Below, one piece after another: positions 1-64,000 of a stretch of 64,000 nt of DNA. Source of the DNA: Hemiscyllium ocellatum (taxonomy: Eukaryota). The stretch lies in the NCBI RefSeq assembly GCF_020745735.1, contig NC_083435.1:21017231-21081230 (forward strand), given 5' to 3'. Under the pieces are notes generated by a model that saw nothing but the letters and a program-made list of their open reading frames with translations, made no database searches and was not told where the DNA came from. Position numbers and translations under genes: made by a program. How positions within the stretch are numbered: the first letter of the stretch is position 1; the number at the start of each line of letters is the position of its first letter.

Positions 1-242
1 TGACATAGTTAATTAGATGTTGTTATAATGTGATGGGGCTAATGTCTCCGCTTCAAGGCAATAACAAGTGCAGAACATATGGTATTGATTTCGCCTATGA
101 TTTTATGGGAACAGCAAATTAACAAAAATAATTGATTGCGAAGTAAATGCTATGTCCTGTAGTGATGAAAGGTGACACATAATTAAAGACTTTTCTTTTT
201 ATTTTAAATACCAATGTTTTAACTTTGAACAGCATGCTGGAA

Positions 243-512
243 GGCACGGTGGCACAGTCGCGAACACTGCTGCATCATTCGGGTTCCACTCCCACCTCAT
301 ACAACTGTCGGTATGGAGTTTGCACAATCCACCCGCGTCTGCGTGGGTTTCCTCCCACAGTCCAAAACTGTGCAGGTTTGTTGAATTGGCCATGCTAAGT
401 TGCCCGTAGTCTTCAGTGTAGGGGAATGGATTTGGGTGGGTTGCTCTTCGGAGGGTCAGTGTGGACTTGTTGGGCTGAAGAGCCTGTTTCCACACTGTCA
501 GTAATCTGACTA
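243..512 (+). mobile_element. tRNA-derived V-SINE (elasmobranch HE1-like), decayed
   Basis: ggcacggtggcacagt..cactgctgc head; V-domain-like tggagtttgcac...cgtctgcgtgggtttcctcc; CR1-like 3' end gggctgaagagcctgtttccacactg. Confidence 0.85.
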
Positions 513-1627
513 TGATTGTTTTTGCATTTCCATATTGAAAAATCTGCGAACTAGACAATTCTTTTTGGAAAATATGTATGTGATACACTATTTAGCAAGT
601 TACTTCAGACTTTGTCATTTCTTATACAAGAGGTTGGCGACCTTAGTTGAGAAATCTGGCTGCCAGACGCTGGCGAAGGAAGAGTCTAAACTTCTGAAAA
701 TGCCTAACACATTTGATATTCTTGAGTATTGTTTGATCAATGATCATCCCATTCAATTATAATATAAGCAAAATTTGCAGAGCAAATTCCCCTTCGAAGC
801 AGAAATTCTTAAATGTGAGCATTTGCAAGTGATCAGAAGAATAAAAGATGCATACTAATCAAATGAAGAGAAACTGCAGAATTTCAAAAAGCAGTGAGAC
901 CTGAGTGCAGTTTTGCGTGATTAATAAGAGGTTTCCATACTATTGCAAGAATTAGGTAGGAAGGCAACTTCATTTTTGGTACGTATTGCAAGACAGGTGC
1001 AGTATACAAGTGGAAAAGTGTTTCTACAGCAATGAAGGTTATGATCCAACATTATTCAGTGCTTTGCGTTATTTTAAGAGCCCCTTAATACGTTTACTTC
1101 CCAAAATTTCAGGATGGTTCACTGGATTGATAGCTGCTGATGAAGCGACTTTCTTTTAAGAGAAATGTATGAGCAGCTTGAAAATTATGCATTGGACGTC
1201 ATGCGAAAGAATTTATGCAAATGTAGCAGATTCTGATGAGCTCAGTAGGAAGAATGGTGAGACACAGTTTGACCCCTTGAAAAAGAAACGTTTAGGAATT
1301 AAGGCATTCCAAATTAAAATGATCATAATAAGGAAGGTATTCTTTCAAGCAGTTAACGCACTTTGCATTTATTTTTGACAGACCACAGAGCAGCCATGGA
1401 CTTTGAGGATGTGAATGACTGAGCAAGAGATAAATACACACTGCAGTCAAACATTTTTCAGGCTGTTGCTGGTGTGGAGGTGATAAAGTGGAAAGAGGAA
1501 TATACATAAAATCATCCTGAATTTAACGAGTAATCATGCTGAATGCAATCCTTCTCCTATTTTCCATTATATGCACTTGGCCCCAATGTTTTTGTCAGCA
1601 TTATAGCTTTTTAATATATCTTTACAG

Positions 1628-1654
1628 ATGAAGAAGTGAATGATCTCCAAAAAG
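1628..1654 (+). CDS. Microexon A (27 nt, phase 1-1) of an unnamed coiled-coil gene; (D)EEVNDLQK
   Basis: tatatctttacag|ATGAAGAAGTGAATGATCTCCAAAAAG|gtgaat; conserved in unit 2; frame-compatible with neighbouring exons. Confidence 0.75.
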
Positions 1655-2200
1655 GTGAATAAATTGCTCTTTTTTATGTTCTTCAAAAAATAATTTTCTG
1701 TGGTGAATTGACCACCATTTCTTAGTTTTGTCTGTTGGAGGTTATGTTGCAGATGTACAGGACAGTAGTTAGGCTACTTTTGGAAAACTCCGTGCATTAA
1801 AAAATCAGCAACAGTGTGGAAACAGCGATATTTTTCCATGTTAGAATGGTGAGTGTCTTGGAGCAGAACTTTCAGGTGGTGGTGTTCCAGTGTATCTGGT
1901 CTATTTGTCCTGTGAATGGAAGTTATCGGAAATTAGGTACTTGGGTGAATTTCTGCGTCTACCTGATATATAGTTTACACTGCCATACCTGAACGTTGAT
2001 GATAAAAGGATTACATGCAGGAAAATGTTGTGCCAAGCAACTAGGATGCTTTATATTTGTTGCTGTCAAGCTTCTTGAGATATTTTGGAACTCTACCCGT
2101 CCAGAAAAATCGGAAGCATTCCAATGCACTGACAACCTGTGCCTTCGAGTTGATGCTGGCGTTTTGGGAAGATTGTGTTGCATGAATATCGAACAGACAA

Positions 2201-3672
2201 CATAGAACAATACAGCGCCGAACAGGACATTCGGCCTTCGATGTTGCGCCAACCTGTGAACTCATCTAACTTCATCCACCAATACTATCCCATCATCATT
2301 CATGTGCTTATCAAAGGATTGTTTAAATCTCATTAATGTGGCTGAGTTAACTGAATTGCCAGGCAGGGCATTTCACGGCCTTGCCCTCTCTGAGTAAAGA
2401 ACCTGCCTCTGACAGCTGTCTTAAATTTCTCACGCTTCAATTTGTAGTCATGCCCCCTTGTACAAGCTGACGTCATCATGCTTGGAAAAAGACTTTCACT
2501 GCCCATCCTATCTCATCCTCTGATCATCTTGTATGCCTCTGTCAAATCCCCTTTTAGACTTCTTCTTTCCAATGATAACCCCGACCCAAGTCTCTCAGAA
2601 TTTCTTCAGACAACGCAACTCCCTGGCAAATCTCCTCTGCACCGTTTCCAGTGCTTACCCATTCTTCCTGTAATGGGGCGATCAGAAATGTACACGATAT
2701 TACAAGTGCAGCCACACTAGTCTTTTTGTACAGTCGTAGCATGACATTATGGCTCCAGAACTCAATCCCGCTACCAACAAAACCAAACACACTGTATCTC
2801 TTCTTAGCAGCACTATCAACCTGGGTGGCAATTTGCAATGATCTATGCCTCTGCATACCCACACTACTAAGACCCTTTCCATTGACCCAGTATTCTGCCT
2901 TCCTGTTATTGTTCCCAAAGTGAACCACCTCACATATACGCATTGAATTCCATTTGCCACCACTCAGACCAATTCTGCAAATTATCCAAGTCCGCCTAAA
3001 ATCTACAACATTCTTCCACACTGTCCACTAGTCCACCGACTTTAGTGTCATCTGCAAACTTAAAAACCCATCCACCAAAGCCTGCATTTAAGTCATGTGT
3101 AAAAATGACAAACAGCAGTGGTCTCAAAACAGATCACTGTGGCACACCACTAGAAACTGGACTCCAGGCTTAATATTTTACATCAACCACCACTCACTGC
3201 CTTCTTAGAGAAAGCCAGTTTCTAATCCAAACTCCTAAATCACCCTTAATCCAATATGTCTGCATTTTCTCCAACAGCATACCATGTGGAAGCTTATCAA
3301 AGGCTTACGAAAGTCCATGCACGCATATGTTAACTGCCTTACCCTCATCCATATGCTTGCTCACCTTCTCAAAAATCTCAGTGAGGTTTATGAGACATGA
3401 CCTGTCCTTGACGAATCCATGTGGAATATCTGCAATCAAATTGTTGCTTGCAAGATGGTTATAAATCCTATCTCTCTTAATCCTCTCCAATACCTTTCCT
3501 ACAACAGATGTAAGGACGACAGGTCTACAATTACCTGGGTAATTTCTACTGCCTTTCTTGGACAAGGGCAGAATATTTACAATCTCCACTCCTCTGGTAC
3601 TAAACTTGTAGACAATGACGACTCAAAGATCAAAGCCAAAGTGTCCATAACCTCTTCCCTAGCTTCGCAGTG
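2201..3672 (-). mobile_element. 5'-truncated CR1 LINE (RT region to 3' UTR), degenerate
   Basis: Minus-strand ORFs give CR1 ORF2 motifs (PGNCRPVVLTSVVGKVLE, HGFVKDRSCLINL, CEVVHFG, SLQIATQVDSAAKK); 3' tail at ~2201. Confidence 0.93.
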
Positions 3673-6039
3673 AATTTTCGAATACTGCGTAATGGGTTAG
3701 GTATTAAATTCATAGATATTTTGTTCGCAGTCTAGTAGGACACAAAATCAAAAGGTGTGATTGCATTGTATCCCAATTGGAATGCAATATTCTCATTAGA
3801 GTTTCAAGTCACAAATTTTAAAACTGGAGTCTTCGATACTTACACCAATAATGTACTTAGCGTGATATCATATTAGACTCTTATTGATTTGTTTCATTTT
3901 TACTCATTCGATTGCTTTTAATGAAGCCAAGTACGTGAAGACATTAAGCAAACATTGCACACAATGCATTATGTTGGCGTTTCCTCCCGAGTCGACATTC
4001 CTTGACATATCTAGATGCGATAAAAAGATGACTATTAACTCTTCACTATCTTTTGCAAGCAACAAATCTTTAACTTATTTATTGCTCAACGTGGCTCATA
4101 AAGGCAGGACACTTTTAACGTTGGAATTTGGCTCGCAAAACCAGTCATTAAAAGACGTTTTGAAAATCTTTAGACAATATGGAAATTAGATGCTACAATG
4201 CTGTTCAGGATGGTGATCCATCATTTGAATCGTGACATGGAAATTATCAGTAAAAGATTTCAAAGTCAGTCATGTGTTATTAAGTGTAAAATATAAAACA
4301 AGTAGCATTTCCCGCGTGTGTATACTGCTCCTTCCTTCTCAATGATGTGGATCAAAGGTTTTTTAATTTAAAGAGCAATTTTGTTGTACTGTCGATCAAA
4401 TGAGGGAAATATAACTTAAAACAAGAAAATTGTCTGCTGGGCACAAATCTGCACAGAGACAGTCTATTTATTGGCGTTAATATAAAGGTAATCTCGTGTT
4501 GGAATTTCACAAACTATTTAGTGATTATTTCATGGGCTCGTCTCTCCGGTCTTGTATGTGAACAATATCGTCGAAACATCTATCCTATAACTAAGACCAA
4601 CTGTCTTTCTGTCATTTTCTGTGTATGTGGTTAAATGATATATTTTCTATATTGCTTACTCTGTGTAATGTACTTCTGCAACTTCCATGTTACAAATGAA
4701 ATGGAAAGACTTTCAAAGAATGTAAAAGTTTGAATTCTCAATCAGTGAAGAAACGACGCGTGGAACTGCAAATTCTTGGCATCAGCAATAGAATAGACAG
4801 AAACAAAATAAAATATCTCATTGAAGTTTAATGTTCAAACTTCTGCTGTCGAAATCTTCTCACTTTATTTATTCGTTTTTCTTTAGGCCACTCATAATAT
4901 TTGTGCATTTTCCGTCTTTGTATATTTGAAAATGTGAGATTATCAATCGGGGAAAAAATAATTGACGCTACATTTGGAAAGGTGCATGAATGGGAAAGGT
5001 TCAAAGTGATAAGGATCAAATGCAGGCATATGGGGCTAGCTTAGTTTAGGGGATTTATTCAGTGTTATCAGTTTGGAACAAAGTGTCTACTTTGTGCTGT
5101 ATGACTCTATGACTCTTATTTCAAATCTGTGCTGCCCTGTTCCATTTACAGGAAAATTCCTATTTCGTGAACTCAGATTATGGCAGAACGTAGACATCTT
5201 TAATTTCTTATCTGTAACTGTTTGAGTTGGTAGATAAAAATGCACTTACTGACTTAGAAACTTCATTAGTCAGACAACAAATGGAATGTTAAAATAATTA
5301 ATTAAGGAGAGACGTAGTTGCAATGGAAGCATTTCAGACGAATTTAACTAAAATTATTCTAGAGATTAGTGTTTGTCTACTAAGACAGATTGAGCAAGTT
5401 GGACCCACACTACTTGAATGTCTAAGAATGAGGTATGATCCAAAGGTAGCATGTAAGATACTATACAGGATTGGCAAACCCGAAATTGAGAGATTGTTTA
5501 CTATTACGGGACTATCTAAAATGTCAGCTCATTTTTTAAGGTAAGAGACAACAGATTCAAAATAAAGGAAATGAATTCGTTTTATCAAATCTGTTGCAAT
5601 TCATTGTCCCAGAATAAAATAGCGGTGGGGCACTCCGCATGTGGAGGTAGGTAAATATTAATCAATAACAGTTTGAAGATTTGTGGAAAGAGGGAAGGAA
5701 ACTGGTGTCAGACTGAGGCGAAATGAAACGTGTTTATATTTTAAATGGTGAAGCATGTCTGACGGGCTGACTTACCTACTCCTGATCCCAGTTCTTTCGT
5801 TCTCATCTTATGATGTCAGAGAGAATTGTTCAATTTCGTCGTTTAAACAATTTTCTCACATATGCGATGATTCATAGAATATTTCAAACTCATTTGAAGA
5901 GTACTATACACAGTGAGTCTTAAACAAGAAGTATCTTTTTTGCAGGGCCTCCCATGAGGGTGCAGGAAATTATCTATTTGTAAGGGATTGGGTGGTAACG
6001 AAATATACAGGGAGAATTCAAGCGTGAGTGTCCCAGAAA

Positions 6040-6360
6040 AAATAACATGGAACTGTACAAAGCAGAAACAGGGCCCCCTCAAGCCCTCCAAAGCTCCGTT
6101 GACACATTTTGCTCTTCCAGGCCAACAAAATGTCTTCAATAAACTTTCAATATCCCTCTGTTCCCTTCATGTTCATTATTTCACCAGGTCTTTCATGAAT
6201 GCTGCTATTGTGTATGCTTCTATAACCTCCTCTGGTAGCCCGTTCCAGGCATTCATTACCATTTATTTGAAAAACCTGTGTCGCACATCTCTTTTTAACT
6301 TCCTCTCATTCCTTTATTGCATCTTGAACCTGAAATTGACTCATCCACACTGGAAGATTC
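6040..6360 (-). mobile_element. CR1 3' fragment (left part lost in unit 2)
   Basis: Unit-2 ORF 38601-38873 reads FFKQIVMNAWNRLPEEVKEA, the CR1 ORF2 C-terminal motif. Confidence 0.7.
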
Positions 6361-6756
6361 AGTTTGATGTTATGCAGTGTCTAATTATAATCCAGGTAAT
6401 TTTGTGGCTCAAGCACCAAAGTGGCAGTTTATGGAGGATATGCTGCAAACATTTCTGTACGAATGTTCTCTTTTTATTAGAATATTTTCTTTTAAATTAA
6501 TTATACTTAGTTAACGTAAGGATATAGAATAAATATCTGATAATATTGAGTGTGTGCTGTGTGTTCATCTCTTGAACTTACACTCGCCTTTTGAATGTCT
6601 ATCGCTAACATTGTCATAAAAAGGAATCTAAAATAACATTCAAACACGTCAGGTGTATGAAATTCATGATCATCCTTCTGAAATCAGCAAAACAATTTTC
6701 CTTTAATTTTGCAAAGCATTTTCATACTTTTCTTACTTCAATCTACATTTGAACAG

Positions 6757-6783
6757 AAAAAAGTCTTCAGGAAAAGAATGATG
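6757..6783 (+). CDS. Microexon B (27 nt, phase 1-1); (E)KSLQEKND
   Basis: Long pyrimidine tract, then tttgaacag|AAAAAAGTCTTCAGGAAAAGAATGATG|gtaatt; resembles exons E and G. Confidence 0.75.
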
Positions 6784-7345
6784 GTAATTTTTTTAAGCAT
6801 TTTGTCACTTTGCACATTTCAGGACAGTCGAATAATGCAACTGCAAGGGGAGCACAATATTTGATAATGCACGAGAGGAGCGAGTTTCTTGGTGAACAGC
6901 TAAGCACTGACTGATAGAGACGTTGAAATAGCGAGTGCAGAAGTCAGATGAGTATTGAAGTGTAAGTGCTCAATTTTGTTAAATTTTAAAACGGGCAGTT
7001 TGACTTTGATATATCATGCCCCTGAACACTCTTAATGAAGCAGCAGCATGTCCAATGTGTATTCCTGTTTTTCACTTTTCAAAATCAAGGCACTTAGTCA
7101 TAATTTATTTAGCCTCTGGTGTATTTGAGTGTCATAAAGTGATTGCAACTCACATTCTTAACATTATTGTCACTGGCATTCATACGCTACTCAATCTTAA
7201 TCGTTAAATATTAACCAATTTAAAATAATGATTTGTCTTGAATTTCGATTAACACTGTTGAAATTGTAAATAATTAAGTGCGTTTAATATTCGTTGTAAT
7301 GGAAGAATTCCACATAATGTGAGTATTTTACAGTCAACATCAGAA

Positions 7346-7640
7346 TAGAGAGCATAGGTTTAGGTTGAGAGGGTAACATTTTGAAATGGACCTGAGGGAC
7401 AAATTTTGCAAGGAAAATGTGGTATGTGTTGTGTGTATGGCATGAGCAGCCAGACGAAGTGTTGGAGGCTGATGCAATTACAACATTTAAAAGACATCTG
7501 GATAGATATATGAATAGGACAGGTTTAGAGGGATGTAGTCAAAGTGCTGGAAAATTTACTAGATTAGATAAGGATATTTGGTTCACATGGACTATTTGGA
7601 CTAAGGAGTCTGTTTCAGTGCTTCCAATCTATATGACTGC
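7346..7640 (+). mobile_element. CR1 3' fragment, unit 1 only
   Basis: VWHEQPDEVLEADAITTFKRHLDRYM, the CR1 ORF2 C-terminus. Confidence 0.8.
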
Positions 7641-7684
7641 GTGGTTCTAAGTCAAACATGGAAGCATGGAAAATGGAATTCTAC

Positions 7685-7958
7685 AGAGGTAAAAACAATG
7701 ACTGCAGATGCTGGAAAACAGATTCTGGATCAGTGGTGCTGGAAGAGCACAGCAGTTTAGGCAGCATCCAAAGTGCAGCAAAATCGATGTTTCAGGCAAA
7801 AGCCCTACATCAGGAATAAAGAGAGTGAGCCTGAAGGGTGGAGAGATAAGATAGAGGAGGCTGGGGGTGGGGAGAAAGTAGCATAGAATACAATGGGTGA
7901 GTGGGAGAGGGGATGGATGCTGCCTGAACTGCTGTGCTCTTCCTGCACCACTGAACCA
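7685..7958 (-). mobile_element. Penelope pseudo-LTR fragment with inverted terminal arm
   Basis: Reverse complement of the pLTR at ~47200-47450; 45-nt inverted arms (7725-7769 / 7915-7959); 16-nt direct repeats gaaaatggaat(t/g)ctac. Confidence 0.88.
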
Positions 7959-8469
7959 GAAAATGGAATGCTACTCCAACGTGACGTGGTAATTGAGCTA
8001 CACGTCCATGTCCAACGTGACAACGCTACACGTTCAGAACCAATATATTTGCAGGGTAATACTTTTCTTCATGTTCTGTGTGAGTGGGCTCGAGGGCAGG
8101 AGACTGGAAACCAGTGCAAAGAGAGAAGAATGAATGTGAAAGATAGAAATGTACAAAGAAAACGAGCAAGGTAAGTTGTAGTAGTGCTAGCACGTTTTAA
8201 AACATATGAAAATAAGCATCTGTAAAAATGATTTATCTCAACTGCATGCAAATATTAATGGTCTAATTAAATAAGATTGCTAAGTTCATAGCATACGTAG
8301 TTGTAAACAGATACGATAACTCTGTGACTATGGCTCCGAATGCCGTGTGATATAGCGTGATAACTAAGCACTCAAAGGTATTCAATATTTAGGAAAGTCT
8401 GACAAAGAGGAAAATGAGAAAAATGCTTTTGCTAGTGAAAATACAAATCATTGTATACACAAACAGAGG

Positions 8470-8610
8470 TCAGAACTGAGGAAGAGTTATCGGACCAGAA
8501 AAGTAACATTGATTTCTCTATACAGATGCTGCCAGATCTACTGTGCTTCTCCAGCAATGTCTTTTTAATATTTCGGATTTACAGCATCTACATTTGTTTC
8601 GGTTCTTAAA
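8470..8610 (+). mobile_element. Decayed pLTR/SINE-like repeat with eroded hammerhead core (also at ~40865-41000)
   Basis: ctgaggaagagttatcggaccagaaaag...cagatgctgccagatctactgtgcttctccagca resembles the pLTR tail seen elsewhere in the window. Confidence 0.5.
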
Positions 8611-10802
8611 AATTATGTGTAGGAGGTTAATGCATAAAAACTAGTTGTCAAGATATTCTGGGTAGGACTAAGAAGTAACAACGGGTAGAAAACATTAGAA
8701 TTTGTCTACACGCCTTCAAACTGTACTGTTACAGAAGGGTGTTAAGCTGAATGGGAAATTAGACATCCATGGAGGAAGAGTGTTTCAGGATTTGTAAGTT
8801 TTAATGTATGTATTAACTGACAAAACCATGTTTGCAGTCATATTCATTCGGGAGAATTATTGCATCTGTAAAATATGCTTTGTTTTTCAAGTAGAAACCA
8901 ACTGGAGAAGAAGCTATCTTAACGTTGGTTCTTATCCATAAAGTGTTTACTTTATAATGTTTTAAATGGTCCTGCATCGAAACAAAAATTCAACTTAATA
9001 CTAAAGAATTGTTAATTGTGATTAAATGGGAATTGAACAGAACAAAAACCAATGTCCTAAGTTTAATCAATGGAAACAAGACATTTATGAGGTGTGAGTT
9101 GTCTGTCAGAGATTTTGTCATTTCTGTACAGGGATGAGGGTAAATAAGCAATGGTTAATATATATTTCAGGTAGTGGGAAGCATCATTACGAGAGGGAGG
9201 ACCTCTTTGATGAAACTTTCCACTTGTTTTGCAGCAGGCACAGCTGGAGGCTGTGGGCTGATATGCTATCACGTAAACTGGAAGGACAGATTTCATTTTC
9301 TAATGACTGATTTATTTTTCCCCAAAAGTGAAGGCAATCTATTTTAACTATTTAAATTGATGAATTCTCCTACACTTACGAAGCCAATATAATGTATCCT
9401 TAATACGTGGAATGAAATAATCAATAGAAGACCTGTCGGTCGTAACACATCCAATTTGCTTTTGGTTTGAAAAACATGTTTAAGAACCGACAAAATGCCA
9501 GTGTGCAAAGAAGAGCAGCGTCAAAATTTGCCACAATCACAACTGCTTTGCATGAGATATAATTGCCTTGGCTACTTCTTGGAAATAAACGCATGGAAGG
9601 TAAAGACTTTGCAAATAATCTCGTTTCTATATTGTTTGATAGCATCTGTTTTCAGTCAGTTTCAGGCAATGGAAATCGTTCAGATAAATTTAGTAAAGTA
9701 TCATGTTCCCACTGCTGATTTTTTTTAATCAAAATATTTCGACTTATTTATTCATGTTGCTAAACTTATTACAAATCTAATTAGCTGCACTGCAGTAATT
9801 CAAATAAAAGCAACAAATACATTTGCCAGTGGAGTGGTATTGCCATCTCTTGATCAGAAGTTCAAAAAATAGGATAACCCAGAAGGATTACACTGGTGGT
9901 TATCAATTACCAAAACGCGTTTGTTTTTTCTGATTTGACTCACACTTTTATTTCTTCCATGCAAGTGCTACCGCGCACACACGCCATGACCACCTTTGCC
10001 TCTCAATGCACGCCAATCCATTATAACTAGCATTGAAGTTTTAAAGGTATTATGCTGAATCGTGTGCAAGCAAGAATTTTCATACATTACTTCCCTGTCC
10101 TTAATGAGCTTATATTTGGGTAATTGCACAGCGTGAAGTCCAGTAGATAAAAGGAAAACAACTGGAAGAACGTAAGCAATAGATAACATTGGAAACACAG
10201 ATATTTTGAAACAATTTAATCGGCTAATCTGGCAGGCATCCTATGTGGGGGAGAAAAAGATTACTCAACTTGCAAAGATGTTTAGTCGACTTAATGAAAA
10301 TTCATATATGAAGAATAGCAAGAAGTGTTGATGCCACAGTAGAAAAAAGAATCGGCCAGAGAAAAATACGTTACAGTCATTTGTCTCCATTAAATAACGT
10401 TTGGTATTACATTTTTACAGCAGCCTGTAATGAATCAAATTAGGAGCTTTGTGCCCGAGTACGATGCCAGTCTGTTATGTTTTGTTTCCATGCAATGACA
10501 AATTGTCAGCTATCATGTTCCCGCACTGCAGTTACCACGTGGAAACAAAATTAAAAATTCAACCTGTAGAATTAATTTCTGATTGGATATAAAGCTGGTC
10601 ATAAATATTGACAAACTTTTACATGAAAATGGAACATTTGTTTTGAATATATGTCAAGTTGTGTTAACGGATAAATAGTTCATCATTTAAAACAAAAACA
10701 TTGCAAATTGAATTTTCATTCAACAATCTAATTTTTCATTATGAACGAATACAGAAATAATAGTTGTTATTTTCTGACCTCATACATTTATTTTTATTTC
10801 AG

Positions 10803-10826
10803 TGGAAACAATTATGCAATTGAGAG
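10803..10826 (+). CDS. Microexon C (24 nt, phase 1-1); (V)ETIMQLR
   Basis: Branch-point-like ttctgac, then ttttatttcag|TGGAAACAATTATGCAATTGAGAG|gtgagt (consensus donor); identical in unit 2. Confidence 0.85.
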
Positions 10827-11139
10827 GTGAGTACTTGCGAAATAGCTCATGCTGTGTGGACGTTAATCACGTTGAGTAATATCATCCACATACTGATTAG
10901 AAATGAAAATTAAAAATCAATCATTTATAAACAAACGTGTTAGCATTGTTATTTAGTATGGTCTAGCAATTATGTTCACTAGCACGTTGATGGTGGGGGT
11001 CGTAATGGCTGCTTTATGAATAATTTCATTCAGTCAAACATTTTTGATGACAACGTATCAAATGGTCCAAGTAATTTAAATCAATCGCTCACTGAAACAT
11101 TAATTGTAATTTTAATTTTTCAATGTTTTCGAAATTGTA

Positions 11140-11232
11140 AAAAAGTCACACAACACCAGGTTATAATCCAACAGGTTTAATTCGAAGCACTAGTTTTCGG
11201 AACGCTGCTCCTTCATCAGGTGGCTGTGGAGT
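11140..11232 (-). mobile_element. Short pLTR-like fragment of a second family with a hammerhead-like motif
   Basis: Minus strand: cac-CTGATGA-aggagc-agc-gttcc-GAAA-acta-gtg; partly deleted in unit 2 (~43560-43610). Confidence 0.6.
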
Positions 11233-12079
11233 ATGCTAGTGTTAAAATGTTAATGCTAATATTGAAAATGTTAATATTCAAAACCATATGGCATTGCTGA
11301 TTGAAGTATGTTCTATCTCGCAAACTAATACGTTGATGTGACACGAATGCCTGTGAGCTGTACATCCCGATATTCACTGGGTTATAATTAAAATGGAAGG
11401 TGACAAAAACAAATCAAGTCGATCAATTCTTCGACACAATACTAATTCAGATGATTCCAAATCGTTGATTGGAAAAAATAGAATGCATTACGAATCTAAG
11501 AAGCAGGCATGAATGATTTTTGTCAAGGCGCTTGACAGAGTAATATACGGATGCAAGTTACATTTATTTTTTACAATTCTGTAATAGTACTGAGGTAGAG
11601 AAGAAAACGAAAGCTGTTTATTGCGGGATCTCTGCAATTTCACTTACTGTAGAGCTGTATTTTCAGAATCGTAATGTTTATATAGAAGATTCAATTACAG
11701 AAAAGAATGGTCCAAACAATTGGAGATGAGCAAAATCATTAAGCTGATGACAGTTGACTTTCAATCAACTTACAGAATAGTCATAAGGTCAATAGTCTCG
11801 GATTCTAAAAATCTTAATAGTTGTGGACATTGACACAATGTCAGATGACGAAGTTTGAAAGAGGTTTTAAAAGATCCGGACTTAAATTTTAGTCTTGCAG
11901 GAGACCCTTATGTATTCGAATTATCACGAAACAAAAAAAAACATATTTTCATGCAGAAACATCGACTTAGGTCCACCTCCAACAAGCGCCAATTTAAACT
12001 TCAACTGTTGACATTCACTGATACAGCAGGCATTACATCGCCCACCATCAGCATAGTAGTGGACGTCATTGCTCAACCA

Positions 12080-12545
12080 TGACCTACTAGTGCTATCGCT
12101 AGATTATTAATCCAGAAAGTCAGCTAATGTTCTCAGGACCACAAAAACAAATGGTGTAACTTAAATTCAAATTTTAAAAAATCTGGAAAAAAGTATCTTT
12201 AGATCATGATGCAGTCTTATTCAATTGTCAGAAAGCTCCACCTGGTTCACTGATGTCCTTCAGGGAAGAAAATCTTCCATTTAGCTTACACATGTCGCCA
12301 GACTCACCGCAACGTAATTGGCTTTCAATTGCCATCTGAAACGAGCTATCAAGTCATTCAGTTGTATCAATCCCTACAACGTCACAACGAAATGAAACTG
12401 TACGGAACACCTGGCATGGAGCGAGGCACGAGAAATGATGACAGATTACAGCAGTTCAAGAAGGCAGCTCAGACCAACTTCTCAAAAACGACGAGGGAGT
12501 GGCAATAAAGTGCTGAGCGGCCAGCGAGTCCCGCAAATGATTATG
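12080..12545 (+). mobile_element. Decayed SINE, probably DeuSINE/SacSINE1-like
   Basis: ctggttcactgatgtccttcagggaagaaaatct core and cagcagttcaagaaggcagctca..ggcaataaa tail; recognised by eye only; mostly deleted in unit 2. Confidence 0.5.
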
Positions 12546-12639
12546 TCTTTAAAATTTGGCCTCAAGCAGAACTGCATTCGCTATATAGATAAGGATGTTA
12601 GGTCAGACGCTAGGGATTCATTGTTGAGTAAGTCGCCTG

Positions 12640-12890
12640 CTTTTCACCAGACCAATCAGTGCTGTCTCACGTCACCAGGAACCTGGGTTCAATTCCAACT
12701 TTAGGCGACTCTCTATGTCGATTGTCCACATTCTCTTCATATCTGCATGGTTTCATCTGGGTACACCGATTATCTCCCACAGTGCAAAGATGTACTCATT
12801 GGCTAGATTTACTTTTGGAAATGTGTAATTACAGAGATGGGGTAGTCTGGATGGGAAGCATATCGGAGGGTCATTCTGAACTGCAGGGCT
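12640..12890 (+). mobile_element. Old V-SINE remnant
   Basis: gtgctgtctcacgtcaccaggaacctgggttcaattcc (B-box-like) and ctcccacagtgcaaagatgt. Confidence 0.6.
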
Positions 12891-13657
12891 TCAACGATTC
12901 TGTTCTGTCATTACCTGGATCAGTCCACGCCCATCTATACTCAGCATCTGGCAGGAAGTAAGCACTTTGATTGGCAACCTAGTGCCAACTTCCAATATTA
13001 ACTTTCACAACCATGAATGACAACGGAAGCCATATGTTCCCTCAAAAATAATGAATGGCAGTAACTCCCCAAATTTATTTCTACATGACCTTTCGAACTA
13101 CCAAGCTCTTTCTACAAGAACTATAGGGCAGCTCATTCGTAGACACTCCACCACATGCGTTTATCCCGTCAAACCACAATTCATCCTGTTGAGAAATGAT
13201 AAAACCCTCGTTTTACAGTCTCCGACTGAGCATCTAATAACACCTTTTCAGGCATCACTGTGGCTGTCCTTACCCATGAAAGAAAGCAAATTTTGAAACG
13301 CAGTAACAGTTTCTTCAGGGCACGTGGGGAGAGCATAAATACTGTTCTCGATTCCTACACAGCACAAATGATTTTTTTAAAAAGTACTCAATCTCTATTC
13401 GTATTTGTAATCATATTTCACTTTGACAAGCAGGATAATGCTGACAGTTATAATTTCCTCCTCCAATTTCGCAGTAGACATTCCATGCATGATTTTAAAA
13501 AATCAGAATGCCAAGTGTCAATGTGAAATGTTTTAATTGACTTTTAGCTTGAAATGTTTTGTTGAAGCCGTGGAATTGACAGTTTTAAATCGTCATTTTG
13601 TTTAGTCAAAATTCAAGTAGAGAGAATGAACATAATACTTTATGCCTTTCTCCTCAG

Positions 13658-13684
13658 ACCTGAAAGCAATTATGGAAGGTTTAG
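13658..13684 (+). CDS. Microexon D (27 nt, alternative 21-nt donor; phase 1-1); (D)LKAIMEGL
   Basis: cctttctcctcag|ACCTGAAAGCAATTATGGAAGGTTTAG|gtaaag; the unit-2 copy differs only by synonymous GCA>GCT. Confidence 0.8.
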
Positions 13685-14305
13685 GTAAAGAAATATGCCT
13701 CTATCGTTTGTTAGTACCATTTCAACATTGCTGAATTTGACCAAAAGATCTGTTTTCTTTCTATTTGATTCGATGACTGTATGATCTTATAGAGTCTTTG
13801 ACTTGAACAAATCAAAAGCAAGATTATCACCGTTTCAAACAAGCAAAACGAGTACTGTGAGATCTGCAAGCTAACATGGGTTGGCCGTGAGATAGAATAT
13901 AGAAAAAAAAAGTAATGTAGATTTCCCAATTGAAAGGAAAATTGAAATAAAAGAAATGTTAGGCTCATGAATAGATCGATTTATTTGGCTTTGCAAGCGT
14001 GTGCTGATTTACCATGGGTTTTCCTCATCAACCAAAAGCAAAGGAAGAGTTTTTTTGTGCAGTCATATCTGGAATAATTGGTTACTTGGACCAAACGTAA
14101 GTCTCCTCTGTCATTGTTAACAGTTGTTCGCCATCAGACCACAGTTTCAATGTTTTTTAAAAATCAACTGTATATTCTAAGATGTGATTCAGCAATTAAT
14201 AAGCACTTGGAAAACAACCTGAAAAGTAAAATTTTGAACTAAAATATCATTTTCAGTAACATGCTAGTGGGGTAAAATAGCTTTATAAAGTTTGCTACAA
14301 GCAAC

Positions 14306-17296
14306 TGTAAAGGCACGCAGCTTCAAGGCCTCGGCCTCTCTCTCTCAGCAAAGCACATAAGGGCTGTTTGGCAGTGACTGCTTGAAGGCTCCGTGACGTT
14401 TGTTTAACGGTTTAAATTTGATTTTTTTAAAAAAAATAAGCGCAGAGCGGACCCGGAAGCTGGTGTAGCGCAAGCTTACCTGGGTAAGTTGTTTTCCTAT
14501 AAAGGCGCACAGGAGAGGTAGGTGAACTTGCAGCATGGATTGGTACTTGGGAGTTCGATGTTGTGGCTATTACAGAGACATGGGTAGAACAGGGACAAGA
14601 TTGGTTGTTGCAGGTTCCAGAGTTTAAATGTTTTAGTAGGGTCAGAGGTGGGGGTAAAAGAGGGGGAGGTGTGGCATTGCTTGTCAAAGATAGTATAACA
14701 GCAGTGGAAAGGACGATGGATGAAGACTCGACATCTGAGGTAGTTTGGGCTGAGCATAGAAATAGGAAAGATGAGGTCACCCTGTTAGGAGTTTTCTACA
14801 GGCCTCCTAATAGTCCTCGAGACGTAGAAGAAAGGATTGCGAGGATGATTCAGGAGAAGAGTGCAAGTAATAAGGTGGTTGTTATGGGGGAACTTTAACT
14901 TTCCAGATATTGACTGGGAAAGCTATAGCTCGAGTATGTTAGATGGGTCGGTGTTTGTCCAATGTGTGCAGGAGGGTTTCCTGACACAATATGTAGACAG
15001 GCCAACAAGAGATGAGGCCATACTGGATTTGGTTCTGGGTAACGAACCAGGCCAGGTGTTAGAATTGGAGGTAGGTGAGCACTTTGGGGACAGTGACCAC
15101 AATTCGGTGACTTTTACTCTTGTGATGGAGAGGGATAAGTGCGCACTACAGGGCAAGAGTTATAGCTGGGGGCAGGGAAATTATGATGCGGTGAGGCATG
15201 ACTTAGGATGCGTGGCTTGGAAAAGTAGGCTTCAAGGGAAGGGTGCAATCGATGTGTGGAGCTTGTTCAAGGAGTATCCTTGATAAGTATGTATCTGTCA
15301 GGCGGGGAGGAAAGAGTCGTGTGAGGGAGCCGTGGTTTAATAAGGAATTCGAATCCCTTGTTTAAGGGAAGAGGGCGGACTGAGTAAAGATGAGGCGTGA
15401 ACGTTCAATTGGGGCGATTGAGAGTTATAAGGTAGCCAGGAAGGTTCTAAAGAGTGAGCTAAGAGCAGCAAGGAGGGGACATAAAAAGTCCTTGGTTGAT
15501 AGGATTAGGGAAAACCCAAAGGCTTTCTATAGGTATGTCAAGAATAAAAGGATGACTAGGGTAGGATTAGGTCCCATCAAGGATAGTAGTGGGAAGTTGG
15601 GTGTGGAGGCTGAAGAAATTGGGGAGACACTGAATGAATACTTTTCGTCAGCATTCACTCAGGAACAGGACATTGTTGCTGATGTGAATATTGAGTCACA
15701 ATTAATTAGAATGGATGGCTTTGAGATATGTAGGGAAGAGCTGTTGGAAATTCTGGAAAGGGTGAATGTAGATAAGTCCCCTGGACCTGATGGCATTTAT
15801 CCTAGGATTCTCTGGGAAGCAAGGGAGGAGATTGCAGAGCAATTGGCCTTAGTTTTTATGTCCTCGTTGTCTACAGGAATAGTGCCAGAAGAATGGAGGA
15901 TAGCGAATGTGGTTCTCTTGTTCAGGAAGGGGAGTAGGGATAACCCTAGTAACTATAGACAACAGTCTTACCTCTGTTGTGGGCAAAGTCTTACAGAGAA
16001 TTGTAAGGGATAGGATTTATGAACATCTGGATAGGAATAATGTGATCAAGGATGGTCAGGGTGGTTTTGTGAAGGGCAGGTCCTGCCTCACGAACCTTAT
16101 TGAATTCTTTGAGAAAGGGACTAAGGCGGTGGACGAGGGTAAAGCGGTTGATGTGGTGTGTATGGATTTTAGTAAGGCATTTGATAAGGTTTCCCATGGT
16201 AGGCTACTGGAAAAATTAGGAGGTATGACATTGAGGGGGAGTTGGAGGTTTGGATTAGGAATTGGCTGGCTGGAAGAAGACAGAAGGTAGTAGTTGATCG
16301 TAAAGGTTCATCTTGGAGGGCAGTTACCAGCGGTGTTCCGCAAGGATTTGTTTTGGGACCATTACTGTTTGTCATTTTTATGGATGACCTGGAGGAGGGG
16401 CTAGAAGGTTGTGTGAGCAAGTTTGCGGATGGTACGAAAGTCGGTGGAGTTGTTGACAGTGAGGAAGAATGTGAACAGGTTACAGCGGGATATAGATAAG
16501 CTGCAGAGCTGGGCAGAAAGGTGGCAAATGGAGTTCAATGTCGCTAAGAGTGAAGTGATTCATTTTGGTAAGAGTACCAAGAAGATGGAGTACTGGGCTA
16601 ATGGTCAGATACTTGGTAGTGTGGATGAGCAGAGGGATCTTGGTGTCCATGTACACAGATCTCTGAAAGTTGCCACCCAGGTAAATAGTGCTGTGAAGAA
16701 GGCATATGGTGTACTGGCTTTTATTGGTAGAGGAATTGAGTTCCGGAGTCCTGAGGTCATGTTGCAGTTGTATAAGACTCTGGTGCGGCCGCATCTGGAG
16801 TATTGTGTGCAGTTTTGGTCGCCATGCTGTCCGAAGGATGTGCAGGCACTGGAACAGGTGCAGAGGAGGTTGAAAAGGATGTTGCCTGGTATGGTAGGAA
16901 GATCGTATGAGGAAAGGCTGAGGCACTTGGGGCTGTTTTCATTAGAGAGAAGAAGGATTAGGGTTGACTTGATAGAGGTGTACAAGATGATTAGGGGTTT
17001 AGATAGGATTGACCATGAGAACCTTTTTCTACGTATGGAGTCAGATATTACGAGGGGGCATAGCTTTAAATTAAGGGGAGGTAGGTATAGGACAGACGTT
17101 AGGGGTAGATTCTTTACTCAGCGAGTCGTGAGTTCATGGAATGTCCTGCCAGTAACAGTGGTGGACTCTCCCTCTTTATGGGCATTTAAACGGGCATTGG
17201 ATAGGCATATGGAAGAAAGTGGGCTAGGATCGGCGCAACATCGAGGGCCGTAGGGCCTGTACTGCGCTGTATTTTCTATGTTCTATACTCTATGTT
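14306..17296 (+). mobile_element. CR1 LINE with near-complete but disrupted ORF2 (APE endonuclease + RT); unit-1-specific
   Basis: EN motifs (DVVAITETW, GVFYRPP, NFNFPDIDW, LDLVL, SDHN) and RT motifs (KSPGPDGI, DFSKAFDKV, SGVPQG..LGPLLF; FADD decayed to FADG); several frameshifts and stops; (ttctatg)n tail; caac direct repeat at both ends; empty site in unit 2 at ~46303. Confidence 0.96.
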
Positions 17297-17335
17297 CAAC
17301 ACATTAAACATATCTGTGGAGGGGGCTATGTTCCC

Positions 17336-17339
<4 letters not shown>

Positions 17340-17375
<36 letters not shown>

Positions 17376-17401
17376 ACAAATACACACACACACATACACA
17401 C
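17340..17401 (+). repeat. (CA)n microsatellite, interrupted; much shorter in unit 2 (~46343-46362)
   Basis: Direct reading of the sequence. Confidence 0.95.
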
Positions 17402-17789
17402 TTCGCAAGCAAAAACTAGTCATATTGTGAGATGAAATATAATGAAAAATTGCTTTATACAGTCTTTGAAAATATACAATAAATGCTGTGGTTTGAGTTG
17501 TAAGTATGTTTGGATAATGTTACTAGTAATCAGATTATTTCCAGCAGACAAAAAGTCTTGAACCTTCAATTCTTTGGAGCTAAATTCTGAGTAAATTGAG
17601 ATCCCCTTGTTAAAACCACTTGTCCAGTAACCTTAAGGAGTGCTAAACATCAAACATCACGTCAGAACTTATAATGAAGTTGACAAAGCCACAATGCCTG
17701 TCTCGGACGACTTCATCAATCATATGATACACGCAATTCAGATGAATGAGGACCAGAATATATCCAGAATACATCCAGCATAGGACCAG

Positions 17790-17862
17790 CGATACGTCGA
17801 TTTCACTGCACTTTCGATGCTGCCTGAACTGTTGTGCTCTTCCAGCACCAATGATCCAGAAT
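17790..17862 (+). mobile_element. Penelope pLTR 3' fragment
   Basis: acgtcgatttcactgcactttcgatgctgcctgaactgttgtgctcttccagcacca matches 47360-47415. Confidence 0.8.
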
Positions 17863-18029
17863 ATATCTTCCTGTATAGAAGAAGGCGATGTTTCGATAGT
17901 TGATGCAGCATGGTCTACTTTCCTTCTTAAATTGTTGTTTTATTTTCCTGTCTGAATTTGTATAGCTTAAGCTTCTTTGTGTGTGCTGTTCTTTTTATGC
18001 CTAAGTCTGTACCATTCACTTATTTTGAA

Positions 18030-18950
18030 GATTTATTTTCATATCCATTCATGGAATGTGAACATTGTTGGTGGGCCACCATTTACTGCTGATCGCCAGT
18101 TACACTTGAGAAGGTGGGGATGACCAGTCTTCTTGAACCGTTGCAGTATATCTGCTGCAGTTGATCCACAATGGTATTATTGAGCGAATTCTGGGGTTTT
18201 CACCCAGCGACAATGAAGGAATGATGGTATATTGCCAAATCAGAATGATTGCTAGCTTAAAGTGAAACTTCCAAGTGGAGAAGTTCCTATATATTGGGTT
18301 CCTTTTTTACTTCAAGATGGAAATCGTCATGATTTGATAGGTGCTATCTGAAGATCATTGATAAATTTCTTCAAAGCGTCTTGAAGTTTGGGAACACTGT
18401 TGCTACTGAACGTTGGTGATTTAAGTGTGGATGCATGTACTATAATGCTTTGTCTTGGATTCTGCCAAGCTACTTGAGTATTATTGGAGCTGCACTCACC
18501 CAGTTAAATGGGAAGTATTCTAATGCACTCCGGACTTATTCCTTGTCGATGATGTGCACATATGAACACTCAGGAAGTGAGGCACTTGCCAAAACGTTCT
18601 TAGTCTTTGACCTGCTCTTGCAGCCACGGTGCTGATGTGGTGTGTCCGTTTGAGGTTCTGGTCAATGGTAACTCGAGGGATGTTAATAGTAGGATCTGTG
18701 ACAGTAACACGAATGAATGTCAAAGGGCTGTCTTCAGATTGATTGCTATTGGTGATGATCATAGCCAGGCATTTTAATGCCGAAAATATTACGTCCTACG
18801 TTTCAACTAAACCTGATATCATCCAGATCTTGCTGTATTATAACATAGCCTGCTTCAGTATCTGAACATTTTCAAATGTTTCAAAACATTGCGCAGTCAT
18901 CAGAGATCATTCCTTCTTCTGACCTTACGGTGGAGGAAAGATGTTGGAAT
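18030..18950 (-). mobile_element. Old LINE 3' region (CR1/L2 superfamily), unit 1 only
   Basis: Minus ORF 18520-18762 (INIPRVTIDQNLKRTHHISTVAARAGQRL) matches the C-terminal RT region of non-LTR elements; heavily decayed. Confidence 0.7.
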
Positions 18951-20511
18951 ACAGTAAAAATCGCAGATATTACTGTTTTCTATCTGTTTATTTATTGTTT
19001 TTATCGTAATGGTTATCAGTTACCTTTCATACACCGTTTCAAAAACAAGGAGCACGGATCAGTCTGGATTCCTCACGATGGATTCATATTTGGGAATCTC
19101 TTGAAGTCGTAATTTTCTGCTTTGCTTTGAGATTTATGTTGTTCATGTTCCAACATGGGTAGAGCAGGAAAAAAATATCAGTTTCACCATCAATGCATTC
19201 ATAATACAATGAATTCAAAATTTCAAGAGTGTTTAAAATTGCTTACTTGTTCCTATCAAGACTTTACAAATACCAAATTCTAAACACCATGTCTCAAATT
19301 TAAACAACCATTCGCAATATATTATTGTGAAAGATTATTTAGCAGAACAAAGAGAAACTACACAATACTGTAAATTGTGTGAAGGTCTAGTTTCTTTTTT
19401 CGTGAAACTCATTCACAAAGAGAGCGGCAGAAGTTCATACAAATACAGTTAAGGGATAATTAATAAAAGGAAATAAAATAATGCCAATTTGCCAGTTCAG
19501 CAACATTGTCAGTGATGAAAACTGTGCATTTATGAAATCTTTGGACAATTGTTGCATTGCATGCAAATGCAGTGCATATTTTGCTTGAATTCCAAGGTCA
19601 CTGGTCAATGTGAAAACTAACTCGGGATCTCTGGAGACTTTTATTTTTTACTGACTGAAATGCTTTCATGAAAAATTTCAAAAAAGCCCACAACTGCTAA
19701 GTAACAACAGAGAGCATAAACAAAAACAAAGAGTCCCGAGCAAACAAAACTGTCTGCTGCCCAAAGCACAATCGGCGCCAACTCCCTTTCCATTTCATCG
19801 CTTGCTGTGCTTCACTGTCGAGCGCGAATCCTGCTCGACTGACCAATTTTACTTTCACTGTTAATACTAAAATAAATTTTATATCGAAATTGCAAAATGC
19901 AACGTCAAACCAAAATTGAGATAAATAGCAGAAAAAAATGCGATAGTCTCAACTCGGCTGACCACATCTTGACAAGGAAATAGAGTGCTCAGCTATGCTT
20001 TCGTTTACAAATTGTCCGATGTCTTCAAGAAAAGAAAATCAGTTTGTTGGAGGGATGTTTTAAACAGAAGTCTTAGTCCTATGTCCAATCGTTCTTTATC
20101 TGGTGCTCTTAGTCCAGCAGCTGAGAACAGATCACTGGAGGCAGTCTTCAACACAATCAAATATCCCAAAACCATACGGGATCTTTACTTATTCTGTGTT
20201 ATAATGATTACATGAAAGCTATTCCCTTCCCAGACGTTTGAGGGCAGCATCAAACTGAGTAGGTGTCACTTGCTAACTTGTGAAGTTGTGATTGTGTTCC
20301 CGAGGTAATAATGCTTAAAAGAGTTTCTGAATGACCTTTTCACAATATTATCAGTTTTCCAATGCCCTTTCGCAAAGTGTTTTCTTTATACTTGATTAGA
20401 CGCTGTTCTGTCCGTGGTGTTTGGGCCGTTCATTATGTGTCATTTTGTCTTTGGTGTTTACGTTATTTGTCCTTCAAACTCAGGTGGGATGATTGCATCC
20501 CACTACAATCT

Positions 20512-21860
20512 AGGGAACAGAGGAGGTTGAGCAATTTATCAACTTCACCAATACATTCCAGCCTGTCCTTAAATGTACCTGGACCATCTCTGACACCTCC
20601 CACCCCTTCCTGGACCACTCCATCTCCATTAATGACGGCCGACCAGACATGGACATTTTTTTACAAACCCACTGACTCCCACAGCTATCTGGATTACACC
20701 TCTTCCCACCCTACCTCTTGCAAAAATGCCATCACGTATTCCCAATTCCTCCGCCTCTGCCGTATCTGCTCCCAGGAGGACCAGTTCCACCATAGAATAC
20801 AGCAGATGGCCTCCTTCTTTAGAGACCGCAATTTCCCTTCCCACACAGTTAAAAATGCCCTCCAATGCATCTCATCCACATCCCGCACCTCCGCCCTCAG
20901 ACCTCACCCCTCCAACCGTCATAAGGACAGAACGCCACTGGTGCATACCTTCCAACCCACAAACCTTCACATAAACCAAATCATCCGCCGATATTTCTGC
21001 CACCTCCAAAAAGAGGGCACTACCTGGGATAAATTTTCCTCCCCAGCCCTTTCCATCTTCTGCAAAGACCGTTCCCTTGGTGACTAACTGGTCAGGTCCA
21101 CGTCCCCCCAAAACCCACCCTTCCATCCTGGCACTTTCTCCTGCCACCAAAGGAACAGTAAAACCTGTGCCCACACCTCCTCCCTCACCAGTATCCAAGG
21201 CCTTAAAGGAGCCTTCCACATCCATCAAAGTTTTACCTGCACATCCACTAATATCATGTATTGTATCCGTTGCTCCCGATGCGGTCTCCTCTACATTGGG
21301 GAGACTGGGCGCCTCCTAGCAGAGCACTTTTGGGAAGACCCACATCAATCAACCACAACAGCCCGTGGCCCAATATTTCAACTCCCCCTCCCACTCTCCC
21401 GAACACATGGAGTTCCTTGGCCTCCATCACCACCGCTCCCTCACCATCAGACGCCTGGAGGAATAACGCCTCATCTTCCGCCTCAGAACACTTCAACCCC
21501 AGGGCATCAATGTGGACTTCAACAGTTTCCTCATTTCCCCTTTCCCCACTTCACCCTAGTTCCAAACTTCCAGCTCAGCACTGTCCCCATGACTTGTGCG
21601 GACTTGTCCTACCTGCCTATCTTCTTTTCGACCTATACACTCCACCCTCGTCTCTCTGACCTGCCACCTTCATCCCCTCCCCCACTCACCCATTGTACTC
21701 TATGCTACTTTCTTCCCACCCCCATCCTCCTCTAGCTTATCTCTCCACGCTTCAGGGTCACTGCCTTTATTCCTGATGAAGGGTTTTTGTCCGAAACGTC
21801 GATTTCGCTGCTCGTTGGATGTTGCCTGAACTGCTGTGCTCTTCCAGCACCACTAATCCA
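20512..21860 (+). mobile_element. Penelope-like element, internally deleted (RT C-terminus, GIY-YIG, 3' pseudo-LTR)
   Basis: FYKPTDSHSYLDYTSSHP and YSQFLRL RT-thumb motifs; YCIRCSRCGLLYIGETGR GIY-YIG motif; flanked by ctacaatcta direct repeats. Confidence 0.93.
21769..21804 (+). ncRNA. Minimal hammerhead ribozyme motif in Penelope 3' pLTR (unit 1)
   Basis: attc-CTGATGA-a-gggt-tttt-gtcc-GAAA-CGTC-gatt; core intact, stem II weakened to two G-U pairs. Confidence 0.65.
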
Positions 21861-22369
21861 CTACAATCTACAGTCTTGTGTTTAAATTCATTAATATTTG
21901 TTTATTAGTGACAATTATAATACATCGATATCACACCTATAGTATGTAACGGCAGTTATTTTAAAAGCCTTTGAAAATTGTATGATCAGATGTTCCCTTC
22001 TACAGTTGACGAAATATCTAGTTTACACCTACCCAATACACAATTGCTATAAAGCGCGTCATTATCTTATCTAGTTGTCATTACTATGAAGACTGGCATT
22101 CTGACTGTGGAAACTGCTGTCTCAACTAACAATTCTTCTCAACAGTGAACAGGTACCAGCACAAGTCATGACCATTTAAATGCTATTGAATTATTCTCTT
22201 TCAAACAATTTCGGCGTGATTCCTTGAGTAGGCATTTTCTTTAGTATCGGCCTTGAGCTTCAGCAAATTTTATTCTTTATTTTCATGCTTGTGTATTTAT
22301 GTCAACTAAAGAAGTTTTTAAATTGTGTTTTTCTATCCAAGATGTGGTTAAAACTGACCATCTGACGAA

Positions 22370-22720
22370 TTCTAAAACCGTGGAGGGAACGGTTAGACTA
22401 AATAGACAAGTTTTTTTTCCTTGGGTTGGAAAAGTTCAGAATTAGCGGGAATAGGTTTATGGTGAGACACGAAAACGTTTATAAGGGACCTAAGAAGCAA
22501 CATTTGCACACAAAGGGTGGTCGTGTATGCAGCAGGTTGAGAGAGGACGTTGTGGAGGCTGGTACAATTACAGCATTCAAAGTGTATTTGGAAGGTCACA
22601 GGAAGAGTTTAGAGGGATATGAGCCAAGTGCTTGCAAATGGAACTAATTTAATATAACTGGTCAGCATAGATAGGTAGTGCCGAAGGGTCTGTTGCTGTG
22701 CTATACATCTGTATGACTTG
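22370..22720 (+). mobile_element. CR1 3' fragment (unit-2 copy ~51480-51820)
   Basis: LREDVVEAGTITAFKVYLE C-terminal motif and CR1-type 3' UTR. Confidence 0.75.
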
Positions 22721-22959
22721 ACGAGTTCACAAACACATTTTTCCGCGTTGTTCCTCACGACAGTCCTGGCGATGTCAATGTTCAAGCCCAATCATCAGGA
22801 TGCAGGAATTATGGTACAGTTAGCATTATTTAAAACAACGATGTGCAAATTGAGTTAGTTGTTAAACAGCTTCTAGATTAACTTTCAAATTGTGATCTTG
22901 CAATATCTTTAGTCCAGGTTTGGTAACATCATCATGCAAATGGTGATGAGTCGATGAAA

Positions 22960-23155
22960 TAAGCTGTCAGAGGAAATCGTGGAGGCCCATGCAATTTTAA
23001 CATTTAAAGGGCATCTGACTGGCTATATGAACAGAAAGAGTTGAGAAGGATATGGGCGAAATGCTATCAAATGGGACTAGATTAATTTAAGGTGTCTGGT
23101 CAGCATGGACGAGCTGGACCAAAGCCTTTTTCCATGCTGTGCAGTTCTGACTATA
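22960..23155 (+). mobile_element. CR1 3' fragment (unit-2 copy ~52055-52255)
   Basis: caattttaacatttaaagggcatctg...ggtcagcatggacgagctggacc CR1 3' end. Confidence 0.7.
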
Positions 23156-24263
23156 CATAGGTGACCTGTCAAGCACATATTAATCTGACGTTTGAATCAG
23201 TGAAGAATTAAATGTAGAAATATAATTACCGTCATCTATGATGCCTTCCTGTTGCTTGTCTTTATTATTCTGACAGAATAATGTATTAATTATATGGAAA
23301 CTGTGCTGTGCACAGGCGAAAGTAGAATAATGTCTCTTGTTCTCATTTTACCTATTTGATATATGAAACCAAATGGCGCCTATCCTGAACTGGAAAGCAA
23401 GATCAAGACTGGCATCGAAATTTCCCAGATTATACTTTCTCCCTTTGACATGGTAATATGTATGAAACCACAATTAGAATGATTCGTTCATGTGCAAACT
23501 CAATAGGAGACGGGAGCCCGAGCTCAGATGTTGGTACTGTTCGAACATTCGAACTCAGATGTTCGAATAAAATCGATCTGGAAGTGATGCATCGTTTTTC
23601 TTTTCGTTTCTGAAACGAGGCTACAGGTCACCCAAGAATCTTTTATGGAACACAAAGCAACGCCTACGTACAGAAAGGTCAAGTGTAGACTCTCGTTACC
23701 AGTGGAACTTCTATTTCTCTTCTTGGTCATTAAGTTGACTCAGTCGAAAGAAGCGAGTCTCAGTGGAGGTGGTGACATCAAGATGAATCTTGATTATTGA
23801 TGTGACAGAATTGTTTTTCTTCTTCTGTGACTGTCGTTCCTTTTGGTCACGGGCAACTGTTCAACAAGTACGAGAATACTTAAAAATGTGTTTCTTCAAT
23901 CACAAACCTACTGCCTCTCTAGCACTTGGGTCTCCAGTTATTTGACAGACTTTGTCTGAGTTGTGCATTGTCTGGATAGAAACATTTTATCCTGAAAGCA
24001 AGATGACTGCATGGCAATTTGACTGCTCAACAAGGGTAACTATTTTCCATCGAATGACCTTATATAGCATTTGTATTCCAAAACATGTCTCCAAACATTA
24101 TCATGGGTTCAGATTCGTCAGTATAGCTGTTCAATTGCACAGCCCAATACTCATTGTCTACTGATTTCAGCAACAGCCATATCTGAATGAATCCTTTGGA
24201 CAGGAAGTAAAAATGCAAGCAACATTGTTATTCCATATGTAACGAATGAATCTCCCTTCACAG

Positions 24264-24290
24264 AGGAAAGTCTTGAATCAAAGTTGGAAG
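24264..24290 (+). CDS. Microexon E (27 nt, phase 1-1); (E)ESLESKLE
   Basis: tctcccttcacag|AGGAAAGTCTTGAATCAAAGTTGGAAG|gtgaga; identical in unit 2. Confidence 0.85.
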
Positions 24291-27200
24291 GTGAGATCAT
24301 TCATTTTTGTGATATGTTCTATGATGATCTTTTCTGAATTGCTTAACGCATATCAGACGGTGAAAAACCTGCTAATCATTCAACTTGAATCATGCCACAT
24401 CCAGAGTAAACTATTTGCAGAATGGCTCGAAATGAATGATTATGCACCAACACTACTATTCATGTTGATTGGTTTATATCTACTTAATACTGGGTGAAAA
24501 ATAAAGCAACACTCATTTATTACACTGTTTGTTACATAGACACATTGTTACGTTGTTCACACGTTTATCAGTTGCATTCATAACTGCAATATTTTATGAG
24601 CGATTGCAATCAATCAAGAGCATTTGACGCACGTCTACTACTTTAAGTGTCATAGAAAATGCTTTGGTTTCAGCCTGCTCCTGTCGAAAAACATTAGATA
24701 ATGACAATTCAATTGGTAGTCTTGTCGTTTCTCACAGCTTAAATGTTAGGCAGGTCACCACAGATAGTTCGGCCCATTAACTCAAAAACGTTCTACCAAA
24801 CGATTGTATCAACCTGATGTTGAAATTTATAAATCACATTAATACTGCACCGAAGAGATAAGTTCAGCCCTTAAGTAATGCAGACTGGTGTACACTTCTT
24901 TCGGTGCTTCATCTCCATATTGTACAAATTAAGTATTCTACCTATGGAACACAAGCAGTTATCCACTCAAAAGTAATTATTATGATTAATGTTAATGTGG
25001 TAGTGCAAAGCCTCATTTGAATACCATATTCGAACTCATTCCCAGCTATTTCTGTGGTCGTCATAATTTTTTAATATATAAACAAACAAAATTCCCAAAT
25101 TGCATGTCTTCGGAAGTGAAGAAGCCATAAATTATGGACAACTTTTTTTTACTTAACAAGAGTAGTTACTTATTACAAATTAACGAATCTTCAAGCAACA
25201 GATATGCATTTCTGAACAATTAATAAATTACTCGACTCATTCAGACTCTAACCTCCTATTGAAATATCCTTACAGACATGCTGTGCATACAAGTATAGAG
25301 AGAACAAAAAGCAAACAGAGTTATAGGCTGAGGTCATGGGTAGATTTATGGATAAACACTGAAACGTAGCTCAATATTTCCTTTTCCAAAAGTTTAACTG
25401 CAATGGTCAATTTTGATTTTAAAACTTGGTGCTCTTTCATTTCTATTTCGCTGATATTTTCTATTGCTATTAGAATCAACAGTACGGGTGTTTTACACTG
25501 ACAAAGATTTGCTTTGCTCATTAAGATTCACAGATTACAATAAATGGTTAGGGGAAAATACACAGCCTTTCCTCATTTTAAGACATCCTTTACTATTCCT
25601 GAGAAATGGCACAGTTCCTTCTCTTTCAAAATCGCATTTCTTTGACAATTGCTTACTTCCAAACTATCAGCATCCAGAGCGCGACTGATAGAAGTGTTGA
25701 CCCACAAGGACTTTGCCATTGATAGCTTGTCAACAGTCTACCGATCAATAGTTTCTTGAAGCTGGCCAAATCTCGATTTGTAAAGAACCCTTGGCTCCAA
25801 CTCATCTGAAAACCTTCTACTCATTACGTCAAAAGATTGCAGTGTCAATGCCTCTTACAGCATGTGCTAGTTTATTTACTTTGATTAATTGTGTCAATCC
25901 TTCAACTGTCAATCATTTCAGAATTTCACTCTAAAAGCAAAACTGCAACTAAAATGATGAAATATTTGCATATTATAGCCTAACGCAAGGAAACTCAGTA
26001 TAACACTGCCGTACATGATCAACTGGTTCTTATGCCTAGTGCAGTTTATTGTATTTTCAATTAAGCATATTTATCTTATGTAAGTATTCCTTTCCATTTG
26101 AGCACATTGCTACAAATATAGAAATTCGAAATATCGATTGTGCCATTTCAAGTGGAAACAAAACATTTATCCATAGATTCATTCTCACTGTGTGAATGTA
26201 AGAGACATGTACCTTAAATCTTACAATCAGCTTATTGATCAGTGTAGCATCTGACTGCATGGAACAGTTAACACAACGTATCCACAATAAGACCCAGTTG
26301 CCAAAGGCGATAGTCATCAGTTCTGACAAAATAAAAATGACTTCATGGCTGCTGACTCACTGCTACAGGTCAGATGAGAAGCTAAACCTTGCCATTTGAT
26401 CTATATGCTTTCTGTTGCAAGTATGACATCACACAATACTGAAGCTTTGCAAAAGGAACGGGACAATTAGCTCCATGGTGGTACAATTGGAGCGTTATTC
26501 AAAGAGGACACTAGATATCTCAAACGGAACTAAACTGATATAAGCAACACGAACCGTTTTGTATGAAGATCAGGGCCATTACTCTAAACATATTTCTCAT
26601 GATAGCATAGAACGTGCAAGACTAAATCAGCATCCAATACTGATTTTGCAACTGCACATTCAGGTAGATAACAAGAACAGAAGATTCAGATTTAGCAGAC
26701 TGTTTCGAGGTCATTTTGTTGTATGAATAGAATGTGAATTCGTATTTCCTGCAAGATTAATATTATGGTGATAATATTAGCATAGTATATATTTTTCACA
26801 TCATTATTATGTTCTGAATGCTCTGCATGACATGAAGGAAAATAATATTAGATACAGAATCTATCAACACGTCAATGTTCTTTTCTGGATTACTTAACTT
26901 TAGTGTGGCCTCTTCAACACTCAGATGTCACACAAAGTTCAGTGGAATGAAGATACTTAATAATACACATGTTATGAACGAATGGTCAACACCCGACTGT
27001 CTTGGTACTTGCATACGATATGTGGCTGAAGTGAAACATACTTAACTTTCACCAACATGTTGACACGAACTTACACAAACCTATGAATCTACAAAATCCA
27101 AACAAGAAAAATCAGCTGATGAATTAGCGCCATTTTCACAATTTCATCTCCCACTCTACTTCATTGTGGAAACGGTCAGTCTAATGCAAACATACGCGTG

Positions 27201-27537
27201 GATGAATGTCAGGTTTCACTATCCTCATGGCAACTTGTTGTGGTCAACTGGTCAATTTCTGTATTCTTTTATCTCTGTTTTACAAACCAAAGTCTGCACA
27301 GTGTAAAGTACTGCGGGATTTTAAAAAAATTAAAACGAACAAGCGAGAAGACAACATTGACCACAAATAAAATTAGCAACTTTATTATTTTGCTGTCATG
27401 AGTGGGAGAAATTGCATGATCATGAATGCTGCTGAAACTTTCTAAATTTAGATGCAGGGCCAAGCCATTTGAAAAATTATACATTTCATTCTTGATCAGG
27501 CTCGTTAGCATTACCTAACAGCAGGCAGAAGTGGGTA

Positions 27538-27640
27538 CAGCAGATGCTGGAGATTACAGTTAAGATTGGAGTGGTGCTGGAAAACAACAGCAGGTCAGGC
27601 AGGAGCAGGAAAAATCACCGGTTTGGGCAAACGTCATTCA
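27538..27640 (-). mobile_element. Decayed Penelope pLTR fragment (also at ~56600-56705)
   Basis: cagatgctggag...agtggtgctggaaaacaacagcaggtcaggcaggagcaggaaaa is similar to the reverse-complemented pLTR. Confidence 0.65.
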
Positions 27641-28029
27641 CCATTCTATTACCGAATACTATCAATCCACATGCAGAAATGTGATGGAGATTTGTGCTGA
27701 TAACATTGGATTATTTAAACCAAAGGGAAAACGAACAAGTTGTCTAATTGTACAAAAATGCCATGCACAGTTTTTAAGTGAAAAACGTTTTACCTCTGCT
27801 TGAGCAAATTTCCAGATAATGGGCAGCTGCCGGCATAAACATCAAACTCTGCTACTCTAGAGCTTAGTATGTTATTGATTGGGCTAACTCAGGATAATGG
27901 AAACCCATCGACGGTGATGGACACGTAAGGCAAAACGTTATCTAGGAATAGAATATTGCAGCATCGCAAGTGGTCTCTGGTGATGAGTTGTGTGGGGACT
28001 GGAATTAGGTGGTTATAATGTCGATGTTT

Positions 28030-28146
28030 AACGATGACAAGCATAGCGATTTTCTGAGCTGCTGTCCACGGACGATGAAATATACAAAACGATGACAAGC
28101 ATAGCGATTTTCTGAGCTGCTCTCCATGAACAATGAAGTACACAAA
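28030..28146 (+). repeat. Two-copy 58-bp tandem repeat (also at ~57095-57211)
   Basis: aacgatgacaagcatagcgattttctgagctgc... occurs at 28030 and 28088. Confidence 0.9.
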
Positions 28147-28669
28147 ATTATGGGGATTGATGGTAACGTGATTTGATAATACTTATAATTATGGGAAACT
28201 GGGAATAATTTCTGAAAATTTGAAGCATTCAAATGTTTCTGTAATTCAGCATTGTGATCACGTGATAGCTGATTTGCCATTTTTATTGTCACTGGAAAAA
28301 TGGCACGCCAGTGTATGGCATTTGATCAGACATTCGAAAATTTGTCATCCTCTTTTCAGGCCGATGACCAAAGCATCACAAACTAACGAGACTCATCACA
28401 TTCGATCCCAAAAGGGGCTAGGACAAAGCTTTGAATTCAACTTGCAATCTATTTGCATTCACCAGGGATATTAATGATTAATGTTAACTAAACTGAAAGA
28501 GAAAAGATGTGTATGCTTATTCCATTTTTGCATCTAATCGAATACTTTTGTGCAAAATTAAAGAATGTGTGAGGAACGAAACAGCAATGAAGGTGTTAGT
28601 TCGTTCCTCAATAATGAATAAAAATGAGGTAAGAAAATAATATTCACAAACATCATTTTTCGTTCACAG

Positions 28670-28705
28670 AAATTAAATCATTGAAAGATGCTCTAAACAA
28701 TGCGG
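28670..28705 (+). CDS. Microexon F (36 nt, phase 1-1); (E)IKSLKDALNNA
   Basis: atttttcgttcacag|AAATTAAATCATTGAAAGATGCTCTAAACAATGCGG|gtgagc; identical in unit 2. Confidence 0.85.
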
Positions 28706-29134
28706 GTGAGCCGGTTCAAAGAATATGATTCGTCAATGTGTCTTTTAGGGGAGGACAAATCGCGATGAACAATATACTGAGATCATAGGTTGTGGATTTC
28801 TTTTGTCAGCATCATTTATCTTGGAAGGTAACAGTGTTGGCCACAATGTGTTTTGGAAATATATATTGGAAATTAATTAATAGTTCTCACATCATAAATT
28901 TTAACGCGGACCACTTTAATGCATGCAATCCACAAGTTTGAAATAATTTTTCTGCAAATTTACCTGCAGATGAGTAATTATTGCAACACTCAGACATCTG
29001 AAATTGGTCAAACATGACTTTCGTCTGGCGGCTCAATAAATTATAAAAAGAAACCTTTCAACGTGATGTCTTTGGGCAGAGCATGTTTTTGGTTCCTTTA
29101 AGAAATTTGCATCATTACAAAGCCCTCAAAAAAT

Positions 29135-29560
29135 AGAAAATAGCCACACAAAAAGATGCATTCAGTCCAAGTCGTCCATGCCGAACAGATATCTTCAAAT
29201 AATCTAGCCCATTTTATTAAAATTTGGAGAATATCCCTCTAAACCCATCCAGATGCCTTCAAATGTTGTAAGGTACCAGACTCTAGAACTTCATCTGGCA
29301 GTTCATTCCATGCATTCAACAACGTCTGTGTGAAAAAAGTTGCCTTTTGGACCCTTTTAAATCGTTCCCCTCTCAGGTTAACAGGATGCTCTTGAATTTT
29401 GGACACTCCCACCCCAGGGAAAAGATCTGATCTATTTATCCTATCCACGCCCCTGATGACTTTATAAACCGCTATAAGATGACATTTCAGTCTCTGATGC
29501 TCCAGGGGAAATAGCCCCAGCCGACTCAGCTTCTCGCAATAGCTCAAACACAAAAACGCT
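29135..29560 (-). mobile_element. CR1 3' fragment (unit-2 copy ~58200-58640)
   Basis: LSYCEKLSRLGLFPLEHQRL..FFTQTLLNAWNELPDEV, the CR1 ORF2 C-terminus. Confidence 0.85.
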
Positions 29561-29859
29561 CGCATAAACATTAGAAATCATTTCTGAAGCTATTTATTAA
29601 CTTTGTTATATTGAATTCGCAAAGCACAGTTCACCATGATTCAACAACCAGAAGCATATGAATGTATCACCAGAGAATAAAATGGAAATTCAGTTCTTCA
29701 GGAATGCTTCACCATTCAGTGTGACTCAGCTATTGACGAAGAACGAAGTTAAATGAATGTGATACATGAGTATTCTTAAAGAGCCCCCAAAAAGACAGAA
29801 GGAATTAGTAATGTCGAATAATATAGGGATAGCGTATGGACTTAAAGACTAAAGAGATG

Positions 29860-30730
29860 GCGATAATAGGAATGCAAATTTGGTTGCTAAGCTGGTCGAC
29901 TTGTTCTCAGACGTGTCGTCATCATGCTAGGTAACATCTTAAGCGAGCCTCTGGTGAAGGTGGAGTTTGAGAGTGTGGTGCTCTAAAGCACTGCAGGTCA
30001 GGCAGCATCCGAGGAGCAGGAGAACCTACGTTTCGGGCAAAAGTCTTTATCAGTAAAGGGTCAGTAAAGAGTTGGTTTTCTGCCCTGCTTACTATTTAAC
30101 TGTCGCAGATCACATAAATGTGATCCAAATCTATATGCTTGTTACTGAAGTCCTGGTTTGAATGCCAGGCTTCAGGAATTCCCGTATTTGTCTTTGTTTA
30201 ACCTGTCCCAGGATAGATGTATTTTGTCAGTCCAACTGGTGTCCCTCTTCCTCTGTGTTTATGGATGAAAGTGATAGCTGGTCGTGCCTTTTGATGGCAA
30301 GTTTCAGCTCATGTATCCGAATGGTTAGTTTCCTGCCAGTTAATGTACCGTAATGTTAATTGCAGTCCTCGCAAGTTATTTTCTATGTCATTCGTTCTGC
30401 TGCTTTTTAGTACAGTGTCCTTTAAATTCATTAGGAGATGTTCCAGTGTCGTGTTATGTTTGTGGGCTATGATGTTACCTAGGGGCCGGAATAGTCTAGT
30501 CGCCATGTCCAAAATGTCTTTGATGAATGGCATGCTGGCTAGAGTCTCTGGCCGTGTTATGTATTCTTGTTTAGGCCTGTTATGCAGGAATTGGTGGACT
30601 GTGAATACCGAGTACACGTTGTTCCTGAATACGTCGCATGGTTGTTGTTTTTTTCTCCCTTAAGAACACATTGTTTCTGCTTAGCGAACGAATTTACAAC
30701 CTGATCACATTCTGAGCAACAATTCTTCTC
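29860..30730 (-). mobile_element. Old Penelope-like element 3' fragment (GIY-YIG) with a nested pLTR piece at ~29960-30055
   Basis: Minus strand translates to CEDCN*HYGTLTGRKLTIRIHELKLAIKRHDQLSL, plus upstream MPFIKDI..AHK linker motifs. Confidence 0.8.
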
Positions 30731-31744
30731 CAAAATCCCAGCTTGTGTTAAAGTTACATAAGGTGTAAAGTCTCCAATTTCAATCATGTATTAGTACAAA
30801 TATCTTGAAAAATCAGAGGCTGCCATAGCTGCAAATGTAAATAAATTGAATAATACAGATCAAATTCGTTCGTTGACATATTTGAGAGTTTACGAATGCT
30901 GTTTTGGTAAGTAAAGGACAATTGTCGACTTTTCAAACTAAATTTATCGAGAGCAGCTTATTTATCTGCTTTAATGTGGAAACCTAAACTGAATACATCT
31001 AAACTACGAATCATGAACACATTCTTCTTGGTTTCAGAGGGAAGAGAACCGATGTTAAAGAGTTCTCTCTGACGACAATATAACTCATGCAAACGAAATC
31101 CCAGCTTTTTCTTACAGCTTGGAGGCCGCTATGAGGGAGAAATGAACAGTATGGAGTGTTGCAGACCGCATTTGCAAAATGCTTATTATTATTTTTTTAA
31201 TCATTGGCGTTATAAGATTATCCAGTAGTTAGTGGATGTTGACGAATATTCTTCAACATCCGTTTCTGGCCGTGGAAAGAAGAGCAAAATCGCAATGTTG
31301 TGGCCATTGAAGCTCTTGGCAACAAAATAGAGAAGAGACCATTACATTGAATGTTGATGCCTGAACGTATCTTTTTGCAAGTTTGTATGGGGAGACTGGA
31401 GATTTTTTTGATGACAAATTGGTCGAGTCTAGAACTGTAAAATATTCAGGGTTGAATTAATGCAACCTAGCCGTGAGGATTTTTTTTAAAAAATGAAAAA
31501 TGTGGGCGTTGAGAAAAAAAAATCAGGATTTTGTTTAACAGCACGGCTCAGAAAGCAATATCTGTTGAGATATTGGCACTTCTTCAAAACTCACATCTCA
31601 GTGGTAGCTTATGCGAAACTCAAGCTTGATAACTTTTTCTTTGACAGGCCAATTTCAAAACAACGGCTAGCCCAACCAGTTCATTTAATGAAACAAGGTT
31701 TGATGAAAGACTTCATATAGCAGTTTGGACCGTGGGCCAAAATG

Positions 31745-32038
31745 GGTGCACGGTGGCACAGTGGTTAGCACTGCTGCCTCACAGAGTCTGAGACCCGTGT
31801 TCCATTCCCAACTCAGACGACTGACTGTGTGGAGTTTGCACGTTCTCCCCGTGTCTGCGTGGGTTTCCTCCCACAGTCACAAAGATGTGCGGGTCAGGTG
31901 AATTGGCCATGCTCAATTGCCTGTAGTGTTAGGTAAGGGGAAAATATAGGTGTATGGGTGGGTTGTGCTCCGGCGGGTCGCTGTGGACTTGTTGGGCCGA
32001 AGGGCCTGATTCCACACTGTAAGTAATCTAATCTAAAT
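31745..32038 (+). mobile_element. Younger V-SINE (HE1-like), unit-1-specific insertion
   Basis: A-box-like tggcacagtgg, V-domain, (taatc)n tail; flanked by aaaatg direct repeats (31739-31744 / 32039-32044); empty site in unit 2 near 60848. Confidence 0.92.
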
Positions 32039-33385
32039 AAAATGTTTAATGTCAAAGAATTTTATCCAATTCATGAAATGTTTCATGCATCATGACATTC
32101 ATTATTGTATGAGAGGAGATCAAATATAAGTACCTCCCAACTTTTACGGTTGTCAGAGGATTTAGAGATTGCACTTCTCTCCACTTCAGTCATACGTTTG
32201 AATTCCACAGTATCAGATACGAAATTTGGTTTCAATAATAATTGAATTTGGAGACATCTTATCCAAGGATGAATATAACAGTACTGCTGTAGATACCCAA
32301 ATGATTCACAAAGGATTTTCTTCATGAAGGAAATCTGCTTCCTTCGTCCAGCCAATATGGAACAGCAATGCACTTCAGAATAAACTGAACTCCAAATTAG
32401 CCTAGACTTCCAACCAGTTAAATGGCAGTTAGAGATTGACAACAAGTAATCATCATGCCAGTCATACCCACAGGCACGAAGAGATTATCAAAAATGTTTG
32501 AAATCTTCTTGATAGCGACTATTCAGTTCATGAGTGATCACCATGACCTGCTAAACAGCCGATACTATAAGATTGACATTCAGTTCATGACAAGCAAAGG
32601 TTGTGGGATGCTTGACGAATCCATGTCTCCAAATGTCCTGCCAATATCTTGAGTGGGGGCATTGCATATTTATGACAGTTTGAGGGAATTGTGACTATCT
32701 TATTTGCAGTTTCGAAGAATGAGTGATCGTTTTATTGAAGTTTTGCAATGTACTTGAAGGATCACATAAGGTAAACGTAAGTAAGATATTTTCTTTAGAA
32801 ATCAGAACCATGGGTACATTTTTTAAAACTGGGATGGCATTTAGTTCTAAGATGATTGCTTTTTTAAACTCAAATAGTTGTGATTCAAAATACTGTGGAA
32901 ACTCCGTCTTATAGTATGTTTAAGTCAGAGACTTATGGCAGTCTGGTTACCAATGACATTCAGAATTTTGTGGACTTGTTGGAAGAAAGGATTTCAGTAT
33001 CGATCAGGTATGTTAATATTTTTAAAAGAAGTAGGTTCAATGCACCTACGCCTGTTCCAATGCTACTACGTTCAATGATTTTTCAAAATGTAAAAAACTC
33101 TTAGTGCTTAATACTCTTACTACAAGTTAAAAATCCTGAATATACCCAGAGAACAATAATATTGCACGTAATAAGTCACAGAACAAAATGTCTCCAAACT
33201 AATTTTGCTCGAGATAACATTTGGCAATTGAACTAAATGGAGGCATCAGGTCAGCTGAAATTATTTTATTTAAGAAACTATATCCGAGTCCTGAGATAAA
33301 ATATTCTTGGAAAATAACTGAGATATGTATATAATCGAAATATAAACAATAAATCGAAGCATACTTTCACATTGTTTTGCACCAG

Positions 33386-33412
33386 AAGAAACATTACAAC
33401 AGAAAGAATCGG
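33386..33412 (+). CDS. Microexon G (27 nt, phase 1-1); (E)ETLQQKES
   Basis: ttgttttgcaccag|AAGAAACATTACAACAGAAAGAATCGG|gtaagc; the unit-2 copy differs only by synonymous ACA>ACT. Confidence 0.85.
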
Positions 33413-33600
33413 GTAAGCATATTAAACAAATGCATCGAGCATCTGTCATGAGAATTCCACAAGTTTTATTTTCTTTCAACTGTCCTACCAATCACTGTGA
33501 CACACAATGAAATTCTGTTTGACGTCATGCCATTAGTAGTTAAAGTGGAGACGCTGTTCATATGGATCTCATAGATTTTCATGGATTATTATATTTTCAG

Positions 33601-33627
33601 AGCTCAACGAAAAGTGTAAAACTAATG
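33601..33627 (+). CDS. Microexon H (27 nt, phase 1-1); (E)LNEKCKTN
   Basis: attatattttcag|AGCTCAACGAAAAGTGTAAAACTAATG|gtaaat; conserved in unit 2. Confidence 0.72.
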
Positions 33628-34764
33628 GTAAATAACACTGCACTGTCTGAACAAATTAATTTGCATAGTAATCACCAGTGATATAAGAAATAATATAAGA
33701 AAGCAATCAGCATCTCTCGTGGGCAATTTTATTCCTCATTTGTATCGTCACCTTGATTTGAACTCGATCATGAAAGCAATGTCCCCTCCAAGTTAAATTG
33801 CCAAAAATTGGAATGTTTCAAGAATTTGCTTTATCGTAAATAGAGTTTCACGGAAAAGGAATGACATTGTGAGAGATTTCTTGATCAGTACGACCAAACA
33901 GCAGAATTATAAGTACTTTCGTTTCAATTCATGTTTTCATCCTTCCACCACCAAAAACAGTCCAACCTGAAAATATGCCATGGTATGACAAATGTCATTA
34001 TTAAACTGTTAGCTCGACTAAGATCTACATTCTCAAAACTGACAGCTCCATTAAAGGAGTTGGCACCCATTTTCATGACAACAAACATATGTGGTATCAT
34101 TGTCGGAGGAAATAAGCAAAAGAGAACTGATATTCAGCATTATAAATGATGTAAGTCAGTAATGAAGAGGATAGCTAGGGAGTTATGGGTTTGCAAGATA
34201 TCTGTTTACCGTAATCATAACTGTTTTTGCAGATTAGTATCCAAAGTGAAGGAGAACACGTTTTTTAACCTATATTCCCATTAGAAAAAAAGTATCTAAA
34301 AACTTACATATGTTTTTCAATGTTTTATGTCAAATTATTGGCTTACTATACACAGCTTTACCTTGTTTCAAGATACGGAAGGTGAACAGCAAATATGTAT
34401 AAATGGGAAGTCGAATTCATTTTCGTCCCATTGAAAATATCACTGTTCAAACCATAGTGAATCTCAGAGAGATACGTCAAGATCCTATAACACTTGAAAA
34501 AGTTCTGAAATCAAACAGAATAATGAAATAGGTAGTTAGATGTTGTTAAAATATGATGGGGCTAATATCTGCGCTTCAAGGCAATAACAAGTGCAGAGCA
34601 TGTCGTATTGATTTCGCCTATGATTTTATGGGAACAGCAAATTAACAAAAATAATTGATTGCGAAGTAATTGCTATGTCCTGTAGTGATAAAAGGTGTCA
34701 CATAATTAAAGACATTCCTTTTTATTTTAAATACCAACTTTTTAACTTTGAGCAGCATGCTGGA

Positions 34765-35035
34765 AGCCACGGTGGCACAGTCGTTAGCACTGCTGCGTCA
34801 CTCGGGTTGCACTCCCACCTCATACAACTGTCGGTGTGGAGTTTGCACAATGCACCCGCGTCTGCGTGGGTTTCCTCCCACAGTCCAAAACTGTGCAGGT
34901 TTGTTGAATTGGCCATGCTAAGTTGCCCGTAGTGTTCGGTGTAGGGGAATGGATTTGGGTGGGTTGCTCTTCGGAGGGTCAGTGTGGACTTGTTGGGCTG
35001 AAGGGCCTGTTTCCACATTGTAAGTAATCTAACTA
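34765..35035 (+). mobile_element. V-SINE (HE1-like), unit-2 copy of 243-512
   Basis: Same sequence and same relative position in the duplicated unit. Confidence 0.85.
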
Positions 35036-36151
35036 TGATTGTTTTTGCATTTCCATATTGAGAAATCTGCGAACTAGAAAAATCTTTTTAGAAAATATGT
35101 GTGATACACGATTTAGTGAGATACTTCAGACCTTGTCATTTCTTATAGAAGAGGGTGGCGACCTTAGTTGGGAAATCTGGCTGCTGGAGGCTGGCGAAGG
35201 AATAGTTTCAACTTCTGAAAATGATAACACATTCGATATTCTTGAGTATTGTTTGATCTATGATCATCCAGTTCAATTATAATGTAAGCAAAATTTGCAG
35301 AGCAAATTCCCCTTCGGAGCAGAAATTCTTAAATGTGAGCATTTGCAAGTGACCAGAAGAATAAAAGGTGCATACTAATCAAATGAAGAGAAACTGCAGA
35401 ATTTCAAACTGCAGTGAGACCTAAGTGCAGTTTTGCGTGATTAATACGAGGTTATACATATTATTACTAGAATTAGGAAGGAAGGCAACCTCATTTTTGG
35501 TATGTATTGCAAGACAGGTCAATTATACAATTGGAAAAGTGTTTCTACAGCAAAGAAGGTTATGATCCAACATTATTCAGAGATTTGCGTTATTTTAAGA
35601 GACCCTAAATATGTTTACTTCCCAAAATTTCAGGGATGGTTCACTGGATTGATAGCTGCAGATGAAGCGACTGTCTTTTAATAGAAATGTATGAGCAGCT
35701 TGAAAATTATGCATTGGACATCATGCGAAAGACTTTATGCAAATGTGGCAGATTCTAATGAGCTCAATAGGAAAAATGGTGAGACAAAGTTTGACAACTT
35801 GGAAAAGAAACGTTTAGGAATTAAGGTATTCCAAATGAAAATGATCATAATAAGAAAGGTATTCTTTCAAACAGTTAATGCACTTTGCATTTATTTTTGA
35901 CAGACCACAGAACAGCCATGGACTTTGAGGATGTTAATGACTGTGCAAGAGATTAATACACTCTGCAGTCAAATATTTTTCCAGCTGTTGCTGGTGCGGA
36001 GGTGATAAAGTGGAAAGAAGAATATACATAACTTCATCCTGAATTTAACGAGTAATGCATGCAGAATGCAATCCTTTTCCTGTTTCCCATTATATACACT
36101 TGGCCCGAATGTTTTTTGTCAGCATTATAGCTTTTTAATGTATCTTTACAG

Positions 36152-36178
36152 ATGAAGAAGTGAATGATCTCCAAACAG
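36152..36178 (+). CDS. Microexon A' (unit 2); (D)EEVNDLQT
   Basis: tctttacag|ATGAAGAAGTGAATGATCTCCAAACAG|gtgaat. Confidence 0.75.
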
Positions 36179-36719
36179 GTGAATAAATTGCTGTTTTTTA
36201 TGTTCTTAAAAAAATAATTTTCTGTGGTGAATTAAACATTATTTCTTTATTTTGTCTGTTGGAGGTTATGTTGCACCTGCACAGGACAGTAGTTAGGCTA
36301 CTTTTGGAAAACTCTGTGCATTTAAAATCAGCAACAGTGTGGAAACAGCAATATATTTCCATGTTAGAATGGTGTCTTGGAGCAGAATTTTCAGGTGGTG
36401 GTATTGCAGTGTATCTGGTCTATTTGTCCTGTGAATGGAAGTTATCGGAAATTAGGTAATTGGGTGAATTTCTGCGTCCACCTGATACATATTTTACACT
36501 GCTATACCTGAACGTTGGTGATAAAAGGATTACATGCAGGAGAATGTTGTGCCAACCAAATAGGATGATTTATATTTATTGCTGTCATGCTTCTTGAGAT
36601 TTTTTGGAACTCTACCCATCCAGAAAAATCGGAAGCATTCCAATGCACTGACAGCCTGTGCCTTCGAGGTGATGTTGGCGTTTGGGAAAGATTGTGTCGC
36701 ATGAATATCGAACAGACAA

Positions 36720-38193
36720 CATAGAACAATACAGCGCCGAACAGGCCATTCGGCCTACGATGTTGTGCCAACCTGTGAACTCATCTAAGTTCATCCACCA
36801 GTGATATCCCATCATCATCCATGTGCTTATCAAAGAATTGTTTAAATCTCATTAATGTGGCTGAGTTAACTGCATTGCCAGGCTGGGCATTTCACGCCCT
36901 TGCCCTCACTGAGTAAAGAGCCTGCCTCTGACATCTGTCTTAAATCTATCACGCCTCAGTTTGTAGTTATGCCCCCTTTTACAAGCTGACGTCATCATGC
37001 TAGGAAAAAGACTTTCACTGCCCATCCTATCTCATCCTCTGATCATCTTGTATGCCTCTGTCAAATCCCCTCTTAGCCTTCTTCTTTCCAATGAGAACCC
37101 CGACCCCAATCTCTCAGCATTTCTTTAGACAACGCAACACCCTGATAAATCTCCTCTGCACGTTTTCCAGTGCTTACCCATTCTTCCTGTCATGGGGCGA
37201 CCAGAAATGTACACGATATTACAAGTACAGCCACACTAGTCATTTTGTACATTCGTAGCATTACATTATGACTCCAGAACTCAATCCCACTACCAATAAA
37301 AGACAAACATACTGTATCTCTCCTTAGCAGCACTATCAACCTGGGTGGCAACTTGCAATGATCTCTGCCTCTGCACACCCACACTACTAAGAACCTTTCC
37401 ATTGACCCAGTATTCTGCCTTCCTGTTATTGTTCCCAAAGTGAACCACCTCACATATATGCATTGAATTGCATTTGCCACCATTCAACCAAATTGTGCAA
37501 ATTATCCAAGTCCGCCTAAAATCTACAACATTCTTCCACACTGTCCACTAGTCCACCGACTTTAGTGTCATCTGCAAACTTACTAACCCATCCACCAAAG
37601 CCTGCGTTTAAATCATATGTAAAAATGACAAACAGCAGTGGTCTCAAAACACATCCCTGTGGCACACCACTAGTAACTGGGCTCCAGGCTTAATATTTTA
37701 GATCAACCATCACTCATTGCCTTCTTACAGAACGCCAGTTTCTAATCCAAACTCCTAAATCATCCTTAATCCAATATGTCTGCAGTTTCTCCAACAGCAT
37801 ACCATGTGGAAGCTTATCAAAGGCTTAGTAAAGTCCATGCACGCATACGTTAACTGCCTTACCCTCATCCATATGCTTTCTCACCTTCTCAAAAACCTCA
37901 ATGAGGTTTATGAGACATGACCTGCCCTTGACGAATCCATGTGGAATATCTGCAATCAAATTGTTGCTTGCAAGATGGTTATAAATCCTATCTCTCTTAA
38001 TCCTCTCCAATACCTTTCCTACAACAGACGTAAGGACGACAGGTCTACAATTACCTGGGTAATTTCTACTGCCTTTCTTGGACAAGGGCAGAATATTTAC
38101 AATCTCCGCTCCTCTTGTACTAAACCTGTAGACAATGACGACTCAAAGATCAAAGCCAAAGTGTCCATAACCTCTTCCCTAGCTTCACAGTGA
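36720..38193 (-). mobile_element. CR1 LINE, unit-2 copy of 2201-3672
   Basis: Same RT motifs in ORFs 37825-38085 and 37290-37541. Confidence 0.93.
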
Positions 38194-39181
38194 ATTTTCG
38201 AATACTGTGTAATGAGTTAGGTATTAAATGCATCGATATTTTGTTCGCAGTCTAGTAGGACACAAAATCAAAAGGTGTGATTGCATTGTATCCCAATTGG
38301 AATGCAATATCTCATTAGAGTTTCAGGTCACAAATTTTAAAACTGGAGTCTTCGATACTTAGACCAATAATGTACTCAGACTCTGACTGAATTGTTTCAT
38401 TTTACTCATTCGATTGCTTGTAATGAAGTTAAGTGCGTGAAGACATTAAGCAAACGTTGCACACAATGCATTACGTTGGCGTTCCCTCCCGAGTCGGCAT
38501 TCCTTGACATAGCTAGATGCGATAAAAAGATGAGTATTAAATCTTCACCCTCTTTTGCAAGCAACAAATCTTTAAGTTATGTATTGGTTAACGTGGCTCA
38601 TTATTCCACCAGGTCTTTCATGAATGCTGCTATTGTGCATGCTTCTTTAACCTCCTCTGGTAGCCTGTTCCAGGCATTCATTACTATTTGTTTGAAAAAA
38701 CTGTGTCGCACATCTCTTTTTAACTTCCTCTCATTCCTTTCTTGCACCTTGAACCTGTAATTGACTCCTCCACACTGGAAGATTCTGTTTGTTGATATGC
38801 AGTGTCTAATTATAATCCGAGGAATTTTGTGGCACAAGCACCAAAGCGGCAGTTTATGGAGGATGTGCTGCAAAAATGTCTGTACGAATGTTCTCTTTTT
38901 ATTAGAATATCCTTTTTTTTATTAATTATACTTAATTAACGTAAGCATATAGAGTAAATATCTGATAATATTCAGTGTGTGGTCTGTGCTCATCTCTTGA
39001 ACTTACCCTCGTCTTTTGAATGTCTATCGCTAACATTGTCATAAAAAGGAATCTAAAATAACATTCAAACACGTCAGATGTATGAAATTCATGATCATCC
39101 TTCTGAAATCATCAAAACAATTTTCCTTTAATTTTGCAACGCATTTTCATACTTTTCTTACTTCAATCTACATTTGAACAG

Positions 39182-39208
39182 AAAAAAGTCTTCAGGAAGA
39201 GAATGATG
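39182..39208 (+). CDS. Microexon B' (unit 2); (E)KSLQEEND
   Basis: tttgaacag|AAAAAAGTCTTCAGGAAGAGAATGATG|gtaatt. Confidence 0.75.
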
Positions 39209-42200
39209 GTAATTCTTTTAAGCATTTTGTCACTTCGCACATTTCAGGACAGTCGAATAATGCAACCGCAAAGGGAACACAATATTTGATAATGCGCGTT
39301 TCTTGATGAACAGCTAAGCACTGACTGATAGAGACATTGACATAGCGAGTGCAGAAGTCAGATGAGTATTGAAGTGTAAGTGCTCAATTTTGTTAAATTT
39401 TAAATCAGGCAGTTTAACTTTGATATATCATGCCCCTGAACACTCTTAATGAAGCAACAGCATGTCCAATGTGCATTCCTGGCTTTCACTTTTCAAAATC
39501 AAGGCACTTAGTCATAATTTATATAGCCTCTGGTGTATTTGTGTGTCATAAAGTCATTGCAACTCACATTCTTAACATTATTGTCAGTGGCATTCATATT
39601 CTACTCAATCTTAATCGTTAAATATTAACCAATTTAAAATAATGATTTGTCTTGAATTTCGATTGACACTGTTGAAATCGTAAATAATTAAGTGCGTCTC
39701 ATATTCATTGTAATGGAAGAATTCGACATAATGTGAGTATTTTACAGTCAACATCAGAAATGCTACTAAAACGTGACGTGGTCATTGAGCTACACGTCCA
39801 TGTCTAACGTGACCAAGTGTTAAAACATTTGTGTTCAGTTACAGCTGCTGGAAATCTGGGTTTCAAGTCTCAACGATGCTGAAATCAGCATACACTATAC
39901 CAACCATGAGTTATTCTCCCATTGCACGCACGCACAGGTTGTAAGGGTGGAAGGAAATGGAGCAAATCAGAAACTTAACAGGAGTCCGAAATGAAAGAAA
40001 AAAAATGCCCACCCTTCGCTGTTTGAAAGATTGTTTCTCAGGCGAAGTCATCGAGAAATATGTCCACAGCATTAGCAATGGTTCAACTGCACAAGGATGG
40101 GAGAGGAACAAGGCGCGCTGAGAAGTTAGGAAAAGAGTGTGGAAATAATAATAAAGCATACGTATTTCACAAAGGAATTTGGCAATTCTATTGATGCAGG
40201 TTTAGCACCAGGATACTATGTTGCATCCCTTTTCCCTGGTTGAAAATCATCACAAGATATCTGCAAGTCATTCTGAAGATGCTGGAGAGAGGTGGGGTGG
40301 TGGAGGAAGGAATGTGAAGATCAGCAAAACAAAACCAGAGGAAACAAGATGAAGGACTGATTTAGAATATTGAGTAAGTGGGTTCGATTCTAGGAAAAAA
40401 CAAGTTGGACATGATTCAACTGAGTACCCAGAAACAATATATTTGCAGGGTAATAATTTTCTTCACGTTCTGTGTGAGTGGACTCGAGGGCAGGAGACTG
40501 GAAACCAGTGCAAAGAGAGAAGAATGAATGTGAAAGATAGAAATGTACAAAGAAAACGAGCAAGGTAATTTGTAGTAGGGCTAGCACTTTTTAAAAATGT
40601 GAAAATAAGCATCTGTAAAAATGATTTATCTCAACTGCATGCAAATATGCATGGTCTAATAAAAATAAGGTAGCTATGTTAATAGCATAAATAGTTGTAA
40701 ACAAATACGATAACTCTGTGACTATGGATCCGACTGCAGTGTGATGTAGCGTGATAACTAAACACTCAAACGTATTCAATATTTAGGAAAGTCTGACAAA
40801 GGGGGAAACGAGAAAACTGCTGTTGCTAGTGAAAATACAAATCATTGTATACACAAACAGAGGTCAGAACTGAGGAAGAGTTATTGGACCAGAAAAGTAA
40901 CATTGATTTCTCTATACAGATGCTACCAGATCTACTGTGCTTCTCCAGCAATGTCTTTTTAATATTTCGGATTTACAGCATCTACATTGTTTCGGTTCTT
41001 ATAAATTATGTGTAGAAGCGTTAATGCATAATAACTAGTTGTCAAGATATTCTGGGTATTACTAAGAATTAACAACGGGTAGAAAACATTAGAACTTGTC
41101 TACACGCGTTCAAACTGTTCTGTTATAGAAGGGTGTTAAGCTGAATGGGAAATTAGACATCCATGGAGGAAGAGTGTTTCAGGATTTGTAAGTTTTAATG
41201 TATGTATTAACTGACAAAACCATGTTTGCAGTCATATTCATTCGGGTGAATTATTGCTCTGTAAAATATGCTTAGTTTTTCAAGTAGGAATCAACTGGAG
41301 AAGAAGCTATCTTAACGTTAGTTCTTATCCATAAAGTGTTTACTTTATAATGTTTTAAATGGTCCTACATCGAAACGAAAATCCAACTTAATATTAAATA
41401 ATTGTTAATTGTGATTAAATGGGAATTGAACAGAACAAAAACCAATGTCCAAAGTTTAATCAATGGAAACAAGACATTTATGAGGTGTGAGTTGTCCGTC
41501 AGAGATTTTGTCATTTCTGTACAGGGCATGAGGGTAAATAAGCAATGCTTAATATATATTTCAGGTAGTGGGAAGCATCATTTCGAGAGGGAGGACCTCT
41601 TTGATGAAACTTTCCACTTGTTTTGAAGCAGGCACAACTGGAGGCTGTGGGCAGATATGCTATTACTTAAACTGGAAGGACCCATTTCATTTTATAATGA
41701 CTGATTTATTTTTCCCCAAAAGTGAAGGCAATCTGATTTTTGCTATTTCAATTGATGAATTCTCCTACACTGACAAAGTCAATATAATGTATCCTTAATA
41801 CCTGGAATGAAATAATCAATAGAAGACCTGTCGGTCATAACACATTCAATTTGCTTTTGGTTTGAAAAACATGTTTAAGAACCAAGAAAATGCCAGTGTC
41901 CAAAGAAAAGCAGCGTCACAATTTACCACAATCGCTACCACTTTGAAAGACGCCTGCAAATTACCATTTTGAGAGATATCATTGCCTGGCTACTTCTTGG
42001 AAATAAACGCATGGAAGGTAAAGACTTTGCAAATAATCTCGTTTCTATATTGTTGGATAGCATCTGTTTTCAGTCATTTTCAGGCAATGGAAATCGTTCA
42101 GATAAGTTTAGTAAAGTATCATGGTTCCCACTGCTGATTTTTTTATTCAAAATATTTCGACTTATTTATTCATGTTGCTAAACTGATCCCAAATCTAATT

Positions 42201-43220
42201 AGCTGCACTGAAGTAATTCAAATAAAAGCAACAAATACATTTGCCAGTGGAGTGGTATTGCCATCTCTTGATCAGAAGTTGGTAAAATAGGATAACCCAG
42301 AAGGATTACAACGGTGGTTATGAGTTATCAAAACGCGTTTCATTTTCTGATTTGACTGGCACTTTTATTTCTTCCATGCAAGTGCTACCGTCACACACGC
42401 CATTGACGCCTTTGCCTCTCAATGCACGCCAATACATTAGAAATAGCATTGAAGTTTTAAAGGTATTGTGCTGAATCGTGTGCAAGCAAGAATTTTCATA
42501 CATTACTTCCCTGTCCTTAATGAGCTTATATTTGGGTAATTGCACAGCGTGAAGTCCAGTAGATAAAAGGAAAACAACTGGAAGAACATAAGCAATAGAT
42601 AATATTGGAAACACAGATATTTTGAAACAATTTAATCGGTTAATCTGGCAGGCATCCTATGTGGGGGAGAAAAAGATTACTCAACTTGCAAAGATGTTTA
42701 GTCGACTTAAATAAAATTTATACATGAAGAATAGCAAGAAGTGTTGATGCCACAGTAGAAAAAAGAATCGGCCAGAGAAAAATATATTACAATAATTTGT
42801 CTACACTAAATAACGCTTGGTATTACATTTTTGTAGCAGCCTGTAATGAATCAAATTAGGGGCTTTGTGCCCGAGTACGATGCTAGTCTGTTATGTTTTG
42901 TTTCCATGCAATTACAAATTGTCACCTATCATGCTCCCGCACTGCAGTTACCACGTGGAAACAAAATTAAAAATTCAACCTGTAGAATTAATTTCTCGTT
43001 GGATATAAAACTGGTCGCAAATATTGACTAACTTTTACATGAAAATGGAACATTGTTTTGAATATATGTTAAGTTGTGTTAACGGATAAATAGTTCACTA
43101 TTTAAAACAAAAACATTGCAAATTAATTGTTCATTCAACAATCTCATTTTTCCTTATGAACGAATAGAGAAATAATAGTTGTTATTTTCTGACCTCATTA
43201 AAACTTTATTTTTATTTCAG

Positions 43221-43244
43221 TGGAAACAATTATGCAATTGAGAG
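43221..43244 (+). CDS. Microexon C' (unit 2); (V)ETIMQLR
   Basis: ttttatttcag|TGGAAACAATTATGCAATTGAGAG|gtgagt. Confidence 0.85.
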
Positions 43245-45651
43245 GTGAGTACTTACGAAATAGCTCATGCTCTGTGGATGTTAATCACGTCGAGTAATAT
43301 CATCCAAACATTGATTAGAAATGAAAATTAAAAATCAATCATTCATAAACAAACGTGTTAGCATTGTTATTTAGTATGGTATAGCAATGATGTTCACTAG
43401 CACGTTGATGGTGGGGTACGTAATGGCTGCATTATGAATAATTTCATACAACCAAACATTTTTATGACAACGTATCTAATGGTCCAAGTAATTTAAATCA
43501 ATCGCTCACTGAAACATTAATTATAATTTTAATTTAATAATGTGTTTGAAATTGTAAAAAATCACACAAAACCAGGCTATAGTCCTTCATCAGGTGGCTG
43601 TGGAGTATGCTGGTGTTAAAATGTTAATATTAATATTGAAAATGTTAATATTCAAAACCATATGGCATTGCTGATTGAAGTATGTTCTATCTCGCAAACT
43701 AATATGTTGCTATGACACGAATGTGTGTGAACTGTATATCCTAATCTTCACTGGGTTATAATTAAAATGAAAGGTGACAAAAACAAATCAAGTCGATCAA
43801 TTCTACGACACAATACTAATTCAGATGATTCCAAATCGTTGATTGGGAAAAATAGAATGCATTACAAATCTAAGAAGCAGGCATGAATGATTTTTGCCAA
43901 GACGCTTGACAGAGTAATATATGGATGCAAGTTGCATTTATTTCACAAAATTCTGTAATACTACTGAGGTAGAGAAGAAAACGAAAGCTGTTTATTGCGG
44001 GATCTCTGCACTTTCACTTCCTGCAGAGCTGTATTTTCAGAATCATAATGATTATATAGAAGATTCAATTACAGAAAAGAATGGTCCAAACAATTGGAGA
44101 TGAGAAAAATCATTAAGCTGATGACACTTGACTTTCAATCAACTTACAAAATAGTCATAAGGTCAATAGTCTATGATTCTAATAATGTTAATAGTTGTGG
44201 ACATTGACACAATCTCAGATGACGAAGTTTGAAAGAGTTTTGAAAACATCTGGACTTAAATGTTAGCCTTGCAGGAGACCCTTATGTATTCGAATTATCA
44301 CGAAATAAAAAAAAATTTCATGCAGAAGCATCGACTTAGGCCCACCTCCGACAAGGGCCAATTTAACCTTCAACTGTTGGCATTCACTGATACAGCAGTC
44401 ATTACATCCCCCACCATCAACATACTAGTGGACATCATTGCTCAACCATGACCTACTGGTACTCTCGCTAGATTATTAATATGGAAAGTCAGCTAAAGTT
44501 CTCAGGACCCGTGTTCGAAATCCACAAAGACAGATGGTGGAACTTAAATTCAAATTTTTAAAAATCTGGAAAAAAGTATCTATAGATCATGATCGCCTGC
44601 TTTTCACCAGATGTATGGTGGTTATCAGTGCTGTCTCACGTCACCAGGAACCTGGGTTTCAATTCCAACTTTAGGCGACTCTCTATGTAGATTGTCCACT
44701 TTCTCTTCATATCTGTATGTTTTCATCTGGGTATACCGATTATCTCTCATAGTGCAAAGATGTACACATTGGCTGGGTTAACTTTTGGATTTCTGTAATG
44801 ACAGAGATGGGGTAGTCTGGATGGAAAGCATATGGAAGGGTCATTGTGAACTGCAGGGCTTCCATGGCTAGGGATCCAACGATTCTGTTCTGTCATTACC
44901 TGGATCAGTGCACAACCATCTATACTCAGCATCTGGCAGAAAGTAAGCACTTTGATTGGCAACCTAGTGCCAACTTCCAATATTAACTTTCACAACCATG
45001 AATGACAACGGAAGCCATATGTTCCCTCAAAAAAAAATGAATGGCAGTAACTCCCCAAATTTATTTCTACATGACCTTTCGAACTGCCAAGCTCTTTCTA
45101 CAAGAACGATAGGGCAGCTCATTCGTGGACATTCCACCACATGCGATTATCCCGTCAAGTCACAATTCATCCTGATGAGAAATGAGAAAACCCTCGTTTA
45201 ACAGTCTCCGACTGAGCATCTAATAACTCCTTTCCAGACATCACTATGGCTGTCGTTACCCATGAAAGAAAGCAAATTTTGAAACGCAATAACAGTTTCC
45301 TCAGGGCACATGCGAAGAGCCTAAATACTGTTCTCGATTACTACACAGCACAAATGATTTTTTAAAAAAGTACTTAACCTCTGTTCGTATTTGTGATCAT
45401 ATTTCACTTTGACAAACAGGACACTGCTGACAGTTATAATTTCCTTCTCCAATTTCGCAGTAGACATTCCATGCATGATCAAAAAAAAATTCCGAATGCC
45501 AAGTCTCAATGTGAAATGTTTTAATTGACTTTTAGCTTGAAATGTTTTGTTGAAACCATGGAATTGACAGTTTTAATAAAAAACCGTCATTTTGTTTCAT
45601 CAAAAGTCAAGTAGGGAGAATGAACATAATACTTTATGCCTTTCTCCTCAG

Positions 45652-45678
45652 ACCTGAAAGCTATTATGGAAGGTTTAG
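45652..45678 (+). CDS. Microexon D' (unit 2); (D)LKAIMEGL
   Basis: tttctcctcag|ACCTGAAAGCTATTATGGAAGGTTTAG|gtaaag. Confidence 0.8.
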
Positions 45679-47333
45679 GTAAAGAAATATGCCTCTATCG
45701 TCTGTTAGTACCATTTCAACATTGCTGAATTTGACCAAAAGATCTGTTTTCTTTCTATTTGATTCTATGACTGTATGATCCTATAAAGTCTTTTGACTTC
45801 AACATATCAAAATCAAAATTATCACCTTTTCAAACAAGCAAAACGACTACTGTGAGATCTGCAAGCTAACATGGGCTGACCGTGAGACAGGATATAGAAA
45901 AAAAAGTAATGTAGATTTCCCAATTGAAAGGAAAATTGAAATAAAAGAAATGTTAGGCTCATGAATAGAATCGATTTATTTTGGCTTTGCAAGCGTGTGC
46001 TGATTTACCATGTGTTTTCCTTACCAACCAAAAACAACGGAAGACTTTTTTTGTGCAGTCATATCTGGAATAATTGGTTATTTGGATCAAACGTAAGTCT
46101 CCTCTTGTCATTGTTAACCGTTGTTCGCCATCAGACCACACGAACATTTTTTTTTAACAATCGACTGTATGCTCTAAGATGTGATTCAGCAATTAGGAAG
46201 CACTTGAAAAACAACCTGAAAATGTAAAATATTGAACTAAGATACAATTTTCAGTAACATGCCAGATGGGTAAAATAGCTTTGTAAAGTTTGCTACAAGC
46301 AACGCATTAAACGTATCGGTGGAGGGGGCTATGTTCCCATTTACACACACATACACACACACTTCGCAAGCAAAAACTAGTCATATTATGAGATAAAATA
46401 TAATGAAAAATTGCTTTATAGTGTCTTTGTAAATATACAATAAATGCTGTGGTTTGAATTGCAAGTATGTTTGGATAATGCTACTAGTCATCAGATTATT
46501 TCCAGCAACCAAAAGGTCTTGAACCTTCAATTCTTTGGAGTTAAATTCTGAGTAAATTGACATCTGCTTATTAAAACCACTTGTCCAGGAGCCTTGAGGA
46601 GTGCTAAACATCAAACATCACGTCAGAACTTATAATGAAGTTGACAAAGCCACAATGCCTGTCTCGGACTAATTCCTCAATCATATGATACACGCAATTC
46701 TGAATGGCCTTTTCACAATATTATCAGTTTTCCAATGCCCTTTCGCAAAGTGTTTTCTTTATACTTGATTAGACGCTGTTCTGTCCGTGGTGTTTGGACC
46801 ATTCATTATGTGTCATTTTGTCTGTGGTGTTTACGTTATTTGCCCTTCAAAACCAGGTGGGATGAGTGCATCCCACTACAGTCTAGGGAACATCTCCAGG
46901 ACACTCGCATCAATCAACCACACCGGCCCGTGGCCCAACATTTCAACTTCCCCTCCCACTCTGCCAAGGACATGGAGGTACTGGGTCCCTTTCACCGCCA
47001 CTCCCTCACCACCAGACGCCTGGAGGAAGAACGCCTCACCTACCGCCTCAGAACACTTCAACCCCAGGGCATCAATGTGGACTTCAACAGTTTCCTCATT
47101 TCCCATTCCCCCACCTCACCCTAGTTCCAAACTTCCAGCTCAGCACTGTCCCCATGACTTGTCCGGACTTGTCCTACCTGCCTATCTTCTTTTCCACCGA
47201 TCGACTCCACCCTCTCCTCCCTGAACTATCACCTTAATCCCCTCCCCCACTCATCCATTGTACTCTATGCTACTTTCTCCCCATCCCCATCCTCCTCTAG
47301 CTTATCTCTCCACGCTTCAGGCTCACTGCCTTT

Positions 47334-47369
47334 ATTCCTGATGAAGGGCTTTTGTCCGAAACGTCGATT
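47334..47369 (+). ncRNA. Minimal type I hammerhead ribozyme motif in Penelope 5' pLTR
   Basis: attc-CTGATGA-a-gggc-tttt-gtcc-GAAA-CGTC-gatt: intact core boxes, stem II, palindromic ACGU stem III, GUC cleavage triplet, short stem I. Confidence 0.75.
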
Positions 47370-50300
47370 TCGCTGCACTTTGGATGCTGCCTGAACTGCT
47401 GTTCTCTTCCAGCATCTGGTTTCCAGCATCTGTAGTCATTGTTTTTACCTCGTTGATTTTAACCCTACTGCGAATCCTCTTGCAAAGATGCCTGCCTTGA
47501 AGAAATTTTCCTCCTCTCTCTACAAGAATCTAAGGAAGTCCCTCTCCCGCTGCAACTCCCAGGTGATGTCCTCTGCCCTGAAGCTATTCAACCATTTCGT
47601 GAAACAAACTCGCTACCACAGCCACATTTGCTTCCTCGGTGCCTGCCACCATCACCAACTCATCCCACACGGACTCCAGACTACATTTAAACCAGCAGAG
47701 TTCTGACCCGAGCAGGACAAACTGTACAGACTATAGATTCAAAACACCAGCAACAGTTCTCCTTCAAGATCCTTCACTCCACGCTCGCAGCAATGCGCCG
47801 GCACCTAACCTCTCTACAGTCAGCCCTGCCTCAGCTGAGGGCCACACTCTGTCAGAATTGCAAAGGATCCACGCTGTACTACATCCTCAGGAGAATTCAT
47901 ACTCTCAACAAACAGTATTGCAATTCCATCCCAAACATCAAAAACTGTAAGTACAACAAACATTTATCTACCCACCACCAAAACCAGCGCTCCTCAAACA
48001 TTCCAGAAGATTCCCCTGGCTTTGGAAACGACTCAGACGCCATTAGCCATGCGGCTAATGCAGCTACCACACCCACGCTGATTGATTATGTCACTTCCGC
48101 CATCATCATGGCCACTCCCACAACCGCTTCCGCCCCTCACAATTCCTCATGCATCACCTGTGACATCACGTAAGCCCCTCACATTATCGCTGACGCCACA
48201 TGCTCAATGACTTCTGCCACCCAAGTGCCGTGGTCACCACCTCTTCTGCCCTCACCAGCGCCACTCACCTGTATTCTGCTGACACGCACCCCACAGACCC
48301 CACTGTCACTATCCCCACGCCCCAGAGCCCCGAGGGGAACAATACCCCTGCTCATGACTCCACACCATTCCCCCCACCATCACACCCATTCCAGCTACTG
48401 GCTCCGACACCACTCCCAGCTCCATACCCACACCAGATCCCAGCTCCCAGCCCTGCCGAGTTTTCACCATCCCTCCAGACCTCTGCCTCACTGAGGACGA
48501 ACCATCAGTCCTCAGCAAAGGACTTGCCTTCATCCCCCTCCATCCAGGCATCAATCAATTTAATACACGCCGTGACGTCGAACAATTCTTCCGTCGCCTC
48601 CGCCTCCATGCCTACTTTCACAGCAAGGATTCCTGGGCATATTCCCACGACTCCTTCACCCACTTCCAACACACTGCATCCAACTGGACACCCCACGCTG
48701 GCCTATGACCTGCCCTCAACATCTTCATTCCAACTGCTGCCAAGACATTAACTGCCTCAACCTGTCTACATGCCTCCCCCACTCCAACCCCTCACCCTCA
48801 CAACGCGCAGCCCTCCAATCCCTCTGCTCCAATCCCAATCTCACCATCAAGCCAACGGATAAAGGGGGCGCTGTGGTAGTCTGGCGAACTGATCTCTACA
48901 CCGCTGAATCCAAACGCAAACTCGAGGACACCTCTTCTTACTGTCCCCTCGACCATGACCCCACCCCCATCACCAAACCATCATCTCCCAGACCATACAG
49001 AACCTCATCACCTCAGGAGATCTCCCACCCACGATATCCAACCTCATAGTCCCAGAACCCCGCATGGCCCAGTTCTACCTCCTTCCTAAGATCCACAAGC
49101 CTGACCACTCCTGGACGACGAATTGTTTCAGCATGCTCCTGCCCCACTGAACTCATCTCTACCTACCTCGACACTGACCTATCCCCCCTAGTCCAGGAAC
49201 TCCTCAAATTCATTCGAGACACCACCCACGCCCTCCACCTCCTCCAAGAGTTCTGTTTCCCCGGCCCCCAATGCCTCATGTTCACCATCGATATCCAATC
49301 CCTCTACACCCCCATCCGCCATGACCACGGCCTCCAAGCCCACCGTTTGTTCATTTACAGACGTCCCCGACAGTATCCTTCCACCGACACTCTCATTTGT
49401 TTGTCCGAATTGGTCCTCACCATTAACAATTTCTCCTTTGAATCCTCCCACTTCCTCCAGACTGAAAGGGTAGCCATGGACACACGTATGGGCCCCAGCT
49501 ATGCCTGTCTCTTTGTTGGCTACGTAGAACAGTCGATCTTCCGTAATTACACCGGAACCACTCCCCACCTCTTCCTCTGCTACATTAATGACTGCATTGG
49601 CGCCACCTCATGCTCCCGCGAAGAGGTTGAGCAATTCATCAACTTCACTAAAACATTCCATCTTGACCTTAAATTTACCTGGACCATCTCTGACACCTCC
49701 CTCCCCTTCCTGGACCTCTCCATTTCCATTAATGACGACCGACTTGACACTGACATTCTTTTACAAAACAAACGAATCCCACAGCTAACTGGATTACACC
49801 TCTTCCCACCCTACCTCTTGCAAAAATGCCATCCCGTATTCCCAATTCCTTCTCCTCTGCCGTATCTGCTCCCAGGACGACCAGATCCACCATAGAATAC
49901 ACCAGATGGCCTCCTTCTTTAGAGACCACAATTTCCCTTCCCCCGTAGTTAAAGATGCCCTTCAACACATCTCGTCCACATCCCGCACCTCTGCACTCAT
50001 ACCTCACCCCTCCAACCGTAACAAGGACAGAACGCCCCTGGTGCTCACCTTCCAACCCACAAACCTTCACATAAACCAAGTCATCCGCCGACATTTCCGC
50101 CACCTCCAAAAAGAGGCCACCACTAGGGATATATTTCCCTCCCCACCCTTTTCCACCTTCTGCAAAGACCGTTCCCTCTGTGACTAACTGGTTAGGTCCA
50201 CGCCCCACCCCCCCCCCCACCCACGACCCATCCTCCCACATTGCACTTTCCACTGCCACCGAAGGAACAGTAAAACCTGTGTCCACACCTCCTCCCTCAC

Positions 50301-50891
50301 TTCTATTCAAGGCCCTAAAGGAGCCTTCCACATCTATCAAAGTTTTACCTGCACATCCACTAATATCAATTATTGTATCCGTTGCTCCCAATGAGGTCTC
50401 CTCTACAATGGGGAGACTGGGGGCCTCCTAGAAGAGCGCTTTAGGGAACATCTCCGGAACACCCACATCAATCAACCACACTGCCTCGTGGCCCAACATT
50501 TCAACTTCCCCTCCCACTCTACCGAGGACATGGAGTTCCTGGGCCTCCTTCACCGCCGCCCCCTCACCACCAGACACCTGTAGGAAGAAACGCCTCATCT
50601 TCCGCCTCGGAACACTTCAACCCCATGGCATCAATGTGGACTTTAACAGTTTCCTCATTTCCCCTTCCCACACCTCACCCTAGTTCCAAACTTCCAGCTC
50701 AACACTGTCCCCATGACTTGTCCGGACTTGTCCTACCTGCCTATCTTCATTTCCACCTATACACTCCACCCTCTCCTCTCTGACCTACCACCTTCATCCC
50801 CTCCCCTACTCACCCATTGTACTCTATGCTACTTTCTTCCTACCCCCACGCCCTTTAGCTTATCGCTTCACGCTTCAGGCTCACTGTCTTT

Positions 50892-50927
50892 ATTCCTGAT
50901 GAAGGGTTTTTGTCCGAAACGACGTTT
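50892..50927 (+). ncRNA. Degenerate hammerhead motif in Penelope 3' pLTR (unit 2)
   Basis: CTGATGA..GAAA present but GAAACGTC is changed to GAAACGAC, so the cleavage triplet is lost. Confidence 0.55.
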
Positions 50928-53340
50928 TCGCTGCACTTTGACTGCTGCCTGAACTGCTGTACTCTTCCAGCACCACTGATCCAATACAATCTACAGTCTT
51001 GTGTTTAAATTCATTAATATTTGTTTATTAGTTACAATTATAATACAACAATATCTCACCTATAATATGTAACGGCAGTTATTTTAAACCCTTTGAGAAT
51101 TGTGTGATCGGACGATCCCTTCTACTGTTGACGAAATATCTGGTTTCCACCTACCCAATACCTAATTGCTATAAGCGTCATTACCTTATCTAGTTGCCAT
51201 TACTATGAAGACTGGCATTCTGACTGTAGAAACTGATGTCTCAACTAACAATTCGTCTCAACAATGAACAGGTAGCAGCACAAGTCATGACCATTTTAAT
51301 GCTTTTGAATGATTCTCCTTCAAACAATTATGGCGTGATTCCTTGATTAGACATTTTTTTTAATATCGGCCTTGAGCTTCAGCAAATTTTCTTCTTTATT
51401 TCTGTGTATTTCTGTCAACTAAAGAAGTTTTTAAATGTTTTTTTTTATCCAGGATATGGTTGAGAACTGACCATCTGAAGAATTCTAAAACCGTGGAGGG
51501 CACGGTTAGGCTAAATAGACAAGTGTTTTTCCTTGGGGCGGGAAAGTTCAGAACTAGCGGGCATAGGTTTATGGTGAGACACGAAAACCTTTATAAGGGA
51601 CCTAAGAAGCAACATTTGGTCGTGTATGCAACAGGTTGGGAAAGGAGGCGGTGGAGGCTGGTACAATTACAGTATTCAAAGTGTATTTGGAAGGTCACAG
51701 GAAGAGTTCAGAGGGGTATGAGTCAAATGCTAGCAGATGGAACTAATTTAATATAACTGGTCAGCATAGATAGGTAGTGCCGAAGGGTCTGTTGCTGTGC
51801 TATACATCTGTATGACTTGACGAGTTCACAAACACATTTTTCCGCGTTGTTCCTCATGACAGTCCTGGCGATGTCAATGTTCAAGCCCAATCATCAGGGT
51901 TCAAAAATTGGCGTACAGTTAGCATTATTTGATGCAACGATGTGCAAATTGAGTTAGTTGTTAAACAGCTTCTAGATTAACTGTCAAATTGTGATCTTGC
52001 AATATCTTTCGTCCAGATTTGGTAACATCATCATGCAAAGGGCAATGAGTCGATGAAATAAGCTGTAAGAGGAAATCGTGGAGGCCGGTGCAATTTTAAC
52101 ATTTAAAGGGCATCTGACTGGCTATATGAACATAAAGAGTTGAGATGGATATGGGTGAAATGATATCAAATGGGACTAGATTAATTTATGGTGTCTGGTC
52201 AGCATGGACGAGCTGGACCAAAGCCTTTTTCCATGCTGTGCAGTTCTGACTATATAAAGGTGACCCATCAAGCAGATATTAATCGATGAGAATATTCAGA
52301 CTGTTTAATCAGTGACGAATTAAATGTAGAAATATAATTATCTTCATCTATGATGTCTTCCTGTTGCTTGTCTTTATTATTCTGACAGAATAATGTATTA
52401 ATTATATGGAAACTGTACTGTGCACAGTCGAAAGTAGCATAATGTCTCTTGTTCTCATTTTACCCATTTGATATTTGAAACCAAATGGCGCCTATCCTGA
52501 ACTGGAGAGCATGATCAACACTGGCATCGAAATTTCCCAGATTTTACTTTCACCCTTTGAGATGGCAATATGAATGTAACCACGATTAGAACGAATCGTT
52601 CATGTACAAAATCAATAGGAGACGGGAGCCCTAGCTCAGATCTTGGGACTTATGATATTTCTAATAAAATCGACCCGTAAGTGATGCATCGTTTTTGTTT
52701 TCGTTTCTGAAAGGAGGCTACAGGTCGCCCAAGATCCTATCGTGGAAAACAAAGCAATGTCTACGTACAGAAAGATCAAGTGTAGTCTCTGATTACCAGT
52801 AGAACTTCTATTTCTCTTCTTGGTCATTAAGTTGACTCAGTGAAGGTGGTGACATCAAGATGAATCTTGATTATTGATGTGACAGAATTGTTTATCTTCT
52901 GCTGTGACTGTCGTTCCTTTCGGTCACGGGCAAGTGTTCAACAAGTACGAGAATACTTAAAAATGTGTTTCTTCAATCACAAACCTACTGCCTCTGTAGC
53001 ACTTGGGTCTCCAGTTATTTGACAGACTTTGTCTGAATTGTGCATTGTCTGGATCGAAACATTTTATCCTGAAAGCAAGATGTCTGCATGGCAATTAGAC
53101 TGCTCCACCAGGGTAATTGTTTTCCATCGAATGACCTGGTATAGCATTTGTGTTCCAAACCATGTCTCCAAACATTATCATGGGTTCAGATTCATCAGTA
53201 AAGCTGTTCAATTGCACAGCCCAATACTCATCGTCTACTGATTTCAGCAACAGTCATATCTGAATGAATCCTTTGGACAGGAAGTAAACATGCAAGCAAA
53301 ATTGTTATTCCGTATGTAACGAATGAATTTCTCTTCACAG

Positions 53341-53367
53341 AGGAAAGTCTTGAATCAAAGTTGGAAG
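53341..53367 (+). CDS. Microexon E' (unit 2); (E)ESLESKLE
   Basis: tttctcttcacag|AGGAAAGTCTTGAATCAAAGTTGGAAG|gtgaga. Confidence 0.85.
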
Positions 53368-56300
53368 GTGAGATCATTCATTTTTGTGATATGTTCTATG
53401 ATGATCTTTTCTGAATTGCTTAACACATATAAGACGGTGAAAAGGCTGCTAATCATACAACTTGAATCATGCCACATCCAGAGTAAACTATTTGCAGAAT
53501 GGCTCGAAATGAATGATTATGCACCAACACTACTATTCATGTTGATTGGTTTATATCTACTTAATACTGGGTGAAAAATAAAGCAACACTCATTTTTTAC
53601 ACTGTTTGTTACATAGACACATTGTTACATTGTTCATACGTTTATCAGTTGCATTCATACCTACAATATTTTATGAGCGATTGCAATCAATCAAGAGCAT
53701 TTGATGCACGTCTACTAGTTTAAGTGTAATGGAAAATGCTTTGGCTTCAGCCTGCTCCTGTCGAAAAACATTAGATAATGACAATTCAATTGGTAGTCTT
53801 GGCGTTTCTCACAGCTTAAATGTTAGGCAGGTCACCACAGATAGTTCGGCCCATTAACTCAAAAACGTTCTACCAAACGATTGTGTCAACCTGATACTGA
53901 AATTTATAAACCACATTAATGCTACATCGAAGAGATAAGTTCACCCGTTAAGTCATGCAGACTGGTGTGCACTTCTTTCGGTGCTTTATCTCCATATTGT
54001 ACAAATTAAGTATTCCACCTATCGAACACCAGCAGTTATCCATTCAAATGTAATTATAATGATGAATGTTAATGTGGCAGCGCAAAGCCTCATTTGAATA
54101 GCATATTCGAACTCATTCCCAGCTATTTCTGTGGTCGTCATAATTTTTTTAATATATAAGCAAACAGAATTCCCAAATTACATGTCTTCTGAAGTGAAGA
54201 AGCCATAAATTATGGACAACTTTTCTTTACTTAACAAGAGTAGTTACTTATTACAAATAAATGAATCTTCAAGCAACAGATGTGCATTTCTGAACAATTA
54301 ATAAATTACTCGATTCATTCAAACTCTAACCTCTGATTGAAATATCCTTACAGAAATGCTGAGCATACAAGTATAGAGAGGACAAAAAACAAACAGAGTT
54401 ATAGGCAGAGGTTATGGGTAGATTTATGGATAAACACTGAAAAGTAGCTCAATATTTCCTTTTCCCAAAGTTTCACTGCAATGGTCAATTTTGATTTTAA
54501 AACTTGGTGCTCTTTCATTTGTATTTCGCTGATATTTTCAATTGCTATTAGAAACAGCAATACGGGTGTTTTACACTGACAAAGATGTTCTTTGCTCGTT
54601 AAGATTCACAGATTACAATAAATGGTGAGGGAAAAATACACAGCCTTTCCTCATTTTATGACATCCTTTACTATTCCAGAGAAATGGCACAGTTCCTGTT
54701 CTTACAAAATCGCATTTCTTTGAACAATTACTTGCGTCCAAATTATCAGCATCCAGAGCGCGACTGATAGAAGTCTTGACCCACACTGACTTTGCCACAG
54801 TCAACAGTCTCCAGATCAATAGTTTCTTGAAGCTGGCCAAATCTCGATTTGCACAGAACCCTTGGCTCCAACTCATCTGAAAACCTACCACTCATTACAT
54901 CTAAAGATTGCAGTGTCAATGCCTCTTACAGCATGTGCTAGTTTATTTACTTTGATTAAATGTATCAATCCTTCAACCGTCAATCATTTCGGAATTTCAC
55001 TCTAAAAGCAAAAATGTAACTAAAATGATGCAATATTTACATATTATAGCCTAACACAAGGAAACTCAGGATAACAGTGCCGTACATGATCAACTGGTTC
55101 TTATGCCTAGTGCAGTTCATTTTATTTTCAATGAATCAAATTTATCGTATGTAAGTATTCCTTTCCATTTGAGCATATTGCTATAAATATGGAAATTCTA
55201 AATATCGATTGTGGAAACAAAACATTTATCTATAGATTCATTCGCACTGTGTGAATGTAAGAGCCATGTACCTTAAATCTTACATTCAGCTGATTGATCA
55301 GTGTAGCATCTGACTGCAATGGAACAGATACAACAACTTATCCACAATAAGCCTCAGTTGCCAAAGGCGGTAGTCATCAGATCTGAGAAAATAACAATAA
55401 CTTCACGGCTGCTGACTCACTACTACAGGACAGATGAGAAGCTAAACTTTGCCATTTGATCTCTATTCTTCCTGTTGCAAGTATGACATCACACAATACT
55501 GAAGCTTTGCAAAAGGAACGGGACAATTAGCTCCATGGTGGTACAATTGGAGCGTTATTCAAAGAGGACACTAGATACCTCAAACGGAACTAAACTGATA
55601 TAAGTGACACGAACCCTTTTGTATGAAGATCAGAGCCATTTCTCTAAACATATTTCTCATGATAGCATAGAACGTGCAAGACAAATCAACATCCAATACT
55701 GATTTTGCACCTGCACATTCAGGTAGATAACAAGAACAGAAGATTCAGACTTAGCAGACTGTTTCTAGTTCATGTTATTGCATGAATAGAATGTGAATTC
55801 GTATTTTCTGCAAGATTAATATTATGGCGATAATATTAGCATAATGCATTTTTTCTCACATCATTATTATGTTCTGAATGCTCTGCATGACATGAAGTAA
55901 AATAATATTAGATACAGAATCTATCAATACGTCAATGTTCTTTTCTGGATTACTTTACTTTAGTGTGGCCTCTTTAACACTCAGATGTCACTCAAAGTTC
56001 AGTGGAAGGTAGATTCTTAATAATACACATGTTATGAACGAATGGTCAACACCCAACTGTCTTGGTACTTGCATACGATATGTGGCTGAAGTGAAACATA
56101 CTTAACTTTTGTCAAACTGTTTACATGAACTTACCCAATCCTATGAATCTACAAATCCAAAAAAGAAAAATCAGCTGATGAATTAGCGCCATTTTCGCAA
56201 TTTCATCTCCCACTCTACTTCATTCTGGAAACAGTCAATCTAATGGAAACATTCGCGTGGATGAATGTCAGGTTTCACTATCCTCATGGCAACTTGTTGT

Positions 56301-57735
56301 GGTCAACTGGTCAATTTCTGTCCTCTTTTATCGCTGTTATACAAACCAAGGTCTGCACAGTGTTCAGTACTGCGGGATTTTTAAAAAATTAAAACGAACA
56401 AGCGAGAAGACAACATTGACCACAAATAAAATTAGCAACTTTATTATTTTGCTGTCATGAGTGGGAGAAATTGCATGATCATGAATACTGCTGAAACTTT
56501 ATAAATTTAGATGCAGGGTCAAGCCGTTTGAAAAATTATACATTTCATTCTTGATCAGGCTCGTTGGCATTACCTAACAGTAGGCAGAAGTGGGTACAGC
56601 AGATGCTGGAGATTAGAGTTAAGATTGGAGTGGTGCAGGAAAGCAACAGCAGGTCAGGCAAGGTCCCAGGAGCAGGAAAAATCACCGTTTTGGGAAAACG
56701 TCATTCACCATTCTATTACCTAATAGTATCAATCCACATGCAGAAATGTGATGGAGATTTGTGCTGACAACATTGGATTTTTAAACCAAAGAAAAAACGA
56801 TCAAATTTTCTACTTGTACAAAAATAGCATGCACAGGTTTTAAGTGAAAAAGTTTTATCTCTGCTTGAGCAAATTTCCAGATAATGAGCGGCTGCCGGCA
56901 TAAACATCAAATTCTGCTACTCTAGAGCTTACCAAGTTATTGATTGGGCTAACTCAGGATAATGGAAACCCATCGATGGTGATGGACACATAAGGCAAAA
57001 CGTTATCTAGGAATAGAATATTGTAGCATCGCAAGTGGTCTCTGATGATGAGTTGTTTGGGGACTGGAATTAGGTGGGTATAATGTCGGTGTTTAACGAT
57101 GACAAGCATAGCGATTTTCTGAGTTGCTGTCCATGGATGGTGAAGTACACAAAACGATGTCAAGCATAGCGATTTTCTGAGCTGCTCTCCATGGACAATG
57201 AAGTACACAAAATTATGGGGATTGATGGTAATGTGGTTTGATAATACTTATAATTATGGGAAACTGGGAATAATTTCTGAAAATCTGAAGCATCCAAATG
57301 CTTATGTAATTCAGCATTGTGACCTCGTGATAGCTGATTTGCCATTTTTAATGTCACTGGAAAAATGCCACCCCAGTGTATGGCATTTGGTCAGACATCC
57401 GAAAATTTGTCATCCTCTTTTGAGGCCCATGACCAAAGCATCACAAGCTAACGAGACTCATCACATTCGATCCCAAAAGGGACTAGGACAAAGCTTTGAA
57501 TTCAACTTGCAATCTATTTGCATTCACCAGGGATAATAATGATTAATGTTAACGAAACTGAAAGAGAAAAGATGTGTATACTTATTCCACTTTTTGCATC
57601 TATTCAAATACTTTTGTGCAAAATTAAAGAATGTGTGAGGAATGAAACAGCAATGTAGGTGTTAGTTCGTTCCTTAATAATGAATAAAAATGAGATAAGA
57701 AAATAATATTCACAAACATCATTTTTCGTTCACAG

Positions 57736-57771
57736 AAATTAAATCATTGAAAGATGCTCTAAACAATGCGG
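57736..57771 (+). CDS. Microexon F' (unit 2); (E)IKSLKDALNNA
   Basis: tttttcgttcacag|AAATTAAATCATTGAAAGATGCTCTAAACAATGCGG|gtgagc. Confidence 0.85.
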
Positions 57772-58944
57772 GTGAGCATGTTCAAAGAATATGATTCGTC
57801 AATGTGTCTTTTAGGGGAGGACAAATCGCGATGATCAATATACTGAGATCCTAGGTTATGGATTTCTTTTGTTGGAATCATTTACCTTGGAAGGTAACAG
57901 CGTTGGCCACAATGTGTTTTGGAAACATATATTGGAAATTAATTCATGGTTCTTACATCGTAAATTTTAACGCAGACCGCTTTAATGCATGCAATCCACA
58001 AGTTTGAAGTAATTTGTCTGCAAATTTACCTGCAGATGAGTAATTATTGCAACACTCGGACATCTGAAATTGGTCAAACATGACTTTCGTCCGGAGGCTC
58101 AATAAATTCTGAAAAGAAACCTTTCAACGTGATGTCTTTGGGCAGAGCATGTTTTTGGTTACTTTAAGAAATTTGCATCATTAAAAAGCCTTCAAAATAT
58201 AGAAAATAGCCACACAAAAAGATGCATTCAGTCCAAGTCGTCCATGCCGAACAGATATCTTCAAATAATCCAGTCCATTTTATTAAAATTTGGAGAATAT
58301 CCCTCTAAACCCTTCCTACTCGTAGACCCATCCAGATGCCTTTAAATGTTGTATCGTACCAGACTCTACAACTTCATCTGGCAGTTCATTCCATGCATTC
58401 AACAACGTCTGTGTGAAAAAAATTGCCTTTTGGACCCTTTTAAATCGTTCCCCTCTCACGTTAACACTATGTTCTCTAATTTTGGACTCCCACACCCCAG
58501 AGAAAAGGCCTGATTTATTTATCCTATCCACGCCCCTCATGACCTTATAAACCGCTATAAGGTGACATTTCAGCCTGTGGTGCTCCAGGGAAAATAGCCC
58601 CAGCCTACTCGGCCTCTCGCAATAGCTCAAACAAACAAACCCTCGCAAAATCATTAGAAATCATTTCTGAAGTCATTCAATAACTTTGTTATATTGAATT
58701 CGCAAAGCACAGTTTACCATGATTCAACAACCAGAAGCATATGAATGTATCAACAGAGAATAAAATAGAACTTCAATTCTTCGGCAATGCTTCACCATTC
58801 AGTGTGACTCAGCTATTGACGAAGAACTAAGATAAATGAATGTGATACATGTTTATTCTTAAAGACCCCCAAAAAAGAAAGAAGGAATTAGTAATGTTGA
58901 ATAATATAGGGTTAGCATATGGACTTAAAGACCAAAAATGGAGA

Positions 58945-59815
58945 TAATAGGAATGCAAATTTGGTTGCTGAGCTGGTCGATTTGTTCTCAGACGTTTCAT
59001 CATCATGCTAGGTAACATCGTAAGCGAGCCTCTGGTGAAGGTGGAGTTTGAGAGTGTGGTGCTGAAAAAGCACTGCAGGTCAGGCAGCATCCGAGGAGCA
59101 GGAGAACCTACGTTTCGGGCAAAAGTCTTTATCAGGAAAGGGTCAGTAAAGGGTTGGTTTTCTGCCCTGCTTACTATTTAACTGTCGCAGATCACATAAA
59201 TGTGATCCAAATCTATATGCTTGTTACTGAAGTCCTGGTTTGAATGCCAGTCCTTTAGGAATTCCCGTATTTGTCTTTGTTTAGCCTGTCCCAGGATAGA
59301 TGTATTGTGTCAGTCCAACTGGTGTCCCTCTTCCTCTGTGTATATGGATACCAGTGATAGCTGGTCATGCCTTTTGATGGCGAGTTTGCGCTCCTGTATC
59401 TTAATGGCTAGTTTCCTGCCAGTTAATGTACCGTCATGTTTATTGCAGTCCTCACAAGTTATTTTGTATGTCATTCGTTCTGCTGGTTTTTGGTACAGTG
59501 TCCTTTAAATTCATGAGGAGCTGTTCCAGTGTCATGTTATGCTTGTGGGCTATGATGACACCTAGGTGCCAGAATTGTCTAATTGTCATCTCCAAAATGT
59601 CTTTGATGAATGGCATGCTGGCTAGAGTCTCTGGCCATGTTATGTATTCTTGTTTAGGCCTGTTGAGCAGGAATTGGTGGACTGTGAACACCGCATACCC
59701 GTTGTTCCTGAATACGTTGCATGGTTGTTGTTTTTTCTCCTTAAGAACACATTGTTTCTGCTTAGCGAACGAATTTACAACCTGATCACGTTCTGAGCAA
59801 CAATTCTTCTCCAAA
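58945..59815 (-). mobile_element. Old Penelope-like fragment, unit-2 copy
   Basis: ORF 59452-59814 is homologous to 30309-30787. Confidence 0.8.
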
Positions 59816-62191
59816 ATCCAGGCTTGTGTTAAAGTTACGTAAGGTGTAAAGTCTCCAATTTCAATAATGTATTAGTACAAATATCTTGAAAAATCAAAAT
59901 CTGTCATAGCTGCAAATGTAAATAAATTGGATAAGACAGATCAAGTTCTTTCGTTGACATATTTGAGAGGTTACGAATGCTGTTTTTGTAAGTAAAGGAC
60001 AATTGTCGAGTTTTCAAACTAAATTTATCGAGAACAGCTTATTTATCTGCTTTAATTTGGAAATCTAAACTGAATACATCAAAATTACGAATCATGAACA
60101 CTTTCTTCTTGGTTTTAGAGGGAAGACAACCGATGTTAAAGAATTCTCCCTAACTACAATATAACTCACTCACACGAAATCCCAGCTTTTTCTTGCAGCT
60201 TGGAGGCCGCTGTGAGGGAGACATGAACAGTATGGAGTGTTGCAGACCACATTTGCAAAAATGATTATAATTTTTTCATTCATTGGCGTTATAAGACTAT
60301 CAAGTAGTTATTGGAAGTTGATGAATATTCTTCAACATCCGTTTCTGCCCGTGGAAAGAAGAGCAAAATCGCAATGTTGTGGCCGTTGAAGCTCTTGGCA
60401 ACAAAATAGAGAAGAGACCATTACATTGCATGTTGATGCCTGAACGTATCTTTTTGCAAGTTTGTATGGGGAGACTGGAGGTTTTTTAATGACAAATTGG
60501 TCGGGTGTAGAGCTCTAAAATATTCAGGGTTGCATTAATGCAACCTAGACATGAGGATTTTTTTTTAAATGAACAATGTGGACGTTGAGAAAATAAGATC
60601 AGGATTTTTTTATAACAACACCGCTCAGAAAGCAATCGTCTGTTGAGATATTGGCAACTTCTCCAAAACTCACATCTTAGTGGTAGCTCAATAAGGTCTT
60701 ACAAATTTTATGCGAATATCAAGCTTGATAACTTTTTCTTTGACAGGCCAATTTCAAAACAACGGCTAGCCCAACACTACAACAACTTCATTTAATGCAA
60801 CAAGGTTTGACGAAATACATCATTGAGCTGTTTGGACTGTGGCCCGAAATGTTTAATGTCAAACAATTTTATGCCATTCATAAAATGTTTCATGCATCAT
60901 GACATTAGTTACTGTATGATAGGAGATCAAAAATAAGTACCTCCCAACTTTTATGATTGTCAGAGGATTTAGAGATTGTTCTTCTAACCACTTCAGACAT
61001 GCGTTTGAATTCCACAGTATGGGATACGAAATTTGGTTTCAATAATAATTGAATTTGGAGACATCTTATCTAAGGATGAGTATAACAGTGATGGTGTAGA
61101 CACCCAAATGATTCACAAAGGATTTTCTTCATGAAGGAAATCTGCTTCCTTCATCCAGACAATATGGAACAGCAATGCACTTCAGAATAAACTGAACTCC
61201 AAATTAGCCTCGACTTCCAACCAATTAAATAGCAATTAGAGATTGACAACAAGTAATCATGATGCCAGTCATACTCACAGGTTCGAGGAGATTATCAAAA
61301 ATGTTTGAAATCTACTTGATAGCGACTATTCAGTTCACCAGTGATCGCCATGCCCTACTAAACAGCCGATACTATAAGATTGACATTCAGTACATGACAA
61401 GCACAGGTTGTGGGATGCTTTATTAATCCATGTCTCCAAATATCCTGCCAATATCTTGAGTGGGGGCATTGCACATTTATGACAGTTTGAGGGAATTGTG
61501 ACTATCTTATTTGCAGTTTTGAAGAATGAGTGATCGTTTTATTGAAGTTTTGCAAAGTACTTAAAGGATCACATAAGGTAAACGTAAGTAAGATATTTTC
61601 TTTAGAAATCAGAATCATGGGTACATTTTTAAAAACTGCGATGGCATTTAGTTCTAAGATGATTACTTTTTTAAACTCAAATAGTTGTGATTCAAAATAC
61701 TGTGGAAGCTCCGTCTTTTCGTATGTTTAAGTCAGAGACTTATGGCAGTCTGGTTACCAATGACATTCAGAATTTTGTGGACTTGTTGGAAGAAAGGATT
61801 TCAGTATCGATCAGGTATGTTAATATTTAAAGGAGAAGCAGGTTCAATGCACCTACTACTGTTCCAATGCTATTGTGTTCAATGTTTTTTCAAAATATAA
61901 AAACCCTTAGTGTTTAATATTCTCACTACATGTTAAAAATCCTGAATATCCCCAGAGAATAATAATATTGCACGTAATAAGTCACAGAACAAAATGTCTC
62001 CAAACTAATTTTGTTCGAGATAACATTTGGCAATTGAACTAAATGGAGGCATCAGGTCAGCTGAAATTATTTTATGTAAGAAACTGTATCCGAGTCCTTA
62101 GATAAAATATTCTTGGACAATAACTGAGATATGTATATAATCGAAATATAAACAATAAATCGAAGCATACTTTCACATTGTTTTGCACCAG

Positions 62192-62218
62192 AAGAAACTT
62201 TACAACAGAAAGAATCGG
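62192..62218 (+). CDS. Microexon G' (unit 2); (E)ETLQQKES
   Basis: ttttgcaccag|AAGAAACTTTACAACAGAAAGAATCGG|gtaagc. Confidence 0.85.
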
Positions 62219-62410
62219 GTAAGCATATTAAACAAATGCATCGAGCATTTATCTGTCATGAGAATTCCACAAGTTTGATTTTCTTTCAACTGTCCTACCA
62301 ATTACTGTGACACACAATGAAATTCTGTTTGACGTCATGCCATTAGTAGTTAAAGTGGAGACGCAGTTCATATGTATCTCATAGATATTCATGGATTATT
62401 ATACTTTCAG

Positions 62411-62437
62411 AGTTCAACGAAAAGTGTAAAGCTAATG
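62411..62437 (+). CDS. Microexon H' (unit 2); (E)FNEKCKAN
   Basis: attatactttcag|AGTTCAACGAAAAGTGTAAAGCTAATG|gtaaat. Confidence 0.72.
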
Positions 62438-63311
62438 GTAAATGACACTGCATTTTCTCAACAAATTAATTTGCATAAGTAATCACCAGTTCGCTAAAAA
62501 AAGAAAGCAATCAGCATCTCTCGTGAGCAATTTTATTCCTCATTTGTATTGTCACCTTGATTTGAACTCGATCATGAAAGCAATGTCCCCTCCAAGTTAA
62601 ATTGCCAATAATTGGAATGTTTCAAGAATTTGCTTTGTCGTCAATAGAGTTTCACGGAAAAGGAATGACATTGGGAGAGATTTCTTGATCAGTGCGACCA
62701 AACAGCAGAATTAGTACTTTCGTTTTAACTCATGATGTTTTCATCATTCCACCACCAAAAACAGTCCAACCTGTAAATATGTCATGGTACGACAGAAGTC
62801 ATTATTCAACTGTTAGCTCGACTAAGATCTATATTCTGAAAACTGACAGCTCCATTAAAGGAGTTGGCACCCGTTTTCATGACAACAAATATATATGGTA
62901 TCATTGTCGGAGAAAATAATCAAAAGATTACTGATTTTCAGCATTAGAAATGACGTAGGTCAGTAATGAAGGGGATACATAGGGAGTGGTGGGTTTGCAA
63001 GAAATCTGTTTACCGTAATCATAGCTAAATTCCAGATTCATATTCAAAGTGCAGGAGAACACTTTTTTAACCTATATTCCCATTAGAAGAAAGTAGCTAA
63101 AAACTTACATATGTTTTTCAACGTTTTATGTCAAATTATTGGCTTACTATACACGTCTTTACGTTGTTTCAAGATACGGAAGGTGAACAGCAAATATGTA
63201 TAAATGGGAAGTCGAATTCATTTTCGTCGCATTGAAAATATCACTGTTCAAACCATAGCGAATCTCAGAGGGATATGTCAGTTGAAAAAGTTCTGAAATC
63301 AAACAGAATAA

Positions 63312-64000
63312 TGAAATAGGTAATTTGATGTTGTTATAATATGATTGGGCTCATGTCTGCGCTCCAAGGCAATAACAAGTGCAGAACATATGGTATTGAT
63401 TTCGCCTATGATTTGATGGGAACAGCAAATTAAAGATAATAATTGATTTGAAGTAATTGCTATGTCCTGTAGCGATGAAAGGTGTCACATAATTAAAGAC
63501 TTTCCTTTTTATTTTAAATACCAATGTTTTAACTTTGAGCAGCATGCTAGAAGGCACGGTGGCACAGTCGTTAACACTGCTGCGTCACAGTGCCAGAGAC
63601 TCGGGTACCACTCCCACCTCATACAACTGTCGGCATGGAGTTTGCACAATCCACCCACGTCTGTGTGGGTTTCCTCCCACAGTCCAAAACTGTGCAGGTT
63701 TGTTGAATTGGCCATGCTAAGTTGCCCGTAGTCTTCGGTGTAGGGGAATGGATTTGGGTGGGTTGCTCTTCAGAGGGTCAGTGTGGACTTGTTGGGCTGA
63801 AGGGCCTGTTTCCACACTGTAAGCAATCTAACTATGATTGTTTTTGCATTTCCGTATTGAGAAATCTGCGAACTAGTCAAGTCTTTTTAGAAAATATGTA
63901 TGTGATACACGATTTAGCAAGTTACTTCAGACTTTGTTATTTCTTAAAGAAGAGGATGGCGACCTCATTTGGGAAATCTGGCTGGCGGAGGCTGGCGAAG
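63312..64000 (+). repeat. Tandem segmental duplication unit 3 (partial, runs off window)
   Basis: Aligns to 1-~680 and 34524-~35200, including the V-SINE. Confidence 0.95.
63553..63835 (+). mobile_element. V-SINE (HE1-like), unit-3 copy
   Basis: Same element; keeps 12 nt (cagtgccagaga) that are missing in units 1 and 2. Confidence 0.85.

Follow-up and report, generated by a model that had tools for sequence, protein, structure and literature searches.

The window analysed here, a 64-kb stretch of the epaulette shark genome, consists of two complete head-to-tail units and the beginning of a third (Table 1). Self-BLAST of the window yields collinear plus-strand blocks of 91-93% identity whose offset drops from 34.5 kb to 28.8 kb, so that the 29-35 kb head-to-tail duplication described in a first-pass annotation is recovered with unit lengths of 34,523 and 28,788 bp. 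The same annotation had counted at least three units; two are complete, and the third is present in the window only as its first 689 bases, which are 91-92% identical to both 1-678 and 34524-35199. Substitution divergence between units 1 and 2 is 6.7%.

The difference in length between the two complete units is due to unit-specific insertions. The LINE at about 14.3-17.3 kb encodes endonuclease and reverse-transcriptase domains. The SINE-like insertion of unit 1 is 76-80% identical to copies at 244-507, 34768-35032 and 63554-63831, and its empty site is kept at about 60851 in unit 2. The CpG-rich retroelement of unit 2 is flanked by terminal repeats (46884-47414 and 50442-50972, 90% match) and corresponds to a shorter version at 20325-21860 in unit 1. 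This element has no Pfam match in its unit 2 copy and may be Penelope-like, an impression gained by eye only from a GIY-YIG-like motif in an open reading frame at 21256. CpG-island-like segments occur in the window only in the unit 2 retroelement and at 20.7-21.0 kb. Scanning the window for Rfam families and tRNAs gave no match.

Table 1. Units, micro-exons and transposable elements in the 64-kb window. Slashes mark exon boundaries.
Feature	Coordinates	Strand	Description
Tandem unit 1	1..34523	+	34,523 bp; collinear with 34524-63311, 91-93% identity
Tandem unit 2	34524..63311	+	28,788 bp; self-BLAST
Unit 3, first 689 bases	63312..64000	+	portion of H-to-A intron
Exon A, unit 1	1628..1654	+	27 nt, (D)EEVNDLQK; cag/..G/gtgaat, phase 1-1, open frame
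Exon B, unit 1	6757..6783	+	27 nt, EKSLQEKND; cag/..G/gtaatt
Exon C, unit 1	10803..10826	+	24 nt, VETIMQLR; cag/..G/gtgagt; unit 2 copy identical
Exon D, unit 1	13658..13684	+	27 nt, DLKAIMEGL; ctcctcag/..G/gtaaag
LINE, intron D-E, unit 1 only	14306..17296	+	not in unit 2; Pfam Exo_endo_phos, RVT_1
Exon E, unit 1	24264..24290	+	27 nt, EESLESKLE; cag/..G/gtgaga; unit 2 copy identical
Exon F, unit 1	28670..28705	+	36 nt, EIKSLKDALNNA; cag/..G/gtgagc; unit 2 copy identical
SINE-like insertion, unit 1 only	31745..32039	+	AAAATG on both flanks
Exon G, unit 1	33386..33412	+	27 nt, EETLQQKES; cag/..G/gtaagc
Exon H, unit 1	33601..33627	+	27 nt, ELNEKCKTN; cag/..AATG/gtaaat
Exon A', unit 2	36152..36178	+	K to T change
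Exon B', unit 2	39182..39208	+	K to E change
Exon C', unit 2	43221..43244	+	same as unit 1 exon C
Exon D', unit 2	45652..45678	+	one synonymous change
CpG-rich retroelement, intron D'-E'	46698..50983	+	direct terminal repeats
Exon E', unit 2	53341..53367	+	same as unit 1 exon E
Exon F', unit 2	57736..57771	+	same as unit 1 exon F
Exon G', unit 2	62192..62218	+	one synonymous change
Exon H', unit 2	62411..62437	+	L to F and T to A changes; ends in phase 1

Each complete unit contains the same eight plus-strand micro-exons of 27, 27, 24, 27, 27, 36, 27 and 27 nt, which sum to a cassette of 222 nt or 74 amino acids per unit and are separated by introns of 0.2-10.6 kb. The exon pattern was defined as CAG, 24-36 nt ending in G, and GTRA, preceded by a pyrimidine-rich tract and open in the phase-1 frame. 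Over the whole window it matches 15 times on the plus strand, 14 of these matches being cassette exons, versus 3 times on the minus strand. All 16 exons are phase 1-1 with CAG acceptors and G/GTRA donors. Scored with a rough matrix, their donors range from 5.3 to 12.2; GT sites across the whole window have a 95th percentile of 6.0. Acceptor scores are just moderate for several exons under the same rough scoring, and exon B has the weakest donor/acceptor pair. Candidate exons at 10901-10936, 9666-9692 and 34373-34396 were rejected as lacking the CAG..G/GTRA pattern, and another at 1230-1256, with a good donor, was rejected for its poor acceptor tract and higher divergence (3/27 changed). No sub-repeats were detected within a unit: exon flanks have no similarity among each other, and pairing one half of the peptide with the other gives no better alignment than shuffled sequences do (815/2000).

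The reading frame is continuous across the unit boundary. Exon H ends in ..AATG/gtaaat and exon A' begins with cag/ATGAA.., giving AAT GAT GAA (N-D-E) in frame, and the 148 codons over the two units contain zero stops. Two claims of the first-pass annotation, namely the in-frame join of H to A' (AAT G/AT GAA) and the addition of one in-frame 74-aa module per copy, are thus reproduced with independently recovered exons. As read here, every exon would begin at the second base of a codon and end just after the first base of another one. Because the cassette is built of phase 1-1 exons with a total length of 222 nt, splicing of H to the next A keeps the frame and 74 residues are gained per unit. 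The first exon requires an upstream partner and the last a downstream one; exon H', which ends in phase 1, must be followed downstream by another exon.

Exons have diverged less than the sequence around them, with 6 of 222 positions changed (2.7%) versus 6.7% overall and in introns (binomial p = 0.007), where about 15 substitutions would be expected at the overall rate. From the exons of the two units, which differ by six substitutions in all, dN is 0.023, dS 0.053 and omega 0.43. Although the units have diverged by 6.7% and many indels surround the exons, none of the 32 splice sites or 148 codons is disrupted. The preservation of all eight exons in both units at ~7% divergence, together with an omega of ~0.4, suggests that each copy is used. 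Sequencing runs under a second organism label also contain 31-mers from exon F plus 12 nt on each side, and 31500-37400 (5.9 kb, mostly intron) was found in runs of one organism label only (two sampled words, making for a weak contrast).

The same preservation argues against a reading in which the exons are real but units or exons are skipped or used alternatively, so that splicing rather than genomic copy number sets rod length. Such skipping would be compatible with the symmetry of all 16 exons, since any subset of phase 1-1 exons keeps the frame, as well as with the weak acceptors on several exons and with the frequent dependence of micro-exons on special splicing support. On balance we consider it unlikely. 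Still less probable is that the array represents a decaying or silent relic, either part of a pseudogene or a set of unspliced exons, which looks intact since shark sequence changes slowly. The 74-aa unit, searched in one rotation, has no homologue among proteins of 41-130 aa, and with six changes the case for selection is thin, both of which would fit a relic. The complete retention of splice sites and codons amid many indels and the deficit of exon substitutions are difficult to reconcile with it.

The content of the units favours one gene with an internal array. Inside the unit there is no conserved ATG exon with a good donor that could serve as a leader-type start exon, conserved non-transposon ORFs of at least 90 aa are absent from the units, and no CpG island is present in the window outside retroelement pieces. 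These scans agree with the earlier observation that a unit lacks its own promoter, start exon or large exon. It is highly improbable that the window holds a cluster in which every unit is a small gene of its own with a separate start and end: this reading has no positive support beyond the fact that first or last exons of very small size could evade scans, and it conflicts with unit exons that start and finish in phase 1, with the lack of a leader exon and of a non-transposon CpG island, and with the frame that runs through the unit boundary. A cassette array within one gene, as first proposed, fits these features better. We therefore favour, with a probability of roughly 0.72, that the window lies wholly within the coding region of one plus-strand epaulette shark gene carrying a duplicated micro-exon cassette, and we infer that all exons would be spliced into one mRNA.

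The three copies are mutually equidistant, differing by 7.1-7.3% with 23, 23 and 24 private changes over the unit 3 portion in the window. This 7% divergence, far above allelic difference, the mutual equidistance, and several private transposon insertions with one preserved empty site leave next to no room for an assembly artefact in which haplotypes or collapsed reads were placed in tandem, for which we found no supporting point. Equidistance instead points to a single old burst of duplication, without later homogenisation or recent unequal exchange, after which the copies would have diverged independently. It accordingly counts against an array that is currently dynamic, and copy number variability at present is disfavoured. 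In the proposed course of events, a block of ~30 kb with eight symmetric phase-1 micro-exons would have undergone at least two head-to-tail duplications, and the copies would then have diverged by ~3.5% each and gained private transposon insertions.

The cassette product is predicted to be a coiled coil of alpha helices. The peptide is acidic, with no proline and a single glycine in its 74 aa and a net charge of -10 per unit, and its hydrophobic period of 3.52 residues was matched by 0 of 2000 shuffles. Under crude scoring, heptads are continuous over exons D to H, with an irregular register over A to C. Given this heptad periodicity of the 74 residues, the initial estimate that a unit amounts to about 11 nm of helix is reasonable, and each unit would lengthen an alpha-helical coiled-coil stalk or rod by that amount. 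We infer that rod length would be functionally important. It is doubtful that the array extends over many more units, which would make for a megabase-scale gene with hundreds of micro-exons and a rod several hundred nanometres long with >2,000 residues; we know of no named vertebrate counterpart for a coiled-coil rod gene on such a scale.

If spliced as read, the locus would be a natural case of a coiled-coil stalk growing in 11-nm steps through duplication of a 30-kb block, and would permit testing of the functional tuning of rod length, for example in a receptor-tail spacer or a cytoskeletal ruler. It also illustrates a difficulty for gene prediction: with exons of 24-36 nt and introns of up to ~10 kb, such genes are easily missed or mis-built in annotation.

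Lengthening a protein by in-frame duplication of a cassette is an already known route. In the kringle IV-2 array of LPA, a tandem genomic unit contains whole exons and each copy contributes one protein module. Units of LPA are almost identical to one another and their copy number is highly polymorphic, whereas the shark array seems old and stable. Our search of the literature on micro-exon coiled-coil arrays and 27-nt exons found no fitting match.

A long alpha helix encoded by many tiny symmetric exons, as predicted for the shark, is found in chicken BG genes, where the coiled-coil tail is built from exons of 21 or 24 nt, 13 to 36 per gene (PMC4046983), and exon number sets tail length. Butyrophilins also carry heptad exons. 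In contrast to the BG exons, those of the shark are 24, 27 or 36 nt long, mostly 27 nt, and do not correspond to one heptad; the shark introns reach from 0.2 to 10.6 kb, and the repeated block spans about 30 kb and eight exons. BG and butyrophilin genes have Ig V-type and transmembrane exons upstream, with B30.2 downstream in butyrophilins; no Ig, transmembrane or B30.2 exons are present in the shark window.

The genomic arrangement resembles that of giant structural genes. In nebulin, the NEB TRI region consists of an eight-exon block repeated three times, and titin (TTN) contains a segmental-duplication region (PMC9109913, PMC9142044). In these genes, eight-exon blocks lie within one giant structural gene, and the protein becomes longer with the number of copies (PMC9109913, PMC9142044); the blocks are described as highly identical and liable to recurrent copy-number change. 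Similarly, the shark eight-exon block is duplicated head to tail and adds whole modules in frame, and the array shares with the NEB TRI type matching eight-exon units, a coding length that is a multiple of three and a frame that continues over the boundary. Unlike in NEB and TTN, the shark copies are ~7% diverged and equidistant, the units are larger and contain micro-exons of 24-36 nt. The modules also differ in kind, a predicted coiled coil in the shark as opposed to actin-binding repeats or PEVK in NEB and TTN.

Self-BLAST of the window pairs positions 1-35199 with 34524-64000 as a chain of plus-strand blocks of 91-93% identity, in which the offset between paired blocks shrinks in steps (34,523 to 28,807 bases), and returns an additional block pairing 1-678 with 63312-64000. 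The window thus consists of two complete head-to-tail copies of a large block (units 1 and 2) and the first 689 bases of a third (unit 3). Substitution divergence between units 1 and 2 is 6.7% over 25,649 aligned columns and is fairly uniform over the unit, with identity per 500 bases ranging from 85 to 96%. The units differ in length by 5.7 kb due to private insertions, and the window contains no N. Copies that are this diverged and carry private insertions cannot credibly be explained as an artefact of assembly or haplotypes. The tandem units with matching exons described by the first-pass annotation are confirmed at the DNA level by the self-BLAST chain and by eight predicted exons in both complete units.

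Units, predicted exons and insertions by window position
Feature	Unit 1	Unit 2	Unit 3	Strand	Remark
Tandem unit	1-34523	34524-63311	63312-64000 (first 689 bases)	+	self-BLAST
Exon A, 27 nt	1628-1654	36152-36178		+	
Exon B, 27 nt	6757-6783	39182-39208		+	
Exon C, 24 nt	10803-10826	43221-43244		+	
Exon D, 27 nt	13658-13684	45652-45678		+	
Exon E, 27 nt	24264-24290	53341-53367		+	
Exon F, 36 nt	28670-28705	57736-57771		+	
Exon G, 27 nt	33386-33412	62192-62218		+	
Exon H, 27 nt	33601-33627	62411-62437		+	
LINE, sense-oriented, private	~14.3-17.3 kb			+	Exo_endo_phos and RVT_1 matches
SINE-like element, private	31745-32039			+	
Stretches present in unit 1 only	4100-6172; 17743-20324				
CpG-rich retroelement	20325-21860	46698-50983 (46.7-51 kb)			shortened in unit 1, longer in unit 2

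The exon search started from the junction letters of the first-pass annotation (slashes mark splice boundaries): AG/ATGAA lies at homologous positions 1626 and 36150 and AATG/GTR at 33624 and 62434 in units 1 and 2, respectively. Scanning for YAG..GTR windows with a length divisible by three, open in phase 1 and conserved between both units yielded eight coiled-coil-like exons per unit (A to H; primes denote unit 2). One surplus candidate at 10901-10936 does not show the CAG..G/GTRA pattern and was discarded. A CAG acceptor and a G/GTRA donor are found in 16/16 predicted exons. A rough position matrix gives donor scores of 5.3-12.2, against a 95th percentile of 6.0 for GT sites across the whole window; acceptors score only moderately. 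The strict exon pattern occurs at 15 plus-strand sites in the window, 14 of them predicted exons, and at 3 minus-strand sites. Introns span 188 to 10,579 nt, with 2,524 nt for the unit-boundary intron between H and A'. Exon lengths total 222 nt per unit, equal to the 74-residue module proposed earlier, and the 16 exons concatenated in order give 444 nt without a stop, the predicted H to A' junction (AAT G/AT GAA) being in frame as claimed. The first exon starts and the last exon ends in phase 1, so neither end of the coding sequence lies in the window. A possible ninth phase-1 exon of 27 nt, (x)SDELSRKN, is located 372 nt upstream of exon A (1230-1256 and 35752-35778, plus strand); it possesses a good donor (G/gtgaga) and a purine-rich acceptor tract, differs between units at 3/27 positions and could be cryptic, alternative or decayed.

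Searches within a unit gave no ATG leader exon that is conserved and combines a signal-like core with a good donor, no conserved ORF of at least 90 aa of non-transposon origin and no CpG-island-like segment apart from those in retroelement fragments (20.7-21.0 kb; 47.5-50.9 kb). Since each unit is also entered and left in phase 1, a single gene with an array of internal cassettes is a better reading than a cluster of genes, although the argument is one from absence. The earlier one-gene interpretation is supported in part: by phase and by the H to A' frame, and by absence with respect to start exon, CpG island and large ORF.

The predicted 74-residue module is rich in E, L and K, contains no proline and one glycine and carries a net charge of about -10. 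A hydrophobic period of 3.52 residues represents the top spectral peak, matched by 0/2000 shuffles. In our crude register trace, heptads are continuous over exons D to H (ca. 45 residues) and irregular over A to C. As 74 = 10 x 7 + 4, the heptad frame moves four positions per unit, similar to a stutter. At 1.5 Å per residue, the predicted helix reproduces the previously proposed length of about 11 nm per unit. Sub-repeats inside the unit were not detectable.

Exons differ between units at 6/222 positions (2.7%) compared with 6.7% overall (binomial p = 0.007). Four of these changes are non-synonymous (K/T, K/E, L/F, T/A) and two synonymous (dN 0.023, dS 0.053, omega 0.43), with dS near the intron value and dN about one third of it, a pattern expected under purifying selection on the protein, though counts are small. 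Both 31-mers sampled from exon F with 12 flanking bases per side are present in sequencing runs carrying a second organism label, whereas the mostly intronic 31500-37400 (5.9 kb) is present only in runs labelled organism A, a weak hint of cross-species conservation. Runs of 0.7-4 thousand million letters contain 72-100% of words sampled from mostly intronic stretches, more than expected for low-coverage whole-genome data; they may represent RNA rich in unspliced transcript, or else the sequence may be multi-copy. About 260 bases around and 3' of exon E (24256-24518) are near-identical between units and include stretches of 92 and 138 nt without a mismatch, which exceed the lengths expected at 7% divergence; the segment could be a splicing element within the intron or a short tract of gene conversion.

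Over the first 678 bases of the unit, the three copies are equally distant from one another (pairwise 7.1%, 7.2% and 7.3%) and carry 23, 23 and 24 private changes, with only two sites different in all three. These values give a star tree: the units apparently arose within a short time and diverged separately afterwards, with neither gene conversion nor recent unequal crossing-over between them. Private SINE and LINE insertions are consistent with independent evolution. The SINE-like copy at 31745-32039 entered unit 1 after duplication, given the empty site kept in unit 2 and AAAATG at either flank. An array that appears old and stable makes variation in copy number between individuals less likely; unit number may differ between species. 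Two tandem copies of a 58-nt sequence, 90% identical, lie at corresponding positions of units 1 and 2 (28030-28147 and 57095-57212), so this small duplication is older than the large one. The SINE-like element (ca. 285 nt; head GGTGCACGGTGGCACAGTGGT) occurs in four copies (244-507, 31748-32031, 34768-35032 and 63554-63831), older and younger ones being 76-80% alike. An (AC)31 microsatellite (17340-17401) borders the LINE insertion. The CpG-rich retroelement has direct terminal repeats in unit 2 (46884-47414 and 50442-50972, 90% identical). Its ORFs are Pro-rich and gave zero Pfam matches; YxDD-like and GIY-YIG-like motifs spotted by eye suggest a Penelope-like element.

No homologues of one unit were found among proteins of 41-130 aa, and Ig, transmembrane and B30.2 exons are absent from the window. 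For the identity of the gene, a tail of BG or butyrophilin type is a reasonable lead. Chicken BG tails are encoded by 13-36 exons, each 21 or 24 nt long and encoding heptads (PMC4046983), and the shark locus as predicted shares with them a coiled coil built from tiny exons. The lengthening of structural proteins by intragenic tandem duplication of an exon block is well established; the predicted shark locus unites the two features. Its units and introns are unusually large, and its copies are diverged and apparently old.

What the first reader, a model, noticed from the sequence alone, without database searches (positions are those of the whole stretch)
1628..62437. Hidden gene built from symmetric phase-1 microexons encoding a coiled coil
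Seen: sixteen 24-36 nt segments, eight per unit, each with a pyrimidine tract + CAG, a G|GT(A/G)A donor, and a length divisible by 3. Spliced in order they give a stop-free 74-aa module, DEEVNDLQKEKSLQEKNDVETIMQLRDLKAIMEGLEESLESKLEEIKSLKDALNNAEETLQQKESELNEKCKTN. Positions 25,28,32,35,39,42,46,49,53,56,60,63,67 read L,L,M,L,L,K,I,L,L,A,L,K,L, a 3-4 heptad pattern that runs across five splice junctions; chance splice-like sites would be unlikely to give this. Coding density is only 222 nt per ~30 kb, so ORF finders miss it. Known: arrays of tiny symmetric exons build the heptad cytoplasmic tails of chicken BG and butyrophilin-family proteins and much of TSBP1/C6orf10 and triadin. Inference: this is the interior of an unannotated or poorly annotated shark gene of similar design. 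Its family cannot be named without the terminal exons.
Basis: partly seen in the sequence, partly recalled or inferred. Interest (0 to 1): 0.92.

Follow-up and report, generated by a model that had tools for sequence, protein, structure and literature searches.

The report
Microexon-built coiled-coil gene interior
The window holds the middle of a probable shark gene in which tiny 24-36-base exons, eight per roughly 30-kb tandem genomic unit, splice into a repeated 74-residue coiled-coil module; the design is known from chicken BG genes, but the gene's family and its expression remain unproven.

Summary
All sixteen segments sit at the stated places on the + strand. Each has a CAG acceptor, a G|GT(A/G)A donor and a length of 24, 27 or 36 nt, and all are phase 1-1. 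Each set of eight splices to a stop-free 74-aa peptide. The window is a tandem array of 34.5-kb and 28.8-kb units about 93% identical, and a third unit starts near 63590.

The exons are not chance. Exons plus splice dinucleotides differ at 6 sites between units, against 19.3 expected from intron (P = 0.002). The hydrophobicity spectrum peaks at period 3.50 (P = 0.0005).

No homologue, transcript or terminal exon could be obtained.

Most likely this is the interior of a real gene for a long, acidic, modular coiled-coil rod that grew by unequal crossing-over. BG/butyrophilin/TSBP1-type membership is a lead, not shown.

The parts
279..34801 (+). Genomic tandem unit 1 (34.5 kb), carrying microexons A-H
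   Evidence: Self-BLAST: collinear blocks 279-34800 match 34802-63587 at 91-95% identity. Over 25,139 aligned nt there are 6.5% substitutions and 0.64% gap events.
34802..63589 (+). Genomic tandem unit 2 (28.8 kb), carrying microexons A'-H'
   Evidence: It is shorter than unit 1 mainly because unit 1 has extra sequence at about 4100-6172 and 14306-20324, the latter including a LINE piece.
63590..64000 (+). Start of a third tandem unit, cut off by the window end
   Evidence: 1-678 matches 63312-64000 at 91% identity. The SINE-like repeat recurs at 63670-63805.
1628..1654 (+). Microexon A, 27 nt, phase 1-1, peptide (D)EEVNDLQK
   Evidence: Acceptor ctttacag, donor G|GTGAAT. One difference from unit 2 (K9T).
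6757..6783 (+). Microexon B, 27 nt, peptide (E)KSLQEKND
   Evidence: Acceptor tttgaacag, donor G|GTAATT. It has a weak pyrimidine tract, so the strict scan missed it, but the relaxed scan found it.
10803..10826 (+). Microexon C, 24 nt, peptide (V)ETIMQLR
   Evidence: Acceptor ttatttcag, donor G|GTGAGT. Identical in both units.
13658..13684 (+). Microexon D, 27 nt, peptide (D)LKAIMEGL
   Evidence: Acceptor tctcctcag, donor G|GTAAAG. One synonymous difference.
24264..24290 (+). Microexon E, 27 nt, peptide (E)ESLESKLE
   Evidence: Acceptor cccttcacag, donor G|GTGAGA. It lies in a 92-nt perfect inter-unit match.
28670..28705 (+). Microexon F, 36 nt, peptide (E)IKSLKDALNNA
   Evidence: Acceptor tcgttcacag, donor G|GTGAGC. 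It lies in an 82-nt perfect inter-unit match.
33386..33412 (+). Microexon G, 27 nt, peptide (E)ETLQQKES
   Evidence: Acceptor tttgcaccag, donor G|GTAAGC. One synonymous difference.
33601..33627 (+). Microexon H, 27 nt, peptide (E)LNEKCKTN, only 188 nt downstream of G
   Evidence: Acceptor atattttcag, donor G|GTAAAT. Two differences from unit 2 (L67F, T73A).
36152..36178 (+). Microexon A' (unit 2)
39182..39208 (+). Microexon B' (unit 2)
43221..43244 (+). Microexon C' (unit 2)
45652..45678 (+). Microexon D' (unit 2)
53341..53367 (+). Microexon E' (unit 2)
57736..57771 (+). Microexon F' (unit 2)
62192..62218 (+). Microexon G' (unit 2)
62411..62437 (+). Microexon H' (unit 2)

Best explanation
The window is the interior of one protein-coding gene on the + strand. 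Its genomic body here is a tandem array of roughly 29-35-kb units: two complete units and the start of a third. Each unit carries eight symmetric phase-1 microexons (27, 27, 24, 27, 27, 36, 27, 27 nt). Every exon ends in G, and that G is the first base of the next codon, so A through H splice in frame and H splices in frame into A of the next unit. Each unit therefore adds one 74-residue module. The module is acidic (21 D/E against 11 K/R), has no proline and no aromatic residue, and shows a 3.5-residue hydrophobic period. That is an alpha-helical coiled-coil segment about 11 nm long (inference, from 0.15 nm rise per residue). Because 74 = 10 x 7 + 4, the hydrophobic seam shifts by four residues (a stutter) at each unit boundary. 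Residues 11-21 have polar residues at core positions. The array most likely grew by unequal crossing-over between the 30-kb units after the eight-exon module had already diverged internally. Because all exons share one phase, whole units or single exons can be gained, lost or skipped without a frameshift. The protein would be a rod or stalk of adjustable length. Shown: exon anatomy, tandem units, slower change in exons than in introns, coiled-coil periodicity. Inferred: transcription, splicing in genomic order, dimer or oligomer formation. Gene family and cellular role remain unknown.
For: Anatomy. All 16 exons have a CAG acceptor, a G|GT(A/G)A donor, a length divisible by 3 and phase 1-1.
Strand asymmetry. 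The strict scan gives 16 candidates on + (14 true) against 3 on -. When conservation in both units is also required, + gives 8 true candidates plus 3 others and - gives 5. Two of the three extras, and one of the two extras in the strict scan, lie in a SINE-like repeat; the third extra is a shorter variant of exon D with an internal acceptor.
Reading frame.
Constraint since the duplication. Exons plus splice dinucleotides show 6 differences against 19.3 +/- 5.8 for 20,000 random intronic sets, P = 0.002. No exon has an indel, although the background has 0.64% gap events. All 32 splice dinucleotides are intact.
Placement of replacements.
Coiled-coil signal. The hydrophobicity power spectrum of the 148 aa peaks at period 3.50, P = 0.0005 against shuffles. 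The a/d score has P = 0.001 against residue shuffles.
Splicing enhancers. Exons are 68% purine against 50% for the window, which fits the GAA-type exonic enhancers that microexons need (established knowledge).
Against: There is no transcript evidence and no homologue.
The exon differences are 4 replacement to 2 silent. That is not the signature of strong protein-level purifying selection, although the numbers are tiny.
Several splice sites score only moderately on a crude consensus matrix; the acceptors of B, E and H score near or below 0.5 bits.
Long runs of consecutive microexons separated by 3-10-kb introns are demanding for exon definition.
Some intronic stretches are as well conserved between units as the exons, with perfect runs up to 138 nt.
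The heptad score is reached by 11-18% of exon-order permutations.
Confidence: 0.72

Rival explanations
1. The array is the cytoplasmic tail or stalk of a BG/butyrophilin/TSBP1-type gene. That would be an Ig-superfamily type I membrane protein, or a tail-only derivative of one, whose intracellular coiled coil is built from phase-1 microexons. This is a more specific form of the best explanation.
For: The design matches chicken BG tails: symmetric small exons encoding a predicted alpha-helical coiled coil. BG tails use 21-nt, sometimes 24-nt, exons, 13-36 per gene (PMC4046983). Butyrophilins with heptad repeats after the TM domain occur in cartilaginous fishes (PMC12841164). Unchecked first-reader notes on this genome place butyrophilin-like and TRIM genes on the same sequence piece, 10-12.5 Mb upstream; one of them describes an array of 27-nt microexons in front of a B30.2 exon. 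Another note places class I genes 5.5 Mb downstream.
Against: No Ig-V, TM or B30.2 exon lies within 64 kb. Exons are 27 nt, so one exon is not one heptad. The eight-exon higher-order repeat with a 30-kb period is unlike the compact BG arrays. No sequence homology was tested. The neighbouring genes are megabases away and are known only from unchecked notes.
Confidence: 0.25
2. The array is an amplified exon block inside a large cytoskeletal, golgin-like or other soluble coiled-coil protein. It would be comparable to segmental exon-block repeats inside other giant structural genes and unrelated to immune-type receptors.
For: The composition (E/K/L/Q-rich, acidic, no proline) and the 3.5-residue periodicity are generic for long rod proteins. 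The 30-kb units carry eight non-paralogous exons, which suggests an old multi-exon segment that was later duplicated as a block. From my own knowledge, not tested here: the human nebulin triplicate region repeats a block of eight exons, which shows that block amplification occurs inside structural genes.
Against: No homology evidence of any kind. Long rod proteins usually encode their coils in larger exons. Uniform 27-nt phase-1 exons are more typical of the BG/TSBP1 design.
Confidence: 0.35
3. The array is a dead or never-expressed remnant. It would be a segmentally duplicated piece of a former gene, or a pseudogene, whose exons still look intact because the duplication is recent or because gene conversion keeps patches alike.
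For: No expression evidence. The replacement-to-silent ratio is 4:2. Non-exonic perfect runs of up to 138 nt show that local homogeneity also exists outside exons.
Against: The empirical test already samples that heterogeneity and still gives P = 0.002 for the exons. All 32 splice dinucleotides and both 222-nt frames are intact at 6.5% background divergence, with no indels.
Confidence: 0.18
4. The segments are chance splice-like sites in AT-rich DNA that were duplicated along with the unit.
For: With loose criteria and any length, both strands give similar numbers of conserved AG...GT open segments: 39 on + and 46 on -.
Against: Under the specific criteria, + gives 14 true hits plus 2 others and - gives 3. 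All eight exons share phase, a terminal G, size and purine richness, and the spliced product has coiled-coil composition with a 3.5-residue period. The exons are conserved above background.
Confidence: 0.01

Closest known systems
Chicken BG genes (butyrophilin family): cytoplasmic tails made of 21-nt exons
   Same: Exon number varies between genes through expansion and contraction (PMC4046983).
   Different: BG exons are 21 nt, sometimes 24, so one exon is one heptad, and a gene has 13-36 of them. Here the exons are 27, 24 or 36 nt, separated by introns of 2.5-10.6 kb (one of 188 nt), and organised as an eight-exon unit repeated every 29-35 kb. No Ig-V or TM exon is seen in the window.
Butyrophilin / BTN-like genes: heptad-repeat exons between TM and B30.2
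   Same: A variable number of heptad motifs lies downstream of the TM domain. The family is present in cartilaginous fishes (PMC12841164).
   Different: BTNs have only a few heptads. Here there are at least 148 residues and no B30.2 exon in 64 kb. Homology was not tested.
TSBP1 (C6orf10) and triadin: genes largely made of microexons
   Same: Many consecutive tiny in-frame exons spread over a large genomic span and encoding charged, helical, low-complexity protein.
   Different: I know of no report of a 30-kb higher-order tandem unit in those genes.
Segmental exon-block repeats inside giant structural genes, for example the human nebulin triplicate region (my own knowledge, not verified here)
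   Same: A block of eight exons is duplicated in tandem within a gene at high identity and adds whole protein modules in frame.
   Different: Nebulin exons are about 100 nt and encode actin-binding modules, not coiled coil. Its units are about 10 kb and about 99% identical, against 29-35 kb and about 93% here.

Membership tests
Protein-coding gene interior (generic) | Canonical splice sites flanking segments that join into an open frame | tested here: met
Protein-coding gene interior (generic) | Exons evolve more slowly than flanking introns | tested here: met
   6 differences against 19.3 expected between paralogous units, P = 0.002. This compares units within one genome, not species.
Protein-coding gene interior (generic) | Spliced transcript exists | not testable with these tools
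   No shark transcript collection was reachable. The protein search limited to 41-130 aa found nothing.
Alpha-helical coiled coil | Heptad (3.5-residue) hydrophobic periodicity, with few helix breakers | tested here: met
   The spectrum peaks at period 3.50, P = 0.0005. The a/d score has P = 0.001 against residue shuffles. The module has 0 Pro and 1 Gly in 74 residues.
Alpha-helical coiled coil | Predicted or measured coiled-coil structure (Marcoil/DeepCoil, AlphaFold, CD) | not tested
It was therefore not sent to structure prediction either.
BG / butyrophilin family | Extracellular Ig-V(-like) exon and TM exon in the same gene | tested here: inconclusive
   No ORF or conserved candidate exon in the 64 kb matches one. 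The whole window is repeat-unit interior, so terminal exons would lie outside it.
BG / butyrophilin family | Tail exons of 21 nt (sometimes 24), one heptad each | tested here: not met
   Exons are 27, 27, 24, 27, 27, 36, 27, 27 nt, against 21 or 24 nt in BG (PMC4046983).
BG / butyrophilin family | Symmetric phase-1 small exons encoding a coiled coil | tested here: met
BG / butyrophilin family | B30.2 (PRY-SPRY) exon downstream (butyrophilins proper) | tested here: inconclusive
   None in the window. Sequence outside the window was not available.
BG / butyrophilin / TSBP1 | Sequence homology of the tail to family members | not testable with these tools
   The spliced peptide could not be submitted to the search without a length limit.

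The most novel reading that the evidence does not exclude
The gene is a giant, possibly megabase-scale locus whose body is a macrosatellite of about 30-kb units. Each unit would contribute one 74-residue coiled-coil module, so rod length would be set by unit copy number and could vary between individuals. The similar microexon array that another first-stage reader noted 0.93 Mb upstream (s1-147073, unchecked) would then belong to the same gene or to a local family of such genes.
Probability: 0.1. Interest if true: 0.7.

Novelty: new variant of a known kind. Interest (0 to 1): 0.42.

Why it matters
If the gene is expressed, it shows that the microexon-built coiled-coil design best known from chicken BG tails also exists in a cartilaginous fish, in a different form. 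Here the exons are 27 nt, multi-kilobase introns separate them, and eight exons form a 30-kb higher-order repeat.

It would be a stringent natural test of microexon recognition across long introns, because many such exons must be spliced in a row.

It would also give a clear example of protein length evolving by unequal crossing-over of very large genomic units.

On the practical side, it marks a class of coding sequence, about 0.7% coding density, that ORF-based and many homology-based annotators miss in large shark genomes.

The finding is a prediction from sequence alone, and the gene's family and function remain open.

Tried and rejected
1. Protein homology. The search for homologous proteins with the 74-aa module found nothing, but its length rule limited candidates to 41-130 aa, so full-length proteins were never examined.

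It also said not to send the peptide out by another tool. After that I did not send it to Pfam, PDB, structure prediction or the atlas. All later peptide analysis was done locally from window.fa.

3. Paralogy among the eight exons. The +/-150-nt regions around each exon show no similarity above random pairs. The G-H pair scores high only because the two regions overlap physically. The module is therefore old and only the 30-kb unit duplication is recent.

4. Extra exons. Candidates at 410/422-454 and 31877-31897 lie in a SINE-like repeat found four times in the window. The candidate at 21047-21079 meets the strict motif criteria only in unit 1, was not among the candidates conserved in both units, and is not coil-like. 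The longest perfectly conserved intronic islands contain no convincing coding segment. A scan up to 300 nt in any phase found only transposon ORFs.

5. Domain exons. Pfam scans of 18 ORFs gave only weak LINE endonuclease and reverse-transcriptase matches, and no Ig, B30.2 or other host domain.

6. Rfam gave no match.

7. Literature searches for 27-nt exon arrays, for microexon coiled coils in sharks, and for TSBP1 exon structure found nothing specific.

8. The search of earlier findings by sequence and by near place returned nothing. A request for positions outside the window was rejected.
Full report
**1. What is in the sequence**

Reading the flanks gives sixteen segments.
- Unit 1: A 1628-1654, B 6757-6783, C 10803-10826, D 13658-13684, E 24264-24290, F 28670-28705, G 33386-33412, H 33601-33627.
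- Unit 2: 36152-36178, 39182-39208, 43221-43244, 45652-45678, 53341-53367, 57736-57771, 62192-62218, 62411-62437.

Each segment follows a CAG and ends in G before GTGA or GTAA. Lengths are 27, 27, 24, 27, 27, 36, 27, 27, which sum to 222 nt. All are phase 1-1: the terminal G of each exon is the first base of the next codon. H therefore also joins in frame to A of the next unit.

Introns are 2.5-10.6 kb, except G-H at 188 nt.

**2. The genomic frame is a tandem macro-repeat**

Self-comparison shows that 279-34800 is collinear with 34802-63587 at 91-95% identity, and that 1-678 matches 63312-64000. The window therefore holds two complete units of 34.5 kb and 28.8 kb and the start of a third.

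Over 25,139 aligned bases the units differ by 6.5% substitutions and 0.64% gap events.

The size difference comes from unit-specific insertions. The introns hold decayed retroelements:
- an endonuclease piece at 14861-15280 on the + strand;
- a reverse-transcriptase piece at 3344-3619 on the - strand;
- a SINE-like repeat present four times.

**3. Is it more than chance?**

- *Strand control.* The criteria were CAG with a pyrimidine tract, G|GT(A/G)A, 21-36 nt, length divisible by 3, and stop-free in phase 1. The - strand gives 3.
- *Conservation control.* Requiring homologous candidates in both units, with relaxed splice scores, gives the 8 exons plus 3 others on + and 5 on -. Two of the three extras, and one strict-scan extra, lie in the SINE-like repeat. 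The third extra is an internal-acceptor variant of exon D.
- *Very loose criteria.* With any length and any phase the strands are equal, 39 against 46. The signal is therefore specific to this set and is not a general strand bias.
Only 1.8% of random 222-nt concatenations from the window are stop-free.
- *Constraint.* Exons plus their splice dinucleotides (254 nt) differ at 6 positions between units. In 20,000 random sets of same-sized intronic windows from the same alignment the mean is 19.3 +/- 5.8, and only 0.22% reach 6 or fewer. A simpler comparison with +/-400-nt flanks gives 2.7% against 5.9%, P = 0.02-0.04. No exon has an indel and all 32 splice dinucleotides are intact.

**4. Caveats on that evidence**

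- The six exon differences are four replacements and two silent changes, so strong protein-level purifying selection is not demonstrated.
That placement fits a coiled coil.
- Part of the constraint may act on splicing enhancers, since the exons are 68% purine against 50% for the window.
- On a crude consensus matrix several sites are only moderate.
- Some intronic stretches are as well conserved as the exons, with perfect runs up to 138 nt. None looks coding.

**5. Is the product a coiled coil?**

The module has 16 E, 11 L, 10 K, no proline, one glycine, no aromatic residue, and a net charge of about -10.

The hydrophobicity power spectrum of the two modules peaks at period 3.50. Only 0.05% of residue shuffles reach that power in the 3.4-3.7 band. 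A 42-residue a/d score beats residue shuffles at P = 0.001.

However, 11% of linear and 18% of circular exon-order permutations score as well. The heptad spacing is mainly a property of each exon.

Residues 11-21 have polar residues at core positions. Because 74 = 70 + 4, the seam shifts by four residues at each unit boundary. These last points are my reading of the sequence.

**6. History**

The regions around the eight exons show no similarity to one another beyond random pairs. The eight-exon module is therefore old. The 30-kb unit was copied later as a block, most simply by unequal crossing-over.

**7. What could not be done**

The permitted protein search found nothing, but it covered only proteins of 41-130 aa. 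I followed that instruction, so there is no homology search against long proteins, no domain scan and no structure prediction of the module.

No shark transcript data or annotation is reachable with these tools. The window has no Ig-V, TM, B30.2 or other host-domain exon and no Rfam match.

**8. Comparison with known systems**

Chicken BG genes encode a long cytoplasmic coiled-coil tail from 13-36 exons of 21 nt, sometimes 24 (PMC4046983). Butyrophilins with a variable number of heptads after the TM domain occur in cartilaginous fishes (PMC12841164).

The present array shares the design of symmetric small exons encoding a coiled coil. It does not meet the 21-nt exon criterion of BG tails, and it differs in its multi-kilobase introns and its eight-exon, 30-kb higher-order repeat.

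Unchecked first-reader notes on this genome report several features on the same sequence piece:
- a similar array 0.93 Mb upstream;
- butyrophilin-like and TRIM genes 10-12.5 Mb upstream, one with 27-nt microexons before a B30.2 exon;
- class I genes 5.5 Mb downstream.

These are leads only.

**9. Verdict**

The most likely reading (about 0.72) is the interior of a real gene encoding a modular, acidic coiled-coil rod that grew by duplication of 30-kb units.

BG/BTN/TSBP1-type membership (about 0.25) and an unrelated rod protein (about 0.35) are both open within that reading. A dead remnant (about 0.18) is not excluded.

Interest is moderate. The design is a new variant of a known kind, rests on sequence alone, and can be tested directly with RNA-seq and the flanking sequence.

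Noticed in passing
window 348-483, 31864-31983, 34871-35006, 63670-63805 (+): A SINE-like interspersed repeat occurs four times in the same orientation. It produces false microexon candidates at 410/422-454 and 31877-31897. From memory it resembles a common elasmobranch SINE, but I did not verify that.
   Followed up: partly
window 14306-20324 (unit 1 only); 14861-15280 (+): A roughly 6-kb G+C-richer insertion is present in unit 1 and largely absent from unit 2. It contains a weak LINE endonuclease match (Exo_endo_phos_2, E = 1e-5). It is either an insertion in unit 1 made after the unit duplication or a deletion in unit 2.
   Followed up: partly
window 46893-49619 (unit 2 only), extending to about 52000: This stretch is specific to unit 2 and lies within a wider G+C-rich zone with strongly negative GC skew (up to 54% G+C, skew -0.48). 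Its ORFs of 100-220 aa have no Pfam match. Its nature is unknown.
   Followed up: partly
window 3344-3619 (-): A reverse-transcriptase fragment (RVT_1, E = 8e-5, below the gathering score) lies antisense to the gene in intron A-B. It is conserved in both units.
   Followed up: partly
window 24381-24518, 8733-8852, 22638-22757, 10053-10171: These are perfect inter-unit matches of 119-138 nt. That is more such runs than a uniform 6.5% divergence predicts (about 0.4 runs of 120 nt or more expected, four of 119 nt or more seen). None looks coding. They could be gene-conversion patches or intronic regulatory elements, and one lies 90 nt downstream of exon E.
   Followed up: partly
window 28030-28147 and 57095-57212: A 58-nt tandem duplication (2 copies, 90% match) sits at the homologous place in both units, about 520 nt upstream of exon F.
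   Followed up: no
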